Assembly (NCBI GenBank): GCA_024137785.1 | Contig: JAHRHZ010000003.1 | Coordinates: 6,696,657-6,760,656 of the forward strand | DNA length: 64,000 nucleotides | Reading direction: 5' to 3' | DNA from: Ginglymostoma cirratum | Lineage: Eukaryota | Shown here: positions 1-64,000 of the stretch, piece by piece | How the letters are laid out: each line of letters opens with the position of its first letter | Position numbering within the stretch: position 1 is the stretch's first letter | Position numbers and translations under genes: made by a program | The notes under the pieces: generated by a model | The model's input: the letters and a program-made list of their open reading frames with translations, nothing else | Told to the model about the DNA's origin: nothing | Database searches by the model: none

Positions 1-871
1 CAGGTGCTGCCTGGCTTGCTGCATTCTTCCAGCCTCCTGTTTGTCTATCCCAAAGAATGACGATGACTTGGATTTATGTAGTTCAAAATCCCAATGCAAC
101 ATCACAGGATCATGAACAGAGAACTTTTGGCCAAGATTTTAGTATTTCAAAGCCAGACATAATAGGACCTGTGCTCAGATGATTGATCAAAAGGTGGGGG
201 GGGGGTGGGGTGGTTTAAGGACCATGTTAGAAAGCAGAGAGGTAGAAATGATTAGAGGGGTAAATTTCAGAGCTCAGAGCTGAGGTATTTGAAGGCATGA
301 TCATCATCAGTGGTATGGTGATAAATATCAGGGATGCACAAGAACACATCTTCAGAGAGTTGGAAGAGGTTAGAGTCTATGAGGGACCATAAAGGGATTT
401 AACAACGAGGATTAGAATTCTAAGTTTGGTGACATTGCCCAATGTAGGCGAGCGAGTACAGGCAAATGGGATGTGGTCAGTCACAACAGGGCATGTATTT
501 TGGAGGGACTGAAGTTTATGACACTCAGAATCTGGGAAGCAGGCCAGGAGTGTATCAGAATAATTGAGTCTGAGTAAGCCTCCATGTTAACTCTTTATGT
601 CCTCTTACCCACCAATACCTCAACCGGACCATGAGCAGCGTGGCCACTTCTGACTTGCCTTTGCAGAAAAAGATAGGTCCAAACTTGTATCCACTATAAA
701 TGAAACACATTAAACTCAACCAACACCATGGTATATAATGTCTACAACTTGCCCAGACTCATCTTGCTTTGTACGTTGAGCTTGCCCTAAAGTCTTCTAG
801 CTGGAACACAAATGCACACACACACACAGGAAGAAAGTACACTGAAGGACATTTCTCACAGAAATCAAGCG

Positions 872-877
872 TTTATT
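872..877 (-). terminator. Polyadenylation signal AATAAA (CPEB)
   Basis: tttatt on +; GT-rich sequence (tgtgtgtg) follows on the minus strand at ~815-830. Confidence 0.6.
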
Positions 878-3875
878 TGGCAAATTCTCATTGTCAAACA
901 ATATACCTCAGACCTCATACATTTTTAATTTTACAGTGTGCCATACTGTTTTATATATATATTTATATATATTTATATATGTTATCTCCCAACTAAACTA
1001 AAAGATAAATTATCTGTCAGTCTTTGCAGAACCGAAATATACTTATTTTAGAGAAAAAAAATAAGATTTTAAAATTGAAAAAAAAAACTGAGGTATCTAC
1101 TAGATATCTACAGAGTCACATGTCCATGTTTAACATTACATACAAGCATTAGTAATAGAAAACATCACTGGACATTAAAGTTGCGATACAAAAATACAAA
1201 AATCATGTGACTCTTTAGTAGAAAAAGCAGCATCTCATTTTTTTGATTTATATATTTTCTTTACAAAACTGCTAAAATCTAGTTCAAGTGTCAATTATAC
1301 CAAACACTGGTAGTTCAGTTAAGGTGGTGGCAGGGGTTTGAATTATTAGATTAATGCAAGAGCAGATACACCAGCTGTTGTACAAGAAATATTACACTTT
1401 CCCTGTTCCCTTCTACATCTCCTCCCCCAAAATCTTCCAATTACTTTTCAAGCCTTATCCACCCCCCCACAATTTATGATACTTTTGCCTCACCACCTCG
1501 GAACCACCAACACGTACCCGCTCCTTCAGTCCGATTCCCAACAACTGCGGGATGCCAACTGTGATCACAGAACACGTGTATATGCCTCATAGAGGCCACT
1601 CGACATGTCACCATGTGTGTCCACCACCTCTGCAGACTCAACATGGCAACCCACCCTTGGCAACTGTCTTCTGTGACCATTACTCAGCCCCTTCGATACA
1701 ATGGATAGACCGCACCTCGCTCAGCCTGATGTTCTGCTCATCCCCTCTGTCACACGTACCGCCACAACAGGTACTCCAGACATCAGCTCGATCTGCAGCT
1801 GCCTTGTCCAAGACCAGAAAAGCTCAATAAAATGTACTAATACGCCCACCTCTCATCTTTAATGGATTGCACTGCTTGGTCTAATCTGTTGCTTCATGAT
1901 GAAGTTCCTCCATCTCAACAGACCAAGGCGGGGAGAAGAAAAACAGATGCAAGCAATCTCTCACTGCCCATCCAGAAAAATCTCTCGAACTGAATCTAAT
2001 TTGGGCTACCATTTGACTCGGACGATCAGGTGGATATACTTCCCATATTTCTAGGAACCACCTTACCTGAAAGTGTCTCACAAACCTCTTTTTTAAAATG
2101 AGAAAACACCCTTCTGGTCAGACGAAACGAAAGGAACATTGATAAACAAATAAACTCTCAGCCTCGATGACGGATGCTTGGCATCTCTGTTTTTATTTCT
2201 GTCAGGACATTCGATCAGAAACGTGCGTGTCTGTGTGCGTGTCGGGGAGAGAGAGACTATGCACTCACAGTTGTCACAGTGCAGAAAGGATACAAACGGT
2301 ACGTGCACAGCGCTGCATTGAGCAGGGGCTGACTGTCGAACAGAGGCATTGGTGGCAGCTTTTCAAGGGCTCATGTGACAGAGAAAGGTAGACAGTAGAA
2401 TGGAGCCATAACCAAGTAACTGATCCCAACACACTTTCTACATTGGCAGTACTTAGATAGCCTAATGTTTAAGTGAAGAACAAAACTCCAACGAACAAAG
2501 GGATAAGTTAACAAACAGCATGCATGTCCTTGCACTCAGATAAAAGTAAGGTGGTTTCACTGTGTTACTGTTTTGTGTTGGCGTGTGGTGTGGTGATGGG
2601 ATGAGAAAGTGGTAAAATGCTGTTTGTGCTATATAGAATCAACATGACATTCATTTCCTAACACGTGCAGCCAATTCCTGGGCTCATGTTCTTTTTGCTC
2701 CAACAATATGTCCATGAGAGTGATCTTCCAAATGAACCAGCGAATTACAATCCACAACATGCTACTTGACCACACAATTGTACTGTGGCTAACCTTCCCT
2801 GAAGCCAGACAACAAGGGGTGGTGAGCACAAGGAGGACCCCTGACTTGTCTCTTGCCTTCCCTATATGCCAGGATTGCTTTGGATACAAATCTCGGATCG
2901 ACACAGGGAAGCCAGGCCTTCCATGATCGACTCAACAACGACAACACACTGTGAAACATAACAAAGGCTGCTCAAATAAGTCCAAGCTAAGGAAGGTTCA
3001 GTTGTCCTGGTCGCAGGATGCAGGCCTTGTGTTGGGGAACGAGCAATGTGAGTGGGGCTGTGTGGGAGAGAGGGTGTACTTGGTTGAGTCAAAACTGAAC
3101 CACCGAACAGCACAATTCTTGCTGATGGCTAGAGCTGGGAGAGGGGATTCAGAAGGGGCTGAAGTGGGCTTCACCACCTCCCGACAGAAACATTGCATTG
3201 GACACAACACCAACCAGAGGATGTGGTTAAGGGAGCACTCCTCTCTATATCCACACTCCACCCAAGTATAAAGCGAAGCCTCAGTACGAGGACAGACCCA
3301 AGGCTCATCTGATGATGAGGTGGCAAGGTACACTGTCCGAGATTGGATTGAAATAAGCCAGTGAAAGGTGAAACAAAAAGTACCTCCTGGTGCTTGGGAG
3401 AGTTGGGAGGAAGGTTCGTTATGAGCTGCTGAAGACCAACCCAGAGACTTGTAGGGAATTCTTCAAGTAATATTCAGCACTGTGGAAGGAACTGTGCCAA
3501 AAAGGTGGGCAGCAGAAAAGAGAATGCATTAAAAATTCAGCCATGAAACTCAAACTATGCTCAATAAAGAAGTGATGAACTGGGAAGCAGACACCCATTT
3601 TAGCTGCCAAATTGAGAGTAAGCTAGGAAAAAATAAACATTGTGTCCAACAGAACTAACAATGGGCATTCGCACAAAGTGTGTCACCTAGATTGCACGCA
3701 CCAGCTTCCATGGCAGTCCCCTCCTCTCATCCTGCATCAGTGGCACAGTTCCACAAGGCTGTTTGCTTCACACTTTCATAACAGATATGACTCAGAGCCT
3801 CTGTGTCTTATGTTGCTGCTCTCTTATCCTGTGGGGCTGTCATGCTGTGACATTAAGTAGGCTGGAAAAGGAGAA

Positions 3876-3899
3876 CCCTAACCCTAACCCTAACCCTAA
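3876..3899 (-). repeat. (TTAGGG)4 telomere-type repeat in the putative CPEB 3'UTR
   Basis: Four perfect ccctaa units on +. Confidence 0.9.
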
Positions 3900-5772
3900 T
3901 GCAGAGTGCACAGGGACCAAACACTCACAAAGTGAAGATCATTCTGCTAAAAGTACACGGCTGCAGTCTGAAATAGGTGGATATTGCTCCAATTACCAGC
4001 CTCACTGCATTAAACCAAAAACCACAGAAAAGATGTGATCAAGAGGTCAGTGGCAACACAATGCTTGTCCCAAGATGACATTACAGGCAAAGACCAGCCA
4101 AGTGATTGCACAATAGCGTCAACTCTTCCAAAACAGTTGAGCAGAAAGACGGGTGAAGGTATGCACTCCAAAGACCTAATCTGTAACTAACACAGAATCT
4201 TGTGTTTTTGTTTGTTCCCAGAGGAGCTTTATTCATCATTGACCATCCAAGAACACCTTTTGGATTCTGCCCTCAGCAAAGGGATGGATGCTAACTGATG
4301 AGGAACAGACACGTCCCATTTCAGGCTCTGAGCATCAACAGCAAGCCCGACCAGGTGGAACATCTACAGAGTGAAATGCCCCTCTTCTGCCCCAGAAGGG
4401 CTCCAGTCCTATGCCAACTGCGTGCCACAACAGCAGATGTGTGGTCTGGGGCTCAGATATCCTTGGAACTGAACTGAGATTGTCTCAGCTCAGTCTGCGC
4501 AGGGGCCTCATAGCCAAATAAAACGGGAAGACGCATGACATGAATGAACATAACACGGCATCCAGTTCCCTTCAATTTCAGATTTGATCTATTTTTCTCA
4601 CAAGTGCTACTGCCCTATCCTGGGCAGAAGTATCTTTGGGAAGATGACTCAAGATGGCCAACTAGTTCGCCTGACAAACTGCTCAAGTAGTGTAAACATC
4701 TTAATCACTGCTGAATACATTCAAAATTCTGGATTTTTTTTTTAAGATCAGGCAACTGATCCCTGTACAAGCAGAAGTACACAGATTTCAATCATTAAAC
4801 CAGAAGATGTGAACACAAGTCATGGAGACTCCAGTTTATCCGTCCTCACCCTTCATGTCCTGAATCTTGAACATGTTCTGACAGCTTTCATAGCACACCC
4901 CACAAAACTGGCCAAAATGCCCAACTGAGACAGATGTCAGCATCTGGGAAAGGTGTTGCAAGCAAGCCTATTTCCCCACCTGAAACCCGGACCCTGCACA
5001 CAGCAGCAGACTCCAGCGACAACCAGAAACCTCAAGACGTGACACTGCTCCCGAATTCCTGCGTCAGAGCAACCAAAACGAGACTTGCTGACTCAGCAGA
5101 AGCCAGGGGAGGTAGATGCGTGAGAGCGGATCAGTAACGGACAGACTTGTGCGCTTGTACAACCATGGGCTGTCAGGAGATCTGTCACTCAGAAGGACTT
5201 AGTTTCATCTTCGCCGGGTCAGCCATCCCAGCTGTCAACAATCACCTGAGCACTGCAGCGTCACAGCATACTATATTTCCATACCACTTTTGATCAATGC
5301 ATGCACTCTGGCACTAGCGGACCCTTCACTCAACAGCACAATTCATGCCCACCATATCACCCCCCTCCCAACCCCCATCACCCCAGAACACTCATTAACC
5401 CCACCCTGTACCCAGAATCACTCTGCTTGGTGCATTCAATTAAATCCCTCACCCCTGACCAAAATAAAAAGAAGAAAAAAATTTCATCGGTGGAGGACTA
5501 CAAAAAAAAACACTATTACACCTTCATTTTATACATCTGCACTAACAAGATGGGTGAACAGGCAAAGCCAGATTTTTTTTTTATCCTTTTTCTAAAAAAA
5601 AAACAAAAGATATACTGGGTTGGAAATTCTGTGCACAAACACTTCTAGATAAAGGAACGGCAGGTTAACAAATAGCCACTAAATATCGATTCGTGGGTCC
5701 CGCAAATTGGTGCCCTTCTTTCCCAAAAAGGGGGGGAAAAAAGAGAAAGAGAGAGACAGAGACGGGCCATGC

Positions 5773-6000
5773 TCAGCTCCAGCGAAACGGTAGCTGTCGC
5801 AGCCTCTCCCCGCCCTCCTTCACCAGCGGCTTGTGGTATTCGCGACCAGCCTGGGAATGGATGCTCGTCCAGCAGTAGTCACAGTAGTACTGCAGGCAGG
5901 TGATGTTGGCGCAGAAGAAAGGGGCAAATTTGCCGTTGCAGTGGGCGCCCTGGCATTCGTCGCACAGCTGGTCCACCAAGACGTACGGCTTCACCTCCAC
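5773..6000 (-). CDS. CPEB2/3/4-like: CPEB final coding exon (ZZ-type zinc finger, ends ...PFRWS*)
   Basis: ccag acceptor at 6001-6002; VEVKPY...CDEC...C...C..C....C..CW..IH...H pattern; TGA at 5773-5775. Confidence 0.97.
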   Translation of the reverse strand: MEVKPYVLVDQLCDECQGAHCNGKFAPFFCANITCLQYYCDYCWTSIHSQAGREYHKPLVKEGGERLRQLPFRWS

Positions 6001-7121
6001 CTGGCCAGTGAGAGAAAGCAGAGGGAGTCAGCAGTGTCTCTTCTCACCCACTGTTTCTCACCCTACCTGAACATCCCTTCGACTGAAAACACCACCTCTG
6101 GTCATTACTGTTTTGAGAGAAAGAGGGAAAAAAAAAGAATGGCGACAGGACGTGGCATCTCCAGTTGCACTCGAGAAGGTAACGTTAAGTTTCCTTCTGG
6201 AATGCAAGGACAAGGCACCTCATTTAAGGGGATCAAACATTACGTGCGGGTCAGACAGGTTAAGGATGGCACTTCCCTCTCTCTTATGAAAGCAACAGTG
6301 AATCAAATGGATATTTTTACGACAACCTAGATCATTTCAAAGTCACCATTACCATGCTTTTGTCATTGCTTTCAATTCACTCGTGGGACACGGGGTCATC
6401 GCTAGCTCAGCCAACATTTATTGCCCATCCCTTGCTGCCCTGGAGATGGCGGTGGTGGGATGCCTTCTTGAGTAGCTGCAGTCCTTGGGGTGAGAGAACA
6501 CCCAAAGTGCTGTCAGGGAGAACGTTCTGTGATTTTGACCCAGTGACAGGAAAGGTACGACGATATGTTTCCAAGCTAGAGTGGTGCATGGCCTGGAAGG
6601 GAACTTATAAGGCAGTGGTGTTCCCATGTATCTGCTGCCCTTTTCCGTCCAGGTTGAAGTGGTCATGGGTTTGGAAGATGGTATCTAAGGAGCTTCAGTG
6701 AAAGAAAAAATCAATCATGTTGGCCCATAAAATGAACCAGGTTGTCATAAGAATGGTCATGAGATCATGTTTTAACTTCCAATTCCAAATTTATTTACTG
6801 CAAAGTCGCAGCTGGTGTAGTAAGATTTAACATTTTGTCTCATTACCCCTACTTCAAGCCTCTGGATTAAGGTTTGAGTTCAGGTCTCACCCTGAGGTTT
6901 GAGTGTGTAATATTAAGGCTGAAAGTCAACTCAGGGACAGGACTGAGGGAGCACTGCACTGCCAGAGGTGCTGGCTTTCAGTGGAGACATTAAACTGAGG
7001 TCCCAATAGCCTCATTGGGTGAATATTAAACATCCGACAGTACCATTTCAAAAAGAAAGCCTGGTCACCTTTCCAACATCCATCCCTCAATCAGCACTGC
7101 AAAAATACACTATTTTGTCAT

Positions 7122-7418
7122 TGTTCATGATATGCATGAACGCCAGCAGCACAGGAATGTTAGCCTGCGATCTGACATAACTAAATTAAAATCACTCCAA
7201 GGAGGCAGGTATGCCATCACCAAGTCACCCTTTCTTTACATATGGTTAGTACATGGGCTCTGATCAGCCAGCTCAGAGCCAGACCCTACACTGAGGAGAC
7301 CTTCTGAATCTCTTGTTCATATCAGTCAGCCAGGGCTCCCTGATTGGGGCTGTTAACTTGGACCAATCAGGGAACTCATATTCAGTGGATCCACCTGGAC
7401 CTGGTTCCAATCACTACA
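7122..7418 (-). mobile_element. Possible solo LTR
   Basis: TG...CA termini (tgttcatg...atcactaca), internal CCAAT boxes, interrupts a SINE remnant; no clean target-site duplication seen. Confidence 0.35.
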
Positions 7419-9034
7419 TACCTTGTGCACATCTGAGCCTGTAGAGTGATCTCCTCCTAATCTGACCCTAGCACAGGACTATTCCAACAGCAATCACTCA
7501 ATGGACACTTTGCCTGATTGCTCCACTCGAACCAGCGAAGATGAGAAATCATGGTGAATGCAAGACTCTCCACAAGGTGAGCAAGAGTACAGCTGGCCAT
7601 GATCAGAACATCAAATATTTTGCCACACAAATTATTCAACCAGATGGAATGGATGGACATGGTCAACACACATTGCTGTGCATAAAAATCGTAAGTTTTT
7701 GCTGCGGAAATACTTCTGGCCGCAAATCAGTTTCCTTTCCGGTGTTTTCCTTCTGATTTCAACACATGACTGTCCTCGTACACAAACTGGGGCTGCACCG
7801 GTTGCTGCAGCTAGTCAAAAATTAATTCCTCAAGACACAAGGACCTAATCAGAGGCTGCACTAAAAAGGTACCCACCAGAGGGCAGTCTGTACCAGCAAA
7901 GAACCGACAGGTGCCAAATGCTTGTGCTCATTCTAACTGACATTTCTTTCACATACGTAACTCCTTATCTAGACTCTCAAAATTTCAGGGTCCTTCAATA
8001 TAGGGCTCCAGTGAAGTGTAGGCAAACAGCAACCATTATGATCACAGTCGCAACCAACCATCAAGGGGAAAATTGCCTGAGTTTGACCTATTTTCTTCTT
8101 AAAAATGGAGCCTGAGGCATTCACACCTCCCATGTTTTCAAATCCATACACACTGTCTTTACCAAACGCCATAACCTGTGAATCAGCATCTTGATAGAAG
8201 TACAAGTCACCACAGAAGATTAGCCTGTGCTCTCTACTGCCCTCACATGGCAGCCTGCACAGGATGCTAAGATTCTGGACCTGCCCTGGAAATCTCAATC
8301 CTTTTGGCTTTGAAGACTAAGGAATTGGTCACAGAACCAGGCTGATGGAGAGTGGAGGGCCAGAGAAAAATTATTGTGTGGAAGCAGGTCACCATACGGA
8401 TAGGTTCTTAAGCTGCGTTGTGATTCAGGAGTTTAACAACAGCTGCAACTTGACCAACACTTCTATCTCACCCACCAAAATAAGACAATCGTTTGTTTTG
8501 CAAACTGACCAATTTGGGAACTATCCGAGAAACCAGCAGGGCTGAAGGAGGCCATTCAACCCATCATGTCTGTGCCAGCTCTTTGGCAGAGACATCCAGT
8601 TAATCTCAGTCACACAGTCTCAGCTCACAACCCTGCCACTTCTACCTACTTGAAGTTTAAATCCTATCCACTTTTGAACAATGTAATTTCAACTTGCTTG
8701 TGCCATGCACTCAGCCAGAGCAAAGGGAATTATACTGAGCCTGCGTCAAAGCAGCTACGTCACAGTCGGTTCAGATCACATGCAAACAGTGTGTGGGTTT
8801 GTCAGGCTCCAGATAGGATATCCAATCTTACCATCTGTTTTCAATAAAGCTTGCCGCTGTTGTCTCAGAAAAAATGTGAATCTCACCCTGCTACTTTAGC
8901 ACCTCGTCTTGATCTGTCACTATACTGCTCAGTTGCTCACTACCCACATTTTCAACTGGATCATTGGTCAAGGCAGAAGCCAATGGTGACAAATTAAAAA
9001 TGGACTAATTTAGTACCTCTGCTGTAGACTTTGC

Positions 9035-9370
9035 AGCAAGGTGGATCAGTGGTGAGCACTGCTGCCTCACAGCATCAGGGACCCAGGTTCAATTCCACCC
9101 TCAAGCGACTGTCTGTGTGGAGTCTGCACATTCTCCCCATGTCGGCGTGGGTTTCCTCTGGATACTCCGGTTTCCTCCCACAGTCGGATTAGGTGGATTG
9201 GCCATACTAAATTGCCCATAGTGCCTAGGGATGTGCAGGCTAGGTGGGTCAGCCATGGAACATATGGGGTTACAGGGATAGGGTAAGGGAATGGATCTGG
9301 CCGGGATGCTGTTCAGAGGGTCAGTATGGACTTGATTGCCTGAATGGCCTGATTCCACACTACAGGGAAG
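9035..9370 (+). mobile_element. tRNA-derived HE1/V-SINE-like element
   Basis: A-box/B-box-like head (cagtggtgagcact...ggttcaattcc) followed by the tgtgtggagt..gcacattctcccc..gtgggtttcctc core. Confidence 0.8.
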
Positions 9371-9831
9371 CTACGAATTTATGATTGGCTTGAAGAGAAA
9401 AGTCCTCATCGCCCCATCTGGATTTTTCCACCGCACAGTGGAAACTGTTCCCCTAGCCCCCCTTTCCCCATTATTTTCTCTGTCAGCCCATATGCCATTC
9501 AATTGAGTTCCGATCTAGCCTCATAGGAACATAATTGATCTAGTATTTCAAACAGTAATAGAGGGATTCCATGCAATTCGGATCAATATTAAGTCGGTAA
9601 AGGATAAAAATCAGTCAAGGATTCAGATCACAAATTAAAAAAAGGCAGATTTTAGCAGGCTAAAGATTGAATTGCAGCAGGTTGATTGTAAATGCCTTCT
9701 GGTAGATAAAACAGTGGATGGAAAATAGGAGACTTCTAAAAGAGAGATGAATAAATAACAACAATAGAAATCAGGAAGAGTATCTCAAATCCAGGCCAGA
9801 AGCAAAGGCTAAAATAAGGAAGGCTAAGATG

Positions 9832-12612
9832 CGTATAGGAGTTGGGAAGTCATGCTGAGGTTTTACAGGACGTTGGTGAGGCCCCTTCTGGAGTACTGTG
9901 TCCAGTTCTGGTCACTGAGTTATAGGAAGGATATTATTAAGCTAGAGAGGATTCAGAAGAGATTTACCAGAATGTTGCTGGGTATAGAAGGTTCGAGTTA
10001 TAAAGAAAGGCTGGATAGGTGGGATTTTTTTCATTGTAGCGTAGGAGGTTGAGAGTTGACCTTAAAGATGTTTATAAAATCATGAAGGGTATAGATAGCA
10101 TTACTGGTAGGTGTCGTTGAGGAAAGGACGGCAAAGATGATTCTGGATAGGAGCGAAAGTAACAGGGTAGTTGTTATGGGGGACTAACTTTCCAAATATT
10201 GACTGGAAACGCTATAGTTCGAGTACTTTAGATGGGTCAGTTTTTGTCCAGTGCGTGCAGGAGGGTTTCCTGACACAGTATGTAGATAGACCAACAAGAG
10301 GCGAGGCAACATTGGATTTGGTACTCGGTAATGAACCAGGCCAGGTGTTAGAATTGGAGGTAGGTGAGCACTTCGGTGATAGTGACCACAATTCGGTTAC
10401 GTTTACTTTAGCGATGGACTTTAGGAGGGACCTAAAAAGAGAGCTAAGAATAGCCAGGAGGGGACATGAGAAGTCTTTGGTGGGTAGGATCAAGGAAAAC
10501 CCTAAAGCTTTCTATAGGTATGTCAGGAACAAAAGAATGACGAGAGTAAGATTAGGGCCAGTCAAGGACAGTAGTGGGAAGTTGTGCGTGGAGTCCGAAG
10601 AGATAGGAGAGGCGCTAAATGAATATTTTTCGTCAGTATTCACACATGAAAAAGACAATGTTGTTGAGGAGAATGCTGAGATACAGGCTATTAGACTAGA
10701 CAGGATTGAGGTTCATAAGGAGGAGGTGTTAGCAATTCTGGAAAGTGTGAAAATAGATAAGTCCCCTGTGCCGGATGGGATTTATCCTAGGATTCTCTGG
10801 GAAGCTAGGGAGGAGATTGCAGAGCCTTTGGCTTTGATTTTTATGTCGTCATTGTCTACAGGAATAGTGCCAGAAGACTGGAAGATAGCAAATGTTGTCC
10901 CCTTGTTCAAGAAGGGGAGTAGAGACAACCCTGGTAATTATAGACCAGTGAGCCTTACTTCGGTTGTGGGTAAAGAGTTGGAAAGGATTATAAGAGATCG
11001 GATTTATAATCATCTAGAAAGGAATAATTTGATTAGGGATAGTCAACACGGTTTTGTGAAGGGTAGGTCGTGCCTCACAAATCCTATTGAGTTCTTTGAG
11101 AAGGTGACCAAATAGGTGGATGAGGGTAAAGCGGCTGATGTGGTGTATATGGATTTCAGTAAAGCGTTTGATAAGGTTCCCCACGGCAGGCTATTGCAGA
11201 AAATACGGAGGCATGGGATTGAGGGTGATTTAGCAGTTTGGATCAGAAATTGGCTAGCTGTAAGAAGACAGAGAGGGTGGTGGTTGATGGGAAATGTTCA
11301 TTCTGGAGTTCAGTTACTAGTGGTGTACTGCAAGGATCTGTTTAGGGGCCACTGCTGTTTGTCATTTTTATAAATGACCTGGATGAGGGCGTAGAAGGAT
11401 GGGTTAGTAAATTTGCGGATGACACTAAAGTCGGTGGAGTTGTGGATAGTGCGGAAAGACGTTGCAGGTTACAGAGGGACATAGATAAACTGCAGAGCTG
11501 GGCTGAGAGGTGGCAAATGGAGTTTAATGCGGAAAAGTGTGAGGTGATTCACTTTGGAAGGAGTAACAGGAATACAGAGTACAGGCCTAATGGTAAGATT
11601 CTTGGTAGCGTGGACGAGCAGAGAGATCTTGGTGGCCATGTGCATAAATCCCTGACAGTTGCCACCCAGGTTGATAGGAAGGCGTACGGTGTGTTAGGTT
11701 TTTTTGGTAGAGGGATTGAGTTTCGGAGCCGTGAGGTCATGTTGCAGCTGTACAAAACTCTGGTGCGGCCGCACTTGGAGTATTGCATGCAGTTCTGGTC
11801 GCCGCATTATAGGAAGGATGCGGAAGCATTGGAAAGAGTGCACAGGAGATTTACCAGGATGTTGCCTGGTATGGCAGGAAGGTCTTATGCGGAAAGGCTG
11901 AGGGACTTGAGTCTGCTTTCGTTCGAGAGAAGGTTAAGAGGTGACTTAATAAAGACATACACGATGATCAGAGGATTAGATAAGGTGGATGGTGAGAGCC
12001 TTTTTCCTCGGATGGTGACAGCTAGCATGAGGGGACATAGCTTTAAATTGAGGGGTGATAGATATAGGATAGATGTCAGAGGTAGGTTCTTTACTCAGAG
12101 AGTAGTAAAGGTGTGGAATGCCCTGCCTGCAACAGTAGTAGACTCGCCAACTTTAAGGGCATTTAAATGGTCATTGGATAAACATATGGATGATAATGGA
12201 ATAGTGTAGGTTAGATGGGCTTCAGATTGGTTTCACAGGTCGGCGCAACATCGAGGACCGAAGGGCCTGTACTGTGCTGTAATGTACTATGTTCTATGTT
12301 CTATGTTCTAGGATAGGGGATTTTAATACTACAGGGCATATTTTTAAGGCGAGGGGAGAGAGATTTAATAAAAGACATGAGGGGCAAATTTTATTACACA
12401 GACGGTGGCGCGGGTGTGGAACGAACTTCCTGAGGAAGTGGTGGATGCGGGCACAGCTAACAACATTTAAAAGACATGTGGATAAGTACATGAGTAGGAA
12501 AGCTTTGAAGGGATATGGGCCAGGAGGAGGCAGATGGGATGAGTTCAGTTTGGAATTATGTTCAGCACCGATGGGTTGGACTGAAGGGCATGTTTCAATG
12601 CTCTCTGACTCT
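9832..12612 (+). mobile_element. CR1 3' fragment split by the younger LINE (9832-10115 and 12311-12612)
   Basis: LVRPLLEYCVQFWS ORF at 9852; the same kind of CR1 3' sequence resumes after the inner element's tail. Confidence 0.8.
10116..12310 (+). mobile_element. Young 5'-truncated CR1-type LINE (end of endonuclease plus reverse transcriptase; disrupted)
   Basis: ORFs 10171-11115, 11116-11373 and 11442-12209 carry SDHN, PGNYRPVSLTS, QHGF, DFSKAFDKV and RPHLEYC motifs; FADD is encoded at ~11412; premature TAG at 11113 and a frameshift; 3' (TTCTATG)n tail at ~12285-12310. Confidence 0.95.
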
Positions 12613-14395
12613 GAGGAAAGGACAGTAGTCAACGCTAAAACAAATTGTGAAATGTTCTTCAAACATATTAATAGCAAAATATATTACTGAGGGATAGAAT
12701 GGGGCCCATAAGGAACAAGCAGGGTAAGTTGCTCAGTGAAGCAAAGACTATGGCAGAGGTGCTAAATTAGTACATTTCTAATTTGGTCCAGACAGAACCC
12801 AACAGTGACAATGACCCAGTTGAAAACGTGGGTGGTGAGCGACTGAGCCATATAGTGACAGATAAGGAAAAGGTGCTAAAAAGCTGGCAGCCCTCCAGGT
12901 AGAGAGGTCACCAGGCTCATACAGGAATTGCCGAGAGACGCAAGGTAGCAAGTGAAGGAGCTGTTGACAGAAATTTTCCAGGCATCTCTGAACACAAAAG
13001 TCCCGGAGACTGGAGGATTATAAATGTGACGCCATTGTTTAAAGAAAGGGAGAAAGGATAACTAGAGACATATCAGTTTGACATCAACTGTGGGCAAACT
13101 GATGGAGGCCACGACATGGGATATATAATTAGAAAAAAAAAAAATCAGTTAATACTAGACAGTCAACATGGCTTTGTCAAGGGCAGGTCATGTCTCACGG
13201 ATTTAATTAAGTTCTTTGCAGATGTGACACAAGCAGTGGACAAGGGTACTGCTGTAGATATTGTATATTTGGTCTTTCAGAAAGCATTTGATAGGGTGCT
13301 GCACGGCAGTTTAGGAAACTAGACATGTTCGGGATTGATGGGTCCTTGGCAGCACGGATTAGAAGTTGACTCAACTATAAGAAACAGAGGGTAGGTACAC
13401 ATGGACATGTCTCAGACTGGGGATGGGTCTAAAGTGGTGTTCACCGGAAATTGGTTTTGGGACTCTGACTTTTTCTGCTTTATATAAACAATTTTGAAAT
13501 TGGTGTTGAAGGCAATATAACTTAAATTTGCAGATGATACTAACCCTGGGAGAGTGGTCAATTATGAGGAAGACAGTGAGCGACTTCAGAGGGGCACTGA
13601 CAAGTTGACCAAATGGGAAGACACCTGGCATATTAATTTCTATGTAGAGAAATGTGAAGTTGTGCATTTTGATAGAAGAAACACAGAGGATAATATAGTC
13701 TCAATGGTACCACTTTGAAGAAATCAGAGGGACCTCAGGGTTCAAGTCCATAATGTTCGGAAAGTGGCCAGGCACATTGAAACAGTTGTTAAGAATGTTA
13801 AAACGATCCTTGAGTTTGTAAATTGAGGCATAGAGTATAACAACAAGGAAGTGATGCTGTACTTCCACAAATCATTGATCAGACCACACTTGGAGGATTA
13901 TGTTCCGTTCTGGACACTTTATTTAAGGGTGTCAAAGCCCTGGTGAGATTACAAATGGAATTGAACTAGAATGATGCCACGAATGAAGGATTTTAGATAC
14001 ATGGAGAGATGAGAGAAATTGGGCTTATTCCTTTGGAGCAGAGAAGATTATGAGGTGACCTTATCGAGGCATGCAAAATTATGAACAGGGTAAAGAAGGA
14101 TATTCTGTTTGTACAAAGTGGTATGTCATTAACTAGAGGTCACAATTTCAAGACTGTCACAAAGAGAGATGGAGTTGTTTCGATTTGGAATGCACTGCCT
14201 GGGAGTGTGGTGGAGGCAGATTCTATCAGAGGTTTGTGAAGACAGCTGGATATATCTTTGAAAGTGATGAATTTAGAGGGCTAAGGAGATAGGATTGGAT
14301 AATGAGACAAGCTGGGTAGCTATTTCCAGAACCAGTATAAACACAATAAGTGAAACGAGCCTTCTCCTGCACTGTAAAATTCTTTTGACTCTATG
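12613..14395 (+). mobile_element. Older degenerate CR1 LINE (RT region and 3' end); its 5' part probably lies at ~9500-9830
   Basis: DSQHGFVKGRSCLTDLIKFF...FQKAFD at 13116-13322; tttgcagatgat (FADD) at ~13527; many stops. Confidence 0.85.
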
Positions 14396-14679
14396 GTGTC
14401 CCGGGTCAACACTCAATTCTCGACAAAGAAAAGCAGAAAAATGAGGGTTGACCGGTCACAATAACATGGCTATTTGTGGCAGCTTGCTGTGCACAGATTG
14501 GTTGCTGCAATTCCTACGTTACGACATGGAACACACTCCAGGAGAACTTCATTGAGACATCCTGAAAAGGTGTTACGCAAAGGCAAACTTCTTTCTTTTT
14601 GAATGCCTACATCTTAAATTCGTCATTTGCTTTCTCTATGCTAAACAATGCCCAAACTGGTTGTACAAATAGGTCTTAC

Positions 14680-14861
14680 CCGTTTGTCGATGTCCCGATG
14701 TTGTAGCTGGAGGAAGCGAGCACTGATTGCCGCAATGTAGCTCTGTTGATTGGCAAATGCCACCCTGCCTGCTCCTTTTGGGTATTTCAGCTCAGGATCA
14801 GTGTCAATGCCAGCATAGCAAACTCCTCCATACAGCTGGTCCATGATCATGGCCAGCTCCA
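14680..14861 (-). CDS. CPEB2/3/4-like: CPEB coding exon 7 (182 nt; VELAMIMDQLYGGVCYAGIDTDPELKYPKGAGRVAF...DIDKR, RRM2)
   Basis: ctgttgcag acceptor and CGG|gtaaga donor; close match to CPEB2-4 RRM2. Confidence 0.97.
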
Positions 14862-16029
14862 CTGCAACAGCAAACTCAGAGTTACGGGGCTGGTTTGGCA
14901 AAACCTGCAACATCTCCTGCATTCCCGACCAAAACCCTCAAACCAATACCCCATGGCCCAGGATAGAAAATTTAAAGCACACAAAATATAACTTGCGTTG
15001 CAGACAGCGTGGAAAAAGACTTCACAGCATTCACATCAAATTTGTTACCTATTGTCATACACAATATTCCCCCATTTGGGAAACAGTTTGAAGGATTAGC
15101 AAATTCATTATCTCTATGTTTGAAAGATGTCATGACCATTCCTTCTGTTGCCAACACATCCTGCAATAGGTCTTGAACACGGGAGCTTCTGGCTCAAAGT
15201 TATGACTTCTGCTCAAAAACTGAGTGCAAGGGAAGGCTCAGACAGTCCAGTTATTGACTTCCCTCCATGTGATCAGGTGTAAGGGATTGTTGAGGGTGGG
15301 AATTCTTGACACACGACATCAGAAATGGCAACAACTCAAGCTTCCTGATTCAGTACCCATCTTGCCCCCACCCCCTCCCTCCAACCCCTATGCCGGTGAC
15401 CCTCCCATCACAAGGACCAACAGCAAGATTATTGCAACATCGTCGCCTGTAATTTGCACATCAATACTTGGCTGCACTTTGTCCTTCTTTCATTTTCACA
15501 ATTCACATCTTCCCTGCACCGTTTGCAGGATTTAATCAAGAGGCGGTGTTTGGGATGGGATGACTTTGTTCAGTGACTACAAACTTCCAGTTGAAAGATC
15601 AAGACAGGGAAGAATTAGAGTGTGTCAAGAGGCTTCTCCAAGCTTTAGATATGAAAGCTATTGGAAGGCACTATTTTGGCAGACAGAAATATGGAGCACG
15701 AGCATTTGATCTGATGTCATAATTAAGATACCTACTTACTTTTGATTGGTAGATGTATATTGTGCTGAGCAAATGTGAACAGATTCAAGCTATTCATTTT
15801 CCAGGTTGTTTTAGGGTTTCAATGGTTAGATGGCATGTACATCTCAGAAGCAGGCCACTGGGCCCAACTGGTATTGTTCGTGGTGCACACAAACCTCCTC
15901 CCATCATCAAAACTAGTCAAGACATTCTTGGATTCCTTTCTCCACCAAGCCTTTTCTGGCTTTCCTTTAGATGCAGCTGTAGTGTTCACCTCAGCCATAT
16001 TTCACGTAGCACCGAGTTTCACATTCTCA

Positions 16030-16510
16030 TATAGTCATAACAGGACAGAAACAGACCCTTAAGTCCAACCAGTCCACACCGACCATGATTTCAAACTAAA
16101 CTAGTCCCCACCTGCCTGTGGTTGGTCCATATCCCTCCAAATATTTCTTTGCATCTGCTTACCTAAATGTCTTTTAAATGTTGAAACTGTACCCGCATCC
16201 ACTACTTCCTCTGGAAGATCATTCCACACATGAACCACTGTGTAAACAAATTGCCCCCATGTCTTTTTTGAATCTTTGTCCTCTCACCTTAGAAACAAGC
16301 CCTCTAGTCTTGAAACCCAACAACCTAGGGAAAAGACACCTGCCACTGGCCTTATCTATACCCTTCATAATTTAATCAACCTCTGTAAGATCACCTCTCA
16401 ACCTCTTACGCTCCAGTGGAAAAAGTCCCAGCCTATCCAGCCTCGCCTTATAAATCAAACGCTCTATTCCTGGCAAATCTCTTCTGAACCCTCTCCAGCT
16501 TAATCATATA
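16030..16510 (-). mobile_element. CR1 3' end fragment
   Basis: Reverse-complement similarity to 12311-12612 and 17230-17480. Confidence 0.7.
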
Positions 16511-17229
16511 ATTAATAATATCCCTTCCATAACATTACACTCTGGATAAAGGTGTTTCCCAATTAGATTTACTCCTAACTACCATATTTATGGTTCTTGG
16601 TTTTGGTTTCTGTTACAACTGGAAATGCCTTTGCTATGACTACTTGAACAAACCATTTTAAAATCTTCAAGACCTTTCTCAGGTCACCCATCAGGCTTCT
16701 CCTTTCTGGCAAAATGAATTTGTTCAATCTTTCGAGGTTCTAACCTCGCAATTCCATCTTCATTATTGCCAATTTTTTTGCACCTTGTCTAATACCTTCT
16801 TGGAATACGGACATGCGCATAGTACTTCAGGTGTTTTCGATCAAAGATTCTACACAAGTTTGATACACCTTTGCTGCCTTTTAATCCCATACCTTAAAAA
16901 ATGAACCCCCAACAAATCAGTATGCAATTTTGCTGATGGCACACATGGCCTCCTACTAGAGTTACAGGGTACTCTGTTTTATACTTGTTGACTGTATCAA
17001 TGCCATTACAAAATGCAATAGCCAAGGTGGTCTTGAAATAGGAAACAGAATTAGGTTCAAGACATTATTTAGCTACAGACTTAGCAGTTAATAAGCTGAT
17101 AGACAGTGTTTTACAGGAACTACGCTATTTATGGCTGATGTGTATAACATTGTAAAGACCCCATCATTTCATAAATATGGTAGTTAGGAGTAAATCTAAT
17201 TGGGAAACATCTTTATCCAGAGTATAATG

Positions 17230-17480
17230 TTATGGAAGGGATATTATTAATTATATGATTAAGCTGGAGAGGGTTCAGAAGAGATTTACCAGGATGTAGC
17301 CAGGAATGGAGGGTTTGATCTATAAGGTGAGGCTGGATAGGCTGGGACTTTTTCCACTGGAGCGTAAGAGGTTGAGAGGTGATCTTACAGAGGTTGATTA
17401 AATTATGAAGGGTATAGATAAGGCCAATGGCAGGTGTCTTTTCCCTAGGTTGTTGGGTTTCAAGACTAGTTTTAAGTGTA
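17230..17480 (+). mobile_element. CR1 3' fragment
   Basis: gttcagaagagatttaccaggatg...ataggctgggacttttt, similar to 9930-10115. Confidence 0.7.
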
Positions 17481-18314
17481 TTTTAGATGGTGGACCACAC
17501 TGGGGAGAAAAAACATCGGGGATTGCTGCACTTTTCAAAACTCAATGTGATATTTGCATTGCCGTTTTGTTCAAGCAGTTGCAGGAGAGGCATTTGTCAA
17601 TTACACAGCACGTGGCTGATGTGTATGCACAGTGAAATTTGGCCAGCAACAAGTAGCAGATTGATTTGGGACCACTCACAGATGCCAAAAGTCATCAGCC
17701 TGGCAACAACACTGATTGATTGTTGCAAAGCTGAATAGCATGTGGGTGTGAACAATTACTGAGAAGCCTTTCGACTGCGGGAAGAACAGGTGGTCTAACT
17801 CTCTCCTTTTCTATCACCACCACGTCCTTTCTGTCCCCCATCCCACCACCCCATATCTTCTCCCATTAGTTGCTTTAAGCTCTTGTCTTTAACAGGTAAC
17901 TAAGAGACGTTGTAGTTAGCGTACAAATGTTGTACCTCCTGCAAAGAAGTGAACAAACTCGAACAAAAGAGACTTAAGAACATAAAGTCCTCAAAAGCAA
18001 AACAAACACCTTAACAGAGCCTTCAACCATAAAATCATTGTTTTCTTTCATTTGTCTGTGTCCATGTGTGCATTTGGAATTTTAAAAAGGAAGTTACAAT
18101 CTTAACTTCGTGAGCCATGCACAAGTAGTTCACAGCTGTTGCCTTGTTCCTATTGCCTATTACTGATTTGTAATAAACACTCGTTCTTGTTTTGTGCAGG
18201 GACCTGATCTCTCTCTTCTGTTAAATTAAACTTTGTCTGGTGTGATTACATCATTAATTTTTGTCAAGACCCTGGAAGCACCAGGATTCAAGAGTCAATG
18301 CATTTTACCAAGTA

Positions 18315-18630
18315 TTCTTTTATTCGTTCATGGGATGAGGGCATCACTGGCTAGCCCAGCATTTACTGCCTATTCCTAATTGCCCAGAGGTCTGGAATCA
18401 CATGTAGGCCAGACCAGGTAAGGATAGCAGCTTCCTTCCCTAAAGGACATTAGTGAAGCAGGTGGGTTTTTCCTACAACCGACCATGGATTCATGGTCAT
18501 TATTAGACTCTTCATCCCAGATTTTTAGTGAGCTCAAATTCACCAACTGCCGTGGCAGGATTCAAACCTGGGTCCCCGGAACTTTGCTTGGGTCTCTGGA
18601 TTAACTGTCTAGTGACAGTAACACTAGGCC
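18315..18630 (-). mobile_element. SINE (family with gcatttattgcccatccctaattgccc core)
   Basis: Highly similar copies at 25685-26000, 44555-44905 and, inverted, 51258-51556. Confidence 0.75.
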
Positions 18631-19133
18631 CTGTTGAGGGTGGGTCATAAGACACTTGTCAGTTATAATGAATGATTTGGGAGTGTGTGTAACTAGGGAC
18701 CGAGAAAAATATGCAGCCTCCCTTCACCAACTGCTTAGAGAGACAAGAATATGAGTATTGATGGTGTGCCCGGATCAGGAAATAAGAAGAACACAGCTGC
18801 ATTTATTGCTTTGCAACACTTCTTTGAGACACTAAGTGTGTCAAAATTGTGGTCTGACATAGTTACACATTTAAGCAGCAAAACTGAATTTGGTGTCAGA
18901 TTTGAACTCGCTTTGTTTATCAAACCCTGTTCACCTGTTTGCAATGTGTCCCACACTCCTATCTTTTCCACTCCTTACACAAGCATCAAGACTTGAAACC
19001 TCTCACTGCACCAGACCAGTTCCTCAGCAAAAGCCCAATGGAATTGTTTTCCCCCCACCTCTGAGTTAACCGGGACTTGTCGTGCACACTCTGTCAATCA
19101 CCCTGCTTAACTCAATAGTGTGCAGTAACTTAC

Positions 19134-19248
19134 CAGCTTTCAGGGGTCTTGGTACCCCTCCCACAAAGACGGTCTTCCTGGGATCTAGAGGCTGTGAGCC
19201 ATCCAGCACAAAGTCGCTGTCACTCAGACTCCAGGGTCTGATCTGCAC
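19134..19248 (-). CDS. CPEB2/3/4-like: CPEB coding exon 6 (115 nt; VQIRPWSLSDSDFVLDGSQPLDPRKTVFVGGVPRPLKA)
   Basis: ttctggcttcag acceptor and G|gtaagt donor; RRM1-RRM2 linker and RRM2 RNP2. Confidence 0.96.
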
Positions 19249-22200
19249 CTGAAGCCAGAAGGAAAGCAAATCTGATGAACCACCACTAATACGCAGACTA
19301 GACTAACAGAAAATGCAGATTCAGAGTTTGATTCCTGTGTGCACTGTTCTCCATTAACTATAACAGGTCCACAGTGCAAGCAGACACGGCTCAGCCAACA
19401 GTATATGAACCTTTCCCTTTCAGAACAGCAATTAAAATCTATTTACTGCTCCAGTGGAGGCAGGGAATGCTACAAATGATCCCTGCACACAAGGGCAGGA
19501 GTGAAAGGAGTGAGAAGGAATGGGGAACAAGGGTAGGGTAGAAAGTGGAGGGACAGGAGGTTGAGGTGCAGAGGCATGGAAAGGATGTCTGTAAATCAAT
19601 CAGCATAGGACTGTTTTAAATGCCCTCTCTTGGGTCTGGCTTCTTTCCAGTCACTTTCAATATTCATTGTCTAAGATGAGGAAAAATTGTGCTTACTGGA
19701 GTTTGTCGAAGGTGTGGCTATTCCCAGTATACACTTAAAAAGAGACAGTGGAGAATAGCTGAACACTACACGCTCCTGACAATACAGTTTTGAATTATTT
19801 TTTGCTTCATAATAAGCCTGCGGGCACTCAAGAGTTTCACCTTCCATAACATCCAAATCTGTCTTCTGCTCCTGGGTGCCCACATAATTAACATTGTTGC
19901 CCCCAATCTTAAGGCAAAAGACGATTTATCCATTAAGGGACAGCTGCCTGATCACAAATCCATTTTCCAACACCACATCCAGCTCATCCTCCAATGTATT
20001 TTTCTCAACAACTTGTGTTTACATAACACCTTGAACAGAGAAGATCGTCCCAGGGTGTTTCAAAGGAACAGCTGCCAAGATGAACTTCACACTCAGCCAT
20101 ATGAAGAGGACACGTGACCAAAAACTAGGTCAGAACTAACCTTCAAATAAGCAGTTATTAGGTTCAGACAGACACAGAGACGTCAGCTGCTTGGGGAAGG
20201 AATTCCTGAATGTGGGGTCCAGGCACCAGACGGCACAGCCACCAGTGGTAGGGCAATGAAAACCAGAGACGGAAGAAAAAGCCAGATTTAGAGGAGCCCT
20301 GCAATCTCAGGGAGGCTTGGAGGAGATGATACAGGGACAATCGCAGAAGAATTTGACAACAAGGAAGAGAATTTAAAACTCATGCAGTGATGGTATCAGA
20401 ATTCAATGATGGGTGAAATTAACTTGGCACAAGTTAAGGTTCTTGAAATTTTTGACAAATATGAAGCGTCCAAGGTGCCAAGTGGGCCCATTAAGCTTTA
20501 CAGTAGTCAACCATGGAGCCAACAAAGACATGGATGAGGGCTCTTCAACAGCAAACGAGCCAGGTCAAGGGCAGAGACGATGTTCGAGGTGGACGTCAGC
20601 ATGGTTTCAGGTGTGAAAAACCCAAGCCAAGTCAAAAAGGACACCAGATTCTGAACGATCTGGTTCAGCTGCAGTCAGTGACCAGGGACAAGGACGGAGT
20701 GCCTGGCAGGGGAATAGGGTTTTATTTTTTGATGGGAACCCAAGTCTGTGGCTTCAGACTACCCACCATTTAGTCAGGCGAAACTTCTGGTCGACGTCAT
20801 AAGTATTGATATCTTCATATTTGGGCACCAGCTGTGTTTTGGTTGGGGGCACTCTTGGCTTCAAGATCAACTCAAGGCCTCAGCACAGAAGTCTGTGCTG
20901 ACACTGCTTTGCTATTCTGAGGGATTACTGCACTTTCGGTAATGGTGTCTTCCAGATAAGACATCAAACCAAGGCCCATCTATCTTCTCAACTATGAATA
21001 CTTTGAAGGACAGCAGGGAGCTAGCGAATATTTCACTGCTCTTTATGGGAGCTTGCTGTGCGCATACTGGCAGCTGCGTTTCCACCTTTGCAACAAAAAT
21101 AACTCTTCAGGTCTGGACCCTTCTTCAGAAAAAAGGGTCCAGACCCGAAACGTCAGCTTTCCTGCTCCTCTGATGCTGCCTGGCCTGCTCTATTCATCCA
21201 GCTCCACACCTTGTTATCTCAGATTCTCCAGCATCGGCAGTTCCTATTATCTCTCTCTTCAAAAGGACTTCATTGGCCATGCAAGGTGCTGGACTGCCCT
21301 GTGGACCGAAAAGGTGTACGATTGCAAGGCATTTTTTTTTTCTTACAAGGGGGAGAAAAAGTAAGTGAAATTGCCCTTAATTTCTTCATCTCAATCAATG
21401 TTGCAATTAAGGAGCAACGGATCCAACACCAACTCCAGGTTCCACCACAATCTCCATTCCCCAAGGAAGGGCCGCAGCTCACTCCCTGCTTACTGTCTGA
21501 GGGATGGAACAAACCCAGGCTCCAATCTCAACCGATAAGCACTTTCTCTAACCCCAGAACTCACTCGAACACAAGTCTATCTTCATATTGCTAAGCAACT
21601 TCTGTCTCAGATTGTAACCAATTCCATCCCCTCAGCCAATGAATGCAACCGACTTGACAGGACTGCATGTTACCGAGGGCCCAAACACAGCTACACAGAA
21701 TGTAACCGAATAGTAACATGAGAAACAAAGTGACAACGGACATTCCTCACACGCACAAAGATTACTCACTAAAAATACAAATGGAAACATAGAGGCTATC
21801 CGATGGAGAGGAAGAGGTTTCTAAGTCACAAGCTTATGCACCCAGATAGCCTGAGGAATTGCAGTAAGTGTGATGTCAGATATCCAGAAAACAACTGACC
21901 TTTCAGAAGATCATCATATGAAGTTGGAGCAGGAAGAGGCTGTTTTGTCCCTCAGTGCTGTTCTGGCATTCAAGAAGATCATAACTGATCTGATGGTGGC
22001 CTTCACTTCACTGTCAGTCCCCCATAACCCCACAACTCCTGTGTCAACTAAAGATCTGTCTGACTCCGCCTTGAACATATTCAATGATCAAGTCTACAAT
22101 GCTGTCTAGGAAAGAGAATTCCAAAGACTAACCACCCTCCAAGAAAGAGATTCCACCTCATCTCTTGCTCAAATAGGACACTCCTTATTTGCATACTGTG

Positions 22201-22684
22201 CCTCCTTAAAATTCAGGTAAAACAAAGATGAGAGTCTGTCCTGTGCTCAAGGATCCAATGCAACCTGATGAAAACATCTGTAAACCTTTACAGTTCCCAC
22301 CAACATGAGTCACACTGTCAACCAGGCACTGAGTGGACTTCAGCCTGAAGCAGCAAGATGTACCTCCTTCAACAATCTTACATGATGACGGATGTAATTA
22401 AGAGGGAACATCTGTCACTGAAAAAACAAATCCATCAACCTTCTCTACCAGGATGGGGCAGTGCAGAGGGGCCTTCACAATACATTGAAAATGTGCCATA
22501 CTTGAACTGGAAGTTGGTACAGAGAGCCTGAAACGTAAACTATCCTCATCCCCAGCAGTAACATCTCAGTTTGTGGAGGATGGAATTCATTTCTGTAAAG
22601 GTGTTATAATTGGAACAGCTTCCAGAGCTCAGAACTCCAGAGGCACAGGGCACATGACAAAGAATTAGCAACTCTCATACTCAC

Positions 22685-22803
22685 CGGCTTGTCCTTGACT
22701 GTGCGGCTAGAGACGCACAAATAGAGTTTACCATCATCCTGAAAGCAGGCATCAATCAGAACCTGAACTGAACACTCCTCCTGAAACAACAAGAAGGCGT
22801 AAC
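22685..22803 (-). CDS. CPEB2/3/4-like: CPEB coding exon 5 (119 nt; GYAFLLFQEECSVQVLIDACFQDDGKLYLCVSSRTVKDKP)
   Basis: ttttgcag acceptor and CCG|gtgagt donor; RNP1 motif GYAFLLF. Confidence 0.96.
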
Positions 22804-24398
22804 CTGCAAAACAAGAGACACAGTCAATAGCAAATAAAAGTCTGCCCTGACTCACTCCTGTAGGGACTTCAAACACGTCAATTTTTTTTTTAAAAAGAAT
22901 TACGACGACTGACCACCAGCCCCTAACCCTGCAGTATTCTCTTTCCAAGACACACAGAAAAGAAAGATATTGGCAAAGATACCTGGATTCCCATGACTGC
23001 TAGGGCACAGGCAGTAGAGTATTGGATGACCTCACATTGACGTAAGGTGGACTGCAGGAAGCTTGGCCAGGAAAGCATTGGAATGGTCAAGCCAATAAGT
23101 TCTTTAAAAATTGGTCATGGGATGTGGGTATTAATTGCCCAGATGGTGGATAAGAGTGAACCAGAGTCACAAGTGGGCCAGAGATAACAAGCATGGGGCT
23201 GGATGAACACAGCAGGTCAAGCAGCATCATAGGAGCAGGAAAACTTGACGTTTCGGGCCTAAACCCTTCATCAGGTAAGGATAGCAGATTTCTGTATGAT
23301 TCTGTGACGAGTCTGGTAGACCACTGGTTGTTGACAGGAATCGTGCTTGAGACCAAGGAAAGTGCTTACAGTTTTCGTAATGTTGAGTCGGAGGAAACTT
23401 CCATTCATTCAGGACAAGATGGTAGACAAGCAGCATGACAAATCCAAGTCGAGGAAGAAGTCAAGACAAGTGGCAGGTGAAGTACATGTGGTACCTGGTG
23501 TGGGATTTCATGACAGAGGAACATGTAGGTTAACAGACAAGGATAGATCCTCGGGGAACACCAGAAATAAAAGTTGGAACGGAAGCCACTGACAATGACT
23601 GCCCATCTAAAATTAGATGGATAAGAAAGGAGAAATAAAGATGTTTTGAGATGCCAGACACTCAACAGTTCAGACAGAAATTACTATCTTTTGTGCAGAA
23701 TTCAGAATCAGAGACATAATTTTAGAATAATAGCCTGACCATTTCATAGTCAAACTGTAAGGCATTTTCTTCTTTACAAAGGGTCACGAAAGTCTGGAAT
23801 TCCTTACCCCAAAATGCTGCGATGACTTGTGGATCAATTGAAATTTTCAAGACAGACATAGGTCAGACATTTTTTGGGTAAAGGGATCAAGGCAAGTGCA
23901 ATTCAGTCAAGTAAACAGAGCTGAGGTGCCAATCAGCCATGGTCTAACTCAATTGCATAGCAGACCTCACACCCACTCTGACTCCTATGAAGACACAGAC
24001 AGGAGCAGGTGCAAACCTAAGCTGACTTCTGCCTAATCTCATCCAAGATGCTCAGGCCAGTGCAACTTCCGGACACAGATGAACTGTTGAGTCATTCGGC
24101 CGGAAACAGACCCTTCAGTCCAACTTGTCCGTGACGACTAAGTTTCCAAAACTAATCTAGTCCCACTTGCCTTCGTTTGGCCCATACCCCTCTAAACCCT
24201 TCCTATTCATGCACACATCCAAATGTCTTTTAAATGTCGTAACTGTACCTGGGACCCAATCGATGCCTTTTCTAGCCATCAGTCTAAGTTCTGCATGAGG
24301 CACTGTTCACCAAGTTGGTATTGTGGTACACCCAAGTTCTGTGAAAGGACAGTTCACTGATCATGATAACACCAATTCAGTTAAATAGAACTGCTCAC

Positions 24399-24488
24399 CT
24401 TTGGGTGGAAAGTAGGATTTACTTCCCGACTTGTGAGGCCAGTCTACCATGAGCTGTCCAAAACAGCAGAAAGTAGCGATTATCTCAT
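24399..24488 (-). CDS. CPEB2/3/4-like: CPEB coding exon 4 (90 nt; DEIIATFCCFGQLMVDWPHKSGSKSYFPPKG, RRM1)
   Basis: Not in the ORF track; translated by hand. tttctgtttag acceptor and G|gtgagc donor; VDWPHK..SKSYFPPKG signature. Confidence 0.95.
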
Positions 24489-25454
24489 CTAAACAGAAAT
24501 AAAAGTGGAGACAATCAGATACATTTACCTCTCATTTCCATTCCTCAAATGAAAACACAGGATTACAACTAAGACACCTAACAGCTGATGAAATTTGGAA
24601 CTGTTCTACCATACGGCAATTGATGACAGGTCAATAGTTAATTTTAAAACCTCAGATTGACCCAAGTTGGGTAAGAAAGGGTGTGAATGGGGACAGTCAA
24701 ATTTTGGGCTAGATGCCTCCCCATTCCTCTGCCTCAATTATATCAGAAAGGTATCATCAGACATCGATGTGCATCTCGCGTGGGCTTCCTGGTAATGACT
24801 CTAAGGATGTACAAGTTTAACTTTAGTCATGCACATTACAGTCCGCTACCACAGACAGCATTCACCCAAAGGTGCCCTTGGAAATGGGACCTCCATTCCG
24901 CGAGCCACTTGCTCAGGTTTTCAACAGCTCGTGATGCAACAGGATGATACCCATGGTCTCCTGAGATCACACTAGCAAACAGTCATGTAAAAAAGGGGCA
25001 GGTTGTCAACTGTGGACAATTTTCAATTTGCTATTTAAATTGACTCAACCCATCAGTGACTCACAAGAAAGCCAAAGCTCCCAACTGCCTCTAGAGCATA
25101 GATCAGTAGGGAACAGCAGTGGCAAGCCAAGGTTTTATGTCATCAGTGGACTGGACTGTGTGGAAGATGCTATTCTGACTATTACATCTCTTCATTTCCA
25201 AAATACAGTTTTTTCCGCATGCTCTAAAATATTGCAAACTGAGATGAAGTTCTGTGGGGTTTCTGGGCAGGGTTTTAGAATGTGAAAAATTTGACCACAG
25301 CCTAGCGAGCCAGGAGCTGTTCTTAACAGTTGTGATTCTGCATGGGGTCCAGATGGCTGTTGGAGTCCCAGAGGGACCCATGTTGGGGCAGATGCTGCTT
25401 GAACGTCTGAATGAAGACACTGACCAACTACTGATGGATGAGACAAGAAGTGAA

Positions 25455-25670
25455 AAATTATAAAAGTACTGAAAGGACTCTGCAGGACCAGCAGCATCTG
25501 TGGAGGGAGAAACAGAGTTTACTTGTTGAGTGCAGAATCACAGTTCTTCCAAACTCCAGAGCAGAAGTGATTCTGCACTCAAAGCATTAACACTGATTCT
25601 CTCCCCATGGATGCTACTTGGCCTGCTGATTGCTCCAGCACTTTGTTTTTATTTCATCATCAAGCATCAG
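25455..25670. mobile_element. Palindromic non-autonomous element (MER6/Penelope-related fold-back); related pieces at 21100-21250, 23190-23275, 27925-28065, 42920-43000, 44450-44535 and 60630-60800
   Basis: Arms cagcagcatctgtggagggagaaacagagtt..gagtgcagaatcac and gtgattctgcactc..ctctccccatggatgct are inverted copies of each other. Confidence 0.6.
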
Positions 25671-25684
25671 CAGCATTTCTTTAT

Positions 25685-26000
25685 TCTTTATTCATTCACA
25701 GGATGAGGGTGTCGCTGACCAGGTGGCATTTATTACCCATCCCTAATTGCCCAGAGGGCAGTTTAGAGTCAACCACATTGCTGTCGGTCTGGAGTCACAT
25801 GCAGGCCAGACCAGGTGAGGATGGCAGTTTCCTTCCCTCAAGGACATTGGTGAACCAGATGGGTTTTTCCGACAATCAACAATGGGTTCATGGTCATCAT
25901 TAGATTCTTAATTGCAGGATTTGAACCTGGGTCGCCAGAACGTTATCTGGGTCTCCGGATTAACAGTCCAGCGATAATGCCACTAGGCCATTGCCTCCCC
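25685..26000 (-). mobile_element. SINE, same family as 18315-18630
   Basis: Colinear sequence similarity with the other copies. Confidence 0.75.
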
Positions 26001-28430
26001 ATTTAGCTTTTATACAGATGAGCCAAGGTTACCTACAGATGATGAAATACCGTACTCTCTACGTCTCAGGCTTTGTTCAAGATTCATCTAAAGAACTTGG
26101 GGTAAATTTTCTTCCCCTTACATGATGGGTGATGGAGAAGGTACTGTAACGATGTCTGGTTTTCAAGTCCTTGTTACCAACATGGATTACTATCAGGTGT
26201 GTGGGCATAAGACTAAGTTTAGTAAGATTTAGTAAGCACTTGGATTCACAGGGAGAGGAATAAAAGGAGCAAAGAGGAACAGCAAATGTTCTTTTCTCTC
26301 TCCCAGTCTCTCAGATGCACCACTGAGCACATGTTCTGGACAGCCAGGGATTTCTGAACTTTGGATTAACAGTAAAGCTGTCCGTCTCTGCATGTCAGTG
26401 GTTTCAACAAGGGAACCAGACATCTACATTCAAGTGTAACCTTGCATGCTCCATCCTCCTGCGAGCTACCAAAGAAAAGTGTTAGTTCAGCAAAGTCCAA
26501 TCTAGAGAGAGCAGCTTTCCCACCAGTGGGAAGCTCTGCCACAATGGAAACATAGCTACAAGTTGTATGAATTTATGTTAAATACTTTACATCTGGGGTT
26601 ATTCAAATTTAAAGGCCTTCATATTGTGCATGGGCAGCAGGGACCCCTACACGTTCCACAGAGCTCCATCTTTGACAAGCCAAGGGTCATGCTGTAAATC
26701 AGTTTTAAAAGCAGCTAAATGCAAAATTTGTCCATTGGTTTTGATTACAGGCTAGGAACAACCATGTTATTCCCATAATTGTGACGTGAAAACTGACTTT
26801 CTCTTTTACAGTTGCCTGTAATGTTGCACTGCTTGCTGAACTAAGTCTCTTCAACTAACCAGATGCCTCAACGGTGAGTTAAATCCTTTTGCAAGCATTG
26901 CATATGTATAGGATAGATGCAATTGAATTTGACGAGTACGAGATAATATATTTTAGGAAAGGAAACATGGAAGGGGAGTACACACTAAATGGACGGATGT
27001 GGCTGGTCAGAAAACTGAAAGAGTGTTGGTACAATGTGGCTATCGAGAAGAACTCAATGACAGTTTATGTTTTGCAGACCAGGGATTAAAAACATCAACA
27101 AATATTCACCCTAACTCAAGCTGTGCCTTTAAACAAAGCTATGAAGTATACATTTAGTTGGGTGATGTCTGTGGTGGGGAAACCAATTACAAGCAGAAAG
27201 TTGTGGTTCAACGGAAAAGACAATGGGAGATTTTATTTTTGAAATTACACTGAATTTTGAAAAGATGACTTCTCTTGTAAATTTTAAAATGATTATTTCT
27301 CGTGACATCTGTTGACACAAGCACAAACTATATTGATATTTTGGAGGGAATTGAATAATGAGTTGAAGTGGAAAAGGATAGAGGAATATACAATGCCTGC
27401 AGAATACTTCTGGATTGCTTCAGCAAAGGGCTGATTGGCTCTGTTTTCACCGTGTTCGTTCAACAATTCTGGATTTTCCCATGCATTGTGCGAATGACAG
27501 GGAGGTATTCTGCTTTTTGAAGGACATAACATGCCTCTTAATTACTAAAGGAGCACTCATTTCACTGATAGCCCGAAGAAGTTGGTGGTGGGGTCATCTT
27601 CCAGAGCTACTCCACTGCAATCTGTATGGTGTAGGTACACCCACTGTGCTGTTCGGGAGGAAGTCCAGGATTTCAATCAAGGGTTCGTGAACGGTCAGTG
27701 ATTTGGAGACCATGCCAAATGGCAATTTGGTTTCTCTAAGTCTATACACACAATATAGGCCTGTTTACAGAAAGAGGGCAGGATTCCTCCGCCAAAGGAA
27801 ATTAATGAACCATTTGGGACTGTGACTTGAAAAAATAATTGAAGCTATATTTTATTGCAGGTTTATTTTATGAGCTGAATTTAAATTCATAAACTGCTTT
27901 GACAGACTTTGAACGTATGACAAATAAAAACCAAAAGAACTGTGGATGCTATAAATCAGGAACAAAAACAGAAGTTGCTGGAAAAGCTCAGCAGGTCTGG
28001 CAGCATCCGTGAAGAAACAAAATCAAAGTTAATGTTTCGGGTCTGGTGACCCTTCCTCAGACCCTTCCTTTGAATTTACGACAGTGGGTTATTTGTCCAG
28101 GCTGCAGGATTAGTGTTCCAGTCGGGAACCATGATGCTCCCTGACATTATCATTTAAGGTGCGAGAGGTTGGACTTCCTACATACTACATTATTGAAGGA
28201 ATGGTGTCTGTACACATTGACCCTGCGCATCCCAACACACATTACCAATGTGATGGAACAGCCAACTTCCAGAGAGAGTGGTTTGTGAGCTATTCTTTCA
28301 AATTAAATTCAAAAGCTCAACTGTCAGCCACTCCAGCAAGAGAGATGTTTACACTTCATTTGCTATCCTTCAGGCCCGACCGAAAAAGTCCAAGCACAAA
28401 ATGTTCCATGCACAAGAATCTTGAACTCAC

Positions 28431-28598
28431 CTTCGTCGATGTCTGGTGGCAAACCGCCAACGAAAACCTTTCGGGAATATCGTTCTCCTGATTTCCCATT
28501 CTGGCTGAGAGCTGGGGAGTTCAAGCCTGAAGATAAAGATTGGTCACCCTGGCTATTGTCAAGGAAGCCGTCTTCAACAGGAAACAAAGCTGATCGAC
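28431..28598 (-). CDS. CPEB2/3/4-like: CPEB coding exon 3 (168 nt; GRSALFPVEDGFLD...RYSRKVFVGGLPPDIDE, start of RRM1)
   Basis: ctgcag acceptor and G|gtgagt donor; RNP2 motif VFVGGLP. Confidence 0.96.
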
Positions 28599-31500
28599 CT
28601 GCAGCATAAGAGAGATGGGCAGCTATTGAACTTCACCCAGATTGTTCAGCATGAAATCCTTTGACTCCCGGTTAAATAATGCCTCAAATTACTTAGCCAT
28701 TAAGTCCCTCCCTCACCTGCTTTCCCCCTGCCTCAGTAACCTACATCCACAATACTATTGAGATAAGAACATAAGAAATATAAGCAGGAGTAGACCATTT
28801 AGCACCTCCAATCACGACTGATTTGCCCCTTCTTTTGTGCCAGCTCTTCCTACTTCTGAACTCCTCAATATTTCAAAAATCTATGCTCCATTAATTCTGG
28901 CTTTTACTTTACTTTCAAACCTTCCACCACTGGCAGAAATATCATGACCTGCTAAGGCCTGAAGCTTTGAAATCCCCTCCTTAAACTTTTCCTCTGTCTG
29001 CTCCTTAAATCTGTTATCTTCCATCACGCTTCTGGCTACCTTCCCCAAGAGTTTGGGGGGGGGTGGAAAAAAAACTAAAGATCATTTTCTGTCCAGAAGA
29101 TTAAGGGTGAGACCAAATAGAAGGAAGGAAAACAAGTGTTTTTTTAAAAAAATGATACAGACTACGTAAGGAGGAACCATTCCCTTTCAAATTGATTGTT
29201 CAAAAGGTCGGTGTCTAAAACCAGTGGACGTGGTCTCAAAATAAGAGGCCATTTAGGACTGAGATGAGGAGTTCATATTTCATGAATATTTGGAATTCTT
29301 CACTATAAAGGGTTGTGGAAGCTTAATCATCAAGGAAATTCAAGGCAGGGGTTGATACGTTTCTAGACAAAATGGCACATGTGTGGTTTCACAGATTCAT
29401 TGGCCTGTTCACGCTGCTATTTTTCCATATTCCGGAGATCACAGAACAGGAACAGCGAGGAAATTAGGACTGTTTTTATTTAAATCATCAAAACAGATGC
29501 CAGGATCACGTGATGCGATCAGGTTCCACGGGAACTCTTAGACGGCAACTGAAATGTGCGCTTGGAAACATGAATAATCTTCTGGACCCCAGAAGCAGCT
29601 GAGGTACAGATCTAAATTGAGCAGGCTTTTTTAAGAAAGAGAAACAGATTCAGTTGACTGGATGGATTCTGTCCTCAACATCATATTTTGCAATAAGGAC
29701 GGCCACAACTGGCCTGACAGAACAGATTTCCCAGGCCACTGTATGACTTTGGGAGAGTAAAGTGCCACTTCAAAGAGATGAGAGTATTGGCAGGGAAACT
29801 GTTCCTTGTTGAGCAGAAGTTCAGGTTGACCAACTAACTGGCAGCATTCAGAGGAAACGTCGCAAAGTTATAACGTTATATAATCATACACTACATGGAA
29901 CGTATTAAACATTATTATACTGGCTCGAGGTTCGAGAACCAGACCTTCACTGTCTGAGGATAGGGTATCAGCTCTGCAGGGCTGAAAAGATTGGAAATTT
30001 CTACAGTCGGAGGGTCATCAATCAATGGAATTCTTTACCCCGAAGAGTTGCAGATGTGAAATAAAGCCAGATGGATTTTGAATATCAACAGATATGGCAC
30101 ATAGGTGCAACTAAGGTAGAAAAATCAAACATGATCTTACTGAATACAGACTCAAAGGATCAAATAGCCTCCTCTAGGTATTATTTCTTAAAGGTGAAAA
30201 TATTGCAGTAATGGGGAAGAGAGGAAATTCTGCTTATTCATTGAGAACCCTAAACGCAAGACTGTTATTTCAGCTGAGATTTTCATCATTAGGCATTGGG
30301 GTCAGACCAGTCTTGGTGCGTTATGTTTGATTTGGTCATCGAGCGATGAAACAGATGCAGATTCTGAAACAAAAGTTACCTAATCCCTCAGACGGAAGCA
30401 AATGATTGATCCCTCCCTTGTTTGTGTGCTGTGTGCTGTGTGCTGTCAAACAGCTGCTTGTGGCAGGTTGAGAACAGCCATCAGGAACTTGGAACACTGC
30501 CCAGTGGTCTCCAGTCCTATTTGTTAAATAACTGGGCCACAGCTTCTCCAGCAGACTGGGCTGCGTCTCCCCTCCTCAAACCAGGGCAGAGCCATAAATT
30601 TTTAAACATGTGAAATGAGCAGTACAGCAGTCTCCCCCACCCACAGTGAAACCATCTACTGTCTAACATTGCTGCAGTGCTCTGTCAGACAATCAGGAGG
30701 CAGTCTCCTAGATTGCTCAATGGCAAGCTGATGTTTCTGCAGTTCACTGATTCCAAACAAACAAACTTTGCATCACACAAGAAGTGCCATTTGATTATCA
30801 TGTCAGTACCAGCTCCGGACCCGATCAAATCAAACCAAATCCCACGACGCTGAATCTACCATTGCTGGAACATTTCTAAGTAACCAAATAGCCTCCTTGA
30901 TTCTTTGGCTCTGCAGTAGTTGCAGATTCCTATCAGGCCGTCTAAAATCCAACCTGCATTTGAACTCAATTTAGCTGCGGCTAACTAGTACCACCCTACA
31001 CTCTCAAGTCAGAAAAGCTGTGGGTTCAAATCCCTCTCCAGAAACTTCAACATACGAAAGGGAGACTGGCAGTCCACTAGGACTAAAGAGTCCGAGAATC
31101 GGTTTTGGGCTGAGACTTTAAACTGAGGACCCCATCTCATGTGAAGTAAAAGTTCCTATGGACACTACTGAAGATAAGTCAGGTAGATCTCTTAAGGTCA
31201 AAGCAACCCTTTATGACAAAATCATTACATTTCCAGAATATTTATCATTTACTATTAAGTCGTTGCGGAGCATGGAGACCATATTTTTTTCCAGGACATT
31301 GTCCATAAATTCTGTTGGGACCTTGTTTGATTGTGCAAGCTACTCCATAAACTCCAGTTAATCGTTAACTGCCATCCTCTTTTCCCCAACTTGTTGCCCT
31401 GTTGTAAGCTTATAGCCAGATGTATAAACTGCTAATACATATTCTAGATTGTCAGTGCACGCTGTTCGCTGTACCATGATCTTCCCCCATTTCACAAGAC

Positions 31501-31848
31501 CAAACCCAACACTGCTAAGGTAAAGACATAATCACAATCAGATCACTGGTTGATAGTGGGATCTTGCTGTGCACACTTTGCTGCACTCATCACTTCAAGA
31601 ATCTTATGGGAAATATTGCGAGGATGTGAAAGGCATTATGCAACTGCAGTTATTTCTTTGTATGCATGCACCACTCTTCTTTCATAATTCCTGCATGTGG
31701 CACCCATTACCTCACTGAGAGACTCATGCAAATGCACACCAGTTCAGCAGACCCATGAAAATCACATGGAAATGACCACATGAACAAAGTACCGGCCCAA
31801 CTATTCAATGGGGGAAAATACACAAGCCAAGATGGCCACGAGACTCAC

Positions 31849-31939
31849 CCTTGAGTGGTTCCTGTTCGTTCTGTAAGATGTCAATCAGGGAGTTCTCCAG
31901 TGAGTGCATGTTGAAAGTATCATATGGGTGCGTCCATTC
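31849..31939 (-). CDS. CPEB2/3/4-like: CPEB coding exon 2 (91 nt; EWTHPYDTFNMHSLENSLIDILQNEQEPLK, NES-like helix)
   Basis: ttttcctttgcag acceptor and G|gtgagt donor; matches the conserved MHSLENSLIDI block. Confidence 0.93.
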
Positions 31940-34719
31940 CTGCAAAGGAAAAACATTTTGAAAAAAGAAACTATTAAACCAAGGAAGGAGATGGGAACAA
32001 CGCAGAGGATGCAAAAAAGTTACAATCGCTCATTTCGATGTTACGAACCAGTGCTGATAGCACATTCCTTAAAACAAGTGCGTACTGCAAAACTATTCTT
32101 GGTGGAAACTATCTTTTAATTAGTTATTTCCTCTCCTCCCTGGACATTACAGACTTTTGGCATCCAGGCCCATGGGTACCAGAAGCTTCCCACTGTGTTT
32201 GGAAGGAGGCCAATCCTTATGGGAGCCTGGAAGATGATCCATGCCCCTTAACACAGTTTTTTTCTACCCACCAGAACACAGTTGAATCCAAAGGTAAAAT
32301 GTCTATCCTGTACACTCTTTTGGATTTATGAGTGGCTGTCCTTTACTTACAGGCCTTAATTCTGGCTCTGTTTGCAAGTGGAAGCATCTTTGTTACATCA
32401 TCCTTCGCCTTTACATGACACATCATTCCCTTATCTCATCATGGAGGCATCTAATCAGTTCACTCTCCAGTCGATAGGTGTTTCAAATAATGAAGGGTTT
32501 GGGAAAAGCAGTTAAAGACAAACTGTTCCCGTCGGCTCGAGGGTTTGGAGTCAGAGGACACGGACTTATGATGGTCAAAAAAAAAAAGCAAATGGCAACA
32601 TGAAGGAAGTCATTTTTAAATGCAGTCAGTAGCTTGGACCTGAACTGCACTGCTCCAGTGTGTTTTGGATGCAAATTGAAAAGAAAACACAGGATCTTTA
32701 CCTGAAGGGAAAGAGAATTGCCAGGAAAAAGGAAAAGTGGGGGGGGGGCCCAAGAGCTGTTCTGAAAAGAACCGAATGATCATGATTTGTGCTGTATCCA
32801 TTCTATTATTCTATTTTCCTCTTCCTCAACTTTTCCTCCTGACCTCAAATGATGTCATTTGTCAAATGAATGAGACCGATGAAAGCTAGTGCAATACAGC
32901 ACTTTGTGAAATGCACACAGGAGGCTTGTGATATTGAATAAAGCAGCTGAGTCACTGGTGAATAACAGAACCTGGCAGAGTTGAAGAAGAGGTTACAGAG
33001 CTGTAGGATGAAGAAACCAAACACCAGCCAGCTCCCATCAACAAGGCCAGTCACACAGGCTGTTTTACAGCTTCCTCCCCTTTCTTGCTGAAGGTGTATG
33101 CTAGTCTGTTCTCTTTCTTTCCCCTGACAGTGCTGGTCTCAGCTAAGAAAATTGGGTGGGGGTGTGGCAGTCATGGATATCACGGCTTTGAGGTGACGGC
33201 CTGAGATTGAGTTGAGTGAAACTCGAGTGACCTCCTTCTGCACTGTAATCTTATCCTTCTGGTCTGGTTACACAAGCTGCCAGCACGACCTGATACCTCA
33301 CACATTCGTCACGAGAGCACACACAGTATCAATGGATTGTTTTGTTGCCATGGGGGGGCTGGTGTTGCAAGCTATTAAAAGCCTTTCTGTCATGGAGGGC
33401 TGTAGTTGACAGGACAGGAGTACCCACCAGGCACTGATCAGAAACTTGACCCCTAACGTCCACCTCCTTTCACTCCTACGACCCCTCAAGGTCATCCCAA
33501 CAGACAACTGGAATCCCATGCGAGTTATCTCACTCAGTACTGATTCAGATCGATCAATTCGCTCAGTTCCATGAGTTTGCCGGATAAGTTACATTGAAGT
33601 TATTAGGATGAAGATGCTTCGTATAAAAAGCAAATGTATTTTACTTCCAGAGTTGCATTGGACAACTGCAGATCTAAACGTCTGTCAGTGAAGGCAACAC
33701 ATTCATGGGAGAGGGTGTCAGCTGTCAATACGAAACACTGACTAGGCCACATCTACAAAATTGCTCTTCCGAACAGCTAATGGTCTAAAGGCAACAAGGC
33801 CCTTCAGGTGCAGTGGTAGCATCCCTATCTATGGGCCAGGCGGTCTGGTTCAGGTCCCACCTCCTTCAGAGGTGTGTTATGACATCACTGAACAGGTCCA
33901 TGTTAAAAAAAAACCGCAGGATTAGTCGACACAAATTCAAGGCATTGACAAAAGATGCAGCTGGGATACGCCAAGAACTTATTTCGTGCAGGGTAACTCT
34001 CTAACTTCAAGGGTGGTGGAATCAAAGAAAATCCATTATTTCACAAGGAAACGTGCAATATTTGAAATTTGAGAAGCAGGTCATTCAGCCCCTTTGAGCC
34101 TGCTCCACCATTCACCTACATCATGTGCAATAATCTGCCTCATCCTATTTTCCCCCACTATCCCATATCCTTCAGTGTATTTTTTTAACTTTGAACTGAG
34201 GAGGAACAGGAATCGGCTATTCGGCAAGATAATGGCAGATCTGCTCGTGTTCTCAACTCCATTCTCCTGACTGTGCCACATAACTCCTCCCTTGCTAACC
34301 AGTGACTTGCTCACTTATCAAAAAACTAAATTTTTCTTCACATGAACCAGCCTCCACTGCTTTCCAGGGAAGAGAATTACAGACCAACAAACTGCAAAGA
34401 AAATAAAAACTCTTCACTGCCATTGTAAGACAGACGCCTCTAATTTTTAAAACTGTCTCTTGTTCTAGTCTCTCTGTTTAATCTCTAGAAGTCAATGTGG
34501 GGGCCCTTTCAGGCATTGGAATTGTCCCTGCCTCTGAGCCAGAAGGTTCAACAGAAAAAAAAAATGGAGAAATCTATCAATCTCTATGTTGAACATAGAA
34601 AAATGATGGTCACCTGAGGGAAAGAAACTTCTAGAACTAGAGATTGAGTAGCCAGAGGGATGGATTAGATCACTGTGCAGAGACCTAGTTCCATCGTCAT
34701 GACTCTCATTGAATTCTGA

Positions 34720-35060
34720 CAGACATAGGTTCAAGTTCCATTCCGGAGACTCGAGCACAGAATCCAGACTAAACACTGGCGCAATGCTGACGGAGAGGTG
34801 CACTGTTGGAAGTGCATCTTTCAAATAAGATATTAAACAGAAACACTGTCTGATCTCTCCGGTGTGTACCACGAAAATCTCAGGACACAAATGAATCCAA
34901 GCAAAGCAGGGTCGTATCCTGGCCATAATTTACTTCTGCCAATATTAATGAAAAGGCAAAATTGGATTACCTGGTCATTTAACTCAAAGTGCTTTGAGGG
35001 ATACTGTGTGCAAACTGGCTCATGCATTTTCTACATTACAGTGGTGTTTGCATTTTTTAA
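34720..35060 (+). mobile_element. Deu-domain SINE-like remnant (related remnants near 6900-7120, 14400-14600, 20850-21340, 31000-31660, 39300-39530 and 41700-42050)
   Basis: Recurring gtgcactg..ggaggtgc..tcttt.agatgagac.ttaaac and tgctgtgc..aaattggctg..ttcctacattaca motifs. Confidence 0.5.
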
Positions 35061-37479
35061 AATAGCGGTATTTTAACACAAGATTGCTTGCTTGCTCCCT
35101 CAAACTATTTATCCCATTCTTTGCAAAAACCTGATGAGCGAAAAGGTGGGTCTCAGGAACACATAAAGACACCTGTACTTGGATTCTTGGATCAGCAAAA
35201 GATGTGGCTTGGGATACAAAGACAGTTTCTGCAACTTAAATGGTTAAGGAGCCATTTGATAAGGATTTTCAAGTTATGAGTGGCAGATATCGTCGAGAGG
35301 CAACCAATGGTGTCAGAGAGTCAGACAAAGGAGAATGGTATTATAATTAGAGTACGACCTTTCAATTGTGAAATTCCAAAATGTTAATTGTTGGAAGGGT
35401 GTCAGAAACTTGGAACTTTCATCTACAAATACCATTTGATGCTATATCAATTGTAAATTTTATCTCCTAGACTCAGTACAGGATATTAGGCAAAGTTAGT
35501 ATCTAGGTATATTCTTATCGAATGGCCGAGCAGGTTCAAGGGTCTGGATGGTCTCCTCCTAGTCGCATGTTCCTCAGACATAGGGAAGGACTCTCGAATC
35601 CTCATCCTCTGTAGGGTACTTCTTTCGCCCCTGTGACAACTCACACAGTAAGTTTTCCACACTGGTTTGGAGAAACACTGGGCCAGAAATGTAGGCCTTG
35701 CTCCCAAAGTATCTGTCCGCACAGATCAAACTCTTGCATGATATGGTCTGAGGTCAGAACAAAGCCACGCAACCCAGCAGGGCTTCCAGCAAAAAATTTT
35801 CCAGAAAAGCGGAGATTTCAGCCAAGTGGTAGGCTTGACCTGTGGTGACAGTGAACTGCAGAAATGGTGTTTCTCAGTAGGTTTACTAGCTCTAGTTGAG
35901 TATGCAGTAGGCAATGCCAGCATGATGGGACTGGAGTTATTCCTGTGCTATGTATTGTAGTGGAAGTCCTCTGCATATGCAGCAACATATGGATTATGAG
36001 CAAAAGTTGGTATCTCTGCCCTGCAAGCCTGCTCCACCAATGGAATACAATTGTAACTGAATGCTTTACCGTGCTCCCTAACCACTCCTGTTAAACAGAA
36101 GGCTCACAGTAATGGAACAAACCAATCTGCCTCCCTAGCCACTCTCTTGACTCTCCCTTTAATGATAGCCAACACAGAAATATGACAACCCATGGAGCTT
36201 TTCTGGGGTAGGAAAACTAACAATCTCTGAGAAAATTCATTTGGCCCTCCCACAAAACAGAAAGGGAGGCAGTTGCACCAATCCTTTGTTTCAACAAATG
36301 AAATGAAATCAAATTGTTCTACTTTAATTCCAGTTATTTACTGGAACATACAGTGCTTTTTCACAGGGAGTGGCCAAGTCAGAGAACTGTACTTTTTGAG
36401 ACTGAAAAGGTACAAGTCTTTTTGAAGACAGGAAGATACAGTGCTTTGAAGACAAACTATCAGGGCATTCTGATTGGATGGTCATTACAAGGTATCATGC
36501 AAGAGTCCATCTGGGCCATGAAACCTCCGCCAAATGTTTGGTAGCTGTTTCATTCTTGCCTCTAAAATGAGTGTACTCTTACTTTAGACTCATCAACTGC
36601 AGGGATTTATCTTTCCAACTCTGCTTCCCAAAACCCTCTGCTCGTTACAAAAACCTCCAGTCCTTCATACCTCACGTCTCTATTCATAACTGGCCACCAT
36701 CTCCAGAAACACACCCAAGAACCAGTGGTGTACAGTCTCACTGGCTTTGACCCGAATAAAGGCATTTCCCAGAACTGAGCACTGTAAGCTCTTCACCATC
36801 ACTTGTCCTCTACAACTTTAGCACAGTTGCTCGAAGGTAATGAAACTGGAACATCAACTGAGGCATCGAGAAGAGCAAAGCACGAAAGCAATTTAAATAG
36901 CCAATTCCCAATGTTACCTCCATGCTTTACCCATCAAGCGACAAGACAAAAAAAAAATCAGATGATCTTGTCATGATCCCATTGTTGTTTGAGAGCTTAC
37001 TGTGTGGAAACTGACTGTGACATTTTCTACATTGCAATAGCGACTGCACGTCAATAGTACTTAATTGTGTCACCACCTTTGACTCAGAAGACCGTTCATT
37101 GAGAAAACTGGTGATTTACGTATGCAGCATCTGTCATTTTAAGAATGTCTGTAAAGAATTTTTAAATATGTACAATTATAAAGAGCTCACTTATACTTAC
37201 AAATTTTGGCAAAGATTATGTACTGGCCCCTTTGACCCAGTGGCCTTTCTCCTGCGTGCAGTACTGGCATGAAACAAGTTAGGCAAAAAAGCCATGTGCC
37301 TTTTAGATGCAAAAGACAACTACAAGCAGAACAGCTGGAAAGTTATGGCAATCAACACACAGCAGCAAAGTGCAACCATTCAGAAACAGGAGAGGGAACT
37401 CAAATTTTTTTCCCCCCAACAAGCAATACTATGAAAATAATTCAAAGGGACACTTAAAAACTGGGTGTTTTTGACTGCC

Positions 37480-38060
37480 CTCTTTGCTCAGACCTTTTGA
37501 GTATAGGCTTTGGGGCATCATACGGAGGTCGTACAGGACATTGGTGAGACCTCAGCTGGAGTACGTTGTGCAGTTCTGGTTGCCCTGCTGTCAGAAGGAT
37601 ATCATCGATTTGGAGGGGATTCAGAAAAGACTGACCAGGGCGTCGCCAGGATTGGAGGGTCTGAGTCATAAAAATAGGCTGGATAGGTTGGGACCTTTTT
37701 TCCACCGGAGCGTAGGAGGTTGAGGGGTGACCTTAGTGGTTCATAAAATCCTGAGAAGCATAGGCTCTTTTCTCCGAGGGTGGTGGAGTTCTAAACTAGG
37801 GGACATATTTTTTAAGGTGAGAGGAGGAAGTTTTTAAAAAAAACATGAGGGGCAACTTCTTTTACCCCCAGAGTGGCTCGTGTGTGGAATGAACTGCCAA
37901 AGGAAGTGGTGAATGCAGGTACAGTTACAACATTCGGATAAGAACATGAGTAGGAAAGGTTGAGAGGGATATGGGCTAAATGCAGTGGTTGGAATGAGTT
38001 CCATTTAGGAATATGGTCAGCTTGAACTAAAGGGTATATTTCCAGGCTGTATGTCTCTAA
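37480..38060 (+). mobile_element. CR1 3' fragment
   Basis: YRTLVRPQLEYVVQFWLP ORF at 37484 followed by CR1-type 3' sequence. Confidence 0.8.
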
Positions 38061-38879
38061 GCGGTCAAATCATATTCCTGTGTCACAACCAAAATGAGAG
38101 AGGGTATATACAAGCGTGCCTTAACTAATGATAATTGTACTCGTGAAATTCAAAGAATAAAGCTATGGTCGGTTAAAACTCATGTATTCTCATGAACAAA
38201 GTGCAGCATTCTGTAGAACTGTACAGCTACATATTGCCATATTTGTGCAGGGGGCATTGTGAAGGCTTGTGGTTGCATGAGACATAACTTTGTTGCACGG
38301 ACAAAAGGACTTAGAGTGAAATTTACCTTATTGCTTGAAATATTATTTAACCGTTAGTCCAGTGTGTTTGTTTGAATTCGACTCAAAGTGGCATCCTGTT
38401 GCCAAATTCTTCATTTGGGACGATTCAATTAATTTGGTTAGTTTGATTTCCAGTTTTTGCACAGGGATTGTAACAATTGGCTGTAAAATGCTCAGTAGCT
38501 TTGCAGATTTATCTGTTCTAAAACTTGAAATCAATTGTCTTTATTTCTCTCTGGCATGCTGCTCATTCTAAACCCTCAAAATATTCAGACTTTTTTTTTT
38601 ACCCAATACATCAATCATCTGCTCAATACTGAGCTGAATTTGTCACCTGACTGTTATACTAACAATCCTCTCAGCATTAGATGAGAACAGGTTTGCTTTG
38701 GCTCTGCATCCCTCTGATTGAATAGCCCGCACTCGAATAACTCATGAATAGTAGTTTATGGATATGTACACCCAGCCATTCCAGCACAAATTCTTGGCTG
38801 ATACTCCAATGCAGAACTGGGTATGCTTTCTTTTAGATTGGACGTAAAACCAAAGTTCCCATTTGGACTCTCAGGTGGA

Positions 38880-39245
38880 TATAGAATCATAGAATTGAAG
38901 ATTATAGACTCCCGACAGTGTGGGAACAGGTATTTCGGCTCACCTAGTTTACATCGACACTCTGAACAGCATCCCACACAGACTCACCCCTCTATCCTAT
39001 CCCTATAGTTCACATGACTAATCCACCCAAACTACACATCCCTGCACACAATGGGCAATTTAGCATGGCCAATCCACCTAACCTGCACACCTTTGGATCG
39101 TGGGAGGAAACTGGAGTACACAGAGGAAACCCACACAGACACGGGGAGAACGTGCAAACTCCACTCAGTCATCCGACGCTGGAACCGAAACTGAATCCCT
39201 GGCGCTTTGAGGCAGCAGTGCTAATCACGGAGCCACCGTGCCACC
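38880..39245 (-). mobile_element. HE1/V-SINE-like element
   Basis: Reverse-complement homolog of 9035-9370. Confidence 0.8.
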
Positions 39246-42200
39246 CCAACCTATTTTAAAAAAAATGTCATGGCACTATTACAAAGAAAAGGGTGCCAGG
39301 AGCTGGCATTATTTCCTCAACGCAGTGACCAATGTCTATCCCTCAGTTATCACCAGAGATTATTTGGCTATTTCCATGTTTTGTTTGGGGGAGTTTGCTG
39401 TATGTGAATTGCCTGCTGCATTTCCTTCGTTACAACAGTGAGGGTACACTTCGAAAAGCACTCAACTAGATGTAAGCCACTCTGGAACGCACAAGGTTGT
39501 CAAAGACGCCATATAAATGCACGCTCTTCCTTGCTTTAGACCATTCCAAGCAACACTTATTTGTTCCAACTTTGCTTCCTGTCTGCCAGCCAACTTTCTT
39601 TCCATGCTGTTACATTTGCCCTCTTGCCATATGCCCGGGTTTCTGCAACTGGGCTCCTGTGGCACATCTGATCAAACACCTTCTGCAAGTTACTATGGCA
39701 CGGTTTATTACATTCCCCCCACCCAAACTTCATCAACCCAACCAGACAGGTCTCCCAAACACTGAAAATACTCTCAAACACAATTTGCCTTCAACTAATT
39801 AACTCTTCCATTCTAAATAAGCAGCGAATCCCTTTTAAATCTCATGTGGCTGCCACATTTGCTGCTATTAAAAAAAAGGTTTGGCTCCAATCAACGTCTC
39901 GAGCGGGCTGCTGACAAGTGAAAATCTCAAACCAAGAATTTATCCAGTGTTGGCAGCTCTGCATAATGCAGACATTTTCAGCAGTTTTAGCACAGGAAAC
40001 CCTAGGTTTTATTGCAAACATAACCAAATATTCATTTGAAGGCCTAGATTTAGGCTGCACGACCTTGGCTATGATGTGAAACACTGATTAATTCTCCTGC
40101 AAGCATTTCCAATTGCTTCATTTGAGATAACTAGGTTATCGGCATCCGAGGAGTAAGAATTTAGTCCATAATCCATTCTCAGAGTTAGGGAGCATGAAAC
40201 CCTAGGCGCACTGTCCCAGACTCCGTCTTGGGAATGGTTTCAGAATGATCATGTGTTGCTACATCAGTAGGTAATTGCTCTGGGAGGTGTTGAACTTAGG
40301 CAAAAAGAGAGAATATATTGACGACAATTTAGATATATCTCGCATACTGAATTTAAATATCCCATGACACTTCATAGTGAGGTGTGTAATCAAGCAAAAA
40401 TTAACACCCAGCCACATGAGATTTTTTGACAGATGACCAAATGTTCAAGTGTCTAAGAAGCACATTTTAAACAGCATTTTCATGACTGGCAGGGTGGGGG
40501 AAGAGGAGGGAGGGAGGGAGGGAGGGAGAAAGAGAAAGAAAAGAGTTGCTTGGGGTAGAGACAAAGGGGTCTAGGGGAAGTGTTCCTGCTTTGGGATCTA
40601 GATAGCTCGAAGCAGAGCCACAAACCATGGGTCAGATCAATTATGTGACCCACAAAAAGGCCACAGACGGGGGCTGCACAGCTCTTCGAGTGTTATAAAG
40701 GGTGAACAAGGTTACAGGATAGAAGCCACTGAGGGATGTGAACACATGGATAAGAATTAGGTCACAATATGTAGGGACAACAGGAATTGGAAGCAAATGG
40801 TGGTAGCAAGAACATCCAAGGTCTGAATGGGGTTGATGCTCAGGATGGACTAATCACCAGCAACTGACTATTCATCACAGCCAAGCCCAAAGCAGCCCTC
40901 GACAGTGTTTGTGAAAGGAGTGACAGGATCAGAAACAGAGCTAACCTACTCACTGGCCCAGGGATCCACAGCGCACATCAAACCACCCATTCAGCAACAG
41001 TGAGCTCACACAGGCAAGAGAAGATGTTATCTTTCTGGGCCATAAGATTCGCTGCAGAAAAGCAGTCCTTCCTCACCTTCAGATAGACATCAATGAGCAC
41101 CTGTATATCCTAACTCCCTGGATGCTGGTAGACTAAGCTGCAGAAAATTTTCTCTGACCTTCAGATTTGTGGTGAGGTACTGCATCCAATAAATATATAA
41201 TCCTCGTGTTTTTTGCTGAAAAAAAGATTACATTCTTGCTTCCTTGCCGTTGTCCTTAACACCTTAACCGCCAAGTTCATTGAAAAGGCAGGTTGCCAGG
41301 CAAGCTTCCAAGTGCCTCCTGCACCTCTCTACATTTATTCCCACAAATATTTGAGGCTGTAGTTGATTTTATTTTTCATTTTTTCGAACCAGGAGTGACC
41401 TTCCTACCACCAAAATCACTGTACAATCTTTTGCTTTTTCCTTTTTAAAACTAGCAGCTGCCACCACCAGTAAAACACCCACAGAGCCAATGAAATATTT
41501 ACAAGCAAAGCCCATTATGGACAATGCACAAACTGTCACTGGTGATGACAAGTGGGGTAGGGAGGGCAGTAAGGGTTTAAATCAGTGTGACGTTGGATGG
41601 GGAAATGAAGCACTGAATCCCTCTCAGTGCCCACCTCTCTAAATGCTTCAAGAGCTTAGATGGACACCGCATGCTACAAACATAACCATGGAATGGGGGC
41701 TGTACTTCATTCATTTGATCTGCCATTTTTTAAGAGACTGCCTAAGTGCTAGCAATGTTCAGGAATCCTTTTGTTTCCCCTGCCCCCACCACCGTCCAAC
41801 AACTGTCTCAGGTGCTGTCTTTCTAGTCAGATATCATCTGAAGCTCCAATCTGTTCTCTTCGATGAATACCAAAATAACCTGTTCTATTCCAAAGATGAG
41901 CCTTCATGCCCAGACCAATATTCATCTCTCAAATGGCAGTGCAGAAACAGACTATCCTATCCAGTCATGGTCACATTCCTGTTTGTGGAAATTTGCTGAG
42001 AACGCAATGCTTGACACAAGATGGCTTCAAAACATTCAACTGGCTGTAAAGCAGTACAGACAACCAAACAGCAGGAAAAAAAACTGCAATAAAATTGCAG
42101 CCTTTATAGGACCAGGGTCAAACAAGCTCCCTCAAGCCCATAGTCTCAGCCTTCCCACCCCAAGCGCAGAGACACCAGGAATCCAGAGTTAGCAACCTAC

Positions 42201-44554
42201 ACAAGATAATATGCAACCAAAAAAAAATACAATGACTTCAAAGAGCAACAACAACCTGTATTTATAGATGTTTCAAGGAACAGAATTTGACACTGACCCA
42301 CTTAAGGAGATATGAGGACAGCTGACCAAAAGCTTGGCAAACTTTAAGCAACTCTTAAAAAGGAGAGACAAAGGGAGGATAAAGGGATGAGGGAGGAAAT
42401 TCTAGAGCAGAAGGTATGGCTGCAGACAATCACTGATGTAAACTGACTGTTTTCTTTTCCAAGACACACAAAAAAAAAATCCACCTCCAAACTGTGGGAC
42501 TCATTTCACCAAATGCATTGTACAGTAGGTCATGGGTTCAGTCCTGCCTCTTCTTACAGAGGATTAGTGGTCACTGAGGGTCAGTTGACAAATAATCTCA
42601 GTGCCCACACTCTTGAGGCAAGTGGCAGAGTCGGGAAAGACAAGACATCTCTTGCAAATTCTCACCTGGTTACATCCACCCTGCCAAGATTTGGGTTCAA
42701 TGCTCCAAACTAGCACTCGGTGAGTTCGCTTTCTGGCATGAAGGGAGAGATGTTTGGTCGATGCACTGGAAATTTAGCTGCCTGGCTCCATGAATCCCAC
42801 AAAGATACGAGGGAATGAAAATGAAGGCTGCAAGCCAAATGAGGAGCACTGGAAGGTACTAGCCAACACAACCCCCACATTATGAAGCAGATTCTAAAAA
42901 GTCACTAAATTTAATATCAGAATACTGCAGATGCTGGGAATCTAAAATAAAAACAAACATTGGAGATACTCAACAGGTCAGACAGCATCTGTGCAGAGAG
43001 ATTAAAAAAAGGCATTCCTATTTCAAGACTCAAATAAAAACTGAAAATGACTCTGTCCACTAAATCCACAACTTATAATCGAAGCTTTCATCTTCAAAGC
43101 ACTCAGGAAGGAATTTAAAGCCAAGTGCAAAGATCAGTTTTATCACTCAAGGAACGCAACCTTTTTCTCATTGACCTAACTTAAATTTGGAAACTGACTG
43201 CCCGTCACGGCCGTCCTTTCTCCCTTATTTCTCCCCTATCAATGAAGGGTTGCATCTTGATGAGGTACAATCCCTTTTGCTAATCATCAATCACCACATC
43301 CTCGATTTCATCACATCATCAATGGCTTTCGCACTGAAAAGGACTACATCTCCACCACTTCTGCACATGAACTGCAGTTGTGCCAGTCCTTTTGCTAATT
43401 CAGGCCACTTTTCCACAAGTTGATTATGACCTACAATCCAGAAACCGTGTCACCCTGAATTTATTTCCCTCTATCTCGATCTGACACATTGATATCTAAC
43501 TGCACTTTAACATCATGGTTTAAGGCCTTCAAAATAGGAGATAAATCAATGCCTCAGATTCAGAAATGTGCCAAATGACATCCCGCAACCCTCTCCTGCA
43601 GACTGAAAAATGGAAAAATGCAAATCTGAAAGAAACCCCAAAATACTTGTCAAGCTGTAGATGCCCCAGCAGAACAGAAATGGTACAGATATGTATTTCA
43701 GAGAGAAACTGGGCTGGCTTTGCTGAAGCATCAACATTGCTTCCTTCTGCTATTGTCTATTGTAGATACCTAATCAATTGTGTTGATTTATGTGGTCTTT
43801 GGTTTTATTTATGGAAGCCATAAAAGCAACAATCTGCATTCAAATGGCAGCTTTCAAGTAGGAAAACATTCCAAGTGTCTTTGCAGGAACCCTACATTGT
43901 GGAATTGTGACAGAGTCAGAAATGAAAAATGGGACTAAAAGTTAGGTCAATGAGGTGGGTTTTAAGGGACGTTGTGAAGCTGAAGAAAGATAGACAGCAG
44001 ATAAGAGAGGTATATCCAGAGATGGGGGCCTTGGATGCAGGAGACATGGCCACTGATTAATATCAGAGATGCATGACAAGCCAGAATTGGATCGGTGCAG
44101 AGATCCTGGAAGGTGGTGGAGCAATAGCACATCAAACTCAGGAGAGGCAACAAAAAAAAAAAAATACACGTGAGTAACTAAAGGAAGGTTGGTTGAATGT
44201 CTGCTGCACTCTACGTGATGGTCATGATGCCTTTTCATGCTGAATTTGGAATCATGAGATCCTGCTGATATTTTCTCTATGCCCCAACTATGCTGTAAAT
44301 GAGGGGTCAAGCTGAAACCCCATGTCCTTGGAATACCGCACCGAGCACTGCATCTACTCACTGAGCCATGAGGCAAAGGTGACTGGAGATGATCATTTCT
44401 TATGGGGTCTCAAGAAATACTACCCTTGGAGAGAAGGGGGATACCAAGGTGCAGAGCTGGATGAACACAGCAGGCCAAGCAGCATCAGAGGAGCAGGAAG
44501 GCTGACGTTTCAGGCCTAGACCCTTCTCCAGAAAAGCCTTGGAGAGAATTTTTT

Positions 44555-44905
44555 TTCTTTAATAGTTCATGGGATGAGGGCATCGCTGACTAGGCAGCAT
44601 TTATTGCCCATCCCTAATTGCCCAGAGGGCAGGTAAGAGGCTGTGGGTGTGGAGTTACATGTAGGCCAGACCAGGTAAGGATGGCAGATTTCCTTCCCTT
44701 TAGGATATTCGTGAACCAGATGTTTCTTCCCAACAATCAACAACAGATTAATATCATTATTAGACACTTAATTCCACACTTTTTTTTAAAAAAAGCATTC
44801 AAATTCCACCATCTGCCATGGCGGGATTCAAACCTGGGTCCCCAGAATACCACCTGGTTTCTGCATTAACAATCCTACGATAATACCACTAGGCCATCGC
44901 CTTCC
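44555..44905 (-). mobile_element. SINE, same family as 18315-18630
   Basis: Colinear similarity; B-box-like ggattcaaacctggg on +. Confidence 0.75.
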
Positions 44906-45155
44906 CAATTCAATCATGGATTGACTGTACCTATTGCTGGCAATGATGCTTTATCCTTCCAAGGAAGGTAGCCAGAACTACCTAGAGTTATAGATGTGAA
45001 TATAAACATAATTCAGTCATCTAAATCAGACAGTGGGAGGAACAGGTTTAGAGGGCCAAATGATCCACCACTGCCCCTATTTCTTGTTACGTTAAAAAGA
45101 CACAGGCACTTCTGCCATATTGTTAAATTTACAAACTGTAAAAAGTGGTTTTTAC

Positions 45156-45875
45156 CTGATGGTGAGGCAGCCAGTTGCTGTTGCCATCTGTCCTCAATGG
45201 GTTCTCTTCCATCCAGGATTTCAAAGCCGATGCCGGGCGGCCCCTGTTTAGTTTTGGAGGCACCATCATGTGGCTGGAATAGGACCTCTTGGAGGAGCAG
45301 GAAGGAATGGAGTGCGAGATGCCCATTACTCCAGTTGATCTTCTCAGTCCCCTCCCACAGTTATTGCTGACACTGCCCCAGCCTCCGCTTCCTCCTCCAC
45401 TCTGCTGTTGGTGGCTGCCCCAGCTCAGAGCCCTGAAGGTTTGCTGCTGCGGGCTGTAGCTGTTCCTTTGGGAGGCGTTAGAGGAGGAGGAAGAGGTGGT
45501 GGTGCCTTGGTGAGGATGGTGGCCGAGAGGCGATCTCCTGTGCTGCTGGGCCAGCCCCATCTGCTGCACCGAGGGGAAAGTCCCTCCAAAGAGAGGTCCC
45601 AGGTGCACCATCTTCGGTAACAACATGGCAGTTGGCAGGACTCCTTGCTGGAGTAGGTTTTCCTCGCTGGTCTGGCTAGTGGACCATCCTAGAGTGTTAA
45701 CTGTCGAAGTGCTTCCTCCTTGATCTTGCAGAACCAAACTGGCCGGGGCAGCTAGACAGTCGAGCTGGGAGGAGGACCCATCCCCATTGTTGACCTCAGG
45801 ACTTTTCAAGGACTCCAGGTTTTGCTCCAGGTAGGGACAGCAAATTGACTGCCTTTTAGAGTCATTCTGGAGCAT
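45156..45875 (-). CDS. CPEB2/3/4-like: CPEB2/3/4-subfamily protein, coding exon 1 (low-complexity N-terminal region, 240 aa)
   Basis: ATG at 45875 (MLQNDSKRQS...). Contains CPEB2-4-like motifs WST, PLFGGTF, QHRRSP and PPKLNR...KSWMEENPLRTD. Phase-0 donor CAG|gtaaaa at 45155. The start codon is inferred; an upstream in-frame ATG exists at 46109. Confidence 0.85.
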
Positions 45876-45979
45876 GTCTGGATTGGCAAAGTGTGTGTGT
45901 GTGGGGGGGGAGGTTTTTCTCTCTCTCTCTCTTCTTGCTTGAGGAAGGGGTGCAGAGGGAATAACAACTGGCAAAAAGA

Positions 45980-47100
45980 AAGAAAGTGTTGGTCGTGGCG
46001 TGGGATGTCGATCCCAGCCTAGCCTTGCCCTGCCCTGCCCAGTCACCAACCCAGCGGAGCGATGTTGAAACAGCTGAGACGTCCCAGTCTCCCAACTAGA
46101 AATGCACATAAAGAGTGGCCGGGGAGTAGGGGTGTTGGAAAGAAATAAATAAAACGCGTCCGTACCAACCAATGCAACGAAAACGAAAGGAGACGAACCG
46201 CGACAGAAATGCGATCACCACCAGTTTTTGTTTTGTGTGTATGTGTCTCTGTGTACGTGTGTGCTTTTCTGCCTCCTCCTTAGTTCCTCATCGATCGCGT
46301 CAAAATGGAATAAGCAAGATCACAAGATACTGTTTAATGACCTGCTCATCGCCTCTTTACTCCGGAACTGAAGCTCTGACACTCCGAAGCATTCTGGTTG
46401 CTCCAGATTTTTTTTTCCTCCCCTTCCCTTACTCTCTATTTTTCCACTTTTTGAAGAACTGGAAAAAAAATCCTGCACCTGACCTGCGCAGGCAATTTTG
46501 GCCCATTTTCGTGTTGTCTCGGACCCCACCCCCAAAGTCCAGCCCCTCTCTCTCTCCCTCCCCGTCCCCCTTTTTTATATTCATGGTGAAATTTGCCCCA
46601 GCTTCTTTCTCGAATGCCTTCCCCATCATTCTCTTGAACCGAATGTTTTCTCAAGGCAAATTCCGGAGTTTTACATTGGTCTAAGGCGCCCATGTAGTTT
46701 TTATTTTCTCTTTCGCTTCCCCCTGTCCAAATTCCTACTCCCAATCTCTCAGATACTGCAAAGTGTCGGTTCTGGGGGGGGGTCTCATAAGGAAGGATGC
46801 GTGGAATTTTGAAGCGTCTCCGCGATGAGACAGCCGCGTCTTGTGTTCCCTGAGCTTGCAACGCAGGCCTTTCGGCCCACCAGATCTATGCTGTCGCATC
46901 CGCTTTTCTCCCGTTTGCCTACCGCACAGCCTTCTCGCAAAAAGTACAGCTTTCTGCGGGTGCTGTAAACTTCAAATATAAGCAGAAGGTGCCTGAAAAG
47001 ACTCAACACCCACCCCTATCAACGCATGTTATGAGAAACTAGCCCCTCCAAAACGGGGTTCCCCGACCGTCTGAGCATTCCCAGTATTTCCTGTCTTATC
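45980..47100. promoter_or_regulatory. CpG-rich promoter / 5'UTR region of the CPEB gene
   Basis: CpG density visibly higher than flanks (cgcg, atcgatcgcg, ccgcg), immediately 5' of coding exon 1. Confidence 0.65.
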
Positions 47101-48118
47101 CTTTTCGACATGACCTTCAGCCTATTTGTGTGTGTTTTTGTTTTTGCTTTGCGTCTTTGCAAAACTTACAACCTCAAATGCGTCAATGTCATTCACCTCA
47201 ACCACTCCCCGTGGTCGTCAACTTCATTCTCAGAGCGCTTTGTCTCTTTTTCAGAAAAAAAGGCCAATTTGTTTTTGTCTGTTTTGTTCCTTCCCCCATT
47301 GACCACTGTATGAGTGTCATTGAAAAGTTGTATTCTTGCATTTATTGCAGTAATGCATTCACCTTTGAAAGATGCACTAACTTGGCAGTTTTTTTTTGTC
47401 ACAGTCACAAATTCGAATATAAGGCGCTTTTGAAACAGGCCCCCTCCCCACTAGCACCCATGCAAATTCTCAAGAAGCAGGAATGGAGATAAACGTGAAC
47501 AGTGTTGTCATGTTCTTCCCTAGTATTTCCTTCAGATGGGTGAATCTGAACTTGTGGTTCACAGGTGGCAGTTATTGTGAGATTACAATATTGGGGTCCA
47601 AGGGTGAGTTGCAAACAATGCATCCTCGGGGGCAAACCAATGAAAGGAAGAAAGCCAAGTGTCCCTGATGGTCATTCTTTGTGATTGCTTGCACTCAAGG
47701 AGTGGCTACATTGGAAGGGATGGAAGGAGAGGGAATGTGCTAGAGTAAGGTTGATGACATGCTATCCAAGGTCCAACAGGTTGTCATCCTACAGCCCTCA
47801 CCTTGAACTTGTTGTACGCAACTGCGTTGTGTGGCATTGGACCCTGGTCAGTGCCAGCAGTTTCCTTTCACAGCTACACAGCTTCTCCACTGCACCAATG
47901 CAGGATAATGGTTCAATCCTAATGCTCCTGACCTCAATGGTGACCTCCTCCTACTGACTGACTCTACCTCCTCCTCTGAAACTATTCATGAACCCCAGTC
48001 TTCCATCCTGCTTGGTATTTTTTTTAACAGAAAGAACTCAAATAAAAATAAATGAGCTGCTGAATTTTGTCAAGTGGTTATCCTGCAGAATCTTTGGAAT
48101 ATCTCCTAACTCCTAAAC

Positions 48119-48200
48119 TGCTTCTGGGAGTTGTAGTGTTTGTGTCCTCACATAAGGGAAGTGACAGAAGCATTTTTTGAAACTACAGCTCCCAGCATCC
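48119..48200. promoter_or_regulatory. Inverted pair of ZNF143/THAP11-type ACTACAnnTCCCAG motifs
   Basis: ctgggagttgtagt (48124-48137, motif on minus) and actacagctcccagcatcc (48182-48200, motif on plus), with a GGAAGTG ETS-like core between. Confidence 0.5.
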
Positions 48201-49149
48201 AGCTGTCTAACACCAGGGTTACCATGCAGTTCCTGAAATTTGTTTACGTAATCATTTCCAGGCCACATCTTATTTGGCACTGTGCCTTCTGAAGGACCAA
48301 TGCCATTGTGTTTCCTGCCTGCCGTTCAGTGTGAAATCCTGAGTTGAAAATGACAGCAAGGAGTCTGCTCAGAGTGGAACCTCCAATATTTGCAATGGAC
48401 TTTTTCTCATCCCACTGTGAGCATTGTACCTTTATCAGATGTCTCTCATGAAGGGACTGACACTTGCTCATTTCTAATTGCTTTGCCTCTTTTCATGCAA
48501 TCAGCTGTGTCTCTTCAAGACATATCCCTGCATATCTAGGGTTGATAATGTGAAATATTGTAGAAAAATTGCAAGACTAAAGGAATTCTACTATTTCATC
48601 AGTCAATTACAAATATTGACACAGTGTTTATCAAGTGCAAGACTTCTTACAGTCCTTCAAAGATTCTTATCAATGTGCTTTTGACAATATTTCCTTGTCA
48701 ACAAGAAGTCTGGCTGTTGCCATCTTTGCAAAAGTCCTGCCTATGTCCCTGCCTTAACTTGTCTGCTGTTGCTGAAATACTCATCCTTGCCTTTGATACC
48801 CCTAGACTTGGCCATTCCAATACACTCCTGGTCATGCTTCCATATTGTACACGTAATATCTTGTTGTCATCCAAGATTCTGTTAGCTGGGTCCTGAGTCC
48901 GACAAAGTTTTAGTGACTTAAGACCCCTGCATTCACTCATCTTATGTTGGTTCCCAGTTCTGGACATCTTCTCAATTTTAAAAATCTGAGTTCTGGTTTT
49001 CAAATCCCTTTGTAGCCTCACCAAAGTCAGTAAGAGGCAGTCAGTCTGAAAAAAGACTGCCCCATCGGAACAAAGGCTGAGTTAATATATCTGGGAATTT
49101 AGTTCAAAGTGGAAAATCAGCGTGGGGGGGGAAAACCAATGCTTTAAAT

Positions 49150-49825
49150 TCAGAAAGGGGCTCAACAAGGTTACATCACATGGAATACAAGAAGAGTTAG
49201 CCCTTTGGAAACAAAAATGGCTTCAAGGCAGGAGACAGAGGGTGGTGGTGGAAGAAGGTTGCTTTTCAGACTGGAGCCCTGTATGCCACAAGGATTGGTG
49301 CTGGGTCCACTGCTTTTTGCCATGTACGTAAAGGATCTGGATATGAATGTAGGAGGTATGGTGAGTAAGTTTGCAGACAACAGCAAAATTGGTGGTGTAG
49401 TAGACAGAGAAGAAGGTTATCTCAGAGTACAACGGGACCTTGATCAGATGTGCCGATGGGCCGAGTAGTGGCAGGTGGAGATTAATTTAGATAAATGTGA
49501 GATGTTGCATTTTGGTAAGGCAAATCAAGGCAGGACTTATCTACATAATGGTAACGTTCTGGGGAGTGTTGCCAAACAAAGAGACCTTGGTTGCAGGTTT
49601 ATAGTTCCTTGAAACTGGAGTTGCAGATAGACAGGATAGTGAAAGTGATGTTTGGTACTCTTGCTTTTAATGGTCAGTGCACTGAGTATATGAGTTGGGG
49701 GGGGGGGGGTGGAGGTAAGTGTTCATATAGGACAAATGGGACAAGGTTAATCTAGGATACCTGGTCAGCATGGAGGAGATAGACCAAAGGGTCTGTTTCT
49801 GTGCTGTACGTCACTCTATGACTCT
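49150..49825 (+). mobile_element. CR1 RT fragment
   Basis: PQGLVLGPLLF...SKFADNSKIGG in ORF 49205-49468. Confidence 0.85.
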
Positions 49826-50379
49826 AAGTAATGTTTATTACAATAGATATAGTCTACAAAGCAAGAGGTGAGTCGGCAAGTATAAAACATGCAGGTTAAT
49901 AAGCTGACCTACAGTGAGACCAGCAGCAGTGACATCACGAATCATAATGTGACAAGTCCATCAAAGCAGCTGACTCGTGAATCGGAATGGTGAATATTTG
50001 TTGCCTCCAAATTAAGTAACGTCTTCAGTTTTTGTTTAGATCTCGTGTTTCTCTCTTTTCAAAAACCTGAAAATATCACAGATAGTATTTAAATAGTTAT
50101 CGTAAACTACAAAGTACAGGGACTGTGGCATAATTAATTGAAAAAAATGATAACAACGTTGTATTACTGCTGCAGCATATGAAGGTAATCCATGGCGAAT
50201 GCATCTGTAAGAAATATTTGTAGCTGAAAGAATTTTGAATCTGAATTGAGGTGCTGGAGGCTGAGTTAAAGACATTGTACAACAGAGGAGGAAGGCGACC
50301 TGGTACGTTTCCTCCAGGAGTCAGCAAAATGAACGTTGGCACATTTTTATGAAAATAGTTCATGACTAACAGCTAAAAA

Positions 50380-52070
50380 ATACATCCTGGTCAGAAATAA
50401 GGAAGCTAGGAGGGAGATAAACTAACCATGGTTAACTAGGGAAGTTGAGAAGAGCATTAAAAAAAGAACAAAATTTGGCAAAGATTAGCGATAAGCCAGA
50501 GAATTGTGATTTTTTTTGACCAAAACAAAAAGGCAGAGAAAATAAACTTGGAGAGTAAACTGGCAAGTAATATCAAAATGGATGCAAGTTTCTTGGAATC
50601 TGAAAAAAAGGAGGCCAAAGCAAACCTAGGCCCCTTTAAGAATAAAGCTGTGGGGAAAAAAAAGGGGAACCAAAAAAATGGCACAATGGTTGAAAGAATA
50701 CTCAGCCTCAGTCTTGACAGTAGAAGCACACTAAAAACATCCCAAAAATACTAATAAAAATATCAAGGACCAAAGTTGGAGAGGAAATAAATGTAATAAC
50801 AATCACACAAGAAAAATTACTGGTGAAACTAAAGTGATAAAGGCCAATAAGTTCCCTTGACCTGTTAGCACCCTTAGATGCTGGAAAAATCCCACAGGAT
50901 TGGAAAACTGCCAAGATAACATCGATATTCAAAAGGGAAAGGATTGAAACAATAGGTTGTATCAGGTTAGGTAGCTGACCGTGTCATCGGTAAAGTATTA
51001 GAGTCTATCGTAAAGGACGCAACAGCAGAGTATTTTGAAATACATAATATCATCCAGGAAATCATGTCTGATAAATTTATTAGAATTATTTAAGGTGCTA
51101 TCAAGCAGGATATGTAATAGGGAACCAATGCAAATTGAATATAATGTGGGAAAATGCACTTGGACAGGTTAAAAATAGGAGCTGAACTTTATTTAAATTA
51201 GCAAAGATTACAGAAGCTGCAATATAAAATTTTGCCTCTCCTCATGCATACAGCTATGGGGAGGCGATGGCCTTGTGATATTGTCACTGGGCTGTTAATC
51301 CAGAGACCCAGATGACATTCTGGGGGCACCTGGGATCTAGTGATGTCCATGAATCTGTTGCTGATTGTCAGAAAAACCCATCTGGTTCACTCATGTCCTT
51401 TACGAAAAAAAAAAAAACTGCCATCCTTACCTGGTCTAGCCTACGTGCAATTCCAGACCCACAGCAATGTGGTTGACTCTCAACTACCTTCTGGACAACT
51501 GCGATAGGCAATAAATGGTGCGTAAAAAGCAATGCGCTTATCCCATGAATGAATGAAGAAAATCGTATAAGTTTAGAAGGTAATAAGGAAGGTAGCTAGA
51601 ATGTTGGCCTTCATTTCAAAGGCAATGGAATATAAAAATAGATCTTGCTTAAAGGTATACAAGGCTCTAGATAGAGCACACTTTTAATATTGTGAACAGT
51701 TCTGGTTGCCTTATCCAAAGAAAGATATTTGAGGCAATCTAGAGAAGGTTCATGAGGCTGATCCTGGACATGGAACAATTTTCATGTGAGGAAGTTGACT
51801 GAGTTGGCTGTATGCACTGGCATTTAGAAGATTGAGCATTTTGGAAGAAACCTTACTGAAACACAAAAATATTGTTAGGGAGCTGAACAGAGTAGATCTG
51901 GAGATATTGTTTCCCATTGTTAGACCAGAGGGTATAACTTCAGGGTATGGGATCACGCAATTTTGACCAAAATGAGAAGGAATCCCTTCTCTTAGAAGGG
52001 ATTGAATTCTCTAGGAAATACTTTCCTGGAGAGGGCTGCAGAGGTTATATTGTTAAATATGTCCAAAGGT
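50380..52070 (+). mobile_element. Degenerate CR1 LINE
   Basis: Remnant CR1 ORF2-like peptides (ESKLASNIK; cccacaggattggaaaactgcc = PQDWKTA) and a tataaaaatag...cagttctgg 3' region. Confidence 0.6.
51258..51556 (+). mobile_element. SINE, same family, inserted in a degenerate CR1
   Basis: Reverse complement of the 25685 copy; gaatgaatgaa tail. Confidence 0.7.
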
Positions 52071-55000
52071 TGAGACTGAATTGGAAATAGCAAGCTTTTG
52101 TTGCCTGGGTTTGGGAGGTGCATTAAACTCACTCCTCCTGATTACGACACAAAGGTTGGCTTTGGGTGAAGACTGGATCCATCTTAGACAGAACGCCCAA
52201 TGTAGTTCAATAGCTTGCTGATACTTAGAAAGCAGGTACTTTGGCAAGATGCCAGCAGCCATCAAACCCTACTGTCATAGCTCGCATTCAGGAAAGCAAG
52301 AGATGACAGGTATCTCCTGGTCTGAAAAAAGGAAACATTTTACCTGTATATGACATCTTTATCATGCTTCGATATCATCCTTGAAAAATACTTAGTTGTG
52401 CCTATCGTTTGTAAATGAACAGGCTAACCCTCACATGCATGATTTTGAATGACACTGCATTTCTTGACAGATTCCACCTTTTGTCAACAATCTGTGTTGC
52501 GCAATGAGTCATTCATAAACACAGAAGGTTCCAAACCCCACAGCTGTGCATGTGTGGGTGTGCGTATTATAAGTCCCGAGGCGAAGGAAGCGTCTATATT
52601 GTGTGAAGAATCTGACTTACCTACATGCTATAATGGTCTTTACTTGTAACACAAAAATTTCCAGAGTCCTTACAAAGGTGGTAATTATTAAAAATTGGCT
52701 ACCTAAGAAATTGTCTTGACACTGTTTAGTAATTAGGAAATGGTGACTGCTACTCAGTCAAAGTCCTCTCCTTTGCCACTGTGCCTATCTATGAACAAGG
52801 CAAGTCCGCCATGTATTCCAGTGCAAAGTACAAGGTCAAGGGCAGTGTTGGGAATTTGAGGAACAAATGGGTGATGCTAAACACACACAAGCGTTAAAAA
52901 CCTACTGTTGTGTTTCTGGAATTGTGGACAGCTCACTCTGATCGAAGCAATAGAGCAATATTTGTAGATGAATGGGTAAAGATCCAAAACAAGTTGAAAA
53001 TGGACATACTCATTGAAAGGTGCCCATGTCAAAATGTCCAATATCCCCAACTTGACTCAAATTTGGAATAAGAACAGTACAGAATAGCTTTAAAGTAACC
53101 TGAAATTTACATTTTAGCAGTTGATGCAAAGTTAGAGTATTTTGAAGTCATAAATGCAAATTATTGAGAGTATGTATGAAAGCAGTGCTAAGGTAGAACA
53201 TCAGTCATAGTTTTCTTGAAAGGGAAATCAAAGCCCATCGGAGCAAAGGTCATTTCATTCAATTTCTAACAGCCAAGACCATGACAACTCTCGGGATCAT
53301 CTCTTTCATATCTTTCAACATCCACATTCACATTCTAGTCTGTGTCCAGTTCTCCTATATTCTTGTTCTATTTGCAGCAACTGTCAAGTGATTTTCGTCA
53401 CTGTTACGCTTAAGGCACTGTAGCTGTATCATGTGGAGTTAGATATGCACAATCATGGACAGCAAAAGACAAGTTGCCCACGGTGCGCAGTTGCATTCCC
53501 CACCACTCCAAGCAGTACACTGTTCCAAGGAATAGATAGATAAAACTCTTTCCAATCTTTCGGGAGAAATATGAAAAAAGCTCCCCTGAAGTGATTGAAC
53601 CGAATCCAGAAGATGTGATCAGCATAACACTGTCTTCTCAGAGGGTATCCCGCATGAGCCAAAAAATCTGTCCAGTTCTTGCGTGAAGGGTTTCAGCCAC
53701 TTTGGCTCAGCTGCAGCGACCTGTTGTACAAGTCCAATCCTTTTTAGTAAAAGAACCATCTCCTCATATAGGACTTGGCACAAACTTCACTAATGACAGT
53801 AAAACAAAAGCCATTGGCCAGAAACACAGAAGGTGCCACTACATGTTGGCAAGATGCGGTACTTAACACAGTACAAATTATAATCAGTCTATCCTTTGAT
53901 CTCAGTTTATGAATATACAATTATCTGGTTTAAAAAAAACTTCTACTTTTGAGTGACTAACTCTGGAGTCTGCACCCTCAAACATGTGAAGGGGAGAAAA
54001 AAAGTGTCCATTGAAGAAACATGATAAAATAGCACCTGCTTTAAAATGTGTGTCGAATTAGCTAACAGCTAATTTCTTGTGATGTCTCCCAGTTATTAGG
54101 CCATGTTCACACATGGCAGAAGAGTGGCCAGAAAGGACTAACCCTCAACAGGGCACAAAACAGCAGGAATGAGGAAACACACTCCTAACAAATTAATGAT
54201 AAAACTGTCTGGTCAGACCATCTGTATTTGCACAAAAAAAAACGATGTACTTATTTTGCAAATTTTATGTCCGAAAGTGCTTCATAACTAAAATTCAGTA
54301 GTTCTGCAGTGCTGTCCATGGTGTGACATAGGGAAATGGCAGTCACAACAAAGATTCCACAAATAGCAATGTCTTAACAGCCAGATAATCTGGTTTTTGT
54401 GATGTTGTTTGAGCAGTAAATATTGGTCAAGGGCATGGGGAATAATGCCCCACCCTTCTTCAAAATAGATCCACAGGACTTTTCATGCTCACCTGACACT
54501 GCCTCTGTTTTAACATGTCATTTGGAAAACAGCACCAAGATTTTTATGCTCAAGGCCGTGACAGAAGAGAGGGGGGAAAACAGAAAATGACCATTCCTTC
54601 ATAACTTTCAGTCTTCAGCAAACTGCTTATGCAAGGCGATAAAGGTGAACAAATAGAATTAGCATCACTTTTTAATTGTGATCATGACTAAGTCCATTGA
54701 TTTGCAATGAGTGAATTAATTACATTTAATTTTATGAGATTCCAAAGAGCAAGACGTAGGAAAATGGCAGTCAATTTGCACACACAAAAATTCCAAAAAC
54801 TGCAACGTGATAACAGCCAAATAATCTGGATTTTTGTGATGTCAGGTACACAGTAGATGAATGGAAAAGGAAAGAAAGAATAGATTCAGAGACAGAAAAA
54901 GAGATACAAAAGCAAACTGTGTTACATTCGGTACACACCATTAATTTACTCAAGTTCAGGCCTAAATGTGGAGAGCAAGTTAAACCAGCACACAAAATTA

Positions 55001-57381
55001 GAATCAGAGTCCAAGTTTTTGGAATTATACATTTTGTCCCATGCACAAATACGTTCAACTTAGGCTCAGTAGCTGCAGTAACAACACTGAATCCTTATGC
55101 AAGGGAGATGAACAAAATTTGGAGGTGCTGAATCTTGACAGTGGGGGTGGCCAAACACAAGCCAGAAAATGTAACTTTCTTTGTGCAATTTAAACGAAGT
55201 ATAACTAACTACAGACACTTCGAACTTGACGTGATTCCTCAAAGTATGGTCCCACTGTGGCTAAGCCCTTAAGAAAGACTATAATGTTTAAACTTTCAGC
55301 TTTCTTTATTTTTAACTAAGAAGATCTGCAATGTCTAACTTTTATTTTGTATGTTTTACACTATATTGTAATTACTGCAATGTTTAACTTTTACCTTTGT
55401 TATTTCTTTCTTTCTACCCCTTTCCTCAGAATCTGTACCTAGGTACTTGGTCCGAAGATGGCGCCTTGTGTGGCGACATTATACAGTTTTCACCATACTC
55501 CTGTATTTTGTGCTCGAGTACATATGACAATAAAATCAAAATTAAATCAAATTATGCATAATATACATGATCTTGAAATCTCACTGTTGTTGCGACTTGT
55601 AACATGATTTGTTTTCAGTCATTTACTTGAAGTATGCATTCTACACCCATTCCTTCCTGTTCTGACCCATTTCCCGTTACTCAAGTTCTCACCAATCTCA
55701 GTCTGTCCCCTCTTCCTTCAAGTTAGAGTCCATTGTGAACAGGGATAAACTGATCTTGAAAATGGGAAGCAGCAAATGATACACCCAATGTTCACAAAGA
55801 TACACACACAGCTCGTCATCAGTCAGAAGTGAAATTTACTGAAGGAGGAACAATTGAAGATTTAGTTGAATAGAGACTTCTTTCTTAAGGAGAAAAAAGA
55901 AGTGGTTTTGAGAGGGCACAGAGCAGAAGGAGTGTGCAAGGAATTCCAAAACCTGGAGCAAAGCCTATGTGAGGGCCTGACTGCTCATCCTGCAGTGACG
56001 GGGTAGAAAATAGTGAGAATTAAAAGCAAACTTGGAGGAATACTGTAAAGCTAAAATACGCAGATACAAGGAAGCTGTAACACATGCAGAGAATAGTGGA
56101 AAACTTCAGCGGGTCACGTACAGAGCATAGATGCTCTACAAAACGCCACATATCAGTGGGCCTTATTGGACAACATGACATAAGTTGGGGAATCCTGAAT
56201 GAGCTGAATGACTGAGCTTGTGAACCCCAGTAGAGGGTGGAGAAAAAGAAAATGTTTTTGATCTTAGACATCTTGTTCATTAGGTATCATCGGCACATTC
56301 GCAAAAATTCAGCTCTATCAGGGTTACCCATCCTGACTGTAAGATGACTGGTCACAGGAAACATCATATTGAAGATCAAGTTTTTTTAATTGATCAATAC
56401 CCCTGGTGCTCAGTTTCCACCAAGACCTCACGAGGTAATTGACATTTGGTCTATTTTTTAAAACAGTAACATTAGACTGAAAGTCCCACAGGAATTTGGG
56501 CAGTTCTTTCCACAGGCAATTTGCAGGATGCAATAGGAAACAGTGGGAACTAACTTCAAATAAAATCATGGTATATTTCAGCATGAGCAGCTTTTGGAAA
56601 TCAATATTCATAAACCAGTGGCTCATCGTTGTACATAATCCAGAGGAGAGTGGAACAATCCAGTCACAGGATAGCCCTGCTGACTTCATGTTCTGGAGTT
56701 TAGGATGAAAAAGTCAAAGCTACAAGGAAAGTATATTTCACTGACATGTCAGCAACGACTTGGTTGCAATACCACCTCTAACATGGCTAAACATACAATA
56801 ATGTTACACGCAACAAAGTTTGACATGGAGTGACAAAAGAAGAAATTAAAGGTAGATGAGCATAAGGTTGGTACAAGATTTGACAAGCTTCTTAAAGGAG
56901 AAGAGCGAGATGGAAGTGCAGCAGGGGAAATGCAGTGAAGCTCTGGAAGTGAATTCCACAGTTTAGATCCTGGGCAGCTAAAATGATGGGGCAACGAAAA
57001 AATCAGTGATAAAGGGGCCAGAACTGGGAGGAACTCAGACGGCTCGGCCAAGTTCAAAGTGCCCATGTCTTAACTCTGCGTCGTTTTCTCCATTTGCTTC
57101 CCCAGAGTAACTGGGGCACACCTTCCATGCATTGCCAAACTACCTGAACAGACACAGTAGTGGGGAGAGCAAAGAATCTATACTGCTTTGAGAGTCTGCA
57201 GACCAGGCAACAAGTTACCCTATTGCTCTCGCTTCATTCATCAACTCAGGGTGGCTCTGCTGCTGTAATAGCCAATCTACACGCAGAGAGGGAGAGAAAG
57301 AAGACAGGCCCTGATAACAAGACTCATTCTGGTACATTAATACCAAAGGAAAAAGCAAGCAACAAATCAGAGCTGGCATTT

Positions 57382-57465
57382 TTTATTAAATTCAACTTAC
57401 TGAGAAGCCTAATTTTATTCAATCTTTGTTATTAGAAGTAGCTTTGCATAAACAGGCTATTTATT
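57382..57465 (-). terminator. Cluster of three AATAAA signals ending the MARCHF5-like 3'UTR
   Basis: tttatt on + at 57382, 57414 and 57460, about 0.9 kb past the stop codon. Confidence 0.55.
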
Positions 57466-58342
57466 TGGGCTGCCACAGCAGGGAAAACAGAAAATTCTAT
57501 TAAAAATAAATATTTCCTGTGGGTTTAGAAAAAAAACACTAAACTATCCAACTTTTAAATATACTTTTATAAAATTAAGTCACTTATTTTGATATGCTTG
57601 TTTCAGCCACATGCAAGAGCATAAAAGTTCCCTCTGTGGGGCAGAAGCTTGTGAAACTCCACTGAATGCCAAGCTTAACTTGTCACTACATTTCCTTCTT
57701 CCTTGTGGCCTGAAATATCACAGGACCTGGCAAAAGAATTTTTAGTCTGCACTAAAAGTTGCCAAGAATCTAATTTGCTTACAAGGTCCACAGAGATCAC
57801 TTCAGATCCCACCCATGTTTCTGATACTCTATGTCGATCTCTTTTATAATCTGCACAGCCAGGCGTTTCTTACCGACCCGAGATTGAGTGCTTTCTCCTC
57901 TCGAGCAAATGCCATGAGAATGCTGTTCAACATACAGGTTCTCCCAGCTTTCAGACAGACACCGAGGGGGCACAATTAGAACTCTGCATCCTACAATCAG
58001 AGAAATCACACCCTGCCAAGTCACGGTGTCGCACGTCCACGGCAAGTCTCAACCAAGGCACTGCTCGAGACCTTGGCCGCTCGCAGGAAAGTGCTGAGGA
58101 GTTTGAAATATGGATAAAAACGTAGTAAAAGAGATTAAACAATGTAATACCAATTAAAAAACGAGCAGAGATATTCAGTCCATGTCTAAAAAGAAACCAG
58201 TGGGACCGGAACAACTGGGGCTGGATTCGAGGTCAGCTCTCCGGAAGCACGGTGACGTCCCAGAGTGCCAATTCCATTAGGGGCTGAAGTGAAAACAGTC
58301 TATCTCAGCTCACACCTGTTCAAATCTCAGCAAATCACCACT

Positions 58343-58501
58343 TTAGTCACTTCCAGAGTCCTCGTAGCCTGCCTGGAGTTCTTCCTGGTCATCTTCTTGC
58401 TCAGGGTAGTTGAGAATCCGGCGGTTTGCTTGGATCAGATATTGCTGTTGTCTGAAGTAAACCTTTAAGGCCCCTTTGATGGCAATGAAGGCAATCCCGC
58501 C
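58343..58501 (-). CDS. MARCHF5: MARCHF5-like final coding exon (GGIAFIAIKGALKVYFRQQQYLIQANRRILNYPEQEDDQEELQAGYEDSGSD*)
   Basis: Not in the ORF track; translated by hand. cttgtttag acceptor; TAA at 58343-58345; matches the MARCH5 C-terminal TM segment and ILNYPE motif. Confidence 0.93.
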   Translation of the reverse strand, partial: GGIAFIAIKGALKVYFRQQQYLIQANRRILNYPEQEDDQEELQAGYEDSGSD

Positions 58502-59419
58502 CTAAACAAGGAAGGGTGGGAGAGAGAGACATACACACAGAAAGTGACTCTTAATGCACAGCAAGATAACTGCAAAGTGCCATGGATCCATAACGCTTAT
58601 TCTAGTCATTTTCAGCCCGACTGTCCTTGCTTTACAACGCCATTCATATATACACCAGCAACTCGAATTTCACAAGACAGGAGACAGCCATTTGTACTCT
58701 CTCAATGATCTGTCCATATCCCATTATACTGGCTTTCCCCACTGTTTTACCCATTTTGTTGAACAACTTTCCACAGCACTGTAATATTTGGATTCAGCAT
58801 TCTGTTGCTATCACTGACTCATCATTTCAACTCCTGACAATTTTCATCCAACCTCCTCCTTCACTGTTCTATTGATAGCCTCCCAATTACCAAGCTGCTC
58901 CTCAGTGAAAGCAGTTTACCCGCCCCTTTGCAAACCTCAACAAAACCACTCAATTCGCTTCACTCCAATTCAAAATTCTTTGGTTGAAACCATCCATCAT
59001 CAATGAGACAGCTTAAGCCCATGCAACATTGGTTTATTTCTTAACAAATATAAGAAAACCATTGGCACAAGTATACAGAGCCTTGTGTCGGTCTTACAGA
59101 ATTCACTTTGGATTATTCTCAAATTAACCTCGGTTGAATTTACAGTGGTTCAGACTGGACACTTCCTCTATCAGTGTAAGACTTTCAAAGAGAACACAAA
59201 ATCTTGATTTTCCTGATTTGCTTTTCCCCTCCAAGCGTTTGCTATGAACACAACACGAGCCCCTTGATCAGAAACCTCTGATCTTGCCCCAAGACAGGAG
59301 ACGATTGCAATGGGATTACACTGTAAGAGTATTGAAATTTAACTGCAATTATCCAAAGGCTTTGCTGACAATATACCCACTGACTTACACAGTTGCCCAA
59401 GAGGACTGCAACCAATGCA

Positions 59420-59700
59420 GAGTGGTTGGAGGGCATAGTTTTTAAGTGAGAGAAGGATTTAAAAGGTACCTGATGGGGCAATCTTTTCCCAAAAAGGCTG
59501 GTTCATATACGGAATGAACTGCCAGAGGAAATGGTAGAGGCAGGTACAGTTACAAAATTTAAAAGACATTTGGACAGGTACATGAATAAGGAAGGTTTAG
59601 AAGCATATGGGCCAAATGCAGGTAAACGGGACTGGTTTAGTTTGAGAAACTTGGTCAGCATGAATGAGTCGAACCGAAGGGTCTGTTTCTACGGGTGGCT
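59420..59700 (+). mobile_element. CR1 3' fragment in a MARCHF5-like intron
   Basis: VEAGTVTKFKRHLDRYMN peptide typical of CR1 ORF2 C-termini. Confidence 0.75.
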
Positions 59701-60325
59701 TATAAGATCTGAACAGTATGAAACTATATTCTCTTGACTTGAGGTGATATCATCGAAATATATGAAGATTGTAAAGAGCTTGACAGGACAGGTTGTGCGA
59801 ACTTGTATACGCCCTTTTGGAGAACTTTCCACATTGACAGGGCATGAGTTATTTTGTTAGTGAACAGAGAAGCCAAGAGGTGAATGACCAGCTCATCTAC
59901 TTTTGACAGTGTCCAACGTGGAACGAATGGCAAGTGAGGGAACCAGATACACCCCTTCCAACAATATCACGAGATCAATGGAATGGAAAATCGAGTCGTA
60001 ACCATGGTTTTAGCTCTTAACCTGAAGGACAGGACAAGCCACAATATGCTTCACGTTCAGCATCAGCTTAGAAAATGTACTCAAGCTGGGCTTGAATGAT
60101 GCACATCTATAATAAAGATATACCAAGATGAGTTATGTTTGCATTGAGGAAATGCAAAGCCTTAAAGTCAGCCTCACTCAAGATGATGAGCCAAAGCAGT
60201 GCATGATCCAGAACAAACAAAGACCAATGCTGCAAGTGAAACTGAGTCCCAGCACAAGTCAATGCATTCGGCACAGTTGGGGGGGGCGGGGGGTGGAATT
60301 CAAGGACATGGGTATGGATACTCAC

Positions 60326-60492
60326 CAAGATAGTTCGCTGGAGATTGGAGTGCACACCACTGAACAGGAGCTTGCCAACCATGCTGGAGATTGTGGGGAA
60401 CACAAGGGCACCACACAAGATGCGGGAGACGGACATGTGGTCACTCTGATAGCTCGTCTCAGCTGGTACTCGAGGAATGGGGCATCCTAAAC
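60326..60492 (-). CDS. MARCHF5: MARCHF5-like penultimate exon (167 nt; GLGCPIPRVPAE...SRILCGALVFPTISSMVGKLLFSGVHSNLQRTIL)
   Basis: atgcag acceptor and TTG|gtgagt donor; phase-consistent with both neighbouring exons. Confidence 0.93.
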
Positions 60493-61579
60493 CTGCATAA
60501 TGTTGAAGCATCAACACAACCTGAATAATGCACAAAATGAAGGTGCTGCATGCACACCCAGTCAAACTGCTAGTGCAAGGATGACTTCATTGTTCATTTC
60601 TCAATGCAGCCTGAAACAACTAAAAATGACACCAATCAGGTCCTGGCAGCATCTGTGGAGAGAAAACTATGTTAACGTTTCAATTTCAGTGATGCTTATT
60701 CCAGATGTTTTCTCCTTACAGATGCTGTCAGAGCTGCTGAGTTCCTCCAGCAATTTCTGTTTTTGTTTCAGATCTCCAGCATCTGCAGTTCTTCGTTTTA
60801 TCTATCAGGTCCTCTCCAGCATTTACCAATTCATCATTTTCAATTGTACCACTCAAACAAGAGAGAAGATGGACAATCGCAGCAAAAGGTGGACACACAA
60901 TGTGGTTAGAAAACATCAAATGCCATGCAGAAACGGGAGAGATGGTGTCAGAAATACCATGAGAACAAGAGACTCCAAGATTGAAGAGTGGATGAGACTA
61001 ATGGAAATACTGGGAGGTTAAAAGAAAGAAAAGACAGTGACACAAGATACACAGTTGTCTGAAACATCCCAAGACTCTTTACAGGAACATTGTGTTTGCC
61101 AATTTGTACAAGGCCACTTAAGGAGATCATAAAGCATCTGGAATAAAGAGGTCAATTTTAAGAAGGTTCTCAAAAGAGGAGGGACAGGTTAGCAAGGCGG
61201 AAAGATAATGTCAGAGCTGAGAACCAAGTCAGCAGTCGGCACTACCATCAATCGATTAAAATTAGGGATCAGGTGGCCAGGATTAGATCACTGCAGAGAT
61301 CTTGGAGAGTTGCAGAGTTGGAGGAGGTACACAAATTGGGAGTTGGAAGGCTATGCAGAGATATGAAAATGAACAAAAGAATTTAGTTTTGGTATGACAT
61401 CACATCTGACGTGCATCAGCCAAAACAGATGTCATTAATGCAAAAACAGCTGGTTATCAATGAGCATTTTCCATCCATGAGAAACGAGCAGATGATATAA
61501 CCATTTCAAATCTCGGATTCCTGTCTATGGTGACAATTCACAGCGAACAGTGATTCATAGGCTTAGCCTGCAGTCTCAC

Positions 61580-61763
61580 CTGGGAAAATGTTACTGAGAA
61601 CCTGCAGCTTGCTGGAGTATTTTCGCCACATGCGAAGCACAAAGTCCTCCCACCGGATCATCTTGGCCAGAATAAGCATCACAGGAATGGTGGGCAGGCC
61701 CATCAGCAGGAACAGTGGGTCTGCCCGCTCCATTAGGTCCAAACCTTTCTTGTGTCCGACAAC
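61580..61763 (-). CDS. MARCHF5: MARCHF5-like E3 ubiquitin ligase, internal exon (184 nt; VVGHKKGLDLMERADPLFLLMGLPTIPVMLILAKMIRWED...); earlier exons lie beyond the window
   Basis: tctgcag acceptor and G|gtgaga donor; close match to the MARCH5 ERADPLFLLIGLPTIPVMLILGKMIRWED segment. Confidence 0.93.
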
Positions 61764-62725
61764 CTGCAGAAAGATCAACACAGATCAAGTTACCGAACAA
61801 TGTTCTCCAAAACCCAATTTGTTTGCATCTGATTACATAGGATATTTGGCAAAGAAACCAGAAAGTCAGCCCAGGCATTTCACTCAAGCCTCCACCCATC
61901 TTTCCTCATTGAGATTCACCATCTATTCCCTTCTCCCTTAAATGCTCACTTAACATCCCCTGCAAGAAATCTAAACCATTTACTTCAATTATTTTGTGTT
62001 GTAAAGAGTTCCACATTCTGTGAAAAGACGACATCTCTTCTGAATTCCTTGTTGGATTTCTTGGTGTCAATTTTATTTAACGCTCTCTCGTCATGCTCTT
62101 GCCAGCATTCTCTCCATTGATGACCACAAATATCAGAATGGGTGAATGAGACTGTTTGACTGTCTTCCTTCATCCTTCCCTCAAACCCTTCAACTCTCCG
62201 TGCACCATCTGTGTCTTAAATCAGCGCAAAGGTTCCAACTCAACTGCTTTTGACCCCACAGTGTTGAGCAAAAAAAGTCCCCTATATCAGCTGTTCATTT
62301 CTGTTCTTCATCTGCCACGGCTTAACTTCTGATATAAAGAGGAAATATCTCAAAAACAATTACCTACTTTTACATTTATTCCTAACAATAGAAAACTTTG
62401 CTAAATAGATAAAAATCTTATTTTTCTTATGTGTGAGATCTCAGCTCAGTTTTAAGAGCTACATTATTTGAAGGGCAGACAAACCCTGAAAGGGGGGGTG
62501 ATGGACATAAGGACCTAGTGATCTAAGGTTGCATGGCACTGCAATACTGTGGTAGAAAAAGCAATCGTGATCCTTTATTTTCTAAATAGAAGCAGACAGT
62601 CTACAGCCAACTAAGCTATGGTGAATCTTTCAAAAAACAAAAAATGCTTAGCCTCAACTGTAAAATGTACTGTCCAGTTCTAGACACCACAATTTGTAGG
62701 AAGAATGTGAAGGCATCAGAGAAGA

Positions 62726-64000
62726 TACAGAAAAGATTTCCAACAACGGCCCAGGATGATGGACTTTAGTTAAATGGATTGATTAACAAGAACTGCCTCA
62801 GCTTTGCCACGGAGAGGTTTGACAGCAGATTTAACGGATAACCTTAAAAACTAAAAGGGGTGTGAGCTGAGAAACTATTAAGAAACCACCACAAGCAAAA
62901 TGTTCGAGATCCAGAGGACACCAACGGGAACAAAAAATTGAAAAGAAGAAACGGTAACATGACAAAAAACATTTTGACGCAGCAAGTGGTTAAGGTCTAG
63001 AATTACTGTTCGAGAGTGTGGTGGTGGCAGGTACAATCATGGCTTTCTAATTAAAAGGGAATGAAATGTGAACGACTTGCGCCATCTTGGGGAAACTCAC
63101 CATGTTGAAGACAGATGTGGGGTCTCTGTTGTGTCTGAGGCCAACTGCTCAGAGACTGAGTCAAGATTTACCTGGAAGCAGTTGAGTCCTATACTCCACG
63201 ATGCTTCAGACGCTAAGGCAACTTGGAAGTGTCACCTCAAAATCTTGGACAAGATCCCACCAAATTTGAAGGCAAGAAAGATAGTTCTGTAGCAGCACCC
63301 TCTCCCAAAGCAATGTGGCCAGCATGGAGACATTAATCACTCAAAATCAGCTTCCACTCATATGCCTGAGACCAGTTTCTCAAAGACCCCCACAGTCCTA
63401 CTTGGGCCTTGGTTGGCACAGAAGACTCCAAGTAAGTCAGAATCAAATATCCCTGTTGACTCATGGGAGCCAATAGTTTGTAACCAACTAAACCAGAGAA
63501 AGCTCTTCTTTTGAAGGAGGAGGATGGGAGGGACCTGGGCAGGGAATGAGCACAGCAACAGATTTGGTTGCAAGCACATAGTGGTGGCCTTTAGGAAGTG
63601 CCGTGAACGTAGCAGTTAGAGTCATAGAGTTATACAGCACGGAAACAGACCCTTGGGTCCAACTTGTCCATTAGAACCAGATATCCTAAATTAATCCATT
63701 CCCATTTGCCAGCATGTGGCCCATATCCCTCTAAACCTTAACTACTTGCTGCGTCAAAACGTTTGTCATGTTACCGTTTCTTCTTTTCAATTTTGTTCCC
63801 ATTGGTGTCCTCTGGATCTCGAACATTTTGCTTGTGGGGGTTTCTTAATAGTTTCTCGGTTCACACCCCTTTTAGTTTTAAGGTTATCCGTTAAATCTGC
63901 TGTCAAACCTCTCCGTGGCAAAGCTGAGGCAGTTGTAGTTAAATGGATCGATTAACAAATGTCCATCATCCTCGGGCCATTGTTGTAAATCTTTTCTGTA
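62726..64000. repeat. Long inverted repeat: arms 62726-63000 and 63731-64000+, derived from a degenerate CR1
   Basis: aactgcctcagctttgccacggagaggtttgacagcagatttaacggataacctt and its exact reverse complement are both present. Confidence 0.92.

What the first reader, a model, noticed from the sequence alone, without database searches (positions are those of the whole stretch)
5773..61763. Divergent CPEB2-4-like gene linked in tandem to a MARCHF5-like gene: candidate fourth CPEB ohnolog
Seen: a complete CPEB gene and a MARCHF5-like gene, both on the minus strand, tail-to-head, about 11 kb apart. Known: human CPEB3 and MARCHF5 are head-to-head neighbours, and CPEB2/3/4 are whole-genome-duplication paralogs with nearly identical RRM/ZZ regions. 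This protein mixes paralog features (PYDTFN and FRWS like CPEB3, MHSLENSLIDI like CPEB2) and departs from all three. Inference: this is not orthodox CPEB3-MARCHF5 but a paralogous pair, i.e. the copy absent from mammals (I recall a fish-restricted 'CPEB5' being proposed), retained intact here.
Basis: partly seen in the sequence, partly recalled or inferred. Interest (0 to 1): 0.75.

Follow-up and report, generated by a model that had tools for sequence, protein, structure and literature searches.

The report
Fourth CPEB2-type gene kept in sharks
This shark DNA holds an intact extra copy of a translation-controlling RNA-binding gene (CPEB), most likely the fourth sibling of CPEB2, 3 and 4 made by the ancient vertebrate genome doublings, so far seen only in sharks and rays and unusually changed in a domain that otherwise barely varies.

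Summary
Confirmed and strengthened. The window (carpet-shark-like) holds an intact 8-exon, 570-aa CPEB gene and, 12.5 kb upstream on the same strand, the last three exons of a MARCHF5-like gene. Orthologs in four other elasmobranchs (NCBI 'CPEB2-like') form a fourth clade beside CPEB2, 3 and 4 (100/100). The skate ortholog sits on a 15,576,883-bp chromosome, Leri_35C, which a published table assigns to the 1-beta copy of linkage group I/Q; skate Cpeb2, Cpeb4 and canonical March5 lie on the other three copies. It thus fills the empty 2R slot, as sister of CPEB3, with which it shares a linker length. The MARCHF5 duplication predates the shark/bony-fish split (AU p=4e-6). 21 of 23 CPEB4 RNA-contact or RRM-positioning residues are kept, yet 27 of 237 otherwise invariant C-terminal positions changed; S/T-P sites fell to 2-5 (10-17 in paralogs); no microexon was found. 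Likely a CPE-binding translational regulator with altered control (inferred). Protein trees alone cannot name its sister; absence from bony vertebrates is weakly tested; 'CPEB5' was not found in print. New member of a known family.

The parts
45156..45875 (-). CPEB coding exon 1 (aa 1-240; disordered N-terminal region, ATG at 45875)
   Evidence: Open frame, GT donor; 87/65/63/61% identity to four elasmobranch orthologs that start at the same Met; pLDDT under 50 in the ortholog's model
31849..31939 (-). CPEB coding exon 2 (PYDTFN...SLENSLIDIL helix)
   Evidence: AG/GT sites; helix 253-268 in the ortholog's model
28431..28598 (-). CPEB coding exon 3 (linker with the CPEB3-type 9-residue spacing; start of RRM1)
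24399..24488 (-). CPEB coding exon 4 (RRM1; carries the RR-to-CC and AE-to-SG changes)
22685..22803 (-). CPEB coding exon 5 (RRM1; the two changed RNA contacts, E-to-D at 379 and I-to-V at 392)
19134..19248 (-). CPEB coding exon 6 (inter-RRM linker, start of RRM2)
14680..14861 (-). CPEB coding exon 7 (RRM2)
5773..6000 (-). CPEB coding exon 8 (ZZ zinc finger, stop codon)
872..5772 (-). Probable long 3' UTR of CPEB (about 4.9 kb if the distal ATTAAA 929 / AATAAA 877 is used; earlier signals at 4233, 2197, 1863)
   Evidence: Motif scan only; no transcript evidence
46001..47500 (.). CpG-rich stretch just above the CPEB ATG, probable own promoter / 5' UTR
   Evidence: CpG observed/expected 0.60-0.84 in five successive 500-base windows against a window median of 0.295; nine other windows also reach 0.6; inference
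61580..61763 (-). MARCHF5-like internal coding exon (first one inside the window)
   Evidence: 100% to Stegostoma and Rhincodon MARCHF5-like, 84% to canonical MARCHF5
60326..60492 (-). MARCHF5-like penultimate coding exon
58343..58501 (-). MARCHF5-like last coding exon with stop (acidic tail absent from canonical MARCHF5)
57382..57465 (-). Cluster of three AATAAA signals, probable 3' end of MARCHF5-like
   Evidence: motif only

Best explanation
The gene is the fourth whole-genome-duplication copy of the CPEB2/3/4 subfamily: the 1-beta copy, made at the second duplication as sister of CPEB3 (1-alpha), and kept with the 1-beta copy of MARCHF5 on the chromosome homologous to chicken 22. A local inversion in one of the two copies changed the pair's relative orientation (inferred; rests on the recalled human arrangement). 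After the duplication the CPEB changed fast, then froze before sharks and rays split. It most likely still works as a CPE-binding translational regulator: tandem RRMs clamp a U-rich 3' UTR element, the ZZ finger is intact, and the disordered N-terminus recruits repressing or activating machinery (inferred from the family). Its control probably differs, since most proline-directed phosphosites are gone and the alternative B-region and microexon were not found. Shown: gene model, clade, residue conservation, chromosome of the skate orthologs. Inferred: sisterhood with CPEB3, RNA binding, altered regulation, loss in bony vertebrates.
For: (1) Four elasmobranch orthologs with full open frames. (2) Full-length tree, 16 rows, 530 columns: new clade 100/100, CPEB3 99/95, CPEB2 100/99, CPEB4 100/99, joined in a star; AU rejects grouping with chondrichthyan CPEB3 (p=0.015), catshark CPEB3 alone (p=0.003) and chimaera CPEB4 (p=0.004). 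(3) MARCHF5 tree, 19 rows: like-type (sharks, skate, chimaera, coelacanth, lungfish) against canonical (sharks, coelacanth, bony fish, tetrapods) 100/100; chondrichthyan monophyly rejected, p=4e-6. (4) Skate CPEB ortholog P0002 and MARCHF5-like P0125 both report a contig of 15,576,883 bp, the end coordinate of Leri_35C. PMC10115646 SI Table 3 gives LER15 1-alpha (=GGA6), LER35 1-beta (=GGA22), LER1 2-alpha, LER11 2-beta (=GGA13); SI Table 10 places March5-1 on 15C, March5-2 on 35C, Cpeb2 on 1C, Cpeb4-3 on 11C. (5) Linker between SP and ERY/F is 9 residues in the new clade and CPEB3, 11-12 in CPEB2/4, 12-14 in invertebrate-type rows; of 298 scored columns 3 unite it only with CPEB3, 1 only with CPEB4, 0 only with CPEB2. 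(6) 21 of 23 CPEB4 residues named for RNA contact or RRM positioning in PMC4083092 are identical, 2 conservative; Pfam RRM_7, RRM_1, CEBP_ZZ above cut-off, AlphaFold model and Foldseek best match CPEB4 RRM12, on ortholog P0001. (7) S/T-P sites before RRM1: 2-5 in five clade members, 10-17 in six paralog rows.
Against: Protein trees do not identify the sister: the branch joining it to CPEB3 has support 49/0, and grouping with all CPEB2 (p=0.44) or all CPEB4 (p=0.44) is not rejected. On the C-terminal 382 columns alone, grouping with chondrichthyan CPEB3 was not rejected (p=0.077; CPEB2 0.18, CPEB4 0.31), and a long invertebrate-type branch joined the clade weakly. No chondrichthyan CPEB2 sequence was in any tree, and only 2-3 CPEB2 and 3-4 CPEB4 rows, most unnamed and classed by motif. 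The chromosome assignment is for skate, through a match of contig length; the supplement (cut when stored) showed no row for skate Cpeb3 or for a CPEB on 35C, and adjacency of the two skate genes was not shown. The stingray and electric-ray orthologs lie on very large contigs (215 and 376 Mb), which needs later fusions. No expression data. Part of the S/T-P drop follows from a shorter, proline-poorer N-terminus: counts in the clade equal shuffled expectation.
Confidence: 0.9

Rival explanations
1. A chondrichthyan-specific duplicate of CPEB3 that moved next to the old MARCHF5-like gene and evolved fast.
For: Found only in elasmobranchs; shares linker length and a few residues with CPEB3; best N-terminal match is catshark CPEB3 for 4 of 5 clade members; not rejected on C-terminal columns (p=0.077).
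Against: Rejected on the full-length alignment (p=0.015). It keeps MHSLE.SLIDI where shark and bony-vertebrate CPEB3 share LHSLE.SLMD. It would need a chance landing beside the paralog of CPEB3's own neighbour, on the paralogous chromosome.
Confidence: 0.04
2. A segmental duplication of the CPEB3-MARCHF5 block before jawed vertebrates split, independent of whole-genome duplication.
For: The trees date the MARCHF5 split only as older than the gnathostome crown; only two genes are in the window.
Against: The copy lies on the chromosome independently assigned as the 2R partner of the canonical March5 chromosome.
Confidence: 0.03
3. It is the true CPEB2 (as NCBI's 'CPEB2-like' label suggests) or CPEB4, fast-evolving in elasmobranchs.
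For: NCBI names; AU does not reject grouping with CPEB2 or CPEB4 as whole clades; no chondrichthyan CPEB2 in the trees; for skate P0002 the best N-terminal match was a CPEB2 row.
Against: Skate has Cpeb2 on Leri_1C and Cpeb4 on Leri_11C, apart from Leri_35C; PMC11965684 Table S1 lists five accessions for Amblyraja radiata under the five heads CPEB1-4 and TIA1; 0 of 298 columns unite it only with CPEB2.
Confidence: 0.02
4. A decaying, non-functional copy whose divergence reflects relaxed selection.
For: C-terminal domain only 84-86% identical to paralogs that are 95-99% identical to one another; fewer phosphosites, no alternative exons found.
Against: Open frames in five species; C-terminal domain 98.1% identical between this shark and a stingray; changes avoid RNA-contact and zinc-ligand positions.
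Confidence: 0.01

Closest known systems
CPEB3 (gnathostome; 1-alpha copy, neighbour of MARCHF5)
   Same: Domain order; 86% identity over the 259-residue C-terminal domain; 9-residue linker spacing, EPLK, C-terminal RWS; linkage to a MARCHF5 (coelacanth CPEB3 and MARCH5 both report a 149,881,728-bp contig).
   Different: Separate clade; shorter N-terminus with 4 against 10-17 S/T-P sites; no B-region, microexon or CPEB3-specific 23-aa insert detected; tandem orientation to its MARCHF5; no CPEB3 ribozyme or other Rfam match.
CPEB2 and CPEB4 (2-alpha and 2-beta copies)
   Same: RRM1-RRM2-ZZ; MHSLE.SLIDI; 21 of 23 CPEB4 RNA-contact or positioning residues.
   Different: Other chromosomes in skate; longer linker; 84-85% C-terminal identity; many more S/T-P sites.
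MARCHF5 (mitochondrial RING-CH E3 ligase)
   Same: About 76-79% identity over some 155 aligned residues; RINGv domain in the full-length shark ortholog.
   Different: Distinct clade also held by chimaera, coelacanth and lungfish, with an acidic C-terminal extension. A second, 'fish-specific' MARCH5 copy in trout is in print (title seen in a reference list only); whether it is this copy was not tested.
Ohnologs kept in chondrichthyans and lost in bony vertebrates (PMC10115646: 68 differentially retained cases, 19 only in chondrichthyans; wnt6b, cspg5)
   Same: Same kind of history; beta segments are reported to lose more genes and evolve faster.
   Different: CPEB is not named in the passages read; the list of 68 was not in the supplement text held, so it may or may not include this gene.

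Membership tests
CPEB2/3/4 subfamily | Tandem CPEB-type RRMs plus ZZ finger at the C-terminus | tested here: met
   Pfam RRM_7, RRM_1, CEBP_ZZ on ortholog P0001; model and Foldseek; Cys/His positions invariant in 27 rows
CPEB2/3/4 subfamily | Closer to CPEB2-4 than to CPEB1 | tested here: met
   CPEB4 RRM12 397 bits against CPEB1 183 bits; 86% against 47-49% identity
CPEB2/3/4 subfamily | RNA-contact residues of the CPEB4-RNA complex | tested here: met
   21 of 23 identical, E131D and I144V
CPEB2/3/4 subfamily | Many proline-directed sites in the N-terminal region controlling phase separation | tested here: not met
   4 S/T-P in the window protein, 2-5 in the clade, against 10-17; 18 and 20 sites reported for Xenopus CPEB3 and CPEB2. 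A regulatory trait, not the phylogenetic definition
CPEB2/3/4 subfamily | Alternative B-region exon and 8-aa microexon between the helix exon and the linker exon | tested here: inconclusive
   None of 5 module queries scored above shuffles in intron 28599-31848 (p 0.12-0.92; control exon found); absent from 4 of 4 ortholog proteins seen. A diverged exon or another isoform could be missed
CPEB2/3/4 subfamily | miR-26/miR-92 site doublet near the poly(A) signal | tested here: not met
   Single seeds occur but the nearest pair is 228 nt apart; true 3' end unknown
CPEB2/3/4 subfamily | Binds CPEs, recruits CCR4-NOT, forms condensates | not testable with these tools
   Needs experiments
CPEB3 ortholog | Falls inside the gnathostome CPEB3 clade | tested here: not met
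   Outside CPEB3 (99/95); AU p=0.015 for grouping with chondrichthyan CPEB3; p=0.077 on C-terminal columns alone
CPEB2 ortholog | Is the CPEB2 locus on the 2-alpha chromosome | tested here: not met
   Skate Cpeb2 is on Leri_1C, this gene's ortholog on Leri_35C
2R ohnolog (1-beta, linkage group I/Q) | Lies on the fourth paralogous chromosome | tested here: met
   Skate ortholog on LER35 = 1-beta = GGA22; not confirmed for shark assemblies (searches found nothing)
2R ohnolog (1-beta, linkage group I/Q) | Duplication older than the chondrichthyan-osteichthyan split | tested here: met
   MARCHF5-like: AU p=4e-6. CPEB: outside all three gnathostome-wide clades, though no bony-fish member was found
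2R ohnolog (1-beta, linkage group I/Q) | Sister to the 1-alpha copy (CPEB3) in the gene tree | tested here: inconclusive
   Best tree has it, support 49/0; shared linker length and 3 columns
MARCHF5 canonical ortholog | Falls inside the canonical MARCHF5 clade | tested here: not met
   Like-type clade 100/100

The most novel reading that the evidence does not exclude
Sharks and rays keep a neofunctionalised fifth vertebrate CPEB, the lost twin of the memory-linked CPEB3, that still reads CPEs but has escaped the ERK/CDK1 multisite phosphoswitch and the neuronal microexon. It would be a kinase-insensitive CPEB (a standing repressor, or a soluble competitor) with a rebuilt, cysteine-bearing outer face of RRM1 that takes different partners or a redox or lipid modification: a natural experiment on how CPEB2-4 condensates are switched.
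Probability: 0.3. Interest if true: 0.72.

Novelty: new member of a known kind. Interest (0 to 1): 0.52.

Why it matters
Reviews state that vertebrates have four CPEBs, and a 571-species survey used only CPEB1-4. This locus completes the 2R quartet of the CPEB2 subfamily and shows that the 'CPEB2-like' label on these records misleads. The C-terminal domain is 95-99% identical among CPEB2/3/4 from shark to human, yet this copy fixed 27 changes at otherwise invariant positions while sparing the RNA contacts, which marks surfaces that can be rebuilt. Its loss of most S/T-P sites makes it a ready comparator for the phosphorylation-condensate model. Retention of extra ohnologs in cartilaginous fishes is a known pattern, which tempers the surprise.

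Tried and rejected
Mosaic or recombinant of CPEB2 and CPEB3: rejected, the 'CPEB2' motif is also in CPEB4 and no scored column unites it only with CPEB2. Upstream in-frame ATG at 46109: not adopted, four orthologs start at the 45875 Met. Rfam scan of the whole window: 0 matches. Alternative exons in intron 2: nothing above shuffles; the tblastn part failed on an option and intron 1 was not rescanned; a scan for frame-keeping small exons gave two overlapping candidates (31082/31076-31056) without support. miRNA seeds in the 5,772 bases below the stop: miR-92 3 (0.38 expected in base shuffles), miR-26 2 (0.54), let-7 2 (0.23), miR-30 1 (0.71), miR-9 0 (0.24); all seeds except miR-26 are recalled; too weak to count. 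First CPEB tree with five distant outgroups drew a long branch to the clade; seven rows were dropped, three. ESM Atlas: generic CPEB2/3/4 clusters only, no separate cluster shown, which shows neither novelty nor absence. Supplements of PMC11406177 and PMC10620051 held none of the shark contig lengths or gene names. The bacterial promoter scan is irrelevant to this DNA. The look-up of cluster members could not be made, so accession numbers and the species behind each cluster are open. Paper searches that found no description of this gene, judged from listings.


Full report
Observation. Six-frame motif scans and manual exon fitting give a CPEB gene on the minus strand with eight coding exons from 45875 to 5773, seven GT-AG introns, 570 residues and no internal stop. 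It agrees with an annotated bamboo-shark protein at 541 of 567 aligned residues. Upstream on the same strand are the last three coding exons of a MARCHF5-like gene (169 residues), identical to zebra-shark and whale-shark MARCHF5-like proteins over all 169; its RING exons are not in the window. The source is therefore a carpet shark or close kin (inference). The genes are tail-to-head, 12,468 bp from stop to ATG, with an AATAAA cluster at 57387-57465 and a CpG-rich stretch at about 46.0-47.5 kb between them, so the CPEB probably has its own promoter (inference).

Relatives. A search with exon 1 among proteins of 421-2000 residues found 4 proteins among 5277 candidates: Chiloscyllium, Leucoraja, Hypanus and Narcine, all named 'CPEB2-like'. 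A search with the C-terminal 348 residues of the Chiloscyllium protein ranked these four first (94-100%), then fell to about 80%, mostly CPEB3; 120 of 1645 hits were listed. The 150 best of 2572 hits among 50%-identity representatives added one near-copy of exon 1 and nothing else of this type. Seven diagnostic motifs occur together in the window protein and the four orthologs only, among all proteins fetched; two other rows carried one motif each. So the gene is seen in sharks, skates and rays only. Absence from chimaera and bony vertebrates is weakly tested: most hits were not listed, and a bony-fish ortholog need not share these residues.

Trees. On the full-length alignment (16 rows, 530 columns) the new clade, CPEB2, CPEB3 and CPEB4 are each strongly supported and meet in a star (inner support 49/0). 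Grouping the clade with chondrichthyan CPEB3 (p=0.015), catshark CPEB3 (p=0.003) or chimaera CPEB4 (p=0.004) is rejected; grouping with all CPEB2 or all CPEB4 is not (p=0.44 each). On linker plus C-terminal columns with outgroups nothing was rejected (p=0.077, 0.18, 0.31), and with more distant outgroups a long branch joined the clade. No chondrichthyan CPEB2 was available, and most CPEB2/4 rows were unnamed and classed by motif. MARCHF5 is clearer: 10 of the 120 listed hits (of 399) are like-type, and a 19-row tree splits like-type (sharks, skate, chimaera, coelacanth, lungfish) from canonical (sharks, coelacanth, ray-finned fish, tetrapods) at 100/100, rejecting chondrichthyan monophyly at p=4e-6. 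That duplication predates the jawed-vertebrate crown.

Synteny, the strongest evidence. The skate CPEB ortholog and skate MARCHF5-like both report a contig of 15,576,883 bp. In the little skate genome paper (PMC10115646; passages, part 1 of the supplementary workbook and searched rows seen; the workbook was cut when stored and one PDF was unreadable) that number is the end of Leri_35C. SI Table 3 assigns linkage group I/Q as LER15 (+LER34) 1-alpha = chicken 6, LER35 1-beta = chicken 22, LER1 2-alpha, LER11 2-beta = chicken 13. SI Table 10 places March5-1 on 15C, March5-2 on 35C, Cpeb2 on 1C and Cpeb4-3 on 11C (5 cpeb rows, 6 march5 rows; none for Cpeb3 or a CPEB on 35C). The window's gene thus fills the one empty slot, 1-beta, whose partner is the CPEB3 chromosome. 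In agreement, it shares with CPEB3 a 9-residue linker spacing against 11-12 in CPEB2/4 and 12-14 in invertebrate-type rows, and 3 of 298 scored columns unite it only with CPEB3, 1 only with CPEB4, 0 only with CPEB2. Shark orthologs of the two genes report contigs of 17-25 Mb, as expected of a small chromosome; the stingray and electric-ray CPEBs report 215 and 376 Mb, which needs later fusions.

Anatomy and likely working. Pfam, an AlphaFold model of the bamboo-shark ortholog (mean pLDDT 52.5, under 50 over most of the first 309 residues, mostly 70-94 over the RRMs and ZZ) and Foldseek give a disordered N-terminus, one helix at 253-268, RRM1, RRM2 and ZZ, best matching CPEB4 RRM12. Of 23 CPEB4 residues named for RNA contact or RRM positioning in PMC4083092 (passages seen), 21 are identical and two change conservatively; the ZZ cysteines and histidines are kept. 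Yet the 259-residue C-terminal domain is only 84-86% identical to CPEB2/3/4, which are 95-99% identical to each other, and 27 of 237 columns invariant in 13 paralog rows are changed in all four clade members compared (the skate row was left out for a 6-residue insertion). They include RR to CC at the end of RRM1 helix 1, away from the listed contacts. Within the clade the domain is 98.1% identical between this shark and a stingray, lineages that split about 286 million years ago (shark-skate date): a burst on the stem, then stasis (inference). CPEB2-4 are switched by many proline-directed phosphorylations that dissolve their condensates (PMC9465852, passages seen). The clade has 2-5 S/T-P sites before RRM1, no more than composition predicts, against 10-17 in six paralog rows, four of them enriched at p under 0.05. 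The B-region and microexon were not detected in intron 2. I judge CPE binding and translational control likely (about 0.85) and materially different regulation about even; neither was tested.

What is known. Ten paper searches found no description of this gene: 'CPEB5' occurs in one unrelated paper, 'march5l' in none; see also (listings only; one search located the genome papers). PMC12415542 (passages) and PMC11965684 (passages and parts of Table S1) count four vertebrate paralogs. PMC10284499 (passages) defines the CPEB1 and CPEB2 subfamilies. PMC2995058 (parts 2 and 3 of 7) describes a miR-26/miR-92 doublet that was not found here. PMC5526904 (passages) showed nothing on a second MARCH5; PMC7016824 gave only a reference title on a duplicated trout MARCH5. 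The library lacks most subscription papers, and the skate paper's list of 68 differentially retained ohnologs was not in the text held, so prior notice is not excluded. The proteins are already in NCBI under a misleading name.

Verdict. A real, intact gene; a new member of a known family; probability 0.9 that it is the 1-beta ohnolog and CPEB3's sister. Interest 0.52: it corrects a standard family count and offers a natural variant for the phosphoswitch model, but extra ohnologs in sharks are an expected class.

Noticed in passing
window 10171-12209 (+): Broken reverse-transcriptase frames of a non-LTR retroelement (Pfam RVT_1) in the last CPEB intron, antisense to the gene; related fragments recur at about 9.8-10.1, 16.0-17.5, 37.5-38.1 and 59.4-59.7 kb. 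The label CR1-like is recalled.
   Followed up: partly
window 62726-63001 and 63730-64000: Inverted pair, 278 bases at 91% identity, in a MARCHF5-like intron; looks like terminal inverted repeats of a DNA element, cut by the window end.
   Followed up: no
window 16304-16592 and 17170-17469: Inverted pair of 300 bases at 94% identity in a CPEB intron; could pair in the pre-mRNA.
   Followed up: no
window 3876-3899: Four telomere-type repeats (TTAGGG on the transcribed strand) inside the probable CPEB 3' UTR.
   Followed up: no
P0232 (coelacanth), P0226 (lungfish), P0127 (chimaera): The MARCHF5-like paralog survives in lobe-finned fishes and chimaera, where no CPEB of the new type was seen: the two neighbours may have been lost at different times.
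   Followed up: partly
window 31056-31087 (-): The best, non-significant match (p=0.12) to the CPEB3-specific 23-residue insert falls on a weak candidate small exon in intron 2; possibly chance, possibly a remnant.
   Followed up: partly
window 24399-24488 (-): A conserved di-arginine at the end of RRM1 helix 1 is replaced by two cysteines in all five clade members; unexplained.
   Followed up: no
P0002 (skate ortholog): This isoform has six extra residues at the exon 7/8 junction, suggesting an alternative acceptor at the end of RRM2.
   Followed up: no
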